64,000 bases of DNA. It comes from Abditibacterium sp. GTDB taxonomy: Bacteria; Armatimonadota; Abditibacteriia; Abditibacteriales; Abditibacteriaceae. A program made the position numbers and the translations under genes. The stretch spans positions 4,000,001 through 4,064,000 of the forward strand of contig CBDASK010000003.1 of assembly GCA_965199495.1 (NCBI GenBank), read 5' to 3'. The notes under the pieces were generated by a model, which saw only the letters and a program-made list of their open reading frames with translations, searched no databases and was not told where the DNA came from. Every line of letters starts with the position of its first letter. Position 1 is the stretch's first letter. Positions 1 through 64,000 of this stretch are shown here, one piece after another.

Positions 1-680
1 ATTTTCGTCGTCATTTCCATTGTTTCGCCGCTCGATTTCACCACGCCAACGACGTGTTCGTCGGGCACGTTGACGTAAATCGTCTCGCCGTTAATCTGGA
101 ACGATTCGGGGTGCGAATCGAGTTCCAATCGCGCGCGCCAATCGGCCTGACGCGGCGCGGTCATGTTCAAATCGGCGGGCGAACGCGGCGGAGCAGCCAC
201 GCCGCCTTTGTCGGTTGGCAACAGCGCCTTAAGATCAATCGCTGACAGCGTGCCCGCGCCCGGCTCGCCGTTGCTGCCGACGTAAAGCGTTTGCGTCGGC
301 GCGTCGTAGCGCACGTTGTCGGAGTTGCGGCCCAGATCAACCCACGGCCCGGGTTTAAGCGTTTGCGCGTCGAACGAGCGCAGCGTGCCGTCGCCGCGAC
401 TGGCGACGAAAACGAAATCTGCGCCGGGCGCGTAAGCCAAACCCTGCGGTTCGGTCAACCCGGTGATTTCGGCGACGCGCCGTTTTTTGTTCAGATCGAG
501 AACCTCGACGCTGTGATTTTCCAGGCCAGCGAGCCACAATCGGTTGCGACGGGAATCGTAAGTAAAATGGTCAATGCGGCCCACAACGTTTGGCAATTCG
601 ATTTGGCCGACGGGCGTCAGCGATTGCGCGAAAGACGGCGCGGCGAAAAGGGCGAGCGCGAGTAGAGTTTTGCGAAACAT
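1..680 (-). CDS. Secreted YncE/YVTN-like beta-propeller protein (3' end runs off the window)
   Basis: Not in the ORF track. Manual translation from ATG at 680 gives [19 protein letters not shown] (signal peptide), then [30 protein letters not shown]...EPQGLAY...DNVRYD, typical of YncE-family propellers. Confidence 0.7.
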
Positions 681-737
681 CGCAAACAATTTTACCAATC
701 CGCTTGCCCGCCAAAACAACTTAAACTTCTCTCACCA

Positions 738-2804
738 ATGCCCGCTCCCGAACTTTCGTTTCATTCGCTCTATCGTCACGGCTTCGTGCGCACCGCCGTG
801 GCTGTGCCGCGCGTGCGCGTCGCCGACCCGCATTATAACGCCGCGCGCACGCTCGAAATGGCACGCCGCGCCGCCCAAAATGGCGCCGCTCTGGCGCTGT
901 TTCCCGAATTAGGAATCACCGCTTACAGTTGCGAAGATTTGTTCGGCCAAGACGCGTTATTGTCCGCCACTCTCGACGCGCTGGGCGAATTTATCGAAGC
1001 GACGCGCGAACTCAACACGATTTTACTCGTCGGCGCGCCCTTGCGCATCGGCCATCGTTTGTTCAATTGCGGCCTCGCGATTTACAAAGGTCAAATTTTG
1101 GGCGCCGCGCCCAAATCGTATTTGCCCAATTATCGCGAGTTTTACGAAGCCCGCCAGTTCGCGCCCGCCAGTGCAGCCACGGCGACCGAGATTACCGTTT
1201 GCGGCCAGACCGTGCCTTTTGGCGCGCGTCTGGTTTTCGCGGCGAATAACCGGCCCGATTTCTCGTTTTCGATGGAAATCTGCGAAGACGTGTGGACGCC
1301 ACTTCCGCCCTCGACTTTCGCGGCGCTGGCGGGAGCGACGGTTTTGTGCAACTTGTCGGCGAGCAATATCACGATTGGCAAGGCCGATTATCGCAAGAAC
1401 TTGTGCAGTTCGCAATCAGCCAAATGTCTGAGCGCTTATCTGTATAGCGCGGCTGGCCCCGGCGAAAGCACGACCGATTTGGCATGGGACGGCCACGCCT
1501 TAATCTACGAGAACGGCGATTTAGTCACCGAATCGCCGCGCTTTTCGCGCGACGAAGAGATTATTTTCGGCGATATTGATCTCGAACGTTTAACCCACGA
1601 ACGCGCGCGTTTGACGAGTTACACCGACACCATCGAGCGTTGGAAAGACGAACTCGCTCTCGTTCGCACGGTTAATTTCGATTGGCAAGCGCCGACCGAA
1701 ATCTTCGCATTAGAACGCGACATCGAACGCTTTCCGTTCGTGCCCAACGACGAGGCTTTGCGCGACGAGCGTTGCTATGAAGCCTACAACATTCAGGTTC
1801 ACGGCCTGATGAAACGTTTGGAATTTATCAAGGGCGAGAAAATTGTCATTGGCGTTTCGGGCGGCTTGGATTCGACGCACGCGCTGATTGTCGCCGCCAA
1901 AACGATGGACAGACTGGGTTTGCCGCGCACCAATATTCTGGGTTATACGATGCCGGGTTACGCGACATCGGCGGGCACCAAAAGCAACGCGCACGCTTTG
2001 ATGGAGGCGTTGGGCGTGACAGTTCACGAAATTGACATTCGTCCGAGCAGTTTGCAGATGCTCAAAGACATCGAGCATCCCTTTGGCGCGGGCGAACCGC
2101 AATACGATGTGACGTTCGAGAATGTGCAGGCGGGCGAACGCACGTCGCATCTGTTTCGATTGGCCAATTTTCAGGACGCCATCGTTTTGGGAACCGGCGA
2201 TTTGAGCGAATTGGCGCTGGGCTGGTGTACCTACGGCGTCGGCGACCACATGAGCCATTACAACGTCAACGCCAGCGTGCCCAAAACGCTGATTCAACAT
2301 CTGATTCGCTACATCATCGAAAGCGGCGAATTCGATACAGCCACCGGCACGATATTGCAAGCGATTCTCGATACCGAAATTTCGCCCGAACTCGTGCCCG
2401 CAGATGCCGATGGCGACGCGGGCATTCAGTCCACGCAGCAGAAAATCGGGCCATACGAGTTGCAGGATTTCAATTTGTATTACATCACGCGTTTTGGTTT
2501 CGCGCCCTCGAAAGTCGCGTTTTTGAGCTATCACGCGTGGAGCAACGCGCAAGATGGCGATTGGCCGCCCGGCTTTGGCGAAGCGGCGCGCAATCAATAT
2601 TCGCTCGCCGAAATCAAACATTGGCTCCAAGTCTTTTGTTTTCGCTTTTTCCAGATTTCGCAGTTCAAACGCTCGACCGTGCCCAACGGCCCGAAAGTCG
2701 GCAGCGGCGGTAGCCTCAGCCCGCGCGGCGATTGGCGCGCGCCGTCCGATGGCGAAAGCGTGGTTTGGCTCGACGAGTTAAAGCGCAACGTGCCGGACGC
2801 GTGA
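738..2804 (+). CDS. nadE: Glutamine-dependent NAD(+) synthetase
   Basis: N-terminal nitrilase-like domain ([22 protein letters not shown]) and synthetase domain ([25 protein letters not shown]). Confidence 0.96.
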
Positions 2805-2810
2805 TGAATT

Positions 2811-3776
2811 ATGAAACGTAAAATCAAAGAAATCGTGCTGTTGCTGGTGCCCGTGGCTGCTCTTGCCGTTTTGGTGCCGGGGGTGCGTTGGTTTAACAAT
2901 TGGCGCGCAGTTCCACGCATTGAAATGTGCATTTTGCGGCCCGCGACAGCGTGGGAAGCATCGCAGGGGGCGACGGTCGGTTACACCGCGCGCACGGTCA
3001 CACCTGACGCGGGCGGGCCGTTTTGGAGCGGCGGCATCGAAATTCGCAACGCGCGCGGCGAGAGTTGGGCGAGCGATGCGCCCGGTTGGGGGAAAATCGC
3101 GGTGCCGAGCGACGATGATTATCCCGACGATGGCGTCGCAAGCGACGATATTGGTTCGGCGGATAATCGTAGCGGCGGAACTATGGAGCTTCGCGGCGGT
3201 TTGAAGTGGAAGCGGGTCGCGGAAAAAGATGCGAGTGTTCAAGCGGAAATCTCGCTGTGGCCCAATGTCGATGATGGCGCCCCTTATCACGTTGAAAAGA
3301 CGCGAATTTTTACGCTGCAAAATGAGGTTGCGCCGCCCCGCTTCAAGGCTTTGCGCCGCTCAAATTTTCAACTGGAAAAGGTGCAACTAACTACAAGTGA
3401 TTGTGGACAAGGATGTGGCTTGAGTCATCGTCTTGAGTTTCTCCTTGAACGTTCAAGCTCTATTCCAAAACCGTCGCTTTGTGTGAGTAGCGTTGGGCAG
3501 GGTAAGTTAAGTTTCAATGCGAATAATCAGGTTCTCCCGATAATTTCTGCCCTTGAAGATGATTGGTTTAAGCCTGGCCGAATGATGTCAATCACGATGA
3601 CGTATGATGAAAACACCCCGTCGCTTCGTGACCAACCCGCTCATTTTATTGGCCTACTCAGCATTGACGATGGCTGGCCGCAAGAAATCCGCGTCGAATT
3701 ACCGCAAGGTTTGCCCACACAAATCGGCACGATCAATTTGCCATTTACCGCCCCGCTCGCGCCGTTGCCCAAATAA
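2811..3776 (+). CDS. Hypothetical protein with N-terminal membrane anchor
   Basis: 321-aa ORF 6 nt after nadE; basic N-terminus followed by a hydrophobic helix (IVLLLVPVAALAVLV). Confidence 0.6.
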   Translation: MKRKIKEIVLLLVPVAALAVLVPGVRWFNNWRAVPRIEMCILRPATAWEASQGATVGYTARTVTPDAGGPFWSGGIEIRNARGESWASDAPGWGKIAVPSDDDYPDDGVASDDIGSADNRSGGTMELRGGLKWKRVAEKDASVQAEISLWPNVDDGAPYHVEKTRIFTLQNEVAPPRFKALRRSNFQLEKVQLTTSDCGQGCGLSHRLEFLLERSSSIPKPSLCVSSVGQGKLSFNANNQVLPIISALEDDWFKPGRMMSITMTYDENTPSLRDQPAHFIGLLSIDDGWPQEIRVELPQGLPTQIGTINLPFTAPLAPLPK

Positions 3777-3777
3777 T

Positions 3778-4764
3778 CTAATTCAACGCGCGGCTCAGCC
3801 AATTCGCGCTTTGGCGCGGCGAAACTTTGTCGCGCAACCAATCGCGCAGTTCGAGTTGGGCTTCCAACTTGTCGTGAGCCGACAAAGAAGATTCGATTTC
3901 GATTGATAATTGAACGTCGGGCGCGACGGTTTCCCAGCGGCCCCGCCAACGTTCGCCCCACCGCGTTTTCGGGCGGTTGGTGGCCTTCTTCCAACTCAGG
4001 CCGACCAGAACGAAATGCGATTCCATCAGGCGCAACAATGGCTCGAAGGCGGGCGAAACTTGCAGATCGCTGGCGAACGACGACTGCCAATCCTGACTGA
4101 ACCAGCCGCCTTCGTTGATCGGACTGCTCGCCGCGAAACTGCGCCGAAACGCTCCGCTTTGCTGCGGGTGATTCGGATCGCGCCGTATGAAAATGCGCGT
4201 GACGAGCGCGAAAATGCGGTTCAATTCGGCTTTGTCGCCCGCGAGCCATTGGAGCGGAATGTCGCGGCGCTCGCCCGGTTCCATCGCGCGATTGATGAGC
4301 GCGTCGGCGGCGTGGCTGTAAGTGCGGCGCGTGGCGTTTTGAAAATGGTTGCCCCAAATATCGAGCGTTTTACGGTCACGATGCACCGGCGTTTGGTGCC
4401 AATCGCGCGCGAACCACTCGCGTAGCCAACCCGAATAATCGGCGCGATGAACGATGGCTAAAGTTGTCGAAATGTTGGTGCCGGGCAACGTCGGGCGATA
4501 AATCACGAAACGCCCATAATTGTCGCGTTCGATTTCCTCGCGCCAAAATTCGATCAGTTCGTCGCCACGCATTTCGCGTTCAAATTGCCGCATTATCGCC
4601 CACATCGGCGCGCGTTTTGGTTCGCGGAAATAAATCATGCCCTCGCGCATTTTGAGCAGGAACTGCCGTTTGCGCCCGGCAATTTCGAGTTCGGTTTGCG
4701 CCTGCGGAATCGTTGAAGCGCCCGCCCCGCGATGTTCCCACGGCAAAATCGAAAACTCACGCAT
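3778..4764 (-). CDS. Hypothetical protein, C-terminal 'SAHDKLEAQLELRDWL' family
   Basis: Start moved to ATG 4764 (MREFSILPW), 2 nt after the upstream gene's stop; shares a C-terminal motif with the ORFs at 12370 and 30003. Confidence 0.65.
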   Translation of the reverse strand: MREFSILPWEHRGAGASTIPQAQTELEIAGRKRQFLLKMREGMIYFREPKRAPMWAIMRQFEREMRGDELIEFWREEIERDNYGRFVIYRPTLPGTNISTTLAIVHRADYSGWLREWFARDWHQTPVHRDRKTLDIWGNHFQNATRRTYSHAADALINRAMEPGERRDIPLQWLAGDKAELNRIFALVTRIFIRRDPNHPQQSGAFRRSFAASSPINEGGWFSQDWQSSFASDLQVSPAFEPLLRLMESHFVLVGLSWKKATNRPKTRWGERWRGRWETVAPDVQLSIEIESSLSAHDKLEAQLELRDWLRDKVSPRQSANWLSRALN

Positions 4765-4766
4765 AT

Positions 4767-5906
4767 TCAATAACCCCGCGTCGCGCGCAAGGCGAGCGCG
4801 CTCAAGGGCGGAATTTGGTCGAAAAATCGCAGCGCGGGCAAAGTTAAATTGGGCACGATGAAAAGCGGTTGCAGCGTTTGCGCCCAGCTCAAACGGCGCC
4901 CGAATTCGCGGTGCCAACTGGCGCTGTAAAGCGGCGCGACATCGGCGCGCTTCAAATCTCCACAGATCGCCGCGCCCGTCGTGGCTGCGGCCAACTCGCC
5001 GCTGCGCACGGCCATCGCCATGCCGTCGCCCGAAAGCGGATGAATAGTGCCCGCCGCGTCGCCCGCGCGCAAAATACCGTCTTCGCCGATGGGTTCGCGC
5101 TTCTCGAACGAAACATTGGCCGTCGCCATCCACGCGAAATCGGGCGTCGAGTTCGCCGTCGCGCGGCCCAGCGCGCGGTTTTCGATGCCGATTTTATCCC
5201 AGAACTGCTGCGGTTTCAATCCACGCGTCCGTTCGTAACTCGCCAGCAAACAAGCGTTGGTTAAACCGCCGCCGATGCCGACCAAACCGCAATAACCGCC
5301 GCGAAACGGAAACATCTGCACTTCGCCACTCGGCACATTCGCGCCGCGCAGATGCGTTTTGAATCCGACGAAACGGCGCGCTTTTGCGCGCGCCGTTACT
5401 TCGTGATGGATGCGCGAATTGCGTCCGCTCGCATCAATGACGAAACGCGCCTCGATGAAACGTTCGATGGCTTTGCACGCGCCGAGGCCCAGACGGTAAC
5501 CGTTTCCCAACTTCTCGATATGACCAACGCGTGTTTGTTCCAACCCAAAAACGCTCGCTTCGGCGCAAGCGCACCACATCAAGGCGTCGAGTTTTTGGCG
5601 CGACAGAGCGAATCCGCTCGCGGGCAACGGCATCGCGCCACCCATTCGCTTTGACGTTAAAATGCGGGCGCGATCAACCGGAATCGCGCCCGCGTTTTCG
5701 ATGGAGGCGGTCACGCCCAAACGCGCGAATGTGGCGAGGCTTTCGGGCGAAACGAACTCGCCGCAAACTTTATGACGCCCAGCTTGTCCGGCTTCGATGA
5801 GCGCGACAGAGCAGCCACGGCGAGCCAGTGCCAGAGCCGCGCTGGTACCTCCGAGACCCGCGCCTATGACGGCGACATCGAAAAAGGGGACGGCGGGGTG
5901 AGACAT
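4767..5906 (-). CDS. FAD-dependent oxidoreductase (geranylgeranyl reductase/monooxygenase-like)
   Basis: DVAVIGAGLGG dinucleotide motif, HKVCGEFVS, DASGR, GDAAGTIHPLSGDGMAMA. Confidence 0.85.
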   Translation of the reverse strand: MSHPAVPFFDVAVIGAGLGGTSAALALARRGCSVALIEAGQAGRHKVCGEFVSPESLATFARLGVTASIENAGAIPVDRARILTSKRMGGAMPLPASGFALSRQKLDALMWCACAEASVFGLEQTRVGHIEKLGNGYRLGLGACKAIERFIEARFVIDASGRNSRIHHEVTARAKARRFVGFKTHLRGANVPSGEVQMFPFRGGYCGLVGIGGGLTNACLLASYERTRGLKPQQFWDKIGIENRALGRATANSTPDFAWMATANVSFEKREPIGEDGILRAGDAAGTIHPLSGDGMAMAVRSGELAAATTGAAICGDLKRADVAPLYSASWHREFGRRLSWAQTLQPLFIVPNLTLPALRFFDQIPPLSALALRATRGY

Positions 5907-5917
5907 GGAAACAAAAG

Positions 5918-6607
5918 TTAGCGGCGCCAGTTCGCGCTCATGCGATAGGGAAAGCTGGTGGCGACCCATGCGCCTTCAATCGGCGCGATAATCTCGCGCA
6001 TTTCATCGGGCGTGTAAGCGCGATAAATCGAAGCGACCGCATCGTAACGCGTTAAATACGAACGTGCCAGAACCGGACGCGCCACGCGGAAAAACCATAA
6101 TGGCAACGCGTCGCGCACCTGATCGTGCATCGTCCAACCGACGCGCGCGACGCGACTAAATTCGTTTAGTAACGCGCGGATTTGTGGCGCGCGAAAGTGA
6201 TGCAGAAACAATGTCGAAATCACCACATCCACGCTTTGATCCCGCAGTGGCAAATTAAAAGCATCCGCACCTAAAAGTTCGATATTAACGTGGTTTATCG
6301 TGTCTTCGCGCGCGATTTGCAGATGGCGCGCGTTGATGTCGAGACCGATCAAATTTAATCTCACGCCGCGTTGTCGCGCCTGTTTTTTCAGCCGCAACAA
6401 AATATCGGCGTTGCCGGTTCCGATGTCCAAAATCGTCGCGTTTTTTGTGTCATCGAGCAGTTCCCAGACGGCATCGCACACCGGTTTGGCGCCGCCCATA
6501 TAGGTATTAATGCGCCGAATATCGCCCAACGAGCGGCGCACTTCGGAAAGATTTCCGGCGTGCAAATCGAGCAGTTCGGGCTTTTCGCGTTGGGGCAGGG
6601 AAGGCAT
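5918..6607 (-). CDS. SAM-dependent methyltransferase
   Basis: ILDIGTGNAD motif I, DVVISTLFLHHF, C-terminal YDAVASIYRAYT. Confidence 0.88.
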   Translation of the reverse strand: MPSLPQREKPELLDLHAGNLSEVRRSLGDIRRINTYMGGAKPVCDAVWELLDDTKNATILDIGTGNADILLRLKKQARQRGVRLNLIGLDINARHLQIAREDTINHVNIELLGADAFNLPLRDQSVDVVISTLFLHHFRAPQIRALLNEFSRVARVGWTMHDQVRDALPLWFFRVARPVLARSYLTRYDAVASIYRAYTPDEMREIIAPIEGAWVATSFPYRMSANWRR

Positions 6608-6613
6608 AATCTT

Positions 6614-6751
6614 TTAGCCACAGAAGGCACAGAGGGACACAGAAAAGAATGCAAAGAGCAAAAATAAAAGACAAAAACCAGTTCTTTTTCATCATAATTT
6701 CTTTGTTCTTTTCTGTGTCCTTTGTGTGTCCTCTGTGAACTTTGTGGCTAA
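6614..6751. repeat. Intergenic inverted-repeat element (TTAGCCACA...TGTGGCTAA) with 9-11-nt CACAGA subrepeats
   Basis: Arms are reverse-complementary; same termini as the element at 62881-63000. Confidence 0.8.
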
Positions 6752-6761
6752 TTCAAAACTA

Positions 6762-8039
6762 CTAATCTCCCTTACGCACGACCAAAGCCGCGTTTTTTGA
6801 GCCGAATCCCAGACAATTGCACATTGCGACATCCACGTTGCCTCGGCGTGGCTGGTTGGCGATGTAATCTAAATCGCACTTTTCGTCGGGATTATCGAGA
6901 TTAATTGTCGCGGGCAAAGTGCCGGTTTGCATCGCCACAATCGTCGCGCCCAAACCCGCCGAACCCGAAGCGCCCTGTGGATGGCCGATTTGCGATTTAC
7001 TCGAACTCATCGGCACATCATAGGCGCGCTCGCCGAAGACCATCTTGACAGCGGCGGTTTCGAGCGGATCGTTCAGATCGGTCGCGGTACCGTGCAAATT
7101 GACGTAATCAATTTCGCTTTGATCTACGCCCGCATCGGCGAGCGCCAGCGTCATGGCGCGCGCGGCTTCGTCGGGCGTTTTGAGCGCGACGCGATGATAA
7201 GCCTCGCAGGTCGCGCCAAACCCGCAAATTTCGGCGATGATATTGGCGCCGCGCGCCAGAGCGGTTTCGCGTTCTTCGAGAACGTAAATCCACGAACCTT
7301 CGCCCAAAACGAAACCGTCGCGGTCGGCGCTAAACGGGCGCGAGGCATGAGCGGGATCGTCGTTCCAATGTGTCGGCACGGCGCGCATCAGGCAAAATCC
7401 GGCCATCATGCCGGGCGTGACGCAACCGTCGGCGCCGCCGACAATCAAACGTTTCTCGCGGCCATTGCGAATCAAATCGAGCGCGTAACCCAACGCGTCC
7501 GATGAGGAAGTGCAACCATCGGAAACCGTGTGCGAGCGTCCGTTGAAACCGTGCGCGATGGAAATTTCCGACGAGACCATGCCGGGAATTGAACTCGAAA
7601 TCGCGTAGGGCGATAAGCGCTTGTCGTGGCCGGTGAACCACAACGCGAATTGTGCCTCGGCAAAAGAGAAGCCACCGCCGCCGCTGCCCAGCAAAACGCC
7701 GGTTTCATGTTTCTGCTCGCGCGTCATTTCGCCAAGTCCGGCGCTTTGAAGCGCCTCGCGCGCGGCGCACAACGCCAAGGGCACGACGCGCGGCACGCGG
7801 TTTAAATCTTTGGGATCGAGATAAAGCGACGGATCGAAATCGGGCACTTCGCCCGCGACCTGACATTCGAGCGCGTCTATATGCGGGTTAAGCGGGACGG
7901 GGATATCAGGATCGAATAATGAAATGCGGCGAATCGCCGAAGCGCCCGAAGTCAGGCCATCTGTCCACGCTTTCCAGCCTACGCCAAAGGGCGAAACGGC
8001 GCCGATTCCGGTGATGACGGCACGATTTGGTATTGACAC
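6762..8039 (-). CDS. Beta-ketoacyl-ACP synthase II (FabF-like ketosynthase)
   Basis: RAVITGIGAVSPFG, active-site GCTSS, RPFSADRDGFVLGEG, HGTAT, KSQIGH, GFGSKNAALV. GTG start at 8039 preferred. Confidence 0.88.
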   Translation of the reverse strand: MSIPNRAVITGIGAVSPFGVGWKAWTDGLTSGASAIRRISLFDPDIPVPLNPHIDALECQVAGEVPDFDPSLYLDPKDLNRVPRVVPLALCAAREALQSAGLGEMTREQKHETGVLLGSGGGGFSFAEAQFALWFTGHDKRLSPYAISSSIPGMVSSEISIAHGFNGRSHTVSDGCTSSSDALGYALDLIRNGREKRLIVGGADGCVTPGMMAGFCLMRAVPTHWNDDPAHASRPFSADRDGFVLGEGSWIYVLEERETALARGANIIAEICGFGATCEAYHRVALKTPDEAARAMTLALADAGVDQSEIDYVNLHGTATDLNDPLETAAVKMVFGERAYDVPMSSSKSQIGHPQGASGSAGLGATIVAMQTGTLPATINLDNPDEKCDLDYIANQPRRGNVDVAMCNCLGFGSKNAALVVRKGD

Positions 8040-8192
8040 AAAAGGTTTGGACGCTTCTAAAACGCAATCGGCGCGCTTATTTCTAATTATGGCAATTGCC
8101 AAAAACGCTTAGTGCAACCGCGAACGCTCGCGCAATTTGCCGCGTAACACGCAACGCGAACGCTGGCACTTTGTCCAGTGGGGCTGAGAACC

Positions 8193-8236
8193 TTGACGTG
8201 ACGGTCTTAGCGCACTATATTCAAGTCACTTGAATA
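8193..8236 (+). promoter_or_regulatory. Sigma70-like promoter with overlapping operator palindrome
   Basis: TTGACG (8193-8198), 17 nt, TATATT (8216-8221); perfect palindrome TATTCAAGT-C-ACTTGAATA (8218-8236). Confidence 0.7.
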
Positions 8237-8252
8237 AAAAGCAAATTTTTCG

Positions 8253-8448
8253 ATGCGCAACGTCCGTTTCCGCATTCGTCCGTTACGCCGTCGGCAAAAA
8301 CTCACCTTGAAAGACGTGCCGCGCAACGCGGTTTCACTGAAAGTTTGCTCTCGAAAATTGAGTCGGCAAAACCACGACGCCACTTGCTACCTTAACGCGC
8401 ATTGCAGCGACGATGGGCGTGTTTGCCGAGCGGTTTGAGACTCCATAA
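8253..8448 (+). pseudogene. Frameshifted XRE-family HTH regulator
   Basis: Three frames join into RFRIRPLRRRQKLTLKDV / RGFTESLLSKIE / GKTTTPLATLTRIAATMGV, an HTH_3 consensus. Confidence 0.75.
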
Positions 8449-8457
8449 AGGAAAAAA

Positions 8458-9450
8458 ATGAAATATCGGATTGCCATTATTGGTTGTGGCGGCGTATCTT
8501 CGATGCACCTCGAAGGCTGTGCGCGCCGCCGCGACCGCGTCGAAGTCGTCGCCGCGTGCGACCCCGATGCGTCGCGTCTCGCTGCAGTGCAGGAGGAATT
8601 TGGCATCGCGCAGGGTTTTGCCACAATCGAAGACCTGCTCGCGGGCGCCGATTTCGATGTGGCGATTGTCTGCACACCGACCAACGTGCGCGAAGCCGTC
8701 GTCGCGACTTTGGCGGCGGCGAAAAAAGCCATTCTGGTCGAAAAACCGTTCGCGTCGTCGCTCGAATCGGGGCAAAAAATGGTCGAAATTTGCGAGAAAA
8801 ACGGTGTTTTGCTCGCGGTTGACCAAAATTTTCGCACCCATTTTCCGTTTCATATCGCCAAAACGCAAATCGCCGCCGGAAGTTTGGGCGCGGTCACGGC
8901 GATTCACCTCCAACACCTTTGTTTTCGCCAGGACAGCGGCTGGCGCACGCGGGAAGAGCGCCACGTCATCGAAATTATGGGCGTGCATTGGCTCGATGGT
9001 TTTCGCTGGATTTTGAATCGTGAGGCGCACAGCGTGACGGCGCAAATCCGCCATTCCAATGCCATCAACTGCGCGGGAGAAACCGATTTGAGCGTGCAAG
9101 TCGCTTTTGAAGGCGGCACTTTTGCGAGCTACGCGGACAGTTTTTCATCGCACTTCAATCGTTGCGAAGCGCTGATTTTGGGCGAACGGGCGACGTTGCA
9201 ACTGGACTACAACGGCGCGACGCTGTTGGAGCGCGGAAAGGCACCGCAGCATTGGGAAAACCCGTTCGCGGGCCAAGGCAAACCCGATGCGGCGTTCGAT
9301 TGCCTGAATCAGCTTTTGGACGCGCTCGAAAACGGCACGCTACCCGGAAATGGTGGGCGTGACAACCTCAAAACTCTGGCGCTGATGGAAGCGGCTTACG
9401 CTTCCGCCGCAAGCGGCGCGACGGTGAATTTGAAGGTGAACGCGTCGTGA
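8458..9450 (+). CDS. Gfo/Idh/MocA family oxidoreductase
   Basis: IAIIGCGGVS, LVEKPFA, GVHWLD. Confidence 0.92.
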   Translation: MKYRIAIIGCGGVSSMHLEGCARRRDRVEVVAACDPDASRLAAVQEEFGIAQGFATIEDLLAGADFDVAIVCTPTNVREAVVATLAAAKKAILVEKPFASSLESGQKMVEICEKNGVLLAVDQNFRTHFPFHIAKTQIAAGSLGAVTAIHLQHLCFRQDSGWRTREERHVIEIMGVHWLDGFRWILNREAHSVTAQIRHSNAINCAGETDLSVQVAFEGGTFASYADSFSSHFNRCEALILGERATLQLDYNGATLLERGKAPQHWENPFAGQGKPDAAFDCLNQLLDALENGTLPGNGGRDNLKTLALMEAAYASAASGATVNLKVNAS

Positions 9451-10220
9451 CAAAACCGCGTTTCGCATTTTCAATTCCAACATATAGTGACGCCGAGCAA
9501 CGCGCGCTCTTCGAGGGTTTTGCAAGCGCCGGATTTGACGGTTTGCAACTCAAAGGCGGCCAATACGCGCGTTATCTGGACGCGCCAGAGCGATTCTTAG
9601 CGGAGTGGGGCGAGTTTGAAGGCGCGCGCGCGGCATTAATTGCCGGCGGGTCGCTCGATGAAAACGGCGTCGCGTCTTTGCAGCGGACTTTTAATTTCGC
9701 GGGGGAAATTGGTGCTGAAATGGTGGTTTTTTGTCACGGACAGGCGCGGGAGACCGTCGGCGACGCGCAAATTCGCGGTTTCGCGCGCCAACTGTCCGAA
9801 TTGGGCGCCGAGGCTGCGACGCGGGGCGTGAAATTGTCGCTGCATAATCATTTCGACAATCCGGTGATGCACCGCGCCGATTTCGACACGTTCTTTGGCT
9901 CGATTGAATTAGGAACCGTCGGTTTGACGCTCGACACCGCGCACCTACAAAAATCCGGTGTTTTCGACATCGCGGGCATAGTGCGCGATTTTGACGTTTT
10001 TCTCGACAACGTGCATCTCAAAGATTTCGCGGCGGGCCAATTCCAAACTCTGGGACGCGGCGAAATCGCGTTCGAGGCTGTTTTTACCGCACTGCATGAT
10101 CTCAATTTCGCGGGTTGGCTGTGCGCCGACGAAGAAAGCGATACGGGCCTTGAAGCCTCGTTGCGCGCCTCGTTCGCGTTTCTCGAAGCGGGCTGGAACT
10201 CTGCAAGGACAAATTTATGA
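9447..10220 (+). CDS. Sugar phosphate isomerase/epimerase (xylose isomerase-like TIM barrel, IolE-like)
   Basis: LHNH, LDTAH, VHLKD, LGRGEI; 4-nt overlap with the upstream gene. Confidence 0.85.
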   Translation: MTKPRFAFSIPTYSDAEQRALFEGFASAGFDGLQLKGGQYARYLDAPERFLAEWGEFEGARAALIAGGSLDENGVASLQRTFNFAGEIGAEMVVFCHGQARETVGDAQIRGFARQLSELGAEAATRGVKLSLHNHFDNPVMHRADFDTFFGSIELGTVGLTLDTAHLQKSGVFDIAGIVRDFDVFLDNVHLKDFAAGQFQTLGRGEIAFEAVFTALHDLNFAGWLCADEESDTGLEASLRASFAFLEAGWNSARTNL

Positions 10221-10576
10221 TCGCCAATTTAATCACCAAAACAACAGAAGGCGAAGTCCTCGACCTCGATTGGGGCCGCATCGTCTGGAAAACCGCGCGC
10301 GCTCTCGGTAACTCGCAAACCATGACGTTTGGCCTCGTCACCATCAAAGCGGGTCACGCCAATCCGCGCCATCGCCACCCCAATTGCGACGAAATTTTGC
10401 ACCTGATTTCCGGCGTAATCGAACACAGTCTGGGCGACGAAACGATGGAAATGAACGCGGGCGACACAATTTCCATTCCCACCGGCCTCTGGCACAACGC
10501 TCGGAACTTGGGCGAGCAAGACGCCCAAATGACAATCTGTTTTTCCTCCGCCGACCGCCAAACAGAAAACGAATGA
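10217..10576 (+). CDS. Cupin domain protein
   Basis: HRHPNCDEILHLISG...GDTISIPTGLWHNARN; ATGA overlap with the upstream gene. Confidence 0.88.
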   Translation: MIANLITKTTEGEVLDLDWGRIVWKTARALGNSQTMTFGLVTIKAGHANPRHRHPNCDEILHLISGVIEHSLGDETMEMNAGDTISIPTGLWHNARNLGEQDAQMTICFSSADRQTENE

Positions 10577-10661
10577 GAGCATCGAAAACACAATAGACAC
10601 CACGGGCGCAATGAATCATGGCGCCGAAGTGGCGAATTATCGCTTCAGAGCGGCGAGTGCG

Positions 10662-11192
10662 TCAAATCAAACGCGCACGCTCGCGCAGTTTGGCGCGTAG
10701 AACGCGCGGCGTGAGAACATCGTCGGTCGTAATCGAGCGAATCGCGGCCCAGAGAATCGCGGTTAGGTTGAGCAGAAATAGGGCAATAAGTGGTAGCACG
10801 CCGAAAAATTTTATCGTCGTATACCCATAGAGATATAAGAGGCCAATAATATGGTTTGGTATGGAAAAAAGCAGCGCATAAAAGAAGCACCAAAAGATAT
10901 TCTGTGGCAGTATGAGTTTTTTGTCTCCTGCGACATTGCGCACTTTATTCCAAATTGCCAGCACTAAACCTACGGTAATGCCAAAAATAATTCCTGTCGT
11001 ATAGCTTGAAAGAAAAACTGTAGAAATCTGTTCTACAAGCAGATTTTGCATTGTGGAAACGCGCGGATTCGTGGTGGAAACAGCCGCCGTCACTCCAACA
11101 TTCACGACAACAGCGAATTGCGCGAAGCAGTAAGTAAGAAAGAACGCGCCACAAATTCCAAGCACCAAAGGAAATACCAAAAATCGTTTCAT
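10662..11192 (-). CDS. Hypothetical integral membrane protein (AT-rich)
   Basis: About four hydrophobic segments; ATG at 11192 overlaps the stop of the upstream TPR gene. Confidence 0.6.
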   Translation of the reverse strand: MKRFLVFPLVLGICGAFFLTYCFAQFAVVVNVGVTAAVSTTNPRVSTMQNLLVEQISTVFLSSYTTGIIFGITVGLVLAIWNKVRNVAGDKKLILPQNIFWCFFYALLFSIPNHIIGLLYLYGYTTIKFFGVLPLIALFLLNLTAILWAAIRSITTDDVLTPRVLRAKLRERARLI

Positions 11193-11869
11193 CAATCCAA
11201 TTTCTCCGCCATCATTGTGCGCGCCAACTCGCGGTCGCGCTCGCTTTCCCAAATCCAATTTTCCAACGGCGGCGCCGCGATAATCTGCTTTAACGTGCTG
11301 CGCGCTTTGGCCGGTTGATTATCGGCGATAAGCGCGTCGGCATAATAAAGCAACGTCGTGGAATTATCGGGCGAAATCTGCAAAGCGCGCTCGAAAAACG
11401 CGAGCGCGTAATCGAGGTTGCCGCCTAAAACTAACGGCTTGAGATGCGTGACGCGGCCCAGAACGCGGAGCGGCCCGGCGAAATGATAAGTCTCGTCAAT
11501 TTGCGCGGCGCGATTGAGTTGTTTTTGCGCGCGTCCCAGCGCCAAGCCCGCCGCGAGTTTGCCGCTCAAACGGGCGGCTTCGAGCGCGCAGGTCGCCGAC
11601 CAAAACGCGGCTTCGACGCGGTCGCCTTCCAACAATTGCGCAGCGCGAGCTTGTTCGGCGCCTCCCGCAAATAGCGCACGCGCTGCGTCAGGATTTTCAG
11701 TTTGCTCTTGCATCGCGCGAAAATGAGCGAAGCGCGAAGCGCGCCAGAGCCAACCATAATTGTCGGGTTTACCCGGCTTGATTTGCGCCAGCAACTCGTT
11801 TTGCAACGCGTTCAAATTTTCCGGCACATGGCGATTGGCGTAAAGCGCATCGAATTCGGCGAAAGTCAC
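11192..11869 (-). CDS. Tetratricopeptide-repeat protein (TatT-like)
   Basis: Helical TPR pattern: ALAFFERALQISPDNSTTLLYYADAL, GPLRVLGRV. Start uncertain (GTG 11869). Confidence 0.7.
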   Translation of the reverse strand: MTFAEFDALYANRHVPENLNALQNELLAQIKPGKPDNYGWLWRASRFAHFRAMQEQTENPDAARALFAGGAEQARAAQLLEGDRVEAAFWSATCALEAARLSGKLAAGLALGRAQKQLNRAAQIDETYHFAGPLRVLGRVTHLKPLVLGGNLDYALAFFERALQISPDNSTTLLYYADALIADNQPAKARSTLKQIIAAPPLENWIWESERDRELARTMMAEKLD

Positions 11870-11937
11870 GGGGAAAGGATAGAAGATAAAGGCGTCAAAA
11901 TGAAAGGGCACCGCTCAAATTTGATAAATTATATTCA

Positions 11938-12360
11938 ATGCAAAATTCACCTCAACCGCCGCTTCCGCCGCCCAACAATACGTGGGGCGGCTCGTCCATC
12001 GGTTCGTCGCCTTCGATGTCGCCGAGCGAAGAGAAAAACTGGGCCGTCGCCACGCATTTGGCTTCGCTTTCCGGTTATCTGGGCATTCCGTTCGGTCACA
12101 TTCTGGGGCCGCTCGTCTGTTGGCTGATGAAAAAGGACAGCTCCAACTTTCTCGATGAAGTCGGCAAAGAAACCGTCAATTACAACATTAGCATTATTAT
12201 TTGGTTCATCGTTTGTATTCCGCTCTGCTTTCTCATCATCGGCTTTTTTATGTTGGGCGCGCTGGCAATAATGGACATCATCGTCACCATCATGGCCGCC
12301 GTGGCTGCATCGAACGGCCAGCAATATAAATATCCGTTGACGATTCGATTCATTTCGTAA
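11938..12360 (+). CDS. DUF4870 family membrane protein
   Basis: EKNWAVATHL...GPLVCWL.KK...GKETVNY...G..YKYPLTIRFI. Confidence 0.85.
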   Translation: MQNSPQPPLPPPNNTWGGSSIGSSPSMSPSEEKNWAVATHLASLSGYLGIPFGHILGPLVCWLMKKDSSNFLDEVGKETVNYNISIIIWFIVCIPLCFLIIGFFMLGALAIMDIIVTIMAAVAASNGQQYKYPLTIRFIS

Positions 12361-12369
12361 AATCGCATT

Positions 12370-13353
12370 ATGTTTTCTGTGGAACCGTATGAATTTATGG
12401 ACGACGATAGCGTTTTTGAGTCACTTCAAAGCGTGAAATGGGGCGGTAAGATATGGGAATTGGCTCTACAAAATGACGCTCATCCCATTTATCTATATCT
12501 ACGTTTTAGGCAACTTGCAGGAGCTTGGCTCGCCGCAACGCCAGCGATAAAAGCTCCCTTCGAAGATGGACGCCGAGAGATTGCGCCAAGAGCGATATGG
12601 GAACGATTCATCGAGTGCCAAGAAAACGGGCGTTGGTCACGTTCATTGTTTTGGAACGAGCGATTTGAATTACGACAAAAAGGAGAACAGGCGCTTTATG
12701 GAATGAGTCTTTCGCCCGATGGAACAGGAAGTTGGGGCATCATGAACGCTCAGCGTCGGCGCGGAGCCGCATTTTTCTGGGGAAAAGACGAGAGAGATTA
12801 TCTTGCGAAGTCCAGTGCCACACAACTCGTGCAAAAGCTGCGAAGTTCTCCTGATGTTGAATTTGCGCGTCGATTACTTTTTACATCGAGAGATGAACTT
12901 TGGAACCTGATGTGGAAATGGAAACGTGGAGACCATCGAGAATTTGAGCGCGTCTTGGCTTGGGCACTTTTGGCTCAGGATGATTTGTGGCGAACCTTAA
13001 GCAATTTAAGTTGGCGCGTGAATTTAATTGAAGACGCCCAAAATAACGGAACCTGTCTGTTCTCCGACCAAAAGCGCAGCAACGATCCCCGAAATCCAAC
13101 CCCTTTGCCCCCAAAACTTGATCAAGCACTCGCGACGGCTTTACAGTGGTTTGGCCCGCGACTCAACCAACAGAGTATTGACCAGCACCTCGGTTTACAA
13201 AGGCTTTTGGGCGGCTTAATGCGCAACACTTGGTGTTTCCAAATAAATCCAGTTGACTTCACCGCGCACGAACAGCTCGAAGCTTCCGTCAAATGGCACG
13301 ATTGGTTGAGCCACGCGCAAAAAGAACTCGACGCCGAAAAAAGCGGAGCGTAA
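12370..13353 (+). CDS. Hypothetical protein, C-terminal 'TAHEQLEASVKWHDWL' family
   Basis: 327-aa Trp-rich ORF, visibly more AT-rich; motif shared with the ORFs at 3778 and 30003. Confidence 0.65.
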   Translation: MFSVEPYEFMDDDSVFESLQSVKWGGKIWELALQNDAHPIYLYLRFRQLAGAWLAATPAIKAPFEDGRREIAPRAIWERFIECQENGRWSRSLFWNERFELRQKGEQALYGMSLSPDGTGSWGIMNAQRRRGAAFFWGKDERDYLAKSSATQLVQKLRSSPDVEFARRLLFTSRDELWNLMWKWKRGDHREFERVLAWALLAQDDLWRTLSNLSWRVNLIEDAQNNGTCLFSDQKRSNDPRNPTPLPPKLDQALATALQWFGPRLNQQSIDQHLGLQRLLGGLMRNTWCFQINPVDFTAHEQLEASVKWHDWLSHAQKELDAEKSGA

Positions 13354-13388
13354 TCAGAATTACGCTCCGCGTTTTCGCGCCTAAGTTT

Positions 13389-14834
13389 CTACAACGCTTC
13401 TTGAATCCAGCACAAATTCAAACAGCGCGCCGCGTTCGCTTCGTCCATGCGCCCGACGCTCAAAGTATGCGGTGCGTGATGCAGCAAATCGGCATCGGTG
13501 CGCGCTTCTTCGGCGATTTGGATCATGGCATCGCAAAACTCGTCCAATGTCGCTTTGGTTTCGGTTTCGGTCGGCTCGATCATCAAACTTTCTTTGATAA
13601 TCGTCGGAAAATACATCGTCGGCGCGTGAAAACCATAATCCGGCAAACGTTTAGCCACGTCGAGCGCCGTCACGCCGTAATCGGTTTTGAAGTTGGCCAG
13701 ACTCAACACGCATTCGTGTTTGCAGACGTTTTCGTTAGCGGTTTCGTAGGTGTCTTTCAGGCGCGCCAAAATGTAGTTGGCCGCCAAAACCGCGTCGCTC
13801 GAAATCTCTTTGATGCCGTCGTCGCCGTGACGCAGAATGTAAGTTAAAGCGCGCAAAATCACGCCCGCGTTGCCGCCGAACGCGTGCAAGGCACCGACCG
13901 ATTGCGGCGCGTCGTTCCAGCTAAAAGCGCCGCTTTCGTCTTTGATGACGTGCGGCGAGGGCAAAAACGGGACGAGAATATCGCGCACCGCGACTGGCCC
14001 GGCGCCCGGCCCGCCGCCACCGTGCGGCGTCGAGAAGGTTTTGTGCACGTTGTAGTGCATCACGTCAATACCCATGTCGCCGGGCCGCACTTGACCGACA
14101 ATCGCGTTCATGTTGGCGCCGTCCATGTAAACGAGGGCGCCGTTTTCATGCGCGATTTCGCACAATTCGACTAACTGCGTCTCGAACACGCCCAGCGTGT
14201 TGGGGTTGGTAATCATCACAGCAGCCACGTCGGGGCCAATCGCGGCGCGCATCGCTTCGATGTCCACGCAACCGGCCTCGTTGGAATGCACGCTCGTCAC
14301 GTCATAGCCGCAACGCGCCGCGCTCGCCGGGTTGGTGCCGTGCGCCGAATCGGGCACCACAATGCGGCGGCGTTGGGTCGCTTCGCCGCGCGCTTCATGA
14401 TAGGCGCGAATCATCAACAATCCCGCGAATTCGCCCTGCGCGCCCGCCAGTGGCTGCACGCTGGCGTCGTGCAAACCAGCGATTTTGGCTAAAACGGTTT
14501 GCGCCTCGAACAAAACTTCGAGCCAGCCCTGACAAGTCGCGGCGTCTTGCAACGGATGAACGCTCGCAAAACCCGGCATCGCGGCGACGGCTTCGTTGAG
14601 CTTGGGATTGTATTTCATCGTGCAACTTCCCAACGGATAAAAATGCGTGTCAATCGAGAAGTTGAGTTGCGACAACCGCGTGAAATGGCGCACGAGGGAA
14701 TGCTCGTCCACTTCGGGGAGCGGTAAATCTTCGCGCGGCTCGAACGGCAAAGGCGACGTGGCTACATCGAGCGGCGGCAAGTAATCGTTGAATAGGCCGG
14801 GCTGGGAAAGCTCGAATAAAATGGGTTGATTCAT
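13389..14834 (-). CDS. gcvPB: Glycine dehydrogenase (decarboxylating) subunit 2
   Basis: YPLGSCTMKYNP, SAHGTNPASA, HKTFSTPHGGGGPG, IEPTETE. Confidence 0.96.
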   Translation of the reverse strand: MNQPILFELSQPGLFNDYLPPLDVATSPLPFEPREDLPLPEVDEHSLVRHFTRLSQLNFSIDTHFYPLGSCTMKYNPKLNEAVAAMPGFASVHPLQDAATCQGWLEVLFEAQTVLAKIAGLHDASVQPLAGAQGEFAGLLMIRAYHEARGEATQRRRIVVPDSAHGTNPASAARCGYDVTSVHSNEAGCVDIEAMRAAIGPDVAAVMITNPNTLGVFETQLVELCEIAHENGALVYMDGANMNAIVGQVRPGDMGIDVMHYNVHKTFSTPHGGGGPGAGPVAVRDILVPFLPSPHVIKDESGAFSWNDAPQSVGALHAFGGNAGVILRALTYILRHGDDGIKEISSDAVLAANYILARLKDTYETANENVCKHECVLSLANFKTDYGVTALDVAKRLPDYGFHAPTMYFPTIIKESLMIEPTETETKATLDEFCDAMIQIAEEARTDADLLHHAPHTLSVGRMDEANAARCLNLCWIQEAL

Positions 14835-14847
14835 AGTTCGTTTCCAA

Positions 14848-16179
14848 TTAAGCCGTCAAAAGTTCGACTAATTTATCGATGTCTTCGCGGGTGCGTTGTT
14901 CGGTGCAGCAAAGCAACATCGCGTTGCCGAGTTCGGGATAATCGCGGCTCAAATCGTAGCCGCCGATGATGTCGTTTTCGGCCAGCATTGCGTTAATTTC
15001 CGACGCGGGTTTGGCCAACTTAATCGCCCATTCATGGAAAAATGGCGCGTCCCATAACGTTTCGATCCCGGCGTTTTTCAATTGCTCGGCGGCGTAATGC
15101 GCCTTATGAAAGCTCTGTTCCGACACACCACGCACGCCTTGTTTGCCCATCGCGCCCAGATAAATCGTCGCCATCAACGCCATCAACGCTTGATTGGTGC
15201 AAATGTTGGAAGTCGCTTTTTCGCGGCGAATGTGCTGCTCGCGCGTTTGCAACGTCAGCGTAAATCCGGCTTTGCCATTGGCGTCGGTCGTGGTGCCGAC
15301 CAAACGGCCCGGCGCCAGACGAGCGAACTTTTTGCGGCAACAGAACAAACCCACGCCCGGCCCGCCAAAGCTCGACGCGATGCCAAGCGATTGGCCTTCG
15401 GCGACGGCGATGTCGGCATCGTAGCTGCCGGGCGCGGGCAAAATTCCCAGCGTCGCGGGGTTAAATACGACGATCAACAGCGCGCCTTTGGCGTGCGTGG
15501 CGTCGGCAATCGCTTGAACATCTTCCAAGGTGCCGAAGAAGTTCGGCTGCTGAATCACGACGGCGGCGACAGAATTGTCCAACTGCGCTTCGATAGAGGT
15601 CAGTGCCGTGGCTCCATCTTGGAAGTCAACTTCTTGAATATCGAGTTTGAGACCCTGCGTATAAGTCGAAGCGACGCGACGGTAGAACGGCGAAACCGCG
15701 CGCGGCATCAAAATGCGGTCGCGTTTGGTCGAGGCGCTCGCCATAATCAAGGCTTCGGCCAGCGCCGTGGCTCCATCGTAGAGGCTGGCGTTGGCCATTT
15801 CCATTCCACTCAGTTGGCACAAAAGCGTCTGAAATTCGTAGATGACCTGCAACGTGCCCTGCGAAGTTTCGGCCTGATATGGCGTGTAGGCCGTCGCGAA
15901 CTCGCCGCGCAGAGCCACGGCGGGCACGACGGCGGGAATATAATGGTCGTAACTTCCGGCGCCTAAAAAACAAGCGGCGGTCGAGAAATCGAGATTTTTG
16001 CTCGCTAATTTCGCCATGCGACGGCGCGCCTCCATTTCGGAGAGCGGCGCGCCCAAACCCAAATCGGCCTGATCGCGCAGGGATTGACGAATATCGTGGA
16101 ACAAATCGGCGGGCGAATCGATACCGATCCGCTCGCACATCGCGGCCCGGTCGGCGGCGGTGAGGGCAGAGTAGGACAT
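14848..16179 (-). CDS. gcvPA: Glycine dehydrogenase (decarboxylating) subunit 1
   Basis: FLGAG.YDH, TAYTPYQAE.SQG.LQ, REQHIRREKATSNICTNQ; start at ATG 16179. Confidence 0.95.
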   Translation of the reverse strand: MSYSALTAADRAAMCERIGIDSPADLFHDIRQSLRDQADLGLGAPLSEMEARRRMAKLASKNLDFSTAACFLGAGSYDHYIPAVVPAVALRGEFATAYTPYQAETSQGTLQVIYEFQTLLCQLSGMEMANASLYDGATALAEALIMASASTKRDRILMPRAVSPFYRRVASTYTQGLKLDIQEVDFQDGATALTSIEAQLDNSVAAVVIQQPNFFGTLEDVQAIADATHAKGALLIVVFNPATLGILPAPGSYDADIAVAEGQSLGIASSFGGPGVGLFCCRKKFARLAPGRLVGTTTDANGKAGFTLTLQTREQHIRREKATSNICTNQALMALMATIYLGAMGKQGVRGVSEQSFHKAHYAAEQLKNAGIETLWDAPFFHEWAIKLAKPASEINAMLAENDIIGGYDLSRDYPELGNAMLLCCTEQRTREDIDKLVELLTA

Positions 16180-16185
16180 TGTTTT

Positions 16186-16280
16186 AAAGGGACAAGGGGC
16201 AGGGGACAAGGAACAGCAAATCTGCGGATTCGAGGGAGTGTTAGAATTTTCTCCCTTGTTCCTTGCCACTTGTTCCCTTA
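16186..16280. repeat. Heptamer inverted-repeat element (GGACAAG / CTTGTTC units)
   Basis: Left arm agggacaaggggcaggggacaaggaacag, right arm cttgttccttgccacttgttccct; lies between gcvH and gcvPA. Confidence 0.7.
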
Positions 16281-16655
16281 ACCGCGATACGCTTGATACT
16301 CGTCGGCGCTCATCAATTCGCCGAGCGCATCGGGATTTTCGATGCGGGCTTTGATGATCCAACCACCCTCAAACGCCGCTTCGTTGATTTGTGCGGGTTC
16401 GGCTTCCAACGCTTCGTTGATTTCGGTTACTTCACCCGCGATGGGCGCATTGAGTTCGGCGACGGCTTTGACCGATTCGACGACGCCAAACGAAACGCCG
16501 GGCGAAAGTTTCTGGCCGACTTCGGGCAGTTCGATAAAGACCAATTCGCCCAGTTCATGTTGAGCGTAATCGGTAATGCCAATGGTGACAACGTCGCCTT
16601 CAAGGCGAACCCACTCGTCGGAGCGCGTATATTTCAGATCGGAAGGAATGTTCAT
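16278..16655 (-). CDS. gcvH: Glycine cleavage system H protein
   Basis: IGITDYAQHELG, lipoyl site VESVKA. Confidence 0.97.
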   Translation of the reverse strand: MNIPSDLKYTRSDEWVRLEGDVVTIGITDYAQHELGELVFIELPEVGQKLSPGVSFGVVESVKAVAELNAPIAGEVTEINEALEAEPAQINEAAFEGGWIIKARIENPDALGELMSADEYQAYRG

Positions 16656-16764
16656 GGCGATTTCTCTCCCTTATATTTTCCGCGTTTTTCATGCCACGCA
16701 AAACCCCTATTTTGGTAGCACAGCAATCTATCAATGTATCAAGATGGAAGAATGAATGGTTAGC

Positions 16765-17832
16765 TTAGCCTCGCACATGAGCCACGAACGGCTTTTTGAC
16801 GATACGCGCGCGTTGCGGTTTGTCGCGCACCATCACGTCCACCGAATCGCCGATGGCCAATTTAATTTGGCTCGCCGCGAGGGCGATGCCCGCGCCAACT
16901 GTGGGCGACATCGTGCCGCTGGTGATTTCGCCGATAATTTCGCCGTTTTGGGCGATGGGATAACCTTCGCGTGGAATCGCTTTGCCATCCATTTGCAGCG
17001 CGACAATGCGTTGTTGGGCTTCGCGCATTCCAGCTTCGCGCCCGATGAATGGGCCTTTATCAGCCTTAAACGCCCAGCCCGCGCCCGATTCGGCGGGCGT
17101 CCAAGTTTCGCGCAGTTCGTGGCCGTAAAGCGGCAAGCCCGCTTCCAAACGCAAGACATCGCGCGCGCCCAATCCGCACGGCGTCACTTCGACTTGAATC
17201 AAATTGTTCCAAACTTCGGTCGCCGATTCGGCGGGAAAAATAAACTCGAAACCGTCGCTGCCGGTATAGCCACCGCGCGCCAATTGGCCGTTGATGCCGA
17301 AGATTTCGGCTTCGAGATAGTTGCGCCAGACCATCGGATGCGGCAAATTGCCGTGCGCGCTTAAAATCTCGAACGCGCGCGGCCCTTGAATCGCCAGCAT
17401 CGCGGTTTGACTGGTGCGATTTTCCAGTTCGATTCCAGACGGTAAATGCGCGCGCAGATGCGCTTCGACGGCCTCGACGCGGCTGGCGTTTGAGACGATG
17501 TCCCAATGCTGCCGATTGACGTGATAGCCCATAATATCGTCAATGGCGCCGCCATTTTCGTTCAGCAACAGCGAGTAAGCGGCGGTATTATTAGGCGCAT
17601 CGGCCCAATCGGAGCAGACGAGTTGATTGAGCGCCGCGCCGACATTTTCGCCGCGCGCGCTAAAACGCGCCATGTGCGAAACGTCGAAAACGCCGCAACC
17701 CTCGCGCACGGCGCGAACTTCGGGAATGACGCCCGTATATTGAACCGGCATTTCCCATCCGGCAAAAGGCACCATGCGGCCTCCGGTGGCGACGTGGCTG
17801 TTATAGAGGACGGTGCGTTGAAGTGATTCCAT
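16765..17832 (-). CDS. gcvT: Glycine cleavage system aminomethyltransferase T
   Basis: FAGWEMPVQY, FDVSHM, GYTGSDGFE, GLGARDVLRLEAGLPLYG; start at ATG 17832. Confidence 0.95.
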   Translation of the reverse strand: MESLQRTVLYNSHVATGGRMVPFAGWEMPVQYTGVIPEVRAVREGCGVFDVSHMARFSARGENVGAALNQLVCSDWADAPNNTAAYSLLLNENGGAIDDIMGYHVNRQHWDIVSNASRVEAVEAHLRAHLPSGIELENRTSQTAMLAIQGPRAFEILSAHGNLPHPMVWRNYLEAEIFGINGQLARGGYTGSDGFEFIFPAESATEVWNNLIQVEVTPCGLGARDVLRLEAGLPLYGHELRETWTPAESGAGWAFKADKGPFIGREAGMREAQQRIVALQMDGKAIPREGYPIAQNGEIIGEITSGTMSPTVGAGIALAASQIKLAIGDSVDVMVRDKPQRARIVKKPFVAHVRG

Positions 17833-17895
17833 CGCTTTACAATTTAACGCACTCTGGGCTGTCGGGACAAAATTGAACAGGTGTCGCGCGCCACA

Positions 17896-17932
17896 CAAAA
17901 AATGAGGCCGCAACCTCAGATTGCGGCCTCAT
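17896..17932 (-). terminator. Rho-independent terminator after the yegP-like gene
   Basis: ATGAGGCCGCAA-loop-TTGCGGCCTCAT hairpin followed by a U-tract on the minus strand. Confidence 0.7.
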
Positions 17933-17950
17933 CAAATGAGAGAGTGCCGA

Positions 17951-18289
17951 TTAATCGGCAACTTCGGTCAAATCTTTGATCGTCGTGGAGACACAGTTTT
18001 TCTGCACTGAGGCCATGCCATTCTTGCAGGCCGCTTCGGAGGAGTAGGATTCGCTGTGTCCGATCTCCTGACCATTGCCAGCTTTGAGAACAAAGTAAGG
18101 CTGATCGGACTTCGTGATGCGGAGTTCATATTTGCTTTCGTCTGGCCCATTTTTTTGCACCGATTCGATGCCCGACATCGCGCCCGATTTCTGGACGTAG
18201 GCTTCGCTGGAAAGGATGATCTCTCCGTTGCCCGCTTTGAGGTTAAAGCGAAATTGGCCCGACTTGTCTTTTTTGATTTCGTAGCTCAT
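17951..18289 (-). CDS. YegP/DUF1508 family protein (two tandem domains)
   Basis: FRFNLKAGNGEIILSSEAY and YFVLKAGNGQEIGHSESY repeats. Confidence 0.9.
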   Translation of the reverse strand: MSYEIKKDKSGQFRFNLKAGNGEIILSSEAYVQKSGAMSGIESVQKNGPDESKYELRITKSDQPYFVLKAGNGQEIGHSESYSSEAACKNGMASVQKNCVSTTIKDLTEVAD

Positions 18290-18464
18290 GATGATATTGA
18301 CAAACTCAAATTCAAACTCCCACAGAGAATTTCCTCGCAATCTTTATTCAACTTCATTTAGATTTTTGAAAGGATGATCAGAGTGTAACTAAAAAATTTA
18401 GATTTATGCACCTAAAAAATTGATGATTCCGGTTGGCCCGATGAGGCGAGATGTCCTCAGCGAA

Positions 18465-19676
18465 TTATAAAGCCCAGTAACTCGCGTCCAATTTTTCCAT
18501 CGCTTCATCCACATCGCTTTCGCTGATGGTGAGCGGTGGCAGAAAGCGCGTAATCGAATCGCCGACGGCGTTGAAAACCAAGCCGTTTTCCAGCGATTTC
18601 AACATTAAATCGCGCGCAATCGGACGGTTAAGTTCCAGCCCCAACATCAAGCCACGCCCACGAGCTTGAGTCGCCAGACCGGTTTGCTGGCCCCAGTCGC
18701 TCAGCTTTTGCGCCAAGTAAGTGCCGACGCGCGCGGCGTTTTCCATCGCGTTTTCGTCTTCCATCGCTTGCAATGTCGCCAGCGCCGCCGCGCTCGCCAG
18801 AAAATTGCCGCCGAACGTGGTGCCGTGGCTGCCCGGCGTCATCGCGAGCGCGATTTGGTCGCGCGCCAGAACCGCGCCAATCGGAACGCCGTTGGCCAGA
18901 CCTTTGGCGAGCGGAATCATGTCGGCCTCCACGTCATACCAAGAGTGCGCGAAAAATTTGCCGGTGCGGCCCATGCCACATTGCACTTCGTCCAAAATCA
19001 GTAGTGCCCCTTTTTCGTCGCAGATTTCGCGCGCGGCCTTGACAAAAGCGGCATCCAATTCCAAAACACCGCTTTCGCCTAAAATCGCCTCGAACATCAC
19101 CGCCGCCGTTTTCTCGGTTACGTTCGCGCGCAAATCTTCGATGTCGTTGAGGTGAACGTGTTTGAATCCGTCCGGCAACGGCCCGAAACCTTCTTGATAT
19201 TTCGGCTGGCCCGTCGCGGCCAGAGCGCCCAGCGTGCGACCGTGAAAACTCTTCCACAAAGTCACGATCTCGTTGCGCTCTGTTTCGCCGCGATCATAAG
19301 CGTAGCGGCGCGCGATTTTGATGGCGGCTTCGTTGGCTTCGGTGCCACTGTTGCAGAAAAACGCGCGCATTCCGCCGCTCATTTCGCTCAGTTTGGCGGC
19401 TAACTCGACTTGCGGCTCGATATAAAAATAGTTCGAGGTATGCAGAATTTGGCTCGCTTGATGAGCAATCGCTTCGGTCACGCGCGGATGGTTGTGGCCC
19501 ATCACGACAACGGCGATGCCGCCCAGAAAATCGAGATATTCGCGTCCACTGTCGTCCCACAATCGTGCGCCCTGTCCGCGCACGAAAGCGTAAGGCAAAC
19601 GCGTCCCGTAGTTTTGAAACGCATGGGCGGCGTCGAGCCGTTGAAGGTCGGCAAGCAGAGAAGTTTGAGTGGGCAT
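18465..19676 (-). CDS. argD: Acetylornithine aminotransferase
   Basis: DFLGGIAV, NSGTEANEAAIK, SFHGRT, DEVQCGMGRTG, AKGLANG, HGTTFGGN. Confidence 0.9.
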   Translation of the reverse strand: MPTQTSLLADLQRLDAAHAFQNYGTRLPYAFVRGQGARLWDDSGREYLDFLGGIAVVVMGHNHPRVTEAIAHQASQILHTSNYFYIEPQVELAAKLSEMSGGMRAFFCNSGTEANEAAIKIARRYAYDRGETERNEIVTLWKSFHGRTLGALAATGQPKYQEGFGPLPDGFKHVHLNDIEDLRANVTEKTAAVMFEAILGESGVLELDAAFVKAAREICDEKGALLILDEVQCGMGRTGKFFAHSWYDVEADMIPLAKGLANGVPIGAVLARDQIALAMTPGSHGTTFGGNFLASAAALATLQAMEDENAMENAARVGTYLAQKLSDWGQQTGLATQARGRGLMLGLELNRPIARDLMLKSLENGLVFNAVGDSITRFLPPLTISESDVDEAMEKLDASYWAL

Positions 19677-19871
19677 GGTTGGAAAATGTCCGGTGAGCGC
19701 GGCACAGTTTGGCACATTAACGCCGCTTTTATCTCGCATTTCAGAAACATTGCGTGCCAATGCTTCCATAAAAACCAGTTATTGGCGGACACGCGCGCGT
19801 CTTCGTGGTAAATTATTGGTGTCGGTTTGCAATTGTTGTCTTTTAGAAAGTCCACAGATTTTTATTTTCCC

Positions 19872-20936
19872 ATGCACTTCTCTCGCCCCACGCGCGTTTC
19901 CGTCATCGTTTTTCTGTGCGCCGCTTCGTCGTTGGCTCTGGCCCTTCCCAGTCTGTCTCAGCCCGGCTTGACTCCGCCCGGTGCGCTTCCGTCCGGCGCG
20001 GCGACTACGACAACCACCACAACATCATCGGCGCCGCTCATTCAAAGTATGGTCAAAGGGCGAGCGATCATCGGGCAACTGCGCAGTTCGTCGCCTAACC
20101 GCCCGACTCCAGTCAAGAAAAAGCTGACTTCTAAACAGCGCGCCGTTGAAGCGCGTCGCATCGCGAAGATGACGCCCGCCCAGCGCAAAAAAATGGTGAT
20201 GAAGAAATACGATATCGCGCCGCGTGGCTGGCTGGCGTCCTATCTGCCCGCCGACCGCTATAAGTTTGGCAAGGTCTGGCAATACGTTTCGACCGAAACC
20301 GACAAGCGTTATTATCGCCCGCAGGACATGGCGCGCAAAAATTTCAACGCCAACAAAGTCATCGGTTTCCGCACCTGGCAACTGGCATTGGCCGCCGGTT
20401 ACACGCCCGATCCGGTGAGCAAACCCGCGCCCGGCGCGCAGGTTCTGGCGCTCTCGCAATACGCCAAAGGCCCGAACTTTTACCGCTTCGTGGAATATAC
20501 CTATTCGGGGCAGGTCGCGCCCGCCCAATTCGAGGCCAGCTACAATTACGCGCGCAAAGTCACCAACGCCCTGCGCAGTTCCAAAGAGGGGCGCCGCTAC
20601 ATGAGCAACACACTCGACCGCGTTTTTCAGGCGATTGTCGAGGGCAATCCCAACCTGATTCCGCGCACCGTCGGCGGCCCGCCGCCCGCACCAGCCACGG
20701 CAAATGGCAGTTTTGGAGCCGAAGGCGGATTGGGCGGAACTGGCGCGCCCTCCGGTGCGCCTAATTTCCCCGGCAATGTCAACGGCCCCGGCAGTTCGCC
20801 GTCAGGTTTCCCCGGCAGTTCGCCATCGGGCATTCCCAACGATCCCAACGCTGCAAGCGGCGGGCGTGTCGGTCAGTTCAACCAATTCGGCAACCGCGCC
20901 GGAAGCATAGGAAACACGTCGCCCGATGGTCAATAG
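19872..20936 (+). CDS. Secreted hypothetical protein with a Cys-less Ada/sunset-like domain and Gly/Pro-rich tail
   Basis: Signal-like N-terminus; WLASYLPADRYK...YVSTETD..YY.P...VIGF..WQLALAAGYTPDP. Confidence 0.65.
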   Translation: MHFSRPTRVSVIVFLCAASSLALALPSLSQPGLTPPGALPSGAATTTTTTTSSAPLIQSMVKGRAIIGQLRSSSPNRPTPVKKKLTSKQRAVEARRIAKMTPAQRKKMVMKKYDIAPRGWLASYLPADRYKFGKVWQYVSTETDKRYYRPQDMARKNFNANKVIGFRTWQLALAAGYTPDPVSKPAPGAQVLALSQYAKGPNFYRFVEYTYSGQVAPAQFEASYNYARKVTNALRSSKEGRRYMSNTLDRVFQAIVEGNPNLIPRTVGGPPPAPATANGSFGAEGGLGGTGAPSGAPNFPGNVNGPGSSPSGFPGSSPSGIPNDPNAASGGRVGQFNQFGNRAGSIGNTSPDGQ

Positions 20937-20966
20937 TTTTTGATCTGGTGAAAATTGGAAAGCCTT

Positions 20967-21890
20967 ATGAAACCTCTCATTCCCGCTCTGCTGATCGCGA
21001 CTTTCGCGCTTGCCACCGTCGCTCCCTCGCAAGCCGCTCCCAAAGGCCCCTCGGCCCGTGCGGCTGCCGCCTTGAAAAAGAATCCGCGCACCGAGTGGCT
21101 GGCGCACTATCTGCCCGACGACCGCTATAAAATCGCGGGCAAAGTCTGGAAATACGTTTCGACTAACCTCGATACCTACTATCACATTCCCAGCTCGCCC
21201 AACATGATGCGCCAGCCCAATTCTGGGGTTATCGGTTTTTCGTCGGCGCAGGAAGCCGAAGAAGCGGGTTATAAACCCGATCCGGGCGACGGCACGCTGG
21301 GACAGGTGCGCGGCGCCATCGAAGCCAAACAGTTCGAGATGGAAGAGCAATCGGCTGCGGCTGCGGGCGGTGGCGCCAAGCGCGCTTTCGTCAAACCGTC
21401 GGGCAAAGTGATTCTGGGCGATGGCCGCTCGACGATGACGGTGCCCGCCGGTTGGCAACGATTGCTCAGCGACAGCCAGAGCAAAAACGGCTCGACCTTT
21501 TCGATTGATCTGATGATGCACCCCGCCAGCAAAAAATCGGCGATCCTGTTCACCATGACGGTGCCCAACGTGGATGTCGGGCGCCAGTTGAGCAGTGGCA
21601 ATTTCGCCAACAATCTCAAGCGTTTTGGCACGGTGGCGAATTCGTCGGGCGAGGTCAGCAATTCGGGCGTCGGCAAAGTCGGCGACTGGATGAGTCAGGC
21701 CAAAGTCCGCCGCACGCGTTGGGGTGGCTTGAACGGCGTCGCCGTTTCGCCGCCCCCAAGCCTGGGCGCTAACACGGGCAATATGCTGATGGTCGGACGC
21801 GGCAACAAACTTTACGTGTTCCAGATGGCGGGCAAAGGAAAATCGCCCGCCAATACTTCGGAAATGATCAAAAGTTTTCAGGCGCGCTAA
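20967..21890 (+). CDS. Secreted hypothetical protein sharing its N-terminal domain with the upstream gene
   Basis: Signal peptide; WLAHYLPDDRYK...YVSTNLDTYYHIP...VIGFSSAQEAEEAGYKPDP. Confidence 0.7.
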   Translation: MKPLIPALLIATFALATVAPSQAAPKGPSARAAAALKKNPRTEWLAHYLPDDRYKIAGKVWKYVSTNLDTYYHIPSSPNMMRQPNSGVIGFSSAQEAEEAGYKPDPGDGTLGQVRGAIEAKQFEMEEQSAAAAGGGAKRAFVKPSGKVILGDGRSTMTVPAGWQRLLSDSQSKNGSTFSIDLMMHPASKKSAILFTMTVPNVDVGRQLSSGNFANNLKRFGTVANSSGEVSNSGVGKVGDWMSQAKVRRTRWGGLNGVAVSPPPSLGANTGNMLMVGRGNKLYVFQMAGKGKSPANTSEMIKSFQAR

Positions 21891-21909
21891 ACCAAAGATT
21901 AAGCCAAAT

Positions 21910-21946
21910 AAAAACGCCGCTTCCCGATGAAGGAAGCGGCGTTTTT
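21910..21946. terminator. Bidirectional Rho-independent terminator
   Basis: AAAAACGCCGCTTCC...GGAAGCGGCGTTTTT between convergent genes. Confidence 0.8.
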
Positions 21947-21968
21947 GTTTGGTCCAATCGCCGTGCTT

Positions 21969-22664
21969 CTACTTGCCACTGCCATAGCGCGCCTGAGTTT
22001 CGCGAGCGATGCCCACGACTTGTTCGACCAATTTATTGATGCCCGGCTCGCACTGCGCGGCGGTTTCACCCAGCATGAAAGCGGGTGTCGAAACGATGTT
22101 GTGAGTCGGATCGTAGCAGATTTGATCAACGCGCGTGTTCTGGTTTTTGGCGCCCATTTCCATCAAATCGTTGGCCACTTTCTCGTCCGAGCCAATGGTC
22201 AAAATCGGATGCGTGTCCGTGTCTCGTAGCGCCATAGCCACGACGACCGAAGCGATGCACATCGCGCCAATCGGCTTGCCCAACTTATTCATTTTAACGA
22301 TGAGGTTGCGCAATTCTTCGTTGACTTTGCCACGCGCGCCGTCGTTGGCGTAGGTGCATAAATTCTTGGTCGCGCCGTAGCCGCCAACTAAAATCAGCGC
22401 GTCCAAGTCCTGTTCCGAAACCGCGCTAATCGCCTGAATTTTGCCGCGCACAATACGCGCCGATTCGCTCAAGACCTCGCGCGTTTCCATGCGAGTTTCG
22501 GCGCCCGTGTAGTGATTGACGATTTCGGCTTGTTCGACATCGGGCGCCATCGCCAAAACCGATACGCCCGCTTTTTCCAGCGCCAAAATCGTCAGCACTG
22601 CTTCGTAAATTTCGCTGCCGTCCTGAACGCCGCAACCCGATAACACAACTCCAATTTTAATCAT
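21969..22664 (-). CDS. elbB: ElbB/ES1-like glyoxalase (DJ-1/PfpI superfamily)
   Basis: VVLSGCGVQDGSEIYEAV, ESARIVRG, GGYGATKNL, MCIA, STPAFM. Confidence 0.88.
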   Translation of the reverse strand: MIKIGVVLSGCGVQDGSEIYEAVLTILALEKAGVSVLAMAPDVEQAEIVNHYTGAETRMETREVLSESARIVRGKIQAISAVSEQDLDALILVGGYGATKNLCTYANDGARGKVNEELRNLIVKMNKLGKPIGAMCIASVVVAMALRDTDTHPILTIGSDEKVANDLMEMGAKNQNTRVDQICYDPTHNIVSTPAFMLGETAAQCEPGINKLVEQVVGIARETQARYGSGK

Positions 22665-22700
22665 TTTATTGCTCCTTAATTTGTGTAAATTTTAGACGTC

Positions 22701-23552
22701 CTAATCGACAAATTCCACATCAACGCGGTGCGGGATAATGCCCGCCTCGAAGCCGCGATCTAACAATAATTTTACAGCTTTGCGACCATCGTCGCCGTAA
22801 TCGAGCGTGCGCGCGTTGACATACATTCCGACGAATTCATCGGCCTGTTTTATGTCGGTTTCCAAACCGCGCGCGTATTGCATGGCGTATTCCAATGCTT
22901 CTTCGCGATGGTTGAGCGAGTATTCGATGCTCTGGCGCAACAATTGGGAAACGCGTTTTTGCAAATCGGGATCGAGGTCGCGCCGAATCGCGTTGCCGCC
23001 GAGCGGAAGCGGCAAACCGCCGGTTTGCTCGCCCCACCATTGCCCGAAGTCCGCCGCCAGATGCACGCCCTCGGCGCCATAGGTTAATTGTCCCTCGTGA
23101 ATCAGCACGCCTGCTGGCACCGCGCCAGCAGCCACGGCGGGCAAAATCTCGTCGAACGCCATCGCCTGAACCGGCGCGTCGGGCGCCCACAAACGCAAAG
23201 TTAAATAGGCGCTGGTGCGCGGGCCGGGGTGCGCGATGGTCAATTTCTTCGCTTCATCAACCGAAACTTTCTGGTGCGTCACCAAGCGCGGGCCATAACC
23301 CTTTTCGCCCGGCTCGCCCATCGAGGCGCCATGTCCCATCAGCGCATATTTGTCGGCCAAATAGGCGTAACCGTGAATGGACAGCGCCGTCACTTCGTAG
23401 GTGCCGTGAGCGGCGGCGTTATTGAGCGTTTCGATGTCTTTGAGGACGTGGTGAAATTCGATGTCGCCGGAATCAATTTTGCCTTCGGCGAGCGCGTAAT
23501 GCATGAACGCATCGTCCGAATCGGGCGAGTGCGCAACGGTAATCTGTGGCAT
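22701..23552 (-). CDS. mqnD: 1,4-dihydroxy-6-naphthoate synthase (futalosine pathway)
   Basis: AHSPDSDDAFM, DIETLN, LIHEGQLTY, LPLPLG, MYVN. Confidence 0.88.
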   Translation of the reverse strand: MPQITVAHSPDSDDAFMHYALAEGKIDSGDIEFHHVLKDIETLNNAAAHGTYEVTALSIHGYAYLADKYALMGHGASMGEPGEKGYGPRLVTHQKVSVDEAKKLTIAHPGPRTSAYLTLRLWAPDAPVQAMAFDEILPAVAAGAVPAGVLIHEGQLTYGAEGVHLAADFGQWWGEQTGGLPLPLGGNAIRRDLDPDLQKRVSQLLRQSIEYSLNHREEALEYAMQYARGLETDIKQADEFVGMYVNARTLDYGDDGRKAVKLLLDRGFEAGIIPHRVDVEFVD

Positions 23553-23588
23553 GAAGCCAAAGTTTAGGGCACGAAGCGGGCCAGACAA

Positions 23589-24765
<1,177 letters not shown>

Positions 24766-24768
24766 ATC

Positions 24769-25374
24769 ATGCAATCTCAAATTGAACAGACGACGGACGA
24801 AGCGACTTACGCACGTTTAGCCGAGGAATCGGAGACGCGGCTGGAATGGATCGGCGGGCAAATCGTGGCGATGGCGGGCGCTTCGTGGACGCACAATAAA
24901 CTTAGTACGCGCGCGGCTGGAGCGATTAATCGAGGCCTGGGCGATAGAGACTGCGAAGCGACCGTCGGTGATTTGAGGATTCGCGTCGTAGCCACAGCTG
25001 AAAACTTTTACCCCGATGTCGTTGTTGCGTGCGATGATGCCGAGTTTCATGAAACGTTGCCTCACACGTTATTAAACCCTGTTGTCGCAATCGAAGTTCT
25101 TTCGCCTTCGACCCAAAACTATGATCTCGCCGAAAAGCTCACGGCTTACCAGAGCATTCCGTCGTTGCAACATTATCTAATCATTTGGCAAGATCGTGTG
25201 CAGGTACGTCACTACGCGCGCGCCAGCGATGCGCGGTGGGATTATCAGGCTTATGTCTGGCGCAGCGAAAATGTGCGACTTGAATCGCTGAACGTCTCGA
25301 TTCCACTCGAAGAACTCTATCGCAACCTCAATGTGCCCGAAGGTTTAACACTCGTGCCGCTAACCCAAATTTAA
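24769..25374 (+). CDS. Uma2/DUF820 family endonuclease
   Basis: EWIGGQIVAMAGAS..H, YPDVVV, IEVLSPST, YQSIPSLQHYLII.Q. Confidence 0.9.
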   Translation: MQSQIEQTTDEATYARLAEESETRLEWIGGQIVAMAGASWTHNKLSTRAAGAINRGLGDRDCEATVGDLRIRVVATAENFYPDVVVACDDAEFHETLPHTLLNPVVAIEVLSPSTQNYDLAEKLTAYQSIPSLQHYLIIWQDRVQVRHYARASDARWDYQAYVWRSENVRLESLNVSIPLEELYRNLNVPEGLTLVPLTQI

Positions 25375-26246
25375 TGCGTAACCAAACTCCCGAAACGCCC
25401 AGTGCCGCGCAACGCGCGCAAATTATCTCCGAGGCTCTGCCTTCGATTCGCGCTCTGTCCGGCCAAACCGTCGTCATCAAATACGGCGGCGCCGCCATGC
25501 TCGACGACGACCTCAAAGCCGCCGTCATGGGCGACGTGGCTTTATTGCAATACGTCGGCATTCGTCCGATTGTAGTTCATGGCGGCGGCCCGGAAATCTC
25601 GAAAATGTCGCAGCAACTCGGCCTCGAAACCCAATTCGTGGATGGAATGCGCGTCACCGACGCCGAAACCATGCGCGTGACGGAAATGGTTTTGGGCCAA
25701 ATCGGCAAAGGCATCGCGCATTATCTGGGCGAAAAAGGCGCGCCCGCCGTTGGTCTGGCGGGCAAAGATGGCGGGCTTTTGCGCGCTCGCAAAATGGTAA
25801 GCGCAAACGATTACGGTTTGGTCGGCGAAATCGAAAACGTCAATATTGACGTGATTCGCGCGGTTCAGGACGGCGGCTTCGTGCCGGTCATTACGCCCGT
25901 CGCGCCGGGCGCCGATGGCCAGACTTATAACGTCAACGCCGATGTCGCCACGGCGGCGATTGCTCAAGCGTTGGGCGCCTCGAAACTGCTATTGCTCACC
26001 GACGTGGCTGGCGTTTACCGCGACTTTTCGGACAAATCGAGTTTGATCGCCGAAATGACGACGGCACAGGCCGACGAACTCATCGGCAGCGGCTCGCTTT
26101 CCAAGGGCATGATTCCCAAAGTCCAATGCTGCGTTGATGCCGTCAAAGGCGGCGTCACGCGCGCGCACATCGTGGACGGACGCGCGCCGCATTCGTTGTT
26201 AATTGAGTTGTTCACCGATGCGGGCGCGGGCACGATGATTTATTGA
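25374..26246 (+). CDS. argB: Acetylglutamate kinase
   Basis: VIKYGGAAM, VHGGGPEI, GMRVTD, YNVNAD, GMIPKV. Confidence 0.96.
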   Translation: MRNQTPETPSAAQRAQIISEALPSIRALSGQTVVIKYGGAAMLDDDLKAAVMGDVALLQYVGIRPIVVHGGGPEISKMSQQLGLETQFVDGMRVTDAETMRVTEMVLGQIGKGIAHYLGEKGAPAVGLAGKDGGLLRARKMVSANDYGLVGEIENVNIDVIRAVQDGGFVPVITPVAPGADGQTYNVNADVATAAIAQALGASKLLLLTDVAGVYRDFSDKSSLIAEMTTAQADELIGSGSLSKGMIPKVQCCVDAVKGGVTRAHIVDGRAPHSLLIELFTDAGAGTMIY

Positions 26247-26261
26247 TCTAAGTGCGGTAAT

Positions 26262-29200
26262 TTAAACTTTCAACTTCACCAACAAATCTTTCGCTTCGAC
26301 CGTCTCGCCAACAGCCACGGCGATTGACTCAATCGTGCCATCGCTGGGCGAATTGACGACCGTGAGCATTTTCATCGCTTCGATTGTCAGCAATTTATCG
26401 CCTTTGCTCACTTTCTTGCCGCTCGAAACCGCGATTTGCGTCACCATGCCGGGAATCGGCGCGCCGATTTCGGCGGCATTTGAAGCGTCGGCTTTGAGGC
26501 GCACTTTCTTTTCGCCCGCCAACGATTTGTCGTCCACCAACACGCTGCGCGCGATGCCGTTCAACTCGAAGTTGACCGCGCGATTGCCTTCCTTGTTCGC
26601 CTCGCCGATGTTGATGAGTTTGATAATCAGCGTTTTGCCCGCTTCAATCGAAACCGCGATCTCTTCGCCCGGCTGCAATCCGTAAAAATAGGCGGGCGTC
26701 GGCAAAACCGAAACGTCGCCGTAATTCTCGACAAACGCCGCGAAATCGCGCTGCACTTGCGGATACATCAAATGAGAATACAATGCGTCGTCATCAATTT
26801 CGTGATCTTGTTCGGCGCTGAGTTGCGCGCGCAACGCTTCCAAATCGAGCGGTTCCAAATCGGCGCCTGGACGGTGAACCAAAGGTTCTTCGCCGTTCAA
26901 AACGATGCGCTGCAATTCGAGTGGCCAGCCGCCAATCGGCTGGCCCAATCCGCCGCGCATCATGTCAATGACGCTTTCGGGAAACGAAATTTCGCCCGGT
27001 TCCAGCGCCAACACATCGCCCGCTTTCATGCCGCGCGAAACCAAAAACATCGTCATATCGCCGACGACTTTGCTCGATGGCGTAACTTTCACGATGTCGC
27101 CGAACAGTTGATTGACCTCGGCATAAGTGCGCGCAATTTCGCGCCAGCGATGGCCCAATCCCATGCCGTTGGCCTGTTCTTTGAGGTTGGTGAATTGTCC
27201 GCCGGGCATTTCGTGTTCGTAAACCTCGGCGGTTCCAGCGCGGTCGGTGGTGTTGAACGGCGTGTAAAACGGCAAAACCGCTTCCCAATAATCCGATAAT
27301 TCCTGCAACGCTTCCATATCTAACCCGGTATCGCGCGGCGTGTGCTGCAAGGCAGCCACGACGCTGTTCAAATTCGGCTGCGACGTGCCGCCGCTCATCG
27401 AAGCGAGCGCCAAATCCACCACATCTACGCCCGCGTCACTGGCGCGTAACACCGAAGCGGCGGATGTGCCCGACGTATCGTGCGTATGAAAATGAACCGG
27501 CAAACCGATTTCATTTCGCAGAGTTTCGACTAATTTAAAGGCGGCATACGGACGGCAAAGTCCGGCCATATCTTTGATCGCCAAAATATGCGCGCCGCGT
27601 TTTTCCAGTTGCTTCGCCATGTCCACATAATATTGCAACGGATATTTATCGCGCGCCGGGTCGAGAATATCGCCGGTATAGCAAATCGCCGCTTCGCAAA
27701 CCGCGCCGGTTTCGCCGATGGCGTCCATCGCGACTTTCAGGTTAGGCAAGTAATTCAACGAATCGAAAACGCGGAAAATATCAATGCCCGATTCCGCCGA
27801 ATGTTTGACGAAACCGCTCACGACGTTATCGGGATAATTGGAGTAGCCGACAGCGTTGGAGCCGCGAAACAGCATCTGAAAACAGATATTAGGAATCGCT
27901 TCGCGCAGCAACACCAAACGTTCCCACGGGTCTTCGCGCCCGAATCTCATCGAAGTATCGAAAGTCGCGCCGCCCCACATTTCGAGCGAGAACAGACCCG
28001 GCAAACGCGCGGCGATGGCATCAGCCACGCGCAGCATATCGTAGGTGCGCACGCGTGTGGCGAGCAACGATTGGTGCGCGTCGCGTAACGTCGTGTCGGT
28101 AACGAGCAATCGTTCGGTTTCGCGCGTCCACTGCGCGAATTTCGTCGGCCCCTCGCGGCGCAAACGTTGGCGCGTGCCGATTTCGTCGGTCGGCGCGGGC
28201 GGCGTGGCTGCTGGTGCCTTGACGGTTGCGAACGGTTTTTCCGGTTTCCAATTCTTCGCGTTGGCGTTGCCATTCACGATTACATCGCCCAGAAAATTGA
28301 GCAAACGCGTGGCGCGGTCGCGGCGCGGCGTAAATTCAAACAGTTCGGGCGAGGTATCAATCAACGTCGTCGTCGCTTCACCGGCGCGGAAAATCGGATG
28401 CTCGATGACGTTCTCGATAAACGGGATATTGGTCTTGACGCCGCGCACGCGAAACTCGCGTAGCGCCCGATCCAAACGCGAAATCGCCGTCTCAAATGTC
28501 GGCGCCGACGCGGTGACTTTCACCAACAGCGAATCGTAAAACGGCGTAATCACCGCGCCCGAATCGGCCATGCCGCCATCCAAACGAATGCCGAAACCGG
28601 CGGCGCTGCGATAGGCCAAAATTTTTCCGTAATCGGGCGCGAAGCCTTTTTCTGGGTCTTCGGTCGTGATGCGCGCCTGAATCGCGTAACCGTTGCGTGG
28701 AATGTTTTCTTGCGTCGGCAAACCCAATTCGGGCGAATTGAGGGCAAAACCCTGCGCCACCAAAATCTGACTTCTCACCAAGTCAATGCCGGTAATTTGC
28801 TCGGTGACGGTATGCTCGACCTGGATGCGCGGGTTCATTTCGATGAAGAACCATTCGCGCGCGTCCACATCCACCAAAAATTCGACGGTTCCAGCGTTAT
28901 CGTAGCCGATGCTCGCCGCCAAATCGCGCGCGGCCTCGCACATTTGCGCGCGCGTCGTCTCGTCCAAGTTCACGCTGGGCGCGATTTCGACGACTTTCTG
29001 ATGGCGCCGTTGCACGCTGCAATCGCGTTCGTAAAGGTGCAAAACGTTGCCATGACTGTCGCCCAAAATCTGCACTTCGATATGCTTGGCGCGCCCGACA
29101 TATCGCTCCAGAAAAACGCTGCTGTCGCCAAACGCGTTCTGCGCCTCGTTTTGCGCTTCGGCCAACAATGCGGGCAAATCTTCGGCTTTGTGAACCACGC

Positions 29201-29702
29201 GCATCCCGCGCCCGCCGCCTCCGGCTGCGGCTTTGATGATGAGCGGAAAACCAATCGTCGGCGCGATTTCGAGCGCCTCGTCGCGAGTAGCCACGGCGTC
29301 CGGCGTGCCGGGCAAAACGCGCACTCCGGCCTTTTGCGCGGCGGCGCGCGCGGCGACTTTATCGCCCATCATTTCCAATAATTCCGGGCGCGGCCCGACG
29401 AACGTCAAGCCCGCATCGGCGCAGGCGCGCGCGAAATTCGCGTTTTCGGACATAAAGCCGTAACCCGGATGCACCAAATCGGCGCCGCAATCGCGCGCGA
29501 TTTGAATCACGCCCGCAATATCGAGATACGCGCCGACCGGGCCTTTGGTGGAATCGAGTTCATAGGCTTCATCGGCTTTGAAGCGGTGCGTGCCAAAGCG
29601 ATCTTCGGCGGCATAGATGGCGACGGTGCGCAAGCCCAATTCGGTGGCGGCGCGAAAAACGCGAATCGCGATTTCGCTGCGGTTGGCGACGAGAAGTTTC
29701 AT
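26262..29702 (-). CDS. pyc: Pyruvate carboxylase
   Basis: LVANRSEIA, RDCSVQRRHQK, RDAHQSLLATR, KVTPSSKVVGD, biotinyl EAMKM; start at ATG 29702. Confidence 0.96.
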   Translation of the reverse strand: MKLLVANRSEIAIRVFRAATELGLRTVAIYAAEDRFGTHRFKADEAYELDSTKGPVGAYLDIAGVIQIARDCGADLVHPGYGFMSENANFARACADAGLTFVGPRPELLEMMGDKVAARAAAQKAGVRVLPGTPDAVATRDEALEIAPTIGFPLIIKAAAGGGGRGMRVVHKAEDLPALLAEAQNEAQNAFGDSSVFLERYVGRAKHIEVQILGDSHGNVLHLYERDCSVQRRHQKVVEIAPSVNLDETTRAQMCEAARDLAASIGYDNAGTVEFLVDVDAREWFFIEMNPRIQVEHTVTEQITGIDLVRSQILVAQGFALNSPELGLPTQENIPRNGYAIQARITTEDPEKGFAPDYGKILAYRSAAGFGIRLDGGMADSGAVITPFYDSLLVKVTASAPTFETAISRLDRALREFRVRGVKTNIPFIENVIEHPIFRAGEATTTLIDTSPELFEFTPRRDRATRLLNFLGDVIVNGNANAKNWKPEKPFATVKAPAATPPAPTDEIGTRQRLRREGPTKFAQWTRETERLLVTDTTLRDAHQSLLATRVRTYDMLRVADAIAARLPGLFSLEMWGGATFDTSMRFGREDPWERLVLLREAIPNICFQMLFRGSNAVGYSNYPDNVVSGFVKHSAESGIDIFRVFDSLNYLPNLKVAMDAIGETGAVCEAAICYTGDILDPARDKYPLQYYVDMAKQLEKRGAHILAIKDMAGLCRPYAAFKLVETLRNEIGLPVHFHTHDTSGTSAASVLRASDAGVDVVDLALASMSGGTSQPNLNSVVAALQHTPRDTGLDMEALQELSDYWEAVLPFYTPFNTTDRAGTAEVYEHEMPGGQFTNLKEQANGMGLGHRWREIARTYAEVNQLFGDIVKVTPSSKVVGDMTMFLVSRGMKAGDVLALEPGEISFPESVIDMMRGGLGQPIGGWPLELQRIVLNGEEPLVHRPGADLEPLDLEALRAQLSAEQDHEIDDDALYSHLMYPQVQRDFAAFVENYGDVSVLPTPAYFYGLQPGEEIAVSIEAGKTLIIKLINIGEANKEGNRAVNFELNGIARSVLVDDKSLAGEKKVRLKADASNAAEIGAPIPGMVTQIAVSSGKKVSKGDKLLTIEAMKMLTVVNSPSDGTIESIAVAVGETVEAKDLLVKLKV

Positions 29703-30002
29703 ATTTCGGGGGACGTAATAGATTTTAACTGAGGTTTGCTCGCGCGGGGCACAGTAGAACGCAAGGGGCAGATTATCGGAGAAACTGAACTGCAAACGAT
29801 GAAGATAGAACAGCTTTTAGCGCCTCACGAATATCATCCCGATTTTGCGCCGCAAATCGTGCGTGCCGACGAGCATTTCGTTTGGTGAAATGGACGCAAT
29901 CGTCAGGCGCTCACCGCGATTTTACAGTGGCCTCGCAGTGCAAACATTATACATGTTCGATTTGAAGACGATGCCACAAGCTTCGCACTTTCTACGCCTG
30001 CT

Positions 30003-30797
30003 ATGGGTAGTTTTTCTATACCTCATGATATGCCGTCTAAGAAGAGTTTGCGACGCTTACATAACGCAATTAGGGATGCGCGTTTATGGCGGCGATTCCC
30101 TTTTGATTCTGGCCACCCTGATTTGGATTGCACCGCGTTCGTGCGTAACGGTGGCGTGTGCCAATGGGTTGTCTACGACGCTGCTTTGGCGCGCCAACAA
30201 TATTACTCGCTCAGACTGCCGCAACGTTTTTTGATTGACGACGCTAATATCGCCGAGGATGCACCAGATATTTTACGCGCAAAAATTGCGTCGGCATTGC
30301 GTAATCCCCACAGTGACGCATCTTTTGCTCTTGGTTTGGCCATGCGAAAAGTCACGATGCGCAAATCTGATGAACCAACGCCGTGGAAAAAAGCGAATCG
30401 CGAGAGTTACGCGCCGATGCAAGAACTCTGGCGTTTGGTGTGCCGAGCGTATGGCGCGCCCGAAGCATTGAAGGGCGGCTCGCTGCTACGCACCTGCGGA
30501 TTTGCCATAGACGATTGGAAAAGTGCGCGCGTAGAAACATTTCCTGAATCCCTAACTTTGCAACTTTGGGGCAAAGCGTTGTTGCATTTCGCTCCTGATT
30601 CGCCGCGTCAAAAGTTGCCTTTGCAGCATCTCTGTATCCGCGATGCCATTGGAAGCGTCAATATGAATCTCGGCTGTTGGGCGCGCGAATTTTGGTCACT
30701 CACTTTTCACGAGCAATTGGAAGCGCGTCTCGAATTGCGCGATTGGGCCAGAGCTAATCTGCCAAACGACATTTTATGCGAATTGGAACAAATTTAA
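30003..30797 (+). CDS. Hypothetical protein, C-terminal 'TFHEQLEARLELRDWA' family
   Basis: 264-aa ORF; motif shared with the ORFs at 3778 and 12370. Start could be 30030. Confidence 0.6.
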   Translation: MGSFSIPHDMPSKKSLRRLHNAIRDARLWRRFPFDSGHPDLDCTAFVRNGGVCQWVVYDAALARQQYYSLRLPQRFLIDDANIAEDAPDILRAKIASALRNPHSDASFALGLAMRKVTMRKSDEPTPWKKANRESYAPMQELWRLVCRAYGAPEALKGGSLLRTCGFAIDDWKSARVETFPESLTLQLWGKALLHFAPDSPRQKLPLQHLCIRDAIGSVNMNLGCWAREFWSLTFHEQLEARLELRDWARANLPNDILCELEQI

Positions 30798-30805
30798 TGG
30801 CACGC

Positions 30806-31564
30806 TCACAGCAAATCTAATTTCGCCAACCGCCGCGCAAACATCTCCAAACCCGCCGAATGCGACGGCGTGCGCGTGTGTTCGATGATATTCGACAAAT
30901 AATCCTCGACAATCGCGGGCGAAAGCTGCGGCGGCAACGTTTCGGCGGCGACGAGTTGCGCGATATTCGCTTTGCCGTCGTCGCGCGCTTGATTGAGAAT
31001 TTGCGCGAGTTCGTCGCGGTTTTCCAATCCGTCGCGCGCAGCCCACGTTGCGAAGATGAACGATAAACCGGTGAACTCACGCCACTCGTTCGCCAAGTCG
31101 TAAACGTGCATTTTGCCCGGATTCTGCACCGCGATTAACGCCGGATCGCCGATTAACAACGCGGCGTCGGCGGCGCGCAGCATCGCAGCCACGTCGGGCG
31201 CGTGATGAATCAATCGCGGATTTAAATGGTAAAAATCGCGCGCGATGACCTGCGTTAAAGCCACGCTCGAATGCGAACTGGTATCGAGTGCGATGGATTG
31301 GACGTTTTCGATTTCGACGTTGGAAAACAGCATCACCGAACGGACGCGGCCCGTCGCGCCAACGATGGCATCGCCCAATAATCCGTCGCCGACACCGCGC
31401 AGATGGTCAACGACTGGCATGAGCGCGGCGTCGTAAATTCCGTTTGTTAAACCTTCGGCCAAACGCGCGGGCAGGGCAGGAATAATACAAATATCATCGC
31501 GCTCGCGTAAAGTCGCGTAGAGCGGGAGCGCGTTGAGAAAAGAGACGACGCCTAATCGGAACAT
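30806..31564 (-). CDS. mqnA: Chorismate dehydratase (futalosine pathway)
   Basis: LGVVSFLNALP, VRSVMLFS, SHSSVAL, LLIGDPAL, DLANEWREFTGL.F.FA.W. Confidence 0.9.
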   Translation of the reverse strand: MFRLGVVSFLNALPLYATLRERDDICIIPALPARLAEGLTNGIYDAALMPVVDHLRGVGDGLLGDAIVGATGRVRSVMLFSNVEIENVQSIALDTSSHSSVALTQVIARDFYHLNPRLIHHAPDVAAMLRAADAALLIGDPALIAVQNPGKMHVYDLANEWREFTGLSFIFATWAARDGLENRDELAQILNQARDDGKANIAQLVAAETLPPQLSPAIVEDYLSNIIEHTRTPSHSAGLEMFARRLAKLDLL

Positions 31565-31585
31565 GGAATAAATTACTGACGCACG

Positions 31586-31732
31586 AAAAAGCGCGCCGAC
31601 ATCGGTTGGCGCGCTTGCGATTTTCGGATAACTAATCCGCGTTTTCCGCTTCCTGCGTTGGCTTGGCCTTCGCCGTGGCTGCTCTTTTGGCCGGAGCTTT
31701 CTTCGCGGCTTTGGGCGCGGACTCGTTGGCCC
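31586..31732 (-). repeat. Diverged duplicate of the topA 3' end and its terminator
   Basis: Minus strand encodes ANESAPKAAKKAPAKRAATAKAKPTQEAENAD*, followed by the same GCGCGCC..GGCGCGC-TTTTT hairpin as 32560-32590. Confidence 0.85.
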
Positions 31733-31758
31733 GCACCGAACGCTTCGTTATTTGGCGC

Positions 31759-32168
31759 TCACAGATTTTCTATGTCACTGGTCAGTTGTTGCATCTGGCG
31801 TTTTAGCGCGACAAGTTCTGCTTTGAGTCGAGCATTTTCTGCGGCTTCTCCCGCGTAATCGGATTGGCGGCGGCGGCGTTCGAGTTGGGGCGGGCGGTTG
31901 AGACGCAATCGTTCGATCCACAAAACGCCTTCGGGCATTAATCCTTCGAGAGTGCCATCTTGAAGTGCGCGAATGCGCAATGTTAAATTATCGGTTCGCG
32001 GGTGCAAAAAGCGTAAACCAAATTCTCCAATTCATCGGAGCCGCCTTGCGAGCGAGGTTGGAAGTGATCGAGAGTCAGCGCCGCTCCGACTGCGTCTTCT
32101 CGCACGCCACAATAACCGCAACAAAAGTCGAAGCCCTCGCGCACACTTTCGCGCACATCGCGTCGCAT
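31759..32168 (-). pseudogene. HNH endonuclease with internal deletion and frameshift
   Basis: CGYCG...LDHFQPRSQGGSDELENLVYA, then a jump into another frame LHPRTD...LRLNRP; the CxxCN segment is missing. Confidence 0.8.
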
Positions 32169-32509
32169 CAGTGACTGGCACCGAGCAACGCCGCGTCTTC
32201 CGAGGGCAAAAGTTGTTGCAATTCGTGGTCTATAGCGACTTGTTCGGCGCGAGCCGTTTCGAGCGCCTCCATCAAACGCGTCACTGATTGCCGGTGGCGT
32301 TCACCCAGCGCGGTCAACTGCTGATTCTGCTTTCTCAGCGCCACAGTTTCTTCTTCTAAAGCCCGATTGCGTGGCTGCAAAACGGCGGCTTCGTGGGCAT
32401 CCGCTTGAGCGAGTAACTTTTCCAACTCGGCGCTTTGAGCCGATGTCGGTTCCAAAATGGCGCGCAGCTCGCGGATGCGTTGCCATTGGGCGGATGAAAG
32501 CGATGTCAT
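32168..32509 (-). CDS. Small helical/coiled-coil protein coupled to the HNH gene (possible antitoxin or partner)
   Basis: 113-aa ORF; TGATG overlap with the HNH start. Confidence 0.6.
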   Translation of the reverse strand: MTSLSSAQWQRIRELRAILEPTSAQSAELEKLLAQADAHEAAVLQPRNRALEEETVALRKQNQQLTALGERHRQSVTRLMEALETARAEQVAIDHELQQLLPSEDAALLGASH

Positions 32510-32559
32510 GCTTGGAGTTTGCCCCAAACAAAGCGGATTGCCAACCAGATTGGAGCGCC

Positions 32560-32590
32560 AAAAAGCGCGCCGACATCAGTCGGCGCGCTT
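32560..32590 (-). terminator. topA terminator
   Basis: AAGCGCGCCGAC-loop-GTCGGCGCGCTT hairpin with a U-tract on the minus strand. Confidence 0.75.
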
Positions 32591-32605
32591 GCGATTTGAC
32601 TATAA

Positions 32606-35044
32606 CTAATCCGCGTTTTCCGCTTCTACTTCTGCGACCTTGGCTTTGGACGTGGTTGCTCTTTTGGCCGGAACCTTTTTCGCCGCAGTTTTCGTCGTCG
32701 CCTTTTTCGCCGGAGCTTTCTTGGCCGCCACTTTCGCTTTGGGCGCGGCTTTGGGCGCCGGATCGTTGGGATCGGGATATTTCGGGTTGCCCTCTTTATC
32801 CATCTTCACGATGGTTTTGCATTCGGGATAACCGCTGCAACCCAGAAACGGCCCGAACCGACCGCTGCGTTTATTCAGCATTTTGCCGCAGTTGGGACAG
32901 GGAAACTCGGTTGTTTCCGCCGCCGGTTTTTCCAAGCCGTCAATTTTGGCGCCTTCAATAGGAATCAAATTCTTACAACTCGGATAACCGGTGCAGCCCC
33001 AGAACGCCCCGCGCGCCGACGCGCGTACGACCATATCTTTGCCGCATTTGTCGCATTCTTTGGTCGAACCCGGCTCGATGCCTTCGACTTCAACGACCGG
33101 CTTCTCGACCTTAGCCACGGGCAAACCTTCAGGGCTGATATTCATCGTCGTGTTGCAATCGGGATAATTGGGACAACTCAAAAACTCGCCGAAACGCCCG
33201 CGTTTTTTGAGCAACATCGCGCCACAAGTCGGACAGGGAAACTCGGTTTCGGTCGGCTCGACTTTCACCATTTCGGTTTTGGCCTTGACCACATCTTCGT
33301 GAAACGGATCGTAAAACGAGCGCAGAACTTCCGTCCACACGCGCTTGCCGCCCTCAACGTCGTCCAACTGTTCCTCGACGCCCGCCGTAAATCCGACGTT
33401 AACGATGCCGCCGAAATGCTCGACCAATTTATCGTTGACCAGAAAACCCAATTCGGTCGGCGTGAAACGGCGCTGATCAATCGTGGTATATTCGCGGTCA
33501 ACGATGGTATGCAAAATCGAGGCATACGTCGAAGGCCGTCCGATGCCGTTTTCTTCCAGTGCTTTCACGAGGGTCGCTTCGGTATAGCGCGGCGGTGGCT
33601 GGGTGAAGTGCTGGCGCGGAATGATTTCGTCCAACTTCACCGGCTGACCGTTGGAAAGTTCGGGCAAACGACGGTCGGCGTTTTCGTCATCGGCCTCGAT
33701 TTCGTCGGATTTGTCTTCGTCTTTGGCTTCTTCGTAAGCGATGAGAAAGCCCTGAAACTTGATGATCGAACCCGAAGCGCGCAGACCAAACTCGTCGGAC
33801 GAAGTTTGCGATGCGGGCATTTGGTGCGGCGCATCGTTGGCCAGCGCCGCACTCGCGCGGATGTCCACGCTCGTCACGTCGAAAATCGCCGGTTTCATCT
33901 GCGACGCCATAAAGCGACGCCAGATCAGACGATACAACTTGAATTGGTCGGGCGACAAATATCCTTCGATGTCTTCGGGCACGATTTCGATATACGAAGG
34001 CCGCACCGCTTCATGCGCTTCCTGTGCGTTTTTACGATTTTTGTATTGCGGCGCGGATTCCGGCAGGAATTCGGCGCCGTATTTTTCGGTAATCAATTCG
34101 CGCGCGGCGACCTGAGCTTCTTTGGCGATGCTGGTCGAGTCGGTTCGCATATAAGTAATCAAACCGACGGGCGCGTCGCGGCCAATATCCAGACCTTCAT
34201 ACAAATCCTGCGCGCAACGCATGGTGCGTGAGGCGCTGAAACGCATCTGTTTTGAGGCTTCCTGCTGCAACGTAGACGTGATAAACGGCGCGGCGGGATT
34301 GCGCTTTTTCTCGCGGCGCTTCACGCTTTCGACGACGAACGGCAACGGTTGCAGCGCGTCAACCAGCGCGGTCGCTTCGTCTTCGTTGCCGATTTCGACT
34401 TTCTTGCCGTTGCGCGTCAGCAGCTTGGCCGGGAACGGAAATTTCTCTTCGAGCGGCGACAAAAGCGCCGTGACGCTCCAATATTCCTCAATTTTAAACG
34501 CCTGAATTTCGCGTTCGCGTTCGCAAACCAAACGTAGCGCGATGGATTGAACGCGTCCGGCGCTGGTTTTGGGCGCGACTTTGCGCGCTAACAAAGGCGA
34601 CAATTCGTAGCCGATGATGCGATCTAAAATGCGCCGCGCCTGTTGCGCGTTGACGCGATCCATGTTGATGTCGCGCGGCTTTTTGAGCGCGTTTTGCACC
34701 GCCGTTTTGGTGATCTCGTTGAATTCGATGCGCTTGACTTTTTTTAGATGCAGCGCCTCGCGGATATGCCACGCGATGGCTTCGCCCTCGCGGTCGGGGT
34801 CGGAGGCGAGATAAACGATGTCGGCCTGCGCGGCGGCGCGGCGCAGTTCGTCAATGATGCGAGAGCGCGTGGGCAGCAATTCGTAGGTCGGCTCAAAGTT
34901 GTTTTTGATGTCCACGTTGATGCCTTTGGCGGGCAGGTCGCGGACGTGGCCCTGCGAACCCATGACGGTGAAGTCCGGGCCGAGAAATCCTTTGAGAGTT
35001 TTAACTTTCGTCGGCGATTCGACGATAACGAGCGATTTTGACAT
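32606..35044 (-). CDS. topA: DNA topoisomerase I with Zn ribbons and a Lys/Ala-rich tail
   Basis: LVIVESP.K, DPDREGEAI, SAGRVQS, ITYMRTDS, GIGRPSTY, three C4 ribbons. Confidence 0.97.
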   Translation of the reverse strand: MSKSLVIVESPTKVKTLKGFLGPDFTVMGSQGHVRDLPAKGINVDIKNNFEPTYELLPTRSRIIDELRRAAAQADIVYLASDPDREGEAIAWHIREALHLKKVKRIEFNEITKTAVQNALKKPRDINMDRVNAQQARRILDRIIGYELSPLLARKVAPKTSAGRVQSIALRLVCEREREIQAFKIEEYWSVTALLSPLEEKFPFPAKLLTRNGKKVEIGNEDEATALVDALQPLPFVVESVKRREKKRNPAAPFITSTLQQEASKQMRFSASRTMRCAQDLYEGLDIGRDAPVGLITYMRTDSTSIAKEAQVAARELITEKYGAEFLPESAPQYKNRKNAQEAHEAVRPSYIEIVPEDIEGYLSPDQFKLYRLIWRRFMASQMKPAIFDVTSVDIRASAALANDAPHQMPASQTSSDEFGLRASGSIIKFQGFLIAYEEAKDEDKSDEIEADDENADRRLPELSNGQPVKLDEIIPRQHFTQPPPRYTEATLVKALEENGIGRPSTYASILHTIVDREYTTIDQRRFTPTELGFLVNDKLVEHFGGIVNVGFTAGVEEQLDDVEGGKRVWTEVLRSFYDPFHEDVVKAKTEMVKVEPTETEFPCPTCGAMLLKKRGRFGEFLSCPNYPDCNTTMNISPEGLPVAKVEKPVVEVEGIEPGSTKECDKCGKDMVVRASARGAFWGCTGYPSCKNLIPIEGAKIDGLEKPAAETTEFPCPNCGKMLNKRSGRFGPFLGCSGYPECKTIVKMDKEGNPKYPDPNDPAPKAAPKAKVAAKKAPAKKATTKTAAKKVPAKRATTSKAKVAEVEAENAD

Positions 35045-35055
35045 GGGGGAGGGAA

Positions 35056-35158
35056 GGTGGCAAGTGACAGGTGGCAAGTGGCAAGTGAATGAATTTCGGC
35101 GAGCTTGTTACTGTCGCTCAACGCATCCCTTGTCACCTGCTACCTGTCACTTGCCACC
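35056..35158. repeat. Heptamer inverted-repeat element (GGCAAGT / ACTTGCC units)
   Basis: ggtggcaagtgacaggtggcaagtggcaagtga ... tgtcacctgctacctgtcacttgccacc between dprA and topA. Confidence 0.8.
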
Positions 35159-35161
35159 CAT

Positions 35162-36400
35162 TTAAACGACTTTCACAAACAAATTACCGGGCAGCTTTTT
35201 GACGGCGCCCTTGATTTCCAGCATCACGATGGCCGAGTTCGCCACCTTGATTTCCAGTCCGGCTTGCTCAGCCACGTCGTCCAAATGACGCGGCTCGACA
35301 TCAAGAGCGAGCCAGACTTTATTTTCGTCATCCGAGAAATCGGGGCGCGGGCCACTCAAAACAACAGAGCTTTGAATTTTCTTTGGCGTGCTGGATGTTG
35401 ATGTAGGGTGACGACGCGAAATCGTCGGCGCGGGTTCCGCTCCCTTTATAGATGCAAATTCCAAGTTCTCTTCGTCCATTTCTCCATCCGGCGCTAAAAT
35501 TTGGCCGGGTGCGCTAAACGAGTTGGCCAGATAATCCAATACATCGTCGGCACTTTGGGCCAGCATCGCGCCTTCCTGAATCAACTTGTGCGGCCCGTGG
35601 CTTTGTGGTTTATGCACATTGCCCGGAACCGCGAAAACTTCGCGGCCATGTTCGACGGCGAAGCGCGCGCTGATTAACGCGCCCGATTTTGCTTGCGCCT
35701 CGACAACCACAACCGCGCAACTCAAACCCGAAACCAGACGATTGCGCGCCGGAAAGTGCCAACTGGCGGGCGGCGTGCCCGGTGCCCATTCGCTCAGAAC
35801 CGCGCCATTGCGTTCGATTTCGAGCATCAAATCGCGGTTTTCCGGCGGATAAACCATATCCAAACCGCACGCTGTGACGGCAATCGTGCGTCCGCCGCCA
35901 TCCAAGGCGCCGCGATGGGCGGCGGTATCAATGCCGCGCGCCAAACCCGAAACCACCGTCCAACCAGCGCGCGCGAACTCCAATCCGAAACGATGCGCCA
36001 AACCGCGCCCATATTCCGTCACGTTGCGCGTGCCGACGATGGCGATGCAATGCGCATCGGCGGGCGTTAAGGCACCGCGCGCGAACAGCCACGCCGGAGT
36101 ATCGTCGTTGATTTGCGTTAAAAGTGGCGGAAATTCGGCCTCAGTCACAATGGAAATTGCGTGCGTTTCGAGGGCTTCGAGTTGAGGCGAAACATCGCGG
36201 CGGGCGGCATCGCGCAATTTTTCGATGGCGCGTTTGGAAAGTTTGTGTTGACTTTCCAACTGCTGCGGCGCCGACGTGGCTGCATCGAGCAGGGCTTGCG
36301 GCCCGTCAAATGCGGGCAATATTTCTCTGGCGCGAGCGGTCGGCAGAGCGGCGAGCGAAAGGCGAATCCAACTTTCGTGATCGCGGGCGGGCGTGGGCAT
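35162..36400 (-). CDS. dprA: DNA-processing protein DprA
   Basis: AIVGTR, VVSGLARGIDTAAH, FPARNRLVSGLS, KSGALISA, GREVFAVPG; canonical dprA-topA order. Confidence 0.95.
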   Translation of the reverse strand: MPTPARDHESWIRLSLAALPTARAREILPAFDGPQALLDAATSAPQQLESQHKLSKRAIEKLRDAARRDVSPQLEALETHAISIVTEAEFPPLLTQINDDTPAWLFARGALTPADAHCIAIVGTRNVTEYGRGLAHRFGLEFARAGWTVVSGLARGIDTAAHRGALDGGGRTIAVTACGLDMVYPPENRDLMLEIERNGAVLSEWAPGTPPASWHFPARNRLVSGLSCAVVVVEAQAKSGALISARFAVEHGREVFAVPGNVHKPQSHGPHKLIQEGAMLAQSADDVLDYLANSFSAPGQILAPDGEMDEENLEFASIKGAEPAPTISRRHPTSTSSTPKKIQSSVVLSGPRPDFSDDENKVWLALDVEPRHLDDVAEQAGLEIKVANSAIVMLEIKGAVKKLPGNLFVKVV

Positions 36401-36526
36401 TGATAGAAAAGCACGCCCGTTGGGAACGACAAATAAGTGGACGCGCGCTGCGGGGGTTTACGTGAAATTGGTCGCAACTGTCAACTCTTCCAGATATTTG
36501 CGCGAGATGTTTCGCCCACCACACGC

Positions 36527-36560
36527 GAAAACGACCGGACGAAATCGCCCGGTCGTTTTC
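36527..36560 (-). terminator. Putative terminator hairpin
   Basis: GAAAACGACCGG...CCGGTCGTTTTC just after the stop of the propeller gene. Confidence 0.65.
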
Positions 36561-36570
36561 TGTTTATCGG

Positions 36571-38610
36571 TTATTCCCCAAAATTCCTGCCTCCATCAAA
36601 ACCACCGCCATCGAAACCGCCGCCGTTGGGATCGCCACCATCGAAACCACCGCCGTTGGGATCGCCGCCATCGAAGCCGCCACCGTTGGGATCGCCACCA
36701 TTGGGATCGCCGCCGCCAAAATTTCCTCCTCTGCCGCCATTACGGCCACCGTTACGGCCACCCCTTGAGCCGTTGCGATAGGTAGTAGGAGCCGCCGGAG
36801 CGGGCGTGGTATTATCCACCAGAAAACTCGTGCTAAAGCTCGTGACGTTGCCAGCGTAATCCTTTGCGCTAATCACCACTTTCTTCAAACCGTCGGTCAA
36901 TGCCGGATCGTTTTTGGCTGGGTCAACTAAAGTCGCCGTCAAGACGCCGCTCGCTTGGCCATAAAAAACGCGCGCCGCTTCAAGGGGTTTGTCGTTGATA
37001 GAAACCGTCACCGAACTGGGGTCAATACCACTGCCCACATCGTCAATTTGTGCGGCGAAGTAGAATGGGCCGATGCCGGGCACGATCTGTGGCGAATCGG
37101 GTTTGAGCAACAACGCCAGCAGATTGCGGTCGGTCGCGTTGACCGCAATGGAAGGCTCGATAATGCGAGGAGGGTCGGCATCGAAGGGCAACGATGTGAA
37201 ACCATAAAGCGCGGCATCGTCGCCCAGAACGAACACATGATTGTCAATGGCCGCAGGCGCCGACGAAACGCCGTAAGTGCGTTTTTCCGGTTCACTATTC
37301 CTTCCCGTTCCGCCAAAGCCACCGCCGCCTCTGCCACCAAAGCCGCCGCCACCTCTGCCACCCCTGCCGCCGCCAAAGCGCCCACCGCCGAAAGTCGAAT
37401 TTTCTCTTTCTCTGGCGCTCTTGAGATCGTAAACGCGTTCGGTTCCCAAACTATATTGCCAGAGAATGTCGCCACTGGTCGGATTGAACCCGACGAGCGC
37501 GCCCGTGCTGGTGCCCACCAAAACCACATTTTTCAAAACCAGAGGCGAACCCGTGATGCTGGGAGTATCCGTCAAAGTTTTCTCCCATTTAATGGTGCCT
37601 TTGGCGGCGTCCACAGCGCTAAATTTTCCGCCGCGCGTGCCGAAGAAAATCAGCGCGCCCTGTTTGCTGCCATCGGCGGGTTGCATCAGTGAAGGTGACG
37701 CGACGATGTCATCGTCTGCCGTCAAAGTCCAGTTCGCACCGCCATCGCCGATGCGTAGCGAGGAAAGTCGTTTGCCAGAAGCCGTATAAATCGCGTCGTT
37801 GGTGGCGATGGGCGTGATGCTGCTACGGGTGGCTTGAGGCAACGAAAACAGCACGCGCGCTTCGGGCACGTTGATGATGTAAAGGCGCGAGTCCGAACCC
37901 ATGATGAACATACGCGAGTTATCGGGCATAACGGCCATCGAAGAGGCCGCCGAAGTGCCGATGGCGCCGATTTGCAGTTGCCAATCTTTGTCAATAACCC
38001 CAGCGAAAGTAACGGCCACCAAGCGACCGGTATTGAGCGCGCAAATGATGCGCGGCCCTTTTTTCGTCTTCACAATTATCGGCCCCGCCTCGGTCGCCAA
38101 CGCGCCACAATCCACTTCCCACGCGCGGCCCCCGTCGGCGGTTTTGATCGCCGCCAGACGACCGCTCGATTGCAGCGCCAGAATCAAATCGCCATCGTCG
38201 GTCGAAAGCAAAGTCAAAGGCACGCTGATGCTGGACGCGAGTTCCGGCGATTTCCAGACCTGCGCGCCCGTATTGACATCGGTCGCGTAAACCACGTTGT
38301 CCGCCGCAAATACGACGATTTGATTGCCAGGTGCCCCGATAACCAAAGGCGAAGTGATGTAAGAATGCGCCGAGCCAATCGAAGAGAAACGCCACTGCAA
38401 AGAGAGCGGCAACTTGGTCGCCGCCGCACTGGAACCGGTGCGTTGTGGGTCGCCTTTAAAAGTCGTCCATGCCGTTGTCGAGGCCGCAGGCGTGGTTGGG
38501 TTAGGCGCCGCATCCTGTGCATGAGAGGCGGACGGTGCCAGCAAGAGGGCACCGCCCAGAACGCCAAGGGTCAGAAAAAACTTGGGTGAGACACGCGAGA
38601 AGTTAGACAT
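36571..38610 (-). CDS. Secreted PQQ-like/BamB-like beta-propeller with Ig-like domain and Gly-rich repeats
   Basis: Signal peptide, WTTFKGDPQRTG, repeated A.D..TG...W blades, SAKDYAGN, C-terminal (GGDPNGGGFD)n. Confidence 0.8.
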   Translation of the reverse strand: MSNFSRVSPKFFLTLGVLGGALLLAPSASHAQDAAPNPTTPAASTTAWTTFKGDPQRTGSSAAATKLPLSLQWRFSSIGSAHSYITSPLVIGAPGNQIVVFAADNVVYATDVNTGAQVWKSPELASSISVPLTLLSTDDGDLILALQSSGRLAAIKTADGGRAWEVDCGALATEAGPIIVKTKKGPRIICALNTGRLVAVTFAGVIDKDWQLQIGAIGTSAASSMAVMPDNSRMFIMGSDSRLYIINVPEARVLFSLPQATRSSITPIATNDAIYTASGKRLSSLRIGDGGANWTLTADDDIVASPSLMQPADGSKQGALIFFGTRGGKFSAVDAAKGTIKWEKTLTDTPSITGSPLVLKNVVLVGTSTGALVGFNPTSGDILWQYSLGTERVYDLKSARERENSTFGGGRFGGGRGGRGGGGFGGRGGGGFGGTGRNSEPEKRTYGVSSAPAAIDNHVFVLGDDAALYGFTSLPFDADPPRIIEPSIAVNATDRNLLALLLKPDSPQIVPGIGPFYFAAQIDDVGSGIDPSSVTVSINDKPLEAARVFYGQASGVLTATLVDPAKNDPALTDGLKKVVISAKDYAGNVTSFSTSFLVDNTTPAPAAPTTYRNGSRGGRNGGRNGGRGGNFGGGDPNGGDPNGGGFDGGDPNGGGFDGGDPNGGGFDGGGFDGGRNFGE

Positions 38611-38745
38611 GAATTGAAAGTTTACGGCCACAGACAAATTTGGAAAGTCACGTATAGTTTGACAACTCTCGTTCCAATTGCATACCTTGACAGCGCAGCT
38701 ATTTATGGGTGCAATTGAAATGGGCGCACAAACGGCTCCGCGAAA

Positions 38746-39486
38746 CTAAAACATCTCCAGTGGCGGAGCGCTTTTGGCGTCGCGGATTTTGTAACCTTGC
38801 GGCGCCTGAAACAGCGAGGTCGCCAAATCTTTGGGCCGCGCATAATTGCTCCACACGGCGGTCACTTTCAGGCCCGTGCCTTGGGCTTCCAACCGCAACG
38901 GAAGCCCATCGCTTTTGCGCAAATAGGCTTTAGCATTGCTCAGTTTATCGTTGGTTTTGCTGATTGTATAAACGTCAACAGCCGTGCCACCCAGCGTGCT
39001 GGAAGCGACCCGTTTGGCGCCGTTTTGCGTTAAAAGCGCGCGGATTTTGCCGGGATTGCGCACCAATTCTTGCGGGTCGAGGCCCAATCCGCCAAAGTTC
39101 TGTTGGCGCGAACCGTCAATTTTCCAGCGCACGCCCGCTTTGGAAGTGGGGAGCAAACGATAAATATAAGGCGGCGCCACCAGAGTCACCGATTTTTGTC
39201 CGGCGAAAGTCGTTTCGACGCGCGTGCGATTGCCGTGCAGCAAAACGCGCGCTTGCAAGGTTTGCCCTCCGATGCCCGCATTCGAGCCGGTGGCTGCTAC
39301 GCGCGCGTTGATATTGAAAGTTAAGTTGGAAACTGGCGCCGCCTGAACCGGGGTCGCAACAGCAGCCACGCCGCCAGCTAACGCGCCTAAAACGCAGAAA
39401 GTGGACGTTGTGGAGCGCACAAAGCGCGCGGGGGAAGTTGAATTTAATGGGGTGAAAAGAGTCAAAATAGTTCCTTGAAAGATCAT
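38746..39486 (-). CDS. Secreted hypothetical protein (LolA/DUF4412-like fold possible)
   Basis: Signal-like segment; ...DGLPLRLE...WSNY...LFQAPQGYKI. Start uncertain. Confidence 0.55.
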   Translation of the reverse strand: MIFQGTILTLFTPLNSTSPARFVRSTTSTFCVLGALAGGVAAVATPVQAAPVSNLTFNINARVAATGSNAGIGGQTLQARVLLHGNRTRVETTFAGQKSVTLVAPPYIYRLLPTSKAGVRWKIDGSRQQNFGGLGLDPQELVRNPGKIRALLTQNGAKRVASSTLGGTAVDVYTISKTNDKLSNAKAYLRKSDGLPLRLEAQGTGLKVTAVWSNYARPKDLATSLFQAPQGYKIRDAKSAPPLEMF

Positions 39487-39689
39487 TGGAAAGTCGCTGG
39501 TGCAAAAAACGTGCTTTTGCCATCGAACGCGCAGTTGGCGAAATGCTCGCAACAAGCGGTGAAATTCTTATTTGGCAGTTGGCAAAAATCCGATGGTGAA
39601 ACAATTGGACACCTTTTGTCGCGCAGAGTTCGAGGTATCGGGCGCCAAAATGTCGAGAAACGGCGAAACTGATTTTTTATTTACTTCCA

Positions 39690-40346
39690 ATGAACTACGA
39701 TTTTCATATTCACGATGCGGTGCGCGTCGAGTATCGCGTGGCGACCGATGGTTCTTCATTTCCGCGCGGCTATTCGTGCATCGAGCGCGAAACGCGCAGT
39801 GCGGGCGGCAACGGCGCCGTGGCTGCTGTCACGCTGGCGCGTTGGGGCGCGCGCGTTTTGCTGACCGGCAACGCGATTGGCGACGACGATCACGGGCGCT
39901 TTTTGCTCAAACAACTCGCATCCATCGAAAATTTGACGTTTCAGGCCGATGTGCAACCAAACGTCGTCACACCTTATGCGATTTTGTTGCGCGCCGGGCA
40001 CTTCGACGTGGGCACGTTATTATCGCCCGAAGCGGCCAACATCAAGTTGCCTCGTTTGAGCCGCAACACGCACGATGCGCGCTTTTTCGGCGGCGCGTTC
40101 GAGGGCTGGGGCGAAACTGCGGGCACGGCCCAATTGGAGGCGGCGACGCAGGATTATAATTCGCTGGTCGGCGCATTAGCGGGCGTGGCGGCGATTTATG
40201 GTCAGTTGATGGAAAATCAGGTTTCGCACGCGCATCAGAACGCGCTGAGCGAGGCGGCCACCAGAATTTATGCCGAGCGTTTCGGCGGTTTGGATTCGAT
40301 TCCAACCTTGGAAGAACTGGAAGCCTATTTGCCCGTCGCGCGTTAA
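39690..40346 (+). CDS. Short PfkB-like carbohydrate kinase homolog
   Basis: GGNGAVAAVTLARWGA...AIGDDDHG N-terminal PfkB signature; no DTxGAGD motif. Confidence 0.6.
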   Translation: MNYDFHIHDAVRVEYRVATDGSSFPRGYSCIERETRSAGGNGAVAAVTLARWGARVLLTGNAIGDDDHGRFLLKQLASIENLTFQADVQPNVVTPYAILLRAGHFDVGTLLSPEAANIKLPRLSRNTHDARFFGGAFEGWGETAGTAQLEAATQDYNSLVGALAGVAAIYGQLMENQVSHAHQNALSEAATRIYAERFGGLDSIPTLEELEAYLPVAR

Positions 40347-40405
40347 TCTATGAGCAACGTCGGCGCGTTTGTTTGATGCTGATGCTGTCAAGGATAATTT
40401 AACCA

Positions 40406-40924
40406 ATGATTGAAATGACCGTTGAAGGCATCGGAATAGACCCGTCGAATAACCCGTTGGTGTTGCTGCGCGACGCTGAGCGCAAGATATTCGTGCCGAT
40501 CTGGATCGGCCCCGCCGAAGCGGTTTCGATTCAGATGGAATTGGACGAAAAGCAGCCGCAGCGCCCAATGACGCACGATTTGCTGACCACGGTTTTGCGC
40601 GAACTGGGCGCGACGCTGGTGCGCGTCACGGTCAACGATTTCGCCGATTCGGTCTATTACGCGTCGCTCCACGTTCAAGTCGGGCGCAACGCCGATAATT
40701 TGCAGGAAATTGATGCCCGCCCTTCCGACGCCATCGCTTTGGCTTTGCGCGCGCACGCGCAGATTTTGGTCGCCAACGATGTCGCCGAAAAAACCGGCAT
40801 TCAAGTCGAAGAAAACACGCCGCTCGCGATGGCCGAAGGCAACGCCGAGCCGCTTTCGCCCGCCGACGAAATCGAAATAGATCGGCTTTCGCGCCTGTTG
40901 GAAGATGTGGATTTGGACAAATAA
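40406..40924 (+). CDS. Bifunctional nuclease (DUF151) family protein
   Basis: PIWIGPAEA, RPMTHDL, IDARPSDAIALALR. Confidence 0.92.
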   Translation: MIEMTVEGIGIDPSNNPLVLLRDAERKIFVPIWIGPAEAVSIQMELDEKQPQRPMTHDLLTTVLRELGATLVRVTVNDFADSVYYASLHVQVGRNADNLQEIDARPSDAIALALRAHAQILVANDVAEKTGIQVEENTPLAMAEGNAEPLSPADEIEIDRLSRLLEDVDLDK

Positions 40925-41001
40925 ATTCTCAAAATCAGAAAACGAAAATTGAACTTTGCTCCCAAGCTCGCGTCGAAGTGTCATCCGATTAAGGAACTTC
41001 G

Positions 41002-41499
41002 ATGAAAATTTTCAATCCTTCCCGTTTGTTAGCCGTTGCGACTGCTGGCATTTTGTCCGCCTCCGTTCTGTTAGCTCCCGCTCCGGCGCGCGCCGACAAA
41101 GCCAAAAATTATAAATACGGCGCGATTGCGCTGGGCGTTTTGGGCGGCGTTCTGCTTTCCAAAGGCAAAACCGTCGAAGGCGCCGCCGCCTTGGGCGCTG
41201 GAGCCTACACCTACAAAAAGGGCGAAGACACGCGCAAAGCCGATAAATACGATAATTACGGCAATTATGGCGACCGGTATGGCTATAACAACAGCTACAA
41301 TAACGGCGACCGCTACGGCTACAACAACTCGTATAATTCCGGTTACGATAATCGCTACGATGTGCCCGACCGCAATCGTCTGGGCAACCGCGACAACAAT
41401 CGCAACTCGGAATATCGCGCTTACCGCAGCGATGATCGTTACGCTTCTCGCGACCGCGATTACCGCGAAAATAAGAATCCCAAAATTCGCGTGCGATAA
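41002..41499 (+). CDS. Secreted Tyr/Asn/Arg/Asp-rich hypothetical protein
   Basis: Signal peptide ending APARA, glycine-zipper-like segment, tandem GDRYGYNNSYN repeat. Confidence 0.7.
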   Translation: MKIFNPSRLLAVATAGILSASVLLAPAPARADKAKNYKYGAIALGVLGGVLLSKGKTVEGAAALGAGAYTYKKGEDTRKADKYDNYGNYGDRYGYNNSYNNGDRYGYNNSYNSGYDNRYDVPDRNRLGNRDNNRNSEYRAYRSDDRYASRDRDYRENKNPKIRVR

Positions 41500-41511
41500 A
41501 AAACGGTTTGG

Positions 41512-41548
41512 AAATGCGGCATCAACCTCAGGTTGATGCCGCATTTTT
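41512..41548 (+). terminator. Rho-independent terminator
   Basis: AAATGCGGCATCAACC-TCA-GGTTGATGCCGCATTTTT. Confidence 0.8.
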
Positions 41549-41602
41549 GTTATTGAAACTCGCAACTTTTGGGCGCGCTTAATCGTCGGAAAAGGGAGTC
41601 TT

Positions 41603-42127
41603 ATGAACCTTGATTTAACCGAAGTTTTGCGCGGCCCCGGTCATGCCGCCGAGCGCAAAATCGCTATTCCCGTGGGCACTTTGGACGAGTGGGAATTAAC
41701 CGAACCGGTGACGGGCGTTGTGCGCGCGGTCAATGCGCGCCGCAATATCATCATCTCCGGGCGAGCAGCCACCGCCGTCGAAATGGAGTGCAGTCGTTGC
41801 CTCGAAACTTATAGTCAGCCGCTCGAATTCGAGCTGGAAGTGACGGTTCCGTTATCGCATTTCAATCCGCTTTTGGGTGCCGCCGCTGTCGAGGAAGACG
41901 ACGAAGACGGGCAGGAACTCACCAAAGAAGACATCGAAGCCTTATTTCAGGGCCACGATTTGGATGTTGACGAATTGGTTCGTCAGGCGATTGTTTTGAG
42001 CGCGCCGATTCAACCGTTGTGCGCCGCCGATTGTGCTGGCTTGCCCGAAGCGGCTTCATTGCGCGAGGCGCCCGTTGATTCGCGCTGGGCGGCTTTGCAG
42101 AATGTGAGCGGCAAAAGCGCGTCGTAA
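41603..42127 (+). CDS. yceD: YceD/DUF177 family protein
   Basis: CSRCL, LC..DC.GL, DSRWAAL; directly upstream of rpmF. Confidence 0.88.
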   Translation: MNLDLTEVLRGPGHAAERKIAIPVGTLDEWELTEPVTGVVRAVNARRNIIISGRAATAVEMECSRCLETYSQPLEFELEVTVPLSHFNPLLGAAAVEEDDEDGQELTKEDIEALFQGHDLDVDELVRQAIVLSAPIQPLCAADCAGLPEAASLREAPVDSRWAALQNVSGKSAS

Positions 42128-42161
42128 ATTTCGTTGAAGTGAAGATGAATGAAGTTGCGAT

Positions 42162-42190
42162 TGGACAGAATGGGCGTGACCCGTTAAAAT
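42162..42190 (+). promoter_or_regulatory. Putative sigma70 promoter for rpmF
   Basis: TGGACA, 17 nt, TAAAAT; AGAGGA Shine-Dalgarno before ATG 42222. Confidence 0.5.
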
Positions 42191-42221
42191 TAAATGCTGA
42201 CCTTAAAAGAGGAATAAAATT

Positions 42222-42416
42222 ATGGCCCTTCCCAAACGTAGAAAATCACACGCGCGAGTTCGCACGCGCCGCGCCAACTGGCGCGCCACCGCTCCCACCT
42301 TGACCAAATGCCCGACTTGTAACGCCGTCGCCATGCCGCACCGCGCCTGCATGACCTGCGGTCATTACAACGGTCGCGCCGTGATGCCGCCGAAAAACAA
42401 AACCCAGAACAACTAA
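42222..42416 (+). CDS. rpmF: 50S ribosomal protein L32
   Basis: MALPKRRKS..R...RR, CPTC...PHRAC..CG.Y.GR. Confidence 0.97.
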   Translation: MALPKRRKSHARVRTRRANWRATAPTLTKCPTCNAVAMPHRACMTCGHYNGRAVMPPKNKTQNN

Positions 42417-42571
42417 TTTTAAAACGGTTGTGACCCAATGGAAGCTCTTAAAAATCAAGAGCTTCCATTTTTTGTTGCAGAAGAACGGCGCGGTTGCGTC
42501 GGCGTTTTCTTTGCCTTCGCGGTTTCTCTATTCCTTTTTCTTCTGTATTCTGTTTGCTGACTTCCCAACTT

Positions 42572-43627
42572 ATGCGAATTGCAATTGACGCGATGGGCGG
42601 CGATCACGCGCCCGCCGAAATCGTCGCGGGCGCGCTGATAGCTGCGCGCAACGACTCTCGAACTCATATCATTTTGGTCGGCGATGAAGCCGCCATTCGC
42701 GCGCATTTGCCCGCCGATGCGCCTGCAAATCTGGCGATTCACGCGACTTCGCAGGTCGTCGAAATGGATGAATCGCCCTCGCAGGCGTTGCGCGCGAAAA
42801 AAGATTCGAGTCTGGCCGTCGCGTTCCAATTGCAAAAAGACGGCGCCGCCGATGCGACGCTCAGCGCCGGAAATACCGGCGCGACGATGGCTTTTGCGCT
42901 GATGACGCTGGGCCGCATCAAAGGCATTGATCGTCCGGCTATCGCCACAGTTTTTCCAACCGCCAAGAACCCGCTGATTCTGCTCGATGGCGGCGCTAAC
43001 ATTGATTGCAAGCCGAATCATTTGGCCGATTTCGCGTTGATGGGTGCCGCTTATGTTCCGGTTATTCGCGGCATTATTCCCGACGAAAAAGACAAATTTC
43101 AGCGCGGCAAACTGCCGACTGTTGGCGTATTGTCCATCGGAGAAGAAGAGGGCAAAGGCAACGCGCTTTCCAAAGCCGCTTTTCCCCTTGTCAAGGCGGG
43201 CGCCGCGCGCGGGACTTACACGTTTTATGGCAACGTCGAGGGGCGCGACATCGGACAAGGCACGGTTGACGTGATCGTGTGCGATGGATTTGTCGGCAAT
43301 GTCGTGTTGAAGATGGCCGAAGGTTTCGCGCGCACTTTCATGGACACGCTCAAAGACGCGCTGATTTCGTCGCCGCGCTCCAAACTCGCCGCGATTCTGC
43401 TGGCGCCCGCGTTGCGGAAAATGAAAAAGCGTTTCGATCACACCGGTTACGGCGGAGCCAATTTGCTGGGCGTCAACGGCACCTGCATTATCTGCCACGG
43501 CTCGGCCAAAGCGAACTCGATTGCCTCGGCGATTCGCATCGCCAAAATCGGCGTTGAAATTGACGTGAGCGCCCGCATTCGCGAAGCGGTGGCGACGCAG
43601 GCGAACGCGCCCGAAACGAGCACGTAG
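42572..43627 (+). CDS. plsX: Phosphate acyltransferase PlsX
   Basis: MRIAIDAMGGDHAP, SAGNTGA, GNVEGRD, DGFVGNV.LK, LLGVNG...CHG. Confidence 0.95.
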   Translation: MRIAIDAMGGDHAPAEIVAGALIAARNDSRTHIILVGDEAAIRAHLPADAPANLAIHATSQVVEMDESPSQALRAKKDSSLAVAFQLQKDGAADATLSAGNTGATMAFALMTLGRIKGIDRPAIATVFPTAKNPLILLDGGANIDCKPNHLADFALMGAAYVPVIRGIIPDEKDKFQRGKLPTVGVLSIGEEEGKGNALSKAAFPLVKAGAARGTYTFYGNVEGRDIGQGTVDVIVCDGFVGNVVLKMAEGFARTFMDTLKDALISSPRSKLAAILLAPALRKMKKRFDHTGYGGANLLGVNGTCIICHGSAKANSIASAIRIAKIGVEIDVSARIREAVATQANAPETST

Positions 43628-43630
43628 TTT

Positions 43631-44824
43631 TTAAGTGCGCGGCACCTCGGCAATTGTGGTGAACGAACCGGTGACTAAAATCGTGTCGTCCAATGCAGCC
43701 ACGGCGCGTGCGCGCGCGACGGCGGCTTCGACGTTTTCTGCGGTTTCGACGTTTGGGTTGAACTTTTTCGCTTCGTTGGCCAACTCAGCCGCGGGCAGAG
43801 CGCGCGGCGAATCGGAGTGCGTGCAGATGATTTGGCGCGCGAGCGGCGCCAGAATCTCGACCATTTCGCGCCAGTTTTTATCGGACAAAATTCCCAAAAT
43901 CAAAATTGTATTTTCCGGCGCCAAGTTCAACTCTTCGCCCACATAGCGCGCCAAACGCGCGGCGCCGTCGGGATTGTTGGCTCCATCAATGATGACGCGC
44001 GGATTCGTCGCGATGATTTCGGCGCGTCCCGGCACTTGCGCGCCCTCAACTTCTGTTGGAATTTGCCAGCCCAAATCTTCGGAAAATTTGCGTGCGATTT
44101 CCAGCGCCAGCGCGCGATTGGTTTGCTGGAAATCGTCGGCGTCGGGCACTTCGACCGGAACGAAATGAACGCCGTTGTCCAAACAATACGCGTCGAAAAT
44201 TTCCAAGACGTTCGGTTTGGTTTCCGCCGTGAAAAACGTCCGGCCCGCGCGCGCGATACAAACTTTATCCGCCGCGATCTCTTCCAGCGTGTCGCCCAAT
44301 CTGTCCATGTGATCGAGCGCGACGTGCGTGACCGCCGAAACTTGCGGCGAGGTGACGTTGGTCGCGTCCCATTTGCCGCCCAGCCCAACTTCCAAAACTG
44401 CCGCGTCCACGTTTTGTCGCGCGAAATGCCATAATCCCAGAAAGGTCATCACCTCGAACTCGGTTGGTTGGCCCAACGCGCGCGCCGTGGCTGTGATGTG
44501 GGGCAGGGCGTCGTCGAGCAATTCGTCTAATTCGGTGTCGGAAACCGCGCCCTCGAACAGACCAGCACCGGGCAAAATACGAATGCGTTCGTTCCAATCG
44601 TAAAGGTGAGGCGAGGTGTAAAGTCCGATGCGGCGGCTATTTTGGGCCAGCGTGCGCGCGGTGAATTCTGCCGTCGAGCCTTTGCCGTTGGTGCCGCCGA
44701 TGAGAATGTGCGGATATTTGAGTTGCGGATTGTCGGTGCGCGCGAGCAGGTCTTCGATGCGTTGCAGGCCGGGGGCGATGCCGAAGCGTTGCAGGTCGGA
44801 TAAATAGGAAGCGAGGCGAGACAT
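43631..44824 (-). CDS. folC: Folylpolyglutamate synthase/dihydrofolate synthase
   Basis: GGTNGKGST, YTSPHL, EVGLGG..DATNV, LDH...LG, GSF. Confidence 0.92.
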   Translation of the reverse strand: MSRLASYLSDLQRFGIAPGLQRIEDLLARTDNPQLKYPHILIGGTNGKGSTAEFTARTLAQNSRRIGLYTSPHLYDWNERIRILPGAGLFEGAVSDTELDELLDDALPHITATARALGQPTEFEVMTFLGLWHFARQNVDAAVLEVGLGGKWDATNVTSPQVSAVTHVALDHMDRLGDTLEEIAADKVCIARAGRTFFTAETKPNVLEIFDAYCLDNGVHFVPVEVPDADDFQQTNRALALEIARKFSEDLGWQIPTEVEGAQVPGRAEIIATNPRVIIDGANNPDGAARLARYVGEELNLAPENTILILGILSDKNWREMVEILAPLARQIICTHSDSPRALPAAELANEAKKFNPNVETAENVEAAVARARAVAALDDTILVTGSFTTIAEVPRT

Positions 44825-45078
44825 AAAGCGGATTCGGAAATCCGAAAGATATTTTATCGCTCCGCGCCGGTTTTGGCGCGCGACTTCAAAGGGAAATCAA
44901 GGTCAAAAATTACGCCACATTAAGGGCACCTCAAAGCGTGATGTGTTATGATTGAATGACGCCCTTGCTATAACTGAATTTCGATTTGCCAGAGATGCGC
45001 TTTTTATTCGCGCTTTATTTTGGATTTCAAACCGGCGCTCAGGCGAAATAATTTGTTAGTCTCCGAGGTTCTTACTGA

Positions 45079-48000
45079 ATGCGATTGACCCGCTTCTCCG
45101 CTTCACTTTCTTCCTTTCTCTGGCTCTGTGCGTTGCTGAGTTGCGCGTGGCTTTCGAGCGCGCAAGCTCAAAATGCCAGTGGAGCGCCTGACGTTTCGGC
45201 GGTCGGTGCGCGTCTGCAAAAAGACATCAACGCGTTGACGGCGTTTCCATCGCGCGTGCCCGGCACCCTCGGTAACCGGCAGGCGGCGGCCTACGTGCAA
45301 AACCGTTTCGCCCAAATCGGTTTGAGCCAAGTGCGCGCCGACGATTATTTCGTTACCACGCCCGTCACCAAATCGGCCACTGTTTCGGTTGGCGGTCAAG
45401 ACCTCCCCGTTCTGCCGGTTTATCCGAACCAAGTCGTGGCCTCAACAACGCCGCTCGCTGGCATTAGCGGGCCTTTGGTTTATGTCGGCCAGGGCAAAGT
45501 CGCCGATTTTAACGGCAAAAAGATCGAAGGTTGCATCGCCGTTCTCGATTTTAATTCGGGCATGAACTGGATTACCGCCATTGATTTGGGGGCGCGCGCC
45601 ATTATTTTTCTCGAACCGCAGCAGTCCAATCGCGGCGAGGCCGAGCGCAAATTTACTTTCTTGCCCGTCGAAGTGCCGCGCTATTACGCGACAGCAGCCA
45701 CGGCGACGGCCCTTCGCGCGGCGGAAGGGCAAGATGCCAACCTCAAATCGTTGGTCGTGTGGGAAAAAATGCCAGTCAAGAACGTTTTGGGTTTCTTGCC
45801 GGGCAAAAACGCGCCCGCGAAAAAGGCCAATACCTTAATCGTCAACGCCTATTACGATTCGATGTCGGTCGTGCCCGACTTGGCGCCCGGCGCCGAAGCG
45901 GCGGGCAACTTGGCCTCGTTTCTCGAATTGGCGGCGCGACTCAAAGCCAATCCGCCTTCTTATAACGTGTTGTTCGTCGCCAATGGCTCGCACCATATGG
46001 CGTTAGCGGGCGCGCGCAACTTCATCGCCGATCACGTTATTGATAAAACCGGCGACGCTAATGACGCCAAAAAAGCCGAAATCGCGTCGTATCGTGGTTT
46101 CCTCAACCTTGATCTGACTTCGCGCACGCCCACGGTCGGTTTCTTCGCCAAATCGTGGTTTTACAATCAAATGGGCGTTGGCTCGGAAAATATTCTGCTC
46201 AACCAGTTCGGCGGCTTGGCCAAGAATCTGGGGCGCTACTCCGACGACATCGCCAAAAAAGAGAACCGTCCGACCGAAGAATTTTTCGTGGATGGCGTGA
46301 CCGGCAAAGACGGGCGCACTTGGCGTTCCTACCTGCCCTCGCTGGTGGCACTCGATTCCGAAGTCGCGACCGAAGCAGGTTTGCCGGGCGTTTCGTTTGC
46401 CACGGCTAACGATGCGCGTTTATATCAGGACACGCCGTTCGATACCGCCGACCGTTTGAATATGCCGAATTTGACGGCACAGGTCGGCACCGTCGAGAAT
46501 TTGATGCGCGAGTCGTTCAACGACATCGCGTATAGCGATGCCAAAAACCTCAACGTTTTTCCGCCGACCGATACGCTCTCCAAAAACTTCGGCTTTTTCA
46601 CCGGGCGTGGCATCTATCGTAACGTCGAGCAGGCGACCAGTTTTTTGCCCGACACGCCGATGCCCGATTCGCAAATCGGCGACGCTGATATGCAATCGGT
46701 TGGCGTTATCGGTTCGGATCGCGGCGGCAGTCCGCAAGAGCAGAAATCTTACGCGGGCGTGCGCGGCCTGATGATCGAGCGCGCCAGTTACTCTAAAGCG
46801 ACGGCAACCGATAAACAGGTCGCGCAGTTCACCTTTATTGGCCCGCGCGTGGGCGACCCCAAAGGTGGCGGCACGCCCAACCAAGAGTTCGAGGCGTTTA
46901 CCCTCGACCGCAATGGGCACATGATTTTCGCGCCCGACCGTGGCGCCGAACGCCAACGTTTTTCGCCTAACTTCAATAAAGCCACGGCGACGCTCTCTTA
47001 TAAAGACGTAAAACTCAACTCGATTAACCCCGATGCTTCGCTCATCGTGTTTAAGTCGCGCGCCACGACTTTGTTCGATACGCTCGATCAGCGTTATTTC
47101 ACCGTTTTGACCGAAATGACGGTTTTGGACGCCCGAACCGACGCCAACCCGGTGGAGTATGGTTATCTGCGCCCGGCGGCTGGCCCCGGCGTGGCTGCTA
47201 TGGAGCCGATTGCCATTGTCTTTGGCAAATCTAACAACGAGAGAAACTCCGATGGCACGCTAAAAGACCCCGAAAAGGGCGAGCGTTTCAAACTGATTAT
47301 GGCGGCGGGTCTACTGGGCAAGCGTTTAGTTTTGCTCAACACCGACCCGACGATCACCGCCAAAAACGATACGCGTGGCTTTGAGGGTCAGGGCTTCATG
47401 ATTCGCAATACCGACGAAACCAACCGCGTTACACGCGTTTCGTATCAGTCGGCCAAAGACCTGTGGGTCGTTGACCAGCAGCGTATTCGTCTGCTCAAGG
47501 GCTTTGGCATCAACAACGAACGCGTTGATGCGCTGCATGGCGCGGCGGGTTGTCCGCCGACGACCGATCCGAAATTCACTTCGGGTTTTCAATGCCCGCC
47601 CGAAAGCATCGCCGCGCCCAACGGCGGTTCGCTCGTCGCCGCGCAAAACGCGCTCGATACGCAGAAATTTGATGTGTTCTACCGCGAAGCGCGCCGCGCT
47701 TTCGGTCTGGAATCGCGCGCCTATCCCGACGTTGAAGCGACTTCGCAGGACGTTTTAAAGGGCATCATTTTCTATCTGGCGCTCTTGCTGCCGTTCGCCT
47801 ATTTCGTCGAGCGCATGCTGTTTGGTTTTCCCGACGTGCGCAAGCAAATTATGGGCACGTCGCTGGTCTTTTTGGCGGTCTTTGTCGCGATCCGCTTTGT
47901 TCATCCGGCCTTTGAGCTGGCGGCGACGCCGTTTATTATTCTGCTGGCGTTCGTGATTTTGGCGCTGACAGTTGTGGTGACGATATTCCTGCAATCGAAG

Positions 48001-50187
48001 TTTGAGCAGGAAATCAAGCGCATGAAGCAGGGCGTTCACTACGCCGATATGGGCCGTTTGTCGGCGCTGGGCGCCGCCGTCGGGTTGGGCATCGCCAATA
48101 TGCGCCGCCGTCCGACGCGCACGGCGCTGACCTGCGTCACGCTAATTTTGCTGACGTTCACGGTTTTGTCGTTTACGTCGGTGACGGCCAACATCGCCAA
48201 CTTCGCGCGGCCTTATGGCGAAAGTAAGCAGCCACCGGCCTATCAGGGATTTTTGTTGCGTCAGGCGGATTGGAGCGCGATGCAGGATGTCGCTGTCGGT
48301 TCGCTTTCCAACGAAATCACCGCGCGCAATTTGGGCCAACCCGCTTTGCGGGCGTGGTATCTGTCGCGCGATCAGGGCGAGCCGTTGCAATTGCGCGTCA
48401 ATAACGCTCTCGACGCCAACAAGTTTTATTACGCGCCCGCTCTGGTCGGCATGTCGCCCGAAGAGCAGACCATCGGTTCGCCGATTCCTAAAACTCTCAT
48501 CAAAGGGCGTTGGTTCGAGGCGGGCGACCGGGATGTCGCCATCGTGCCGCGCGACGTTTTGTTGTCGGATGCAGAGCGCGCCGCCGAAAACCCCAACGCG
48601 CAAACGGCGGCTCAGCCCGGCGCTCAAACCGGGCCGCCGCTGGGCCTGACGCTCGATAACGCCATCGGCTCGACGATTCAGGTCGCGGGCAAAGACCTCA
48701 AAATTATCGGCGTGTTCGATGACCGCAAATGGTATGGGCGCAACTCCCTGGATAACATCCGCGATTTGGATAACGAAGAGTTCTCACCGGTTGACTACGG
48801 TTCCGACCAAAACAAGAGCAACGCGACCTCGAACTCGCAGGCTTCGCAGCAGGGCGGCGAAACGCAGGTGCAACGTTACGAGCACATGCGTGCCAACGCT
48901 CTATTGATTTTGCCTTATCAGACTGCTCTGGACATGGGAGCCACGACTCGCTCGATGGCTGTCGGCATTGCCGATCCGGTCGTGGCGCAAGATGAGTTGA
49001 ATGATTTGATGAACCGCGCCGCGCTGGGCATTTTCGGCGCGACGCCCGAAAAGGACAAAAATGGCAAGCCGACGGGGCCGCTGGTTTCTAAACTCTATTC
49101 GTCGGTTGAGGCGACGAGTTACGAAGGTTTCGCCGCGCTGGCGGTGCCGGTTTTGATCGCGGCTTTGATTATCGCCAACACGATGTTGGGTTCGGTTTTC
49201 GAGCGCACCAAAGAGATCGGCATCTACTCTTCGATTGGTCTGGCGCCGGTTCACATCGGCGCGTTGTTCATCGCCGAAGCGATGGTTTACGCGGTCTTGG
49301 GTTCGATTTCGGGTTACCTAATCGCGCAAATCGTGGCCAAGATAATTACTGCGACGAACTTGCTACCAGGCATCACGCTCAACTATTCGTCGTCGTCGGC
49401 AGTTTTGGCGACTTTGATCGTCATGCTAACGGTGCTATTATCAACCGTGTATCCGGCGTTTATGGCTTCGCGCATTTCGTCGCCCGAAGGCAATAAAAAC
49501 GATCTGGGCGATCCAGTCGGCGACCTGTGGCGCTTGCAGTTCCCGTTCACCGTTTCGGGCGCGCAATCGCTGGGCATGGCGCAGTTCTTGGCTGATTACT
49601 TCGAGTCGCACACCGATACTTCAGTCGGCAAGTTTTTTACCGATAAGGTTTTCTTCAGTGGCTTGCCCTTGCGAGACGCCGTGGCTCTACTTAACGATGG
49701 CGTGCCAACGCCCGAAGAATTGGCGGCTTTGGTGGCCAGTGGCGAAAACGAAGTCAAGAAAACCAAAACGAAAAAATCGAAAAAGACGCCGGATGGTATG
49801 GTAATCGAACCGGTCAAAGCCAAAGCGACGGGCGGTTATCTGGCGTTAAACGAAATCAAAGCCGAGCCGGATACGCAGGTTTATCGTCTGGCGCTACGCA
49901 CCTGGCTGGCTCCGTTCGACATGGGCGTTTCGCAGGACACCGACATCATTCTGCTGCCCGCCAAAGAGCCGGGTTTGTATGAGTTGCAACTGCGTCTGGC
50001 GCGCCGTTCGGGCGAAATTTCGGCATGGAAACGCGTCAACCGCGAGTTCATGACCGAGCTTCGCAAACAGTTGCTGGTTTGGCGCACGGTCAAACCCGAA
50101 CAGCAGCAAGAATATATTTTGCGCGGTCGCGCGCATATCCGCGAACAGGCGGCTCCGGTCGAAGAAACCGAAGCCGTCGTGGTGTAA
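45079..50187 (+). CDS. Large membrane protein: M28-peptidase-like/PA ectodomain fused to a MacB/FtsX-like permease
   Basis: Signal peptide, PA-like segment, AYYDS...APGAE, TM bundle, R.RR..RTALT, ERTKEIGIYSSIG...FIAEA (FtsX). Confidence 0.8.
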   Translation: MRLTRFSASLSSFLWLCALLSCAWLSSAQAQNASGAPDVSAVGARLQKDINALTAFPSRVPGTLGNRQAAAYVQNRFAQIGLSQVRADDYFVTTPVTKSATVSVGGQDLPVLPVYPNQVVASTTPLAGISGPLVYVGQGKVADFNGKKIEGCIAVLDFNSGMNWITAIDLGARAIIFLEPQQSNRGEAERKFTFLPVEVPRYYATAATATALRAAEGQDANLKSLVVWEKMPVKNVLGFLPGKNAPAKKANTLIVNAYYDSMSVVPDLAPGAEAAGNLASFLELAARLKANPPSYNVLFVANGSHHMALAGARNFIADHVIDKTGDANDAKKAEIASYRGFLNLDLTSRTPTVGFFAKSWFYNQMGVGSENILLNQFGGLAKNLGRYSDDIAKKENRPTEEFFVDGVTGKDGRTWRSYLPSLVALDSEVATEAGLPGVSFATANDARLYQDTPFDTADRLNMPNLTAQVGTVENLMRESFNDIAYSDAKNLNVFPPTDTLSKNFGFFTGRGIYRNVEQATSFLPDTPMPDSQIGDADMQSVGVIGSDRGGSPQEQKSYAGVRGLMIERASYSKATATDKQVAQFTFIGPRVGDPKGGGTPNQEFEAFTLDRNGHMIFAPDRGAERQRFSPNFNKATATLSYKDVKLNSINPDASLIVFKSRATTLFDTLDQRYFTVLTEMTVLDARTDANPVEYGYLRPAAGPGVAAMEPIAIVFGKSNNERNSDGTLKDPEKGERFKLIMAAGLLGKRLVLLNTDPTITAKNDTRGFEGQGFMIRNTDETNRVTRVSYQSAKDLWVVDQQRIRLLKGFGINNERVDALHGAAGCPPTTDPKFTSGFQCPPESIAAPNGGSLVAAQNALDTQKFDVFYREARRAFGLESRAYPDVEATSQDVLKGIIFYLALLLPFAYFVERMLFGFPDVRKQIMGTSLVFLAVFVAIRFVHPAFELAATPFIILLAFVILALTVVVTIFLQSKFEQEIKRMKQGVHYADMGRLSALGAAVGLGIANMRRRPTRTALTCVTLILLTFTVLSFTSVTANIANFARPYGESKQPPAYQGFLLRQADWSAMQDVAVGSLSNEITARNLGQPALRAWYLSRDQGEPLQLRVNNALDANKFYYAPALVGMSPEEQTIGSPIPKTLIKGRWFEAGDRDVAIVPRDVLLSDAERAAENPNAQTAAQPGAQTGPPLGLTLDNAIGSTIQVAGKDLKIIGVFDDRKWYGRNSLDNIRDLDNEEFSPVDYGSDQNKSNATSNSQASQQGGETQVQRYEHMRANALLILPYQTALDMGATTRSMAVGIADPVVAQDELNDLMNRAALGIFGATPEKDKNGKPTGPLVSKLYSSVEATSYEGFAALAVPVLIAALIIANTMLGSVFERTKEIGIYSSIGLAPVHIGALFIAEAMVYAVLGSISGYLIAQIVAKIITATNLLPGITLNYSSSSAVLATLIVMLTVLLSTVYPAFMASRISSPEGNKNDLGDPVGDLWRLQFPFTVSGAQSLGMAQFLADYFESHTDTSVGKFFTDKVFFSGLPLRDAVALLNDGVPTPEELAALVASGENEVKKTKTKKSKKTPDGMVIEPVKAKATGGYLALNEIKAEPDTQVYRLALRTWLAPFDMGVSQDTDIILLPAKEPGLYELQLRLARRSGEISAWKRVNREFMTELRKQLLVWRTVKPEQQQEYILRGRAHIREQAAPVEETEAVVV

Positions 50188-50193
50188 TTTTTC

Positions 50194-50284
50194 AGGAGAC
50201 GGAAGACAGGAGTCAGGAGACAAGAACTTGCGCTACGATTCAAGTTTCAATCTCCTGTCTCCCGTCTCCTGTCTCCTGTTTCCT
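50194..50284. repeat. Heptamer inverted-repeat element (AGGAGAC / GTCTCCT units)
   Basis: aggagacggaagacaggagtcaggagacaag ... tctcctgtctcccgtctcctgtctcctgtttcct. Confidence 0.8.
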
Positions 50285-50292
50285 TAAAAACA

Positions 50293-52341
50293 ATGGCTCT
50301 TCTTCCTGAATCACAATCCGAGAAACAAGAACGCCCGATGGGGCCGCTCAATGTTTCGCCCGCCGGAGATGTCGTTACGGCGGATGTCGTCGAGGGCGAC
50401 GCTGAAGAATATGTGGACGGTTTTTCATGGAAAACCGTCATCGGCGCGCTTTTTATCGGCTTCATCATGATGCCGGGTTCCATCTACCTCGGTCTTATCG
50501 CGGGCCAAGGCATGGGGCCAGCCGCCGAATGGGTCACCATCATTTTGTTCATGGAAGTGGCGCGGCGTTCCTACCAGACGCTGAAAAAGCAAGAAATTTA
50601 TTTGCTTTATTACATCGGCGCCGCGCTGACTACGCAGGTCGCGGGCATCGCCATCGCCGGTGGGCCGTTCGCTTCGCTGATCTGGAACTCTTACGTCGTC
50701 AATACGCCCATCGCGCAAAGTCTGGGCATTACGGCGGGCATCCAAAACGCGCCGTGGGCCGCGCTTATCAGCGATTCGCCCGGCATGCTTAACCGCACGT
50801 TTTTCAGCGCCGACTGGCTGCCCGCCATCGGTCTGTTGATGTTTTATCAGTTGTTCGGGCGCATGACTTCGTGGGGTTTGGGCTACGTTTTGTTCCGCAT
50901 CACGTCGGACGTGGAGCGGTTGCCGTTCCCGCTCGCTCCCATTGCGGCTGAAGGAGCCACGGCGCTGGCCGAGTCTTCGTCGCAGAAAGAGGGTTGGCGC
51001 TGGCGCATCTTCTCGATTGGCGCTATGATCGGCGTCGGTTGGGGATCGCTTTATATTTTGCTGCCGAGCGTGACCGGTTTGATTTTCGCGCAACCGATTA
51101 CCCTCGTTTCGGTGCCATTTATTGATTACACGCCCAACACCCAGAAAATTTTGCCCGCCGCCTTAACTGGTTTGGGCACCGATCTGGGGCAGGTTCTCAT
51201 CGGCTTTTTGTTGCCGCTGCCGGTTGTCGTTGGCACTTTCATCGCTTCGATTGGCGCATTTATCATCGCCAACCCGTTGCTTTATCACGCGGGCATTTTG
51301 CATGACTGGGTGCCGGGCACCGATATGCTGCAATCGCAGGTCGTCAACTCGTTCAACTTCTGGCTTTCGTTTGGTATCGGCACCTCGGTTGTCGTGGCCG
51401 TCGTCGGCATCATTTCGGTGATTATGGCGTTGCTCAAAGCCAAAAACCAAAAGCAGGAGGGCGTGGCTTCGCCGCAACTCACGCCGCCCAAAGGCCGTGG
51501 CGACATTCCCATTCCCGTTTCACTGGCGATATTCGCGATTGGCACGCTGGCCTATATCGCGATGTGCCATCATCTGGTGCCGAGGTTTCCGGTCTGGGTT
51601 TTGGTGTTTTTCGGTTTCATCTGGACGCCGATTTTTTCCTATATCAACGCGCGTATGGCCGGTCTGGCGGGCACCTCGGTGACCATTCCCTATGTGCGCG
51701 AGGCCAGTTTCATGATGTCGGGCTATCGCAACGTAGACATTTGGTTCGCGCCGATTCCGCTCAGTGATTTCGGTGGCATGGCCCAGCACTTCCGCACCGT
51801 CGAACTGACCAAAACCAAGTTCACCTCGATCATCAAAGTCGAATTTTTGATGCTGCCGATCATGCTGGGTTGTTCGCTGTTATTTTGGAGTTTCATTTGG
51901 AAACTGTCGCCGATTCCCGCCGCGACTTATCCGTTTGCCGCCAAGTTCTGGCCGGTTGCGGCGCAGCAGAGCGCGCTATGGATGACCGCCAACCGCGAGG
52001 GCACCAATAACGTTTTGTTGCAGTCCATTAACATTAACTATATTTTAGCTGGTGGTATCGCCGCGACAGTCGCTTACTTCGCGACGATTTTGGGCGGCGT
52101 TTCCACGCTGTTCTTCTACGGCCTCATCAATGGCACGCACGCGTTGCCAGCCTACGCGATTCCTCAATTCATCGGCGCGATGCTGGGTCGCTATTATTTC
52201 AGCAAGCGCTACGGCGAGGAAAACTGGAAAGCCTATACGCCGGTTCTGGTCGCGGGCTATTATTGCGGAATGGGCCTCATCGGCATGGCGGCGGTGGCTC
52301 TTGCGCTGCTCTCCAAAAGCGTCTCGCGTTTGCCGTATTAA
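50293..52341 (+). CDS. OPT-like (oligopeptide transporter-related) polytopic membrane protein
   Basis: 682 aa with many TM helices; DVERLPFPLAP motif resembles OPT-family E.L.FP. Confidence 0.7.
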   Translation: MALLPESQSEKQERPMGPLNVSPAGDVVTADVVEGDAEEYVDGFSWKTVIGALFIGFIMMPGSIYLGLIAGQGMGPAAEWVTIILFMEVARRSYQTLKKQEIYLLYYIGAALTTQVAGIAIAGGPFASLIWNSYVVNTPIAQSLGITAGIQNAPWAALISDSPGMLNRTFFSADWLPAIGLLMFYQLFGRMTSWGLGYVLFRITSDVERLPFPLAPIAAEGATALAESSSQKEGWRWRIFSIGAMIGVGWGSLYILLPSVTGLIFAQPITLVSVPFIDYTPNTQKILPAALTGLGTDLGQVLIGFLLPLPVVVGTFIASIGAFIIANPLLYHAGILHDWVPGTDMLQSQVVNSFNFWLSFGIGTSVVVAVVGIISVIMALLKAKNQKQEGVASPQLTPPKGRGDIPIPVSLAIFAIGTLAYIAMCHHLVPRFPVWVLVFFGFIWTPIFSYINARMAGLAGTSVTIPYVREASFMMSGYRNVDIWFAPIPLSDFGGMAQHFRTVELTKTKFTSIIKVEFLMLPIMLGCSLLFWSFIWKLSPIPAATYPFAAKFWPVAAQQSALWMTANREGTNNVLLQSININYILAGGIAATVAYFATILGGVSTLFFYGLINGTHALPAYAIPQFIGAMLGRYYFSKRYGEENWKAYTPVLVAGYYCGMGLIGMAAVALALLSKSVSRLPY

Positions 52342-52350
52342 CGCAGAACA

Positions 52351-52394
52351 CCACGAAAAACGCCCGACTCGAAAGAGTCGGGCGTTTTTCGTGG
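52351..52394. terminator. Rho-independent terminator
   Basis: CCACGAAAAACGCCCGACTC-GAAA-GAGTCGGGCGTTTTTCGTGG. Confidence 0.85.
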
Positions 52395-52417
52395 TATTAA
52401 CAATGATTGAAGATCAA

Positions 52418-52455
52418 TTGGCGCCGCTCTCCCGTTTTGTGTATCATTTGATACA
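52418..52455 (+). promoter_or_regulatory. Putative promoter and operator palindrome for the leader-czcCBA operon
   Basis: TTGGCG, 18 nt, TATCAT; perfect TGTATCA-TT-TGATACA palindrome (52440-52455) overlapping the -10. Confidence 0.45.
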
Positions 52456-52887
52456 GTGCGCATTTCACGGCGAGTCAGTTTGCATTTCGCGCCCAGAACA
52501 TTGTTTTGGGTCGCTTTGATGCTCGTCTTCGCTCAGGTCGCGCACGCTTTCGACGCGTGTTCCGCTTCCCTCGAAACGGCGCGACAATCAACGACATTGG
52601 TCAAGGCACCCTGTTCCGACAATCATGTTTGCGAGTTGTGCGCGATGACGCCTTCCGATCATATTTGTCATTGCACGCCCGAACCCGCCGTTCGCGTGAC
52701 TTCTGGCCTTCATTTGACTGAACCCCCGTTGATTTTCGTGGATGCGCCGTTTGCCGCATCCCTTGTTGTGCCGTCCGCCGAACCATCGAGCCGAATCCAC
52801 CCTCACGCCGATGCGGATGTGCCACCGCTACGCTCACAGTATTTGGCGCCCCAACTTTCCGGTCGCGCCCCTCCTTTTTCGGTTTAA
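52456..52887 (+). CDS. DUF2946/CruR-like Cys/His-rich leader protein ending in RAPP
   Basis: Signal-like helix (AQVAHA), HVCELC, HICHC, C-terminal SGRAPPFSV*. Confidence 0.75.
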   Translation: MRISRRVSLHFAPRTLFWVALMLVFAQVAHAFDACSASLETARQSTTLVKAPCSDNHVCELCAMTPSDHICHCTPEPAVRVTSGLHLTEPPLIFVDAPFAASLVVPSAEPSSRIHPHADADVPPLRSQYLAPQLSGRAPPFSV

Positions 52888-52972
52888 TTTCGCGTTTGCC
52901 CCGCAAAACGCGCGTTTTCGCGCGTCTGCTGAGGGCAATTTTACTCGTTTCTAAAACCCAAAGGAGAACCCG

Positions 52973-54451
52973 TTGTCCCCTCGTTTTTCCGCACAAAGCG
53001 TGCTTTTTGTCGTGCTTTGTTGCGCCTTTCCCGCGTCGGCTCAGATAGCAGCCACTTCGCCCGCGACTTCGCCCGCTTCGCCGCAAAATCCCGTTGCGCT
53101 CGATGAATTAATCGCGCGCGCACTGCAAAATAATCCGCAACCGCAAATCGCCGCCGCCAACCTCGAAGCGGCGCGCGCCCGCGCCAGTTCTGCGCGCGCG
53201 CCTATAGGCCCGACACTGCAAATTGTGCCCGGCATCGGTGGCAAGGCACAATCGCGCGATGAAGAAATTTTGCTCTCGCAACCGATAGATTTATTCGGCC
53301 AGCGTCGCGCCGCGCGCCGCGTTTTTGACGCACAACTGAGCGGCGCACAGGCGCAACGCGACGGCGCTATGCGCGCATTAGTTATCGCGGTGAAAAACGC
53401 CGCCGCTGAACTGTTCGCGGCACAAGAGTCCGAGTCGTTGGGACGGGCGCAACTCGAAATCGCGCAACAATTTCGCGATGCCGCAGCGCGTCGCGCGCAA
53501 CTGGGCGAAGTGCCCGCCGTGCAAACGCAGCGCGCGCAACTCGAACTCGACCGCGCCTCCATCGAACTCGACGCCGCCATCGCACAACGCGCGATTCGCC
53601 GCGTTCGATTAAATCAACTCATCGGCGCCGCGCCGCAAGCGCCGCTTATTGTCGCGTTGCCCGAAATTTCGTTCGGCGACATCGGGCCACTTGCGGCCCC
53701 TTCCATTTCCGAAGCTCCGACGAACTCTTCGTCATCGGAAAGCGCGAATCTAAATCCCGAAATCGTGCCCGCTTCATCGCAGGTCGGCACTGATTTGGTC
53801 GCCACGCGCGCGGCTCTTTTGCCGGGCGCCCTGCAACGTCCCGATGTTTTATCGGCGCGATCGGCGGTTGAGGTGGCGCGCGCTCAGGCCAACGCGATTG
53901 CCGCACAAAGACGACCGCAACTCGAAATTCAGGCGCGACGCGGCGGAGTCTTCGATGGGGCTTCGACTTCGCTGCGCGCTGTTTTGACGGTTCCACTTTT
54001 CGGTTTGGGCGCCAACCGCAATCAGCAACGCGCCGCCGAATTTGAAGCGCAAGCCGGAGAAAAACAGCTCGAATTGTTGCGCTCGCAGGTCGCTACGCAA
54101 TTGGAAAGCGCGCTAATTTCGCTCCATCAAAGCCGCGTTGTGGTCGCGCGTTATCGCGATTCCATTTTGCCACAGACGCTCGATTTATTGCGCAAAACCC
54201 AGATCGGTTACGCGGCGGGCGCCTCGACTTATCTCGAAGTTTTGGAAGCGCAACGCGCGACTAAACAAGTTCAAACCGAATATTTGCAAGCGTTGGCGGG
54301 CGTAAGGTCGGGCGAAGCCAATCTGGAAAATGCGCTCGGCGCGGATTACGTTGTGCCGTCGGGCGCAGTCAATAACCCCGAAATTTTGGCCGTGCCCCCC
54401 GGCGTGGCTGCATTGGGGACAGTGCCAAATGATTTGGTGCCGGAAAACTAA
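52973..54451 (+). CDS. czcC: TolC/CzcC-family outer membrane efflux protein
   Basis: AAGGAG Shine-Dalgarno and TTG start; LDELIARALQNNP, QPIDLFGQR, YAAGASTYLEVLEAQR. Confidence 0.85.
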   Translation: MSPRFSAQSVLFVVLCCAFPASAQIAATSPATSPASPQNPVALDELIARALQNNPQPQIAAANLEAARARASSARAPIGPTLQIVPGIGGKAQSRDEEILLSQPIDLFGQRRAARRVFDAQLSGAQAQRDGAMRALVIAVKNAAAELFAAQESESLGRAQLEIAQQFRDAAARRAQLGEVPAVQTQRAQLELDRASIELDAAIAQRAIRRVRLNQLIGAAPQAPLIVALPEISFGDIGPLAAPSISEAPTNSSSSESANLNPEIVPASSQVGTDLVATRAALLPGALQRPDVLSARSAVEVARAQANAIAAQRRPQLEIQARRGGVFDGASTSLRAVLTVPLFGLGANRNQQRAAEFEAQAGEKQLELLRSQVATQLESALISLHQSRVVVARYRDSILPQTLDLLRKTQIGYAAGASTYLEVLEAQRATKQVQTEYLQALAGVRSGEANLENALGADYVVPSGAVNNPEILAVPPGVAALGTVPNDLVPEN

Positions 54452-54515
54452 GTGTGATAATGCAAGCGAATAAATTCGCGGCTACCAATTAATTTCTAAC
54501 TCCTATCAAATAATC

Positions 54516-56567
54516 ATGTTTAAATCATTTCTGCGCGCCACCCTTGTCGGCGCCAGCCTAATTTTCGTCATCGGCGGTTGCCAACCTAAACCGCCCGTCG
54601 AAACAGCGCACGCCGAAGGCGATGAACACGCGGAAGACGAACACTCCGAAGAAAGCCACAAAGAAGGCGAAGATCACGCGACCGAGGCGATTCATTTCGA
54701 GGGCGATGGCGCCCAGAAAGCGGGTATTTCCATCCAAACCATCACGGCGACGCCGCTCGTCACGGGCATTCCGGTGAGTGGCTCGATTGAAGCCAGCCCC
54801 AACCGCGTGGCCAATGTGTCTTCGATTGTGTCGGGGCGTATTGTCCAGCTCAACGTCGTCGCTGGCGAATCCGTGGACAAAGGCGATGTTTTGGCGATCA
54901 TCGAAAGTCGCGGCGTCGGCGAGGCGCAAGCCGCATTTGCAAGTGCGACGGCACGCTTGCAAAACGCGCGTTCCAATTTGCGCATTATTGAGTCGCAAGC
55001 GCGCGTGGGCGTCTATTCGCGCGCACCGCTCGAAAGTGCGCGCGCCCGCCTCAACGATTCCAGCGCCGATGTCAACACTGCGCGCACTGCGCTCAATACG
55101 GCGAGCGCAACTCAGCGTAATGTGAGTCAACAGGTGAGCGCGGGCAGTTTTGCTTCGCCCGCCATCGAAAATGCGCGGCGCGAAAAAGCTGCCGCTGATG
55201 CCGCGCTCAAAAGCGCGCGGGCCGAACTTTCGAGCGCGCAATCGAGCGTGAAATCTGCCGAATCCGAACTGGCGCGCCGCCGCGCTGTTGCGAGCGGCGG
55301 CGGTTATGGCGCGCGCGCCGCGCAAGTCGCCGCGCGCGATTTGGCGGCGGCACAAGCCGCGCGCGATGCCGCGCAAAGCGAAGTCGAAACCGCGCGTTCC
55401 AACCTCACGCGCGCGACGAAATTGGAAGCCGAAGGTCTGGTTTCGACGCGCGATTTGGAGTTGGCGCGCACGGCTTTAGAAAACGCGCAAGCGAAATTAG
55501 CCAGCGCGCGCGCCGAAATCGAGAGTGCGCAAGCCGAAGCCACGCGCCAAACGAAATTGTCGCAATCGAACGCGACTGGCAACGCTGAAATCGCCGCCGC
55601 CCAGACCGCTTTGACGAGCGCCCAATCCGCCGTGGCTGCTCGCCGCGCCGAGATCGAACGCGCGGGGCGCAATCTCAATTTGGCAGAAATCGCTTTGAAG
55701 CGCGAGGACGTAATTTTGCGCGCGGGCGTGGCCAACCGCCGCGAAACCGTCGGCGCGCGAAGCGCCGTTTCGTCCGCACAAACCGCGCTCAAACGCGCGC
55801 AGACGGCACAGCAAATCGCGCAAACGGTTTACAATCGCGAAGAGAAAATTTATCGTCAGAATCTGAACAATCAATCGCAGATCCAAACGGCGCGCGCGCA
55901 ACTCGTCAGCGCGCAAAGCGACGCCGATGGCGCGCGCACCGCGCTCCAATTGCTGCGCAGCGCGCCCGGTGGGAATGCGCGCGTGCCGATTCGCGCGCCG
56001 ATTGCTGGCGTAATCACCGAGCGCAACGCGGCGCTTGGCGAAGTTTTGAATGACGATACGCATCTGCTGACGATCTCGGATTTGTCGGTCGTTCACGCGG
56101 ATATGTTCGTGCCCGAACGCGAAATCGCTCGTGTGCAAATCGGTTCGCCCGTCGAAATTCGCGCCGACGCTGTGCCCAACCGCGTTTATCAGACTCGCAT
56201 CGAACTGATTCACAAAACGCTCGACCCCAAAACGCGCACAGTCGAAGTTCACGGCGAAATTGATAACGCCGACGGCCAATTGCGTTTGGGCATGGCGCTC
56301 AATGCGACGATTCAAAGCGGCGCGCAATCGCAATTGGGACTGCGCGTTCCGACCGAAGCGATTCAAGAATTCGAGGGCGAAAAAGTCGTCTTCATGCCTG
56401 CCGATGAGCCGAATACGTTCGTGAAACGCCCCGTCGAGATAGGAGCCACGGCGGGCGGCATGACTTTAATTAAAAGTGGTTTGTCGAGCGGCGATAAGGT
56501 CGTGGTGAAGGGCGCGTTCATGGTCAAGGCGCAGACGATGAAAGCGGAATTGGGGCACGAGGATTAG
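54516..56567 (+). CDS. czcB: Heavy-metal RND periplasmic adaptor (CzcB-like), elongated
   Basis: Lipoprotein Cys, His/Glu-rich N-terminus, SGRIVQLNV..G..V.KGD.L, IRAPIAGVI, D.KTRT, RVP..AIQ, GDKVVVKGAF. Confidence 0.85.
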   Translation: MFKSFLRATLVGASLIFVIGGCQPKPPVETAHAEGDEHAEDEHSEESHKEGEDHATEAIHFEGDGAQKAGISIQTITATPLVTGIPVSGSIEASPNRVANVSSIVSGRIVQLNVVAGESVDKGDVLAIIESRGVGEAQAAFASATARLQNARSNLRIIESQARVGVYSRAPLESARARLNDSSADVNTARTALNTASATQRNVSQQVSAGSFASPAIENARREKAAADAALKSARAELSSAQSSVKSAESELARRRAVASGGGYGARAAQVAARDLAAAQAARDAAQSEVETARSNLTRATKLEAEGLVSTRDLELARTALENAQAKLASARAEIESAQAEATRQTKLSQSNATGNAEIAAAQTALTSAQSAVAARRAEIERAGRNLNLAEIALKREDVILRAGVANRRETVGARSAVSSAQTALKRAQTAQQIAQTVYNREEKIYRQNLNNQSQIQTARAQLVSAQSDADGARTALQLLRSAPGGNARVPIRAPIAGVITERNAALGEVLNDDTHLLTISDLSVVHADMFVPEREIARVQIGSPVEIRADAVPNRVYQTRIELIHKTLDPKTRTVEVHGEIDNADGQLRLGMALNATIQSGAQSQLGLRVPTEAIQEFEGEKVVFMPADEPNTFVKRPVEIGATAGGMTLIKSGLSSGDKVVVKGAFMVKAQTMKAELGHED

Positions 56568-56582
56568 TTTCTGTTTCCGTGC

Positions 56583-56838
56583 GGCAACATGGAAGTTTGA
56601 GGCGGCTATGACTCACACCCCCTCTGCCTTCGCACTGCCCTGGTTCCACCGGGCGCCCACCCCCTCCGAGAGGCGGAGAGCGCCGAAGTAACTTTCGCCG
56701 CGTTGTATTAGTAAGAAAGCTCCGAAACGTCCGAGGCATTCTTCCCCTCTCGGAGGGGGGTGGGCGCCCGGTGGAACCAGGGCAGTGCGAAGGCAGAGGG
56801 GGTGTGGGTAAAAGCCGCTTCAAAATGCCATTTTGCCG
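56583..56838. repeat. Long palindromic MITE/REP-like element
   Basis: Near-perfect ~60-nt arms (CACACCCCCTCTGCCTTCGCACTGCCCTGGTTCCACCGGGCGCCCACC... and its reverse complement, core 56614-56806) plus imperfect outer arms. Confidence 0.85.
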
Positions 56839-56877
56839 AATGGTTCGCTCACTTCATCCTTAAAGGCCAAAAAATAA

Positions 56878-59800
56878 ATGATTAACACTCTCATCCGGTT
56901 CTCCATCCGAAACCGATTTTTCGTCGTGCTACTCGCGCTCGCACTTTTGGCGGGCGGCATTTACAGCGCCTTCAAACTGCCGATTGATGCCATTCCCGAT
57001 GTCACCAACAAGCAGGTGCAAATCAACACCGTCGTCGCGGGACTCGCGCCGCCCGAAGTTGAACAACAGGTCACGTTTCCGCTCGAAGTCGCGCTCGCCG
57101 GAATGCCAAAGCTCGTCGAAACACGCTCGATTTCGCAATTCGGTTTGTCCCAAGTCACGGTGATTTTCGAGGACAACGTCGATATTTACTTCGCGCGCCA
57201 ACTCGTTTTCGAGCGATTGCAAAGCGCCCGTGACGATTTGCCCGCCGGAGCGCAGCCCGAAATGGGGCCGGTCTCGACGGGTTTAGGCGAAATTTATTAC
57301 TTGTTCCTCGAAGGCCCGCAAACCTTGGAAGAGCGCCGCACTTTGATGGATTTCACCGTGAAGCCGCAACTGCGCACCGTGCCCGGTTTGAGCGAAGTCA
57401 ATACGTGGGGCGGGCAGGCCAAACAGTATCAAATCGTCGCCGACCCGCAGAAATTGGCGGCGCGCGGCCTGACGATTCGCGATTTGACCGAGGCGGTTGA
57501 GCGCAACAATCAAAACGCGGGCGGCGGCGTTTTGCACACGGGCGATGAGCAAGAATTCGTGCGCGGCGTCGGCAGAATCCAATCTATCGGCGACATCGAG
57601 AATATCGTCGTCAAAGCGCAGGGTGGCGTGGGGGTGTTCGTGCGCGATGTGGCGACGGTGAAAACCGGCGGCCAACCGCGTCAAGGCGCCGTCACGCGCA
57701 ATGGCAAAGGCGAAGCGGTGACGGGAATCACCATGCTTTTGCTGGGCGAAAACGGGCGCGTTGTCGTGGATGCGGTGAAAGATCGCGTCGAGAAAATTCA
57801 GAAAACGCTGCCCAAAGGCACTAAATTAGTGGGCGAACTCGACCGCAGCGATTTGATTAAACGCACCCTGGCAACCGCGATTCGCAATCTCGCCGAGGGT
57901 GGATTGTTAGTCATCGGCGTGCTGTTTCTGTTTTTGCTGCAACTGCGCGCAGGCCTCATCGTTTCGAGCGCGATTCCGCTCGCCATGCTTTTCGCCATTA
58001 TCGGCATGAACTACTTTGGCGTGAGCGCCAATTTGATGAGTCTGGGCGCGGTTGATTTCGGTTTGATCGTGGACGGCGCCGTCATTATCGTCGAAAATAT
58101 CGTGCGAAGATTAGCCGAATCGCGCCACCATCTGGGGCGGGACTTGACCGAAACCGAACGATTGGACGAGATATTCGAGGGCGCCGTCGAAGTGCGCCAA
58201 TCCTCACAATTCGGCGAAATGATCATCATCGCGGCGTATTTGCCGATTCTATCGCTGGTCGGCATCGAAGGCAAAATGTTCAAACCGATGGGCTTGGTCG
58301 TCATCATGGCGCTCGTTGGCGCATTGATATTATCAATGACGGTGATTCCGGCGTTGTGCGCGTATTTTCTCAAAGCGGCGCCCGAACGCGAATCGCCGGT
58401 TGTCAAAGTCGCTTCCAAATTTTACGCGCCCAGTTTAAATTGGGTTTTGGGACATCGCTGGCCCGTTGTTGGTGGCGCGGTCGTATTTATCGCGTTGTGC
58501 GCGTCGCTGTTCCCGCGCTTGGGGTCGGAATTCATCCCGCAATTGGACGAAGGCTCGATGGCGATTCAGATCGCTTATCCGCCTTCGATGTCCATCGAAT
58601 ATGCAGCCACGCGCGCGACGGCGTTCGAGAAAAAATTGCTGGCTGAGTTTCCCAACGAGATCAACACGGTCTTCACGCGCATTGGGCGCGCCGAAGTCGC
58701 CACCGATCCGATGTTGCCGTCGCAGCAAGATATGATTATCACGCTCAAGCCGCAGAGCGGGTGGAGCAGGGCGAAATCGAAAGACGAGTTGGTGGGCGAA
58801 ATGGCCGAAGTCGCCGAGAAAATGCCGGGCATGGGCGCTTCGATGGCGCAACCGATTCAGATGCGCATGAACGAACTCATCGAAGGCGTCGGTATCCGCA
58901 GCGAATTGGGCATCGAGCTTTACGGCGACGACTTAACTATTCTGGCGCAAAAAGGCGCCGAAATCGGCAAAGTGTTGCGCACCGTTCCCGGCAACGCCGA
59001 CGTGGCTGTCGAGACGACCGAAGGTTTGCCGGTTCTCAACATTGACATCCGCCGCGACGCCGTCGCGCGCTATGGCATCAACGTCGCCGATGTGCAACAC
59101 ACGATTCAAGCCGCCATTGGCGGCGAAGAAGTCGGCGAAGTCATCAAGGGCAACGCGCGTTTCCCGATTGCCGTGCGCCTGGAAGAACGCTTTCGCCGCG
59201 ATCCCGAAGCCATCGCGCGCATCGAAATTCCCGCGCCCGATGGCTCGACTGTCGCGCTGGGCCAACTCGCTTCGATCCAATCCACGCAAGGCCCAGTGCA
59301 GATTTCGCGCGAAAATGGCAGTCGTCGCGTCGTGATTCAGGCCAACATGCGCGGGCGCGATTTGGGTTCGTTTGTCGAGGAAGCGCGTGCCAAAATCGAG
59401 CGCGAAGTTTCGCTTGCTCCCGGTTATCGCGTCGAATACGGCGGCACTTACGAGAAGTTGCAGAGCGGGCGCGCGCGTTTGGCGCTCATCGTTCCGGCGA
59501 CGTTCGGGATTATCTTCATCCTGCTATTCACTACTTTTGGCAGCGTGAAACAGGCGATTTTGGTCTTCACCGGCATTCCGTTCGCCATCACCGGCGGCAT
59601 TCTGGCGCTGATGATGCGCGGCATTCCGTTCTCGATGAGCGCGGCTGTGGGATTCATTGCCCTCTTCGGCGTGGCCGTGTTGAACGGATTGGTTCTGGTC
59701 AGCTTCATCAACCAACTGCGCGCGCGTGGTGAAAGCGTGCGCGATGCGGTCGAAAAAGGTTGCGCACTGCGTTTGCGCCCGGTTCTGATGACGGCGGCAG

Positions 59801-59979
59801 TCGCTTCGATTGGCTTTTTACCGATGGCGCTGGGCCACGGCGCGGGCGCCGAAGTGCAACGGCCATTAGCAACCGTGGTCATCGGCGGATTATTGACTTC
59901 AACACTTTTGACGTTATATGTTTTGCCGGTTTTGTATTTGTGGTTCGAGCGCGATGGTAAATCGGAAAATTTGACTTAA
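56878..59979 (+). CDS. czcA: CzcA/CusA-family heavy-metal efflux RND permease
   Basis: LPIDAIPDVTN.QV, NLMSLGAVDFGLIVDGAVIIVEN, GIEGKMFKPM, RLRPVLMTA, EVQRPLATVVIGG. Confidence 0.93.
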   Translation: MINTLIRFSIRNRFFVVLLALALLAGGIYSAFKLPIDAIPDVTNKQVQINTVVAGLAPPEVEQQVTFPLEVALAGMPKLVETRSISQFGLSQVTVIFEDNVDIYFARQLVFERLQSARDDLPAGAQPEMGPVSTGLGEIYYLFLEGPQTLEERRTLMDFTVKPQLRTVPGLSEVNTWGGQAKQYQIVADPQKLAARGLTIRDLTEAVERNNQNAGGGVLHTGDEQEFVRGVGRIQSIGDIENIVVKAQGGVGVFVRDVATVKTGGQPRQGAVTRNGKGEAVTGITMLLLGENGRVVVDAVKDRVEKIQKTLPKGTKLVGELDRSDLIKRTLATAIRNLAEGGLLVIGVLFLFLLQLRAGLIVSSAIPLAMLFAIIGMNYFGVSANLMSLGAVDFGLIVDGAVIIVENIVRRLAESRHHLGRDLTETERLDEIFEGAVEVRQSSQFGEMIIIAAYLPILSLVGIEGKMFKPMGLVVIMALVGALILSMTVIPALCAYFLKAAPERESPVVKVASKFYAPSLNWVLGHRWPVVGGAVVFIALCASLFPRLGSEFIPQLDEGSMAIQIAYPPSMSIEYAATRATAFEKKLLAEFPNEINTVFTRIGRAEVATDPMLPSQQDMIITLKPQSGWSRAKSKDELVGEMAEVAEKMPGMGASMAQPIQMRMNELIEGVGIRSELGIELYGDDLTILAQKGAEIGKVLRTVPGNADVAVETTEGLPVLNIDIRRDAVARYGINVADVQHTIQAAIGGEEVGEVIKGNARFPIAVRLEERFRRDPEAIARIEIPAPDGSTVALGQLASIQSTQGPVQISRENGSRRVVIQANMRGRDLGSFVEEARAKIEREVSLAPGYRVEYGGTYEKLQSGRARLALIVPATFGIIFILLFTTFGSVKQAILVFTGIPFAITGGILALMMRGIPFSMSAAVGFIALFGVAVLNGLVLVSFINQLRARGESVRDAVEKGCALRLRPVLMTAAVASIGFLPMALGHGAGAEVQRPLATVVIGGLLTSTLLTLYVLPVLYLWFERDGKSENLT

Positions 59980-59991
59980 ACTACGATTCCA

Positions 59992-61278
59992 ATGAATACC
60001 AAACCCACGCTATGGAACCGTTTCTGCGCCAGCGCGACCGGCGAAGTTTCCGCCGATACGCTCGAAGCCTATCGCCGCGCCAGCCTCGCGGTTTACGATG
60101 CGCTCGAACATTCCGAAACGCACCGCGCGGGCGCCAAAGCAGATGGCAAAAACGCCTGGACTTTGCCCAAATCCACGCAGGCCGAAATGCTCTGCACCTG
60201 GAACGCGTTCGTTTTGCAAACGCTGGGCGACCGCTTTCTGGACGCCGATTACGAAGGCGATCCGCACACCGTCGGGTTCGTGCCAGCGATTACGTCCGAT
60301 CAGATTTTGAGTTTTTATACCCAAGTCGAAGGCTGGCTCAACCGCGCGCAACAGGCGCACTTCAATCCCGACTATAAACTCGACGTATCTGTGCCCGCCG
60401 CCTTGCCCGCGTGGAGCGAAGTCGAGCCGTGTCCCAACGCGCATTTAGTCGGAATGCTCGAAGCGATGCGCGCCGTGCGCGATCACACCGAAGCGGCGAT
60501 TTTGTTCCTCCAAGATTCGCCCGCACAGACCGACGAACAAACCAAAAACGCCAACCAGATTCGCCAAGTTCACGCGTCGGCCCAAACCAAAGCGCGCTAT
60601 GCCGAAGATATGATGAACGGCAGCAATCCGACGCGCGATGTGCATGAACGCGTCGAGGAACACGTCAAAGAAGCGGTCGAAAGTTATTATTTGCTGGGCC
60701 AATTATTGGCGATGCCCGAACTGGCGAACAATGTTTTGAATCCGCCGAAACCACTGCCGCTACCAGCCACGCCGCCTTTGTCGCCGCCTTCGCCGTTTTA
60801 CGCGCCGTCGCCCAATCAATTCGCGCCACAAAACGCGCAATTGGCGTTGCCCAACTCGCCCGATTTCGATATGTGGTGCCTGACGGCGCCCGAAGCGCAA
60901 AGCAAATTTGCGCAAGACCGCGAAGCGGTGCGCGCGATTAAAACGTTGTGGCAACTCGATCCCGATCCGCGCCGCACCGTTGAAATTCAAAGCGAAATTA
61001 ATGCGGCCTTGGCGCGCGGCGAAATCGGTTATGCGAGCGACCAATGGGGCAAAAAGTTGGGCCATTTTTTCTGCGCGCCGTGGGGCAGCGTTTACCTTGC
61101 CAAACGCCCAGTGACAATCGGCGGCACACGCATGATGACGATGCAACAATTCATCTTCAACGTAACGTGCGAAGGCGTTAATCTGGGCGCGCCCTTCGAG
61201 CGCGAAATTATGACGGGCAATTTCACGCCGACCTCAAAATTTGAATACGGCGACCCCAACGAAGCGCCCGATCATTGA
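59992..61278 (+). CDS. Hypothetical two-domain protein with a Pro-rich linker
   Basis: 428-aa ORF 12 nt after czcA; helical N-domain, PPKPLPLPATPPLSPPSP linker, C-domain GHFFCAPW. Confidence 0.7.
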   Translation: MNTKPTLWNRFCASATGEVSADTLEAYRRASLAVYDALEHSETHRAGAKADGKNAWTLPKSTQAEMLCTWNAFVLQTLGDRFLDADYEGDPHTVGFVPAITSDQILSFYTQVEGWLNRAQQAHFNPDYKLDVSVPAALPAWSEVEPCPNAHLVGMLEAMRAVRDHTEAAILFLQDSPAQTDEQTKNANQIRQVHASAQTKARYAEDMMNGSNPTRDVHERVEEHVKEAVESYYLLGQLLAMPELANNVLNPPKPLPLPATPPLSPPSPFYAPSPNQFAPQNAQLALPNSPDFDMWCLTAPEAQSKFAQDREAVRAIKTLWQLDPDPRRTVEIQSEINAALARGEIGYASDQWGKKLGHFFCAPWGSVYLAKRPVTIGGTRMMTMQQFIFNVTCEGVNLGAPFEREIMTGNFTPTSKFEYGDPNEAPDH

Positions 61279-61304
61279 TAAATTTGCGGTAAGATATGGT
61301 GTGA

Positions 61305-61375
61305 AGTTCGGTCGTCCAACGGAAAGACACCCGCCTCTCACGCGGGGGATGCAGGTTCAAATCCCGCCCGAACTT
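61305..61375 (+). tRNA. tRNA-Glu(CTC)-like, atypical
   Basis: AGTTCGG/CCGAACT acceptor, GTC/GAC D-stem, CCCGC-CTCTCAC-GCGGG anticodon arm, GGTTCAAATCC T-arm with an A.C mismatch; no CCA. Confidence 0.7.
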
Positions 61376-61383
61376 CGCATTTG

Positions 61384-61455
61384 GAAGTCGTCGTCTAACG
61401 GAAAGACTCCGGTCTCCAGAACCGAAGAATGAAGGTTCAAATCCTTCCGACTTCC
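61384..61455 (+). tRNA. tRNA-Trp(CCA)-like, atypical
   Basis: GAAGTCG/CGACTTC acceptor, CCGGT-CTCCAGA-ACCGA anticodon arm (C.A mismatch, G37), GAAGG-TTCAAAT-CCTTC T-arm. Confidence 0.7.
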
Positions 61456-61465
61456 ACCGTTATGA

Positions 61466-61536
61466 AAAGCCGTAGCTCAATGGAAGAGCGCCTGAATTGC
61501 ATTCAGGAAATGTGGGTTCAAGTCCCGTCGGCTTTT
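61466..61536 (+). tRNA. tRNA-Ala(TGC)-like, atypical (no G3.U70)
   Basis: AAAGCCG/CGGCTTT acceptor, TAGCTCAATGGAAGAGC D-arm, CCTGA-ATTGCAT-TCAGG anticodon arm, GGTTCAAGTCC T-arm. Confidence 0.7.
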
Positions 61537-61544
61537 CACCTCTC

Positions 61545-62876
61545 ATGACCGATTTGGAAATCACGCTCGCCACATTGCAACAATGGGCCGATGATCCGTC
61601 TTTGATTGACGACAACGCGCGCGCCAAATCTCTCGTCGCCAAAATCCATCGCGAAGGCGCGCGTAATACCAACAAAGCCGCGCGCGATGCGCGACGCAAG
61701 CGAGACCGCGCGAAAATCGAGGCGACGGGCCGCGTGCAAATCGCCACCGATACGACGCGCGCCTTGCCCGCGATTGCGTCATCAAATAATCAACTCGAAC
61801 GCGCGCGCTTTTGTCCGATTTGTCGCGCGCAATTTTCGCAGTTGCATCATTTTTATCACGCTTATTGCCCGCCTTGCGCCGCGTTTAACTGGGGAAAACG
61901 CGAGCAAACCGCCGATTTGTCGGGGCGCATCGCATTAATTACGGGCGGGCGCATCAAAATTGGTTTCGAGTGCGCTTTGAAGTTGTTGCGTGCTGGCAGC
62001 CACGTCGTCGCCACAACGCGCTTCGCCCGCGATGCCGCGCGGCGTTATTCTCTGCAACCCGACTTTGAAGAATGGCGCGACCGCCTCGAAATCGTCGCGC
62101 TCGACTTGCGGTTTTTGCCAGAAGTCGAGCATTTTTGTGCGCATCTCAATCGAACGTTTTCGCATCTCGATATTACAATCAATAACGCCGCGCAAACCAT
62201 CGCGCGCCCACCGCAGTTTTACGCGCACTTGCGCCAAGCGGCGGGGCTTGCGCCCTCTTCCAATCGTGAATCTGCCTTCGCATCAGGATTGGAAGAGGAC
62301 GCAAGCCCCGATCCCGTAAAACTCGCGCTGGCTTCCTTTTTTCCGCCCGACCAATTCGATGCCGACGGCCAGCAACTCGATTTGCGCCCGCGCAATTCGT
62401 GGACGGCGCGTTTGGACGAAATTGAAACGCTCGAAGCCGCCGAAAATTACGTCGTCGGCGCGCTCGCTCCGTTCGTTTTGACGGGCCAATTGCGCGCGCT
62501 TCTTAAACGCAGTCCGCACGCACGCAAATTTGTGATTCAGGCGTCAGCGATGGAAGGCAATTTCTCGCGCCAGAGCAAAACTTCGCGTCATCCGCAGACC
62601 AACATGACCAAGGCCGCGCTCAATATGTTGGTGCGCACCTCAGCGCCCGATTTAGCGCGCGACGGAATTTATTGTAATGCCGTAGATACCGGCTGGATCT
62701 CCGATGAAAATCCGCATCCGACAGCGCAAGATTTGCGCGCCGATGGTTTCGTGCCGCCGCTCGATTGCGTGGATGGCGCCGCGCGTTTACTCGTTCCTAT
62801 TTTTAGTGGGTTGGACGAATTGCGCGAACCGATTTTTGGTTGTTTTCTGAAAGATTATCGCGCGCATTCTTGGTGA
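61545..62876 (+). CDS. Atypical SDR-family oxidoreductase with an N-terminal Cys4 zinc-ribbon-like segment
   Basis: CPIC...YCPPC, ALITGGRIKIG, INNAAQT, SAMEG.F, HPQTNMTKAALNM, AVDTGWI; ATG 8 nt after the third tRNA-like gene. Confidence 0.85.
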   Translation: MTDLEITLATLQQWADDPSLIDDNARAKSLVAKIHREGARNTNKAARDARRKRDRAKIEATGRVQIATDTTRALPAIASSNNQLERARFCPICRAQFSQLHHFYHAYCPPCAAFNWGKREQTADLSGRIALITGGRIKIGFECALKLLRAGSHVVATTRFARDAARRYSLQPDFEEWRDRLEIVALDLRFLPEVEHFCAHLNRTFSHLDITINNAAQTIARPPQFYAHLRQAAGLAPSSNRESAFASGLEEDASPDPVKLALASFFPPDQFDADGQQLDLRPRNSWTARLDEIETLEAAENYVVGALAPFVLTGQLRALLKRSPHARKFVIQASAMEGNFSRQSKTSRHPQTNMTKAALNMLVRTSAPDLARDGIYCNAVDTGWISDENPHPTAQDLRADGFVPPLDCVDGAARLLVPIFSGLDELREPIFGCFLKDYRAHSW

Positions 62877-62880
62877 AAAT

Positions 62881-63000
62881 TTAGTCACAAAGGACTACAA
62901 AGAAGCTGGAGGAAATTTGGAATACGAAGAAAATGCTTTCTTGCTCACTTGAAAATTTCCTCCAGCTTCTTTGTAGTCCTTTGTGCCCCTTTGTGGCTAA
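62881..63000. repeat. Inverted-repeat element (TTAGTCACA...TGTGGCTAA)
   Basis: cacaaaggactacaaagaagctggaggaaattt ... aaatttcctccagcttctttgtagtcctttgtg; same family as 6614-6751. Confidence 0.85.
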
Positions 63001-63008
63001 AATAAATT

Positions 63009-64000
63009 ATGTTTCAACCGCCCATTTCCTGTCCCGTCGTGCGCGTGCCTGCCGTCGTGCCGTGCGACGCACGCGAACTCGATGGACTGATCGGGTTTTT
63101 AGAATCTGATGCGCCCATCGAAGAAATTCAAGCGTTCGCGCGTGGCACTTTGCTACCCGATGGCCGACTCGATTTATGCAAACAGAGCGTCGGCGCCGTC
63201 GGTTGTGCGCGCATTGTCGAAGCGCTCCAAAATAATTCGCGCGTCAAAAGCGTTTTGCTCGGCACCGACGCTATCGGCGACCAAGGCGTGTTTGCGGTCG
63301 CGCAATTGGTTGAATCGAACCCGAATCTGGAAGTGATTTATCTCGGTTGCAACAACATTTCATCCGTCGGCGCCGCAGAAATCGCGCGCGTTATGGCGAA
63401 TAATTCGAGCGTCAAAGGTTTGTGGCTCAAGCGCAATCCCATCGGCGGCGACGGCGTGGCTGCCCTCGCGGCGATGCTCCAAACCAACGCGCATTTGCAA
63501 ATTCTCGACATCGTGAATTGCGGTTTTAGCGTCGCATCGTTCGCGCGATTGTGTGAAACGTTGCGCACTGATAATCGCACTCTGACCCGGCTTTACACGG
63601 GCGGCAACGGTTTGGGCGCCGTCAGCGCGGCGCATTTGGGCGAAGTTTTGAACGAGAATAATGCGCTGCAAGGTCTCTTTTTAAACGTTGGCGATCTGGG
63701 CGACGAAGGCACGCAATTTCTCGTCGAAACCTTGAAACCAAGCGCGAGTTTGCGCGATTTGGGTTTGGGTTCTAACGCTATCGGCATCGCCGGTTTGCGC
63801 GCCTTGTCCGAAAATTGCGCCGCGCTCGAATCGCTCGATTTGGGACGTGCCGCTTCGCAAACGGCGCTGGGCGCGAGCGGCAACGATTTCGCGGGCGGCG
63901 GCCAGTTATGCGCCGATTTGATGGATTCAGCGCGCGTTTTACGGCGTTTGAATTTGCGAGGAACGCGATTGAAAACCGACGATTTCGCACCGATATTTGA
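63009..64000 (+). CDS. Ribonuclease-inhibitor-like leucine-rich repeat protein (GALA-like; 3' end runs off the window)
   Basis: Not in the ORF track. Manual translation: MFQPPISCP...GTLLPDGRLDLCKQ, then ~28-aa repeats VKSVLLGTDAIGDQGV, LEVIYLGCNNISSVGA, VKGLWLKRNPIGGDGV. Confidence 0.8.
   Translation, partial: MFQPPISCPVVRVPAVVPCDARELDGLIGFLESDAPIEEIQAFARGTLLPDGRLDLCKQSVGAVGCARIVEALQNNSRVKSVLLGTDAIGDQGVFAVAQLVESNPNLEVIYLGCNNISSVGAAEIARVMANNSSVKGLWLKRNPIGGDGVAALAAMLQTNAHLQILDIVNCGFSVASFARLCETLRTDNRTLTRLYTGGNGLGAVSAAHLGEVLNENNALQGLFLNVGDLGDEGTQFLVETLKPSASLRDLGLGSNAIGIAGLRALSENCAALESLDLGRAASQTALGASGNDFAGGGQLCADLMDSARVLRRLNLRGTRLKTDDFAPIF

What the first reader, a model, noticed from the sequence alone, without database searches (positions are those of the whole stretch)
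194..63462. Octamer CGTGGCTG/CAGCCACG over-represented across the window with no strand bias (DUS- or HIP-like signal)
Seen: by manual scan, at least 39 exact copies. There are 21 CGTGGCTG (e.g. 797, 2852, 4311, 4980, 12300, 28203, 36275, 47190, 54403, 63455) and 18 CAGCCACG (e.g. 194, 1174, 5812, 14222, 23129, 27353, 39363, 45695, 58604, 61997), plus many copies of the core AGCCACG/CGTGGCT. My rough zero-order expectation at an eyeballed ~57% GC is about 3. Nearly all copies lie in CDSs, often via GCA/GCT Ala codons although GCC/GCG look preferred here. Established: Chi and KOPS are strand-polarised, whereas Neisseria/Pasteurellaceae uptake sequences are non-palindromic and occur in both orientations. 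Inference: this may be an undescribed DNA-uptake or recombination signal; dprA, a competence gene, is in the window.
Basis: partly seen in the sequence, partly recalled or inferred. Interest (0 to 1): 0.72.

Follow-up and report, generated by a model that had tools for sequence, protein, structure and literature searches.

The report
Strand-tiled DNA word in Abditibacterium
An Abditibacterium genome carries about 3,000 copies of one short asymmetric DNA word, spread evenly along each strand and kept by selection inside genes. It most resembles the self-recognition tags that Neisseria and Haemophilus use to take up their own DNA, and relatives carry other versions of such words.

Summary
Confirmed and wider than reported. 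The window holds 40 CGTGGCTG copies (2 expected). The genome, an Abditibacterium, holds 3,091, 10x above a protein-preserving shuffle, in all six frames. Consensus CGVCGTGGCTGC; the core GTGGCT is strictly required. It is unpolarised (51.6% leading) and no RecBCD/AddAB was found, so it is not Chi or KOPS. Same-orientation copies avoid each other over ~0.76 kb; opposite ones are independent. Copies are conserved at silent positions, scarce on the two small contigs, and some arise as multi-base substitution patches. Three of 13 genus genomes carry it. Seven other family genomes carry AGTAC-based words, six of them palindromic. None of the 10 motif genomes has AddAB; about 10 motif-free relatives do. 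Best reading (0.5): a DUS/USS-like directional self-DNA signal acting in uptake or recombination. Rivals: break-repair signal, REP-derived element, methylation mark. No receptor was identified, and intergenic depletion differs from DUS. My searches found no publication; this scan noted similar words in other bacteria and viruses (unchecked).

The parts
194..63462 (.). Dispersed motif, consensus CGVCGTGGCTGC, strict core GTGGCT; 40 octamer copies, part of 3,091 genome-wide
194..201 (-). motif copy, CDS
797..804 (+). motif copy in NAD synthase gene
1174..1181 (-). motif copy in NAD synthase gene
2852..2859 (+). motif copy, CDS
4311..4318 (+). motif copy, CDS
4980..4987 (+). motif copy, CDS
5812..5819 (-). 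motif copy, CDS
6847..6854 (+). motif copy in FabF-like gene
12300..12307 (+). motif copy, CDS
14222..14229 (-). motif copy in gcvPB
17793..17800 (+). motif copy in gcvT
18824..18831 (+). motif copy in argD-like gene
20223..20230 (+). motif copy, CDS
20692..20699 (-). motif copy, CDS
23129..23136 (-). motif copy in menaquinone-pathway gene
24528..24535 (+). motif copy in tgt
26003..26010 (+). motif copy in argB
26312..26319 (-). motif copy in pyruvate carboxylase gene
27353..27360 (-). motif copy in pyruvate carboxylase gene
28022..28029 (-). motif copy in pyruvate carboxylase gene
28203..28210 (+). motif copy in pyruvate carboxylase gene
31186..31193 (-). motif copy private to G000 (5 mismatches in G011; about 2 changes from the outgroup state)
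31674..31681 (+). motif copy, intergenic by my gene calls; no significant hairpin
32370..32377 (+). motif copy in a small ORF
35269..35276 (-). motif copy in dprA, absent in G011 (4 mismatches)
36086..36093 (-). motif copy in dprA, shared with G011
36275..36282 (+). motif copy in dprA, shared with G011
39363..39370 (-). motif copy at a gene start, scored intergenic
39818..39825 (+). motif copy, CDS, shared with G011
43696..43703 (-). motif copy in folC
44486..44493 (+). motif copy in folC
45695..45702 (-). motif copy, CDS
47190..47197 (+). motif copy, CDS
54403..54410 (+). motif copy in TolC-like gene
55631..55638 (+). motif copy in RND adaptor gene
58604..58611 (-). motif copy in CusA/CzcA gene
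59001..59008 (+). motif copy in CusA/CzcA gene
60764..60771 (-). motif copy, CDS
61997..62004 (-). motif copy, CDS
63455..63462 (+). motif copy, CDS
35162..36400 (-). dprA (context only; three motif copies inside)
   Evidence: TIGR00732 above cut-off; PF02481
32606..35044 (-). topA (context; used to place the genome among Abditibacterium)

Best explanation
The word is a directional self-DNA signal that works like the uptake sequences of Neisseriaceae and Pasteurellaceae. An unidentified protein reads GTGGCT plus flanks in one orientation while linear DNA is taken up or prepared for homologous recombination. Site-bearing alleles are favoured (drive plus selection), so sites fill permissive codons until each strand has one about every 3 kb. 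A second same-orientation site within ~0.76 kb adds little; an opposite one is read independently. Shown: excess, strict core, conservation, orientation-specific spacing, no polarity, dialects, substitution origin.
For: 10x excess with proteins fixed, in all six frames. One-off variants of the six core positions sit at background (O/E 0.3-3.7) while flank variants stay 5-46x enriched. Rare codons are kept inside sites between G000 and G011: GCT 62/70 against 252/547 elsewhere, GCA 21/24 against 90/313. Singles at 60-500 bp: same orientation 124/365.8, opposite 408/384.9, p 2e-33. Close same-orientation pairs contain a weak member, repulsion does not depend on shared length, and generic direct repeats are enriched. 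Real DUS and USS loci show the same trend (22/35.3 same, 40/33.5 opposite, pooled p 0.015). Small contigs 0.08-0.09/kb against 0.65. Dialects and hairpin pairs in relatives. Excess of multi-mismatch private sites, 19 of 71 with >=4 against 4.5-5.7 expected, as reported for DUS (PMC2397512 section 9). Pilus operon, secretins, ComEA, ComEC and DprA are present.
Against: No receptor found, and competence genes do not track the motif. In G000 short core spacers hold fewer copies than genes (0.32 against 0.73/kb), the reverse of DUS/USS (PMC2817400); only 28 of 136 close inverted pairs are intergenic. Flipping DUS did not change meningococcal plasmid transformation (PMC3388099). Six relatives use palindromes that need both halves, which is HIP-like. 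G004 intergenic pairs come with longer spacers (median +176 against +12 bp), which is REP-like. The orientation effect is not significant in G004 (p 0.28) or G017 (p 0.38) with the DNA held. Earlier scan notes report strand-wise spacing in viruses, which take up no DNA (unchecked).
Confidence: 0.5

Rival explanations
1. Intracellular break-repair signal: an unpolarised Chi substitute in lineages without RecBCD/AddAB. A resection or RecA-loading factor stops or loads at the first correctly oriented site; two-ended breaks need both strands tiled.
For: No AddAB-like pair in 10 of 10 motif genomes; AddB-like proteins in 10 of 17 motif-free ones, and a second UvrD_C hit in all 10 motif-free genus members (Fisher p 0.003). 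The spacing fits first-site-wins logic. In cyanobacteria recC occurs only in marine Synechococcus/Prochlorococcus (PMC5101192), which lack HIP1 (PMC13756078 section 8). A Dna2-like nuclease-helicase occurs in all 3 octamer genomes and in G017.
Against: Within the genus the pattern is one phylogenetic split. Seven motif-free genomes also lack an AddB-like hit. The Dna2-like gene is missing in the 6 palindrome genomes, present in motif-free G016 and split in G011. No compositional or strength asymmetry 5' against 3' of sites. Pasteurellaceae carry both USS and RecBCD.
Confidence: 0.2
2. REP-derived word: the motif is the core of a REP/REPIN element; a Y1 (RAYT) nuclease or its ssDNA products insert hairpins between genes and overwrite short patches in genes, and close direct pairs are purged because they recombine.
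For: The G004 form starts with GTAG (REP tag, recalled) and half its copies form intergenic doublets in lengthened spacers (23 against 99 spacers, p 9e-7). 251 of 287 G017 copies are intergenic, mostly in 25-bp hairpins. A G000 RAYT-like gene at C3:3721449 is flanked by repeats that contain GTGGCTGC. Multi-base gains exist.
Against: 91% of G000 copies are single and coding, without indels (gap rate 0.05 against 0.05). G017 has 2,567 copies and no Y1_Tnp hit. G000's RAYT-like genes have their own flanking repeats that do not match the motif's flanks. Y1 genes occur in 25 of 27 genomes regardless of motif.
Confidence: 0.15
3. HIP1-like methylation mark: a resident methyltransferase marks the core and repair or uptake reads the methyl group; one-strand methylation of an asymmetric hexamer would make each orientation independent.
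For: Strict hexamer core with A at position 5 of AGCCAC, as in MmeI/BREX-type targets (recalled). Palindromic AGTACT dialects in relatives. HIP1 raises transformation in a methylation-dependent way (bioRxiv 2024.09.10.611283 abstract).
Against: No methyltransferase shared by and confined to motif genomes was seen among PF01555, PF00145, PF07669 (27 genomes each), PF02384 and PF18135 (5 genomes each). Five of six AGTACT genomes have no C5 enzyme. The one syntenic type ISP-like gene is interrupted in G004, matches only a partial frame in G011, and has a full-length counterpart in motif-free G009. Orthology was mostly judged from lengths and scores, so this is not exhaustive.
Confidence: 0.1
4. 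Classical Chi or KOPS, or a by-product of codon and peptide usage.
For: About 73% of coding copies fall in two frames encoding VAA/AAT-type peptides.
Against: Leading-strand share 1,592/3,083 against 295/379 for the KOPS-like word in the same genome; no RecB/AddA/AdnA; 10x excess with proteins fixed; at control level in 24 of 26 family relatives.
Confidence: 0.02

Closest known systems
DNA uptake sequences: DUS of Neisseriaceae, USS of Pasteurellaceae (DUES)
   Same: Asymmetric 9-12 bp word, thousands of copies, both orientations, more even than random, frame bias, tripeptide skew, dialects among relatives, inverted pairs in terminator-like hairpins, multi-mismatch gains (PMC2817400, PMC2397512). 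Same-orientation avoidance is weakly seen in DUS/USS loci too.
   Different: Other phylum and unrelated sequence. 91% coding in G000, with intergenic depletion. Some dialects are palindromes. No ComP-like receptor identified; uptake untested. The motif tracks absence of AddAB.
HIP1 (GCGATCGC) of cyanobacteria
   Same: About one site per 1-1.5 kb in genes and spacers, conserved beyond codon needs, variant words in some lineages, proposed uptake and Chi-like roles. Hosts lack full RecBCD. The AGTACT dialects are palindromic octa- to 14-mers.
   Different: The window's word is not a palindrome and tiles each strand separately. No cognate methyltransferase was found.
Chi (RecBCD/AddAB) and KOPS (FtsK)
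   Same: Asymmetric octamer read in one direction; first-site-wins spacing is Chi-like logic (inference).
   Different: No replichore polarity; no RecBCD/AddAB/AdnAB in the genome.
REP/REPIN elements with RAYT
   Same: Intergenic inverted doublets with a GTAG start in G004, hairpins in G017, longer spacers.
   Different: G000 copies are single, coding, indel-free and conserved at silent sites; no RAYT is flanked by the consensus.

Membership tests
DUS/USS | Strong excess of an asymmetric word not explained by codons | tested here: met
   2,820 against 277
DUS/USS | Both orientations equally, no replichore bias | tested here: met
   51.6% leading
DUS/USS | More even spacing than random | tested here: met
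   per-strand CV 0.85; same-orientation O/E 0.34 at 60-500 bp
DUS/USS | Scarce in mobile or foreign DNA | tested here: met
   C1 2 in 24.7 kb, C2 6 in 64.6 kb; many of the longest gaps are low-GC; lowest-GC3 octile 0.47/kb against 0.64-0.79
DUS/USS | Under-represented in coding DNA, many copies in terminator hairpins | tested here: not met
   G000: coding 0.73, spacers 0.32/kb; 28 intergenic pairs. Met in G004, G014, G022, G017
DUS/USS | Competence machinery present | tested here: met
   pilB/T/C/D with pilins, secretins, ComEA, ComEC, DprA; not specific to motif genomes
DUS/USS | Sequence-specific receptor (ComP-type pilin) | tested here: inconclusive
   Four operon pilins occur with and without motif; one alignment viewed (partly cut) showed no motif-specific domain
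DUS/USS | Site enhances uptake or transformation | not testable with these tools
   needs culture
Chi | RecBCD/AddAB/AdnAB present | tested here: not met
   single UvrD/PcrA; AddA and AddB of G012 and G009 find only PcrA in G000
Chi/KOPS | Replichore polarity | tested here: not met
   51.6% against 77.8% for the KOPS-like word
HIP1 | Palindrome | tested here: not met
   asymmetric in G000, G004, G011; palindromic AGTACT in 6 relatives
HIP1 | Cognate methyltransferase | tested here: inconclusive
   none shared and exclusive in five families searched; specificity not predictable here
REP/RAYT | Mainly extragenic hairpins spreading by insertion | tested here: not met
   G000 91% coding, no indel excess; met for G004 spacers and G017
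REP/RAYT | RAYT flanked by the cognate repeat | tested here: inconclusive
   6 G000 Y1 loci inspected; one has flanking repeats sharing only GTGGCTGC; G017 has no Y1 hit

The most novel reading that the evidence does not exclude
Abditibacteriaceae run one sequence-guided recombination system whose word has switched between asymmetric (strand-tiled) and palindromic (HIP-like) dialects. It stands in for AddAB-Chi, is lost where AddAB is present, and writes new sites into genes as short multi-base patches.
Probability: 0.22. Interest if true: 0.9.

Novelty: new variant of a known kind. Interest (0 to 1): 0.7.

Why it matters
Uptake sequences are described for two proteobacterial families and the function of HIP1 is still open. 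A third lineage with asymmetric and palindromic dialects, motif-free sisters and an inverse link to AddAB offers a natural experiment for finding the protein that reads such words. The orientation-specific spacing, weakly visible in DUS/USS loci too, suggests these signals are read directionally, which can be tested at once on complete Neisseria and Haemophilus chromosomes. The word also reshapes the proteome, changing amino acids at permissive sites.

Tried and rejected
Codon or peptide artefact: rejected. Chi/KOPS: rejected. Generic deletion avoidance between direct repeats: rejected; motif-free 11-16 bp repeats are enriched 1.3-2.2x below 1 kb, and the same-V share of close pairs equals that of far pairs, 0.36 against 0.37. 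Compositional or strength asymmetry around sites: none. An apparent + strand run of the G017 word in the listing was a listing effect; 400 kb fetched show both strands. Candidate words in L016 (one tandem array) and G007 (repeats in one gene) are local. Dna2-like helicase-nuclease: 5 of 31 genomes, partial match only. Methyltransferases: no exclusive candidate. Pilin comparison: nothing motif-specific seen. The G004 16-mer in viral contigs: 25 single hits, highest locus 9 octamers in 20 kb, not pursued. The two intergenic window copies form no significant hairpin (z 0.07, 0.24). Sequencing runs: no RNA holder listed; laying 4 runs gave mixed relatives' contigs and nothing usable. Compensating gains near lost sites: 4 same against 2 opposite of 59, too few. 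More DNA from motif-free genomes could not be had, so their negative status for unknown words rests on 8.7-90 kb each. No protein folding or complex jobs were run.


Full report
Observation. The window holds 40 exact copies, 22 CGTGGCTG and 18 CAGCCACG, against 1.99 expected. It lies at G000:C3:4000001-4064000 of a 4.81 Mb, 3-contig genome. The closest topA relatives are titled Abditibacterium or Abditibacteriales (91-96% best segment). Gene calls are from my own hexamer-trained ORF caller (3,992 genes, 83% coding), so coding shares are approximate.

What the word is. Genome-wide there are 3,091 copies, the top 8-mer under order-4 and order-5 Markov models. Flanks extend it to CGVCGTGGCTGC; CGVCGTGGCTG alone has 2,113 copies. 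Against a background with the motif masked, changes in the six positions GTGGCT fall to O/E 0.3-3.7, while flank changes stay 5-46x enriched. Coding copies number 2,820 against 277 when every protein is fixed and synonymous codons are shuffled, with excess in all six frames. Encoded tripeptides exceed their reversals for AAT (1.49/0.81), VAA (1.53/0.72), SHV (1.86/0.82) and DVA (1.39/0.66), but not PAT (1.33/1.40) or QPR (1.02/0.97).

Distribution. C3 has 0.65 copies/kb; C1 and C2 have 2 and 6 copies (0.08-0.09/kb), and many of the longest gaps are low-GC. Core genes hold 0.73/kb and short core spacers 0.32/kb. Replichores are clear: dnaA at 2.028 Mb, and the KOPS-like word GGGNAGGG (recalled) is 295 of 379 co-oriented, yet the motif is 1,592 of 3,083. 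Within 40 bp, the 7-mer core forms 136 inverted and 15 direct pairs against about 71 expected each; 28 of the inverted pairs are intergenic, several with long stems and T runs.

Directionality. Same-orientation copies avoid each other (O/E 0.1-0.4 below 500 bp, recovery length 759 +/- 87 bp) while opposite copies are flat near 1; four control octamers show no such pattern. For singles at 60-500 bp the counts are 124/365.8 and 408/384.9. Surviving close same-orientation pairs contain a weak member (mean minimum flank score -1.6 against 1.14), repulsion ignores the length of shared identity, and motif-free direct repeats are enriched. This points to a protein that reads site strength and orientation. 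As a control I took viral-contig loci chosen for an inverted DUS or USS pair (82 and 74 loci, reduced to 382 and 632 kb of non-redundant DNA, hairpin pairs removed). They show the same trend: 12/18.2 and 10/17.1 same, 23/19.2 and 17/14.3 opposite; p 0.09 and 0.08 alone, 0.015 pooled. These are prophage regions and the test is weak. In G004 and G017 the effect was in the same direction but not significant.

Evolution of sites. Against G011 (188 orthologues, 86% nucleotide identity) 108 sites are shared, 72 private and 17 set aside for gaps; rare codons are kept inside sites (GCT 62/70 against 252/547). Against G004 only 34 of 154 G000 sites are shared, and indels near sites are at background. 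Of 71 private sites in the rerun, 19 differ at 4 or more of 8 bases (4.5-5.7 expected) and 5 at 6 or more (0.4 expected). Nine of the 29 cases with 3 or more mismatches had an outgroup row: two look like gains by 6-7 changes, two are gains needing about 2 changes, one is a loss, three are unresolved, and one row was G011's own locus. So patch-like gains exist beside ordinary steps. PMC2397512 section 9 (read whole) reports the same bimodality for DUS. SPDIR, in which ssDNA patches anneal at microhomologies and which RecBCD, RecFOR and DprA suppress (bioRxiv 2023.11.22.568220, abstract), is a candidate mechanism; that link is inference.

Relatives. The octamer is about 8-11x above its reversed control in G000, G004 and G011 and near control in the other 24 of 27 family genomes; the 11-mer is not strongly enriched in 34 genomes outside the family. 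G004's commonest form is GTAGGACGTGGCTGGTGTCG, about half of its copies intergenic and often in inverted doublets. AGTACT occurs about once per kb in 6 of 31 class genomes: G022, G024, G026, G020, G018, G014, as GAGTACTC, CGAGTACTCG or CAAGTACTTG palindromes that need both halves; GAGTACTC is also evenly spaced. G017 has 2,567 AGTACGGTCG, 251 of 287 sampled copies intergenic, mostly in 25-bp hairpins. Whether these words are homologous to the octamer is not shown. G061-G065 are treated as G004, G011, G022, G014 and G026 on size and contig figures. No dispersed word stood out in the remaining family genomes, on 8.7-90 kb each. A pilT/pilC/pilD/pilin tree of 17 genomes puts the three octamer genomes in one clade, sister to the rest of the genus.

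Machinery. G000 has a pilB-pilT-pilC-pilD operon with four pilins, several secretins, ComEA, ComEC and DprA. These are also in motif-free relatives (ComEA 25 of 27; operon genes in all 20 regions fetched). ComEC was searched only in 5 motif genomes. G000 has one UvrD/PcrA and no AddA, AddB or RecB. AddB-like proteins occur in 10 of 27 family genomes, all motif-free, and a second UvrD_C hit in all 10 motif-free genus members; the pair was checked in G012 and G009. The 10 motif genomes are 63-95% complete, so single absences are uncertain, and kin are not independent. Joining two papers, recC is confined to marine picocyanobacteria (PMC5101192, passages), which lack HIP1, though Gloeobacterales lack both (PMC13756078 section 8). 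A search for HIP1 with RecBCD, Prochlorococcus and absence listed three papers; I saw no statement of this link in the passages I read.

Mechanism. The features fit a directional signal under recombination-linked drive: a reader moving along linear DNA uses the first correctly oriented site, so a new site pays off in proportion to its distance from the last same-orientation site and ignores opposite ones. I put 0.5 on incoming DNA (DUS-like), 0.2 on chromosome break repair without AddAB, 0.15 on a REP-derived origin (G004 spacers with the motif are a median 176 bp longer) and 0.1 on methylation. These are not fully exclusive. Against the DUS reading stand the coding bias in G000, the palindromic dialects, the missing receptor and the lack of an orientation effect in a meningococcal plasmid assay (PMC3388099, passages).

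Literature. Seen as passages: PMC2397512, PMC2817400, PMC4390886, PMC5861425, PMC5101192, PMC3388099, PMC1939737, bioRxiv 2025.10.24.684340. Abstract and sections 8 and 12: PMC13756078. Abstract only: bioRxiv 2023.11.22.568220 and 2024.09.10.611283. No supplements were read; survey tables of over-represented words could list this genome. Searches for Abditibacterium with uptake sequence or genome, for the octamer itself, and for armatimonad with motif terms showed no description of it; the library lacks most subscription papers. REP/GTAG, MmeI/BREX and KOPS details are recalled. Earlier scan notes describe DUS-like words in other bacteria and strand-tiled words in crAss-like phages and giant viruses (unchecked), and none for this genome or its look-alikes.

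Verdict. A real, selected, directional genome-wide word in an unexplored phylum. It works like an uptake sequence, but membership is unproven and one DUS trait fails in this genome. New variant of a known kind; interest 0.7.

Noticed in passing
G000 whole genome: Very strong avoidance of many palindromes: CGGCCG, CTCGAG, CCCGGG, CCGCGG, GAGCTC, GGGCCC, TTCGAA, CACGTG, GCCGGC at 0.01-0.04 of expectation; CTAG 0.04, GTAC 0.11. About a dozen restriction-modification-type methyltransferase genes.
   Followed up: partly
G022, G024, G026, G020, G018, G014; L007, L011, L013, L380: HIP-like AGTACT-centred palindromes about once per kb, evenly spaced where tested, while AGTACT is nearly absent (1-21 copies) in many sister genomes.
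   Followed up: partly
G017; L379, L414-L433: 2,567 copies of AGTACGGTCG, mostly as 25-bp intergenic hairpins with A/T tails, in a genome with no Y1 transposase hit.
   Followed up: partly
L146-L227 and L260-L333 (viral-contig loci): Known DUS and USS show same-orientation avoidance at 60-500 bp with opposite copies unaffected (pooled p 0.015); I did not find this reported.
   Followed up: partly
G000:C3:4111365-4115630 (L334:11365-15630, -): 1,421-aa protein with N-terminal PD-(D/E)XK nuclease and C-terminal SF1B helicase, Dna2-like; in 5 of 31 class genomes.
   Followed up: partly
G000:C3:861101-880963 (L360): Type IV pilus operon with unusually large pilins (291-620 aa) and two ~1,300-aa PilX-like proteins; the ~600-aa pilin is only 48% identical in G011, where the motor and platform genes are 92-97%. 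48 prepilin-motif hits genome-wide.
   Followed up: partly
G000:C3:21687, 1577938, 1873853, 3721449: Four RAYT-like Y1 genes, some with their own flanking inverted repeats; separate repeat families of about 294, 134 and 93 copies, the 134-copy one a ~29-bp near-invariant unit that may be a CRISPR repeat (not tested).
   Followed up: no
G000:C3:368041-371163; L114: Type ISP-like methyltransferase gene intact in G000 but interrupted at the syntenic place in G004, where a C5 methyltransferase hit lies inside the gap; G011 shows a similar arrangement.
   Followed up: partly
G000:C2 and C1: C2 (64.6 kb) has a long co-oriented gene array with a 2,401-aa gene, phage-like; C1 (24.7 kb) looks plasmid-like. 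Both lack the motif.
   Followed up: no
window 45133-50187 and 50338-52341 (+): A 1,684-aa protein with weak peptidase and FtsX-like permease matches, followed by a 667-aa protein with no family hit.
   Followed up: no
G000:C3:4115908-4117038: Bacterial topoisomerase IB gene next to the Dna2-like gene.
   Followed up: no
G016, G019: The 11-mer is about 2x its reversed control in these motif-free genomes (102/53, 76/41); may be composition or a remnant.
   Followed up: no

Follow-up and report, generated by a model that had tools for sequence, protein, structure and literature searches.

The data presented here suggest that three tandem tRNA-like RNAs of an Abditibacterium sp. belong to a family of tRNA-shaped units marked by an eighth acceptor base pair, and that their array is the RNA part of a patchily distributed module in which such units accompany one family of short-chain dehydrogenases/reductases (SDRs) and, usually, a leucine-rich-repeat (LRR) protein. 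The structure of the units and their association with the SDR and LRR genes are well supported; for the mechanism we offer a hypothesis. The features of the window, the whole stretch of 64,000 nt that was analysed, are as follows:

61286..61295, + strand: putative -10 element, GCGG-TAAGAT, 7 nt before the first G of the unit 1 stem
61303..61376, + strand: unit 1, tRNA-like RNA with a 9-bp acceptor stem (including G-2:C74 and A-1:U73) and a Glu-type anticodon arm (CTC), from ARAGORN, Rfam and MFE folding
61383..61455, + strand: unit 2, tRNA-like RNA with an 8-bp acceptor stem closed by G-1:C73, then ACC, and a Trp-type arm (CCA), from ARAGORN, Rfam and MFE folding
61464..61537, + strand: unit 3, tRNA-like RNA with a 9-bp acceptor stem, then ACC, and an Ala-type arm (TGC), without G3.U70
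61545..62876, + strand: atypical short-chain dehydrogenase/reductase, 443 aa (Pfam adh_short)
63009..64000, continuing past the window end, + strand: leucine-rich-repeat (LRR_6) protein, 381 aa (Pfam LRR_6; full ORF in the genome)

ARAGORN called the three units as Glu(CTC) at 61305-61376, Trp(CCA) at 61383-61458 and Ala(TGC) at 61466-61537, and RF00005 was their only Rfam match, at 52.4, 58.5 and 63.4 bits, respectively, which bears out the original prediction of three cloverleaves lying 8-10 nt apart (gaps of 8 and 10 nt in canonical numbering). The acceptor stems of 9, 8 and 9 bp that had been read from the letters are likewise present (61303-61311/61368-61376, 61383-61390/61448-61455 and 61464-61472/61529-61537, with a possible ninth pair, U-2:A74, in unit 2), and at full length they appear in the MFE folds of the single units (z of -1.6, -2.4 and -3.7). 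The irregularities described earlier could also be located: the T-stem mismatch of the Glu unit is A51.C63 (C13.A22 is a further one), the anticodon-stem mismatch of the Trp unit is C27.A43, accompanied by G37, and the Ala unit lacks G3.U70 in either register. Alanine identity calls for G3.U70 and A73, and tryptophan identity for G73; the canonical isotype identity elements for Glu, Trp and Ala are absent from the three units. Contigs of sequencing run X1, which may be the source sample, showed no sequence differences from this stretch.

The genome of the window (G000; 4.8 Mb, 95% complete, 66 ARAGORN tRNA calls) has canonical isoacceptors elsewhere, at C3:2741985 (Glu-CTC), 3787750 and 3787860 (Trp-CCA) and 1957479 (Ala-TGC), and 59 of its tRNAs served as a control set once the three units and four dubious calls had been removed. 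None of the ordinary tRNA genes in this genome encodes CCA, so the missing CCA, although correctly seen in all three units, is no peculiarity and is uninformative. Nor is a single extra pair rare by chance, since positions -1 and 73 form a Watson-Crick pair in 9 of the 59 control tRNAs (U:A in eight, and G:C in tRNA-His); what lies beyond chance is the conservation and covariation of that pair in homologues.

When 61 genomes were searched at the DNA level, G002, G003, G004, G012, G016 and G020 proved to have related arrays and G054 a single unit, with homologues of unit 2 in G002, G003, G012 and G016 and a degenerate copy of it in G004. An IUPAC pattern in which the D-loop, the T-loop and three purines on the 5' side are fixed and the 3' acceptor strand is left free matched 10 of 401 phylum genomes and 40 metagenome loci, 12 of the latter having long-stemmed units (seven with an SDR in the locus) and the remainder ordinary tRNAs. 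Model R1, made from 27 units and run on 48 loci, gave 88 matches, from which three canonical tRNAs, one parsing case and four duplicates were subtracted and to which 16 units found by ARAGORN or by eye were added; the final census holds 83 distinct units in 24 SDR-containing loci and 13 more in SDR-less loci. Arrays range from 1 to 10 units, the maximum being ten in tandem at L091, and the breadth of the family beyond its own phylum rests on the 40 metagenome pattern hits and three plasmid regions. Within the class, weaker R1 matches in three further genomes are ordinary tRNAs, and the next-best non-member match of the family model is a true tRNA-His. Two related units (L145 and L189) have a 7-bp Asp-like stem and G73, and the unit stems appear to resemble the tRNA-Asp acceptor of L016 plus one or two A:U pairs.

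Some members depart from this plan. At L035:2457-2552, at L119:3021-3129 and in the upstream unit of L122, long insertions replace the anticodon arm and the long acceptor stem is kept. Long-stemmed units also occur with no SDR within the locus examined (L080, L109, L081, L098 and L104), the L080 array ending in a terminator-like hairpin. Orphan ORFs without a family match are interleaved with units at L033:8250-10464 (G002), L034:8772-9842 (G012) and L145:8457-11855 (G054), and the ESM Atlas gave no match for the one between the G012 arrays. A phage origin was considered and rejected, as a pattern scan of viral contigs returned five loci, none long-stemmed, and a second pattern only one, without a tRNA call; BLAST found no match in phages (or, for the L082 array, in plasmids), and of two SDR scans of viral contigs one returned nothing and the other a single contig-edge locus.

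Counted over 83 units that include non-independent kin and were gathered with a pattern and a model that both favour the feature, positions -1 and 73 form a Watson-Crick pair in 67 (G:C 53, A:U 11, U:A 2, C:G 1) and G.U in 8 more, whereas shuffling the 3' partners leads one to expect 45.1 +/- 3.2 Watson-Crick pairs, and 0 of 20000 shuffles reached 67. In a MAFFT alignment (A1) this column is paired in all 27 rows, five of them with both sides changed, and sliding the partners abolishes the signal. Position 73 is a pyrimidine in 76/83 units, against 12/59 host tRNAs. In two less biased sets, the pair is present in 12 of 16 units at protein-reached loci, and 15 later units called by ARAGORN alone include 11 with G:C and one with G.U; of 114 tRNAs taken as a second control from other loci that were retrieved, 15 have the pair (four G:C, three of these being tRNA-His). 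This covariation indicates that the eighth pair is under selection, and it is helix length, not a His determinant, that seems conserved, since A:U versions exist. The ninth pair was rejected as a family feature, with -2:74 at chance level (27/83 vs 22.6 expected) and -3:75 not above chance in the 83 units. The over-long stems noticed at the outset thus stand as a family hallmark at 8 bp, but the ninth pair belongs to a lineage subset. The T-stem of 5 bp is itself backed by covariation in alignment A1, for an acceptor/T branch of 13-14 bp.

The units share a chassis made up of the 8-bp stem, pyrimidine 73 and a GGAA D-loop (A20), the last found in 78/83 units and 0/59 host tRNAs, partly by selection; D-arms are short and variable loops run to about 3-6 nt. 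This one chassis carries 23 distinct anticodons, diverse and mismatched to the acceptor as in allo-tRNAs, and the first-unit chassis, which has Glu-CTC here, bears Asp-ATC, Ala-TGC/CGC or Gly-GCC arms in relatives. When the arm was compared with host tRNAs after masking of the anticodon, its best match had the anticodon's own amino acid in 13 of 36 units from the family's own phylum (mean of 4.1 in permutations, 0/5000), the match being weak outside the phylum (7/31 vs 3.5 expected, 218/5000). Because the arm context fits the anticodon's own isotype, exchange of whole arms, not of single bases, is suggested; of the duplication with anticodon change originally proposed, the common chassis is upheld, but whole anticodon arms appear to have been swapped.

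Of the 81 units that ARAGORN called at 27 loci, 80 have an anticodon with a C (vs 36/59 host tRNAs and 61/112 tRNAs from other loci) and 74 have C35 or C36 (vs 25/59 and 47/112), a bias that was noticed post hoc in related, non-independent units. All 14 later three-letter anticodons contain C as well, several of them coming from related genomes, and descent from a few Asp-, Glu-, Gly- or Ala-like founders could explain part of the bias. The isotypes present in the 81 are Ala, Glu, Asp, Gly, Ser(GCT), Trp, Cys, Met, TCA, Leu, Arg and Val; Lys, Asn, Gln, His, Tyr, Phe, Ile, Pro and Thr are absent, and a degenerate TGG unit lies below the ARAGORN threshold. The family tolerates the anticodons TCA (4/81, all short-armed), ATC, AGC, ACC and ACA, short-arm Ser and Leu units, and loops of 6 or 8 nt. 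By parser, 16/83 anticodon loops are other than 7 nt, nine of which are 5-nt calls, mostly 7-nt loops with a 32-38 pair.

From the position of the putative -10 element, we infer that the unit 1 transcript would be leaderless or nearly so. Similar motifs lie ahead of several housekeeping tRNA genes of G000, and TAAAAT is found 5-7 nt ahead of the first-unit stem at L031-L034, L077, L097 and L119. The sigma-70 scan did not report the element, and such a box is weak evidence for a 5' end, because an ordinary tRNA-Ser has one only 10 nt from +1. At the other end, the base after G-1:C73 is A in 25 and C in 19 of the 53 units concerned; ACC follows in 10 units and full ACCA in L086, L109 and L081, and CC after N73 occurs in 0/59 host tRNA genes. 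The 3' sequence appears to favour an 8/5 arrangement with a discriminator in the family's own phylum, and the low-GC arrays would look more like C73-CCA.

The SDR gene begins 7 nt after the end of unit 3. Its product has a long basic N-terminal helix, a putative zinc finger (CxxC...HxxYHxxCxxC) and a Rossmann fold with the classical TGxxxGIG motif, and C90, C93, H101, H105, C108, C111 and K356 are invariant. The catalytic Tyr of YxxxK is missing: Lys356 is invariant, and H/Q351-T352 stands in the Tyr place. The AF2 model (pLDDT 84.7) gave a fold match of Z 26.2 with an rmsd of 3.3 over 235 residues, which spans residues 123-443 only; fold searches returned only generic SDRs, with residues 1-120 barely covered, and the ESM Atlas only unnamed SDR clusters. 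On a quick tree (midpoint root; L150 truncated upstream) the RNA label needs 3 changes vs 14 when shuffled, and the RNA-less SDRs form two nested clades; the tree would fit an old RNA-SDR link with losses. The net charge of the N-terminal helix is +5 to +9 in the 15 RNA-linked SDRs nearest the query and +2 to +5 in 12 SDRs that lack RNA, a contrast that comes from one RNA-less clade and must be read beside the just +2 to +7 of low-GC RNA-linked SDRs.

The downstream SDR and LRR genes had gone unmentioned in the original observation. Within the class, the SDR and the RNA pattern occur in the same 7 of 31 genomes. In the phylum sample, 49 of 401 genomes have the SDR and 17 the LRR gene; all 17 of the latter have SDR-linked RNA units, the three parts being contiguous in 15 and on different contigs in G016 and G335. 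The LRR search predicted units in four genomes (G074, G157, G335 and G388), and units were present in all four loci. The 49 SDR-positive genomes divide into 18 with RNA linked, 26 RNA-free within the flanks inspected (about 1.5-3 kb, in some cases less) and 5 outside the inspection; with second copies counted, 33 SDR loci of the phylum are RNA-free. The slot of the LRR gene is variable, being taken by a SUKH gene after the RNA-SDR locus of G054 and by a YqeY-like gene after the RNA-linked SDR of G016; the RNA-SDR link occurs without an LRR gene in L142, L091 and L119, and in L123 units come after the LRR gene. Further afield, a plasmid of Fulvitalea axinellae (Bacteroidota) has three units 3' of its SDR, a Deinococcus plasmid has one unit without the stem extension, and the SDR region of a Chondrinema plasmid has no unit. 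On low-GC contigs an SDR of 35% identity has up to 10 units behind it, and next come TatD, an L-domain protein or Sir2; L082 is probably cyanobacterial, judging from its DUF3611 neighbour.

Several neighbouring features were also recorded. The upstream ORF (59992-61278, 428 aa) has no Pfam, NCBIfam or PADLOC match, and its 3' end has homologues in G001, G002, G003, G010, G011 and G012; as these sit apart from RNA arrays, we do not count it in the module. A long inverted repeat, probably a REP-like element, lies between the SDR and LRR genes at 62880-63000. In G020 and L108, a DUF2201 vWA-metallopeptidase gene is convergent beyond the LRR gene (L036:10746-15722 and L108:6698-7795); G020 has AAA and LRV genes there too, with similar ORFs on G016:C79 (L164).

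The original view that the units are not ordinary decoders is supported by the selected extension, the missing isotype identity elements and the canonical isoacceptors elsewhere, and we consider it probable that they are not used for decoding. Of what function they might have instead, we tentatively prefer that of uncharged decoys or baits that show host-like anticodon loops within an SDR-LRR protective module. The array would be transcribed from a housekeeping-type -10 promoter and the transcript cut to monomers that retain the long stem. The 13-14-bp acceptor/T domain and the absent identity elements would keep synthetases and EF-Tu off (in tRNA-Sec, an 8-bp acceptor weakens EF-Tu binding 100-fold, according to passages of PMC7609411), so that the units could present their loops without decoding and act as decoys or baits for agents that hit tRNA anticodon loops at C, such as anticodon nucleases and modifying toxins of competitors or phages. 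In this picture the LRR protein would serve as a partner of immunity type, and the SDR would bind RNA through its basic helix and zinc finger and respond in an NAD(P)-dependent way. The decoy reading draws on the retention of loops like those of the host, on the bias towards C, on the patchy distribution and on neighbours of immunity type; LRR and SUKH are immunity classes of polyimmunity loci (PMC3482391, in the passages seen), and toxins that modify specific anticodon loops are reported (PMC13617354). Against it stand the many RNA-less SDRs, the lack of any toxin or nuclease gene consistently linked to the arrays, and PADLOC, in which 13 of 14 module and neighbour proteins had no hit and one a hit at E 0.0099 only. 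Moreover, if CCA were added directly after C73, the 53 G-1:C73 units would have tRNA-His geometry and could be chargeable and EF-Tu-bound (PMC9976931, in part). With more reserve still, one may picture a cross-phylum RNP defence or stress module: an expandable library of captured arms on a translation-proof tRNA chassis, serving as decoys or tripwires for C-directed anticodon attackers, with readout by a zinc-finger pseudo-SDR and the LRR protein, an RNA counterpart of the polyimmunity locus.

The tie between RNA and SDR, which is found in every lineage, LRR-less ones too, could also mean that the RNAs are dedicated SDR ligands, scaffolds or substrates, in the manner of the Ro60-Y RNA RNP, used for example to sense or reverse chemical damage at anticodon-loop cytidines. 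The wide span of the RNA-linked SDRs (about 35-80% identity) with so few label changes, their more basic N-terminal helix and the atypical active site all speak for this; RNA-less SDRs are common, however, and the charge contrast has the limits given above, and we regard this role as unlikely. The G-1:C73 pair raises another prospect, that the units are mischarged translating tRNAs, cf. allo-tRNAs, which put His (through G-1:C73) or Arg (through A20 and C35) at Ala, Glu, Asp, Gly, Trp, Cys, Ser or UGA codons in a stress or toxin function. U-2 is the commonest base before G-1 (24/53), and U-2/G-1/C73 makes E. coli RNase P keep G-1 (PMC5499578, in the relevant passages); G-1:C73 suffices for His acceptance of minihelices (passages of PMC9976931), and isotype-matched arms would suit decoding. 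The irregular polycistronic G-1 tRNA1s of Mukai are charged by HisRS despite Thr anticodons and yet, as far as the passages of PMC5389517 go, inserted no His in vivo and are not used in translation. Mistranslation is rendered unlikely, too, by the 30/83 units without G-1:C73, two of the three in the window included, by nine-pair stems and non-7-nt loops, by the single HisRS in the genome, and by the cost that active mistranslators would presumably have under a housekeeping-type promoter. A dedicated charging or CCA machinery was rejected, as G000 has only that one HisRS and only one CCA/poly(A) family member.

The position of the arrays suggests a role in cis, with the units as processing or stabilising elements at which RNase P/Z sets the 5' ends of the SDR and other mRNAs: the last unit ends no more than about 30 nt before the SDR start codon at most loci, and units precede other operon genes too (L033, L034 and L091). 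But one unit would be enough for this, where L091 has ten; the L080 array has no co-oriented gene behind it, and that of L123 comes after the LRR gene; the conserved anticodon-arm repertoire is left unexplained. Since SDR-less arrays exist (L080, L109 and L098), the RNA is not merely a cis element, and we find this role improbable. Least credible to us are ordinary or decaying accessory tRNAs, the remnant of an L-array, processed at 7 bp if expressed and extended only by incidental precursor pairing. The normal Rfam tRNA scores, the degenerate copies and the few 7-bp Asp-like units with G73 fit such an origin, and ordinary pre-tRNAs can have one or two extra pairs and still be cut canonically (PMC5499578, in part). 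The eighth pair covaries across distant lineages, however, which speaks against remnants or pseudogenes as first suggested; pyrimidine 73 prevails, the acceptors do not fit the isotypes, the repertoire is restricted and the SDR link tight, and the true L-array of a relative (L161) is without these features. On the sequences compared, we regard this explanation as largely refuted.

Standard tools call the units ordinary tRNAs, those with opal 'SeC' and ANN anticodons included, which hides the family and can distort tRNA counts and genetic-code inferences. With the units it becomes possible to test a short-armed tRNA whose acceptor/T domain measures 13-14 bp, and they tie an uncharacterised, widespread SDR family (3701 homologues) to RNA. 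If the decoy reading is true, they would be a direct natural case of tRNA-shaped bait against anticodon-targeting toxins, an idea proposed for the cyanobacterial L-array and, in the passages of PMC8421152, not shown there.

Other unusual RNA loci were encountered alongside the array. About 240 kb from it (G000:C3 ~4302900-4308330; L167:7900-13326, - strand), tandem YrlA-like repeats with four Rfam YrlA hits of 32-38 bits (gathering score 69) lie 3' of two orphan genes, a ThiF gene and a gene of 526 aa that matches Ro60-vWA weakly; this is possibly a divergent Ro60/Y-RNA array. An ochre (TTA) anticodon tRNA at G000:C3:4284143-4284216 (L168:6144-6217, - strand), with a 7-bp stem similar to family acceptors, sits among short, mostly unannotated ORFs and one AAA gene in what may be a prophage. 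Accessory tRNAs of G000 comprise a Gln-Asn-Leu-Leu cluster with short-armed Leu(TAA/CAA) (C3:1551680-1552003), a short-armed Leu(TAG) (C3:3473050-3473125), an irregular Tyr/Ser pair (C3:4309188-4309380), Ile(TAT) (C3:4621966-4622040) and an odd Ala(CGC) (C2:14987-15057). Viral and metagenome contigs (L052-L055, L078, L088 and L107) carry a G3.U70 tRNA-like gene with an irregular anticodon loop, and in a relative at least 10 accessory tRNAs, all with 7-bp stems, form a cluster of the L-array type that is separate from the family (L161; G013:C40 ~477000-480000).

An 8-bp stem closed by G-1:C73 (53/83 units, 1/3 in the window) would, depending on the 3' end used, resemble that of tRNA-His; a GTG anticodon occurs in 0/81, A:U and 9-bp versions exist, and the host has its own tRNA-His; identity with tRNA-His was rejected on the anticodon. 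Bacterial tRNA-Sec (8/5) likewise has a 13-bp acceptor/T domain, and some units read TCA; these are short-armed, however, and the units have neither the long variable arm nor the 6-bp D-stem of tRNA-Sec, their anticodons are mostly sense (CTC, CCA and TGC in the window), and the SelA family was not found in the 95% complete G000. YrlA and other Y RNAs that work with Ro60 also mimic tRNAs and are encoded, often several to a locus, next to the gene of their protein partner, but YrlA combines a rearranged tRNA module with a Ro60-binding stem (PMC4201824, in part), whereas the units are complete, unpermuted cloverleaves beside an SDR. With no YrlA hit at the gathering threshold in the window, and with SDR and LRR genes as neighbours, this identity was set aside; the TROVE family was not found in G000, and a divergent Ro60-vWA gene is present elsewhere in it. 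The cyanobacterial trn L-array is an accessory tRNA array with a proposed nuclease-sponge role, and has 26 genes, 23 of them charged, that are co-regulated with rtcB (PMC8421152, PMC10272220, in the passages available). Our arrays differ in having 1-10 units, non-canonical stems and a restricted repertoire from which nine amino acids are absent, and they are not L-arrays; a link to RNA repair was also rejected, as RtcB lies about 1.8 Mb off and no tRNA was called at its locus.

No matching system was found for the RNA-SDR-LRR module as a whole, and the open full-text literature, which leaves most subscription papers outside its scope, yielded no description of the family or of its SDR link, nor did passages of PMC13092985 contain anything of relevance; the family is apparently undescribed. 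Its nearest analogues are the allo-tRNAs and the irregular tRNA0/1/2 polycistrons (PMC5389517, in the passages seen), which have a long acceptor, varied non-cognate anticodons, polycistronic arrangement, some G-1 members and a proposed link to conflict. The branch of those RNAs, however, is 12 bp (8/4 or 9/3), their variable arm is mostly long and their G-1 members have GGU anticodons, whereas the units combine a 5-bp T-stem, and thus a 13-14-bp branch, with a variable loop that is short and a D-loop with GGAA, and have an SDR as partner. They also lack the tRNA-Sec-like D-arm, and four family D-loop signatures had no match in one supplementary file of PMC5389517, so that outright identity was rejected. 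Branch length, arms and sequences thus set the units apart from their nearest analogues, and at the RNA level we regard them as a variant of non-canonical tRNAs.
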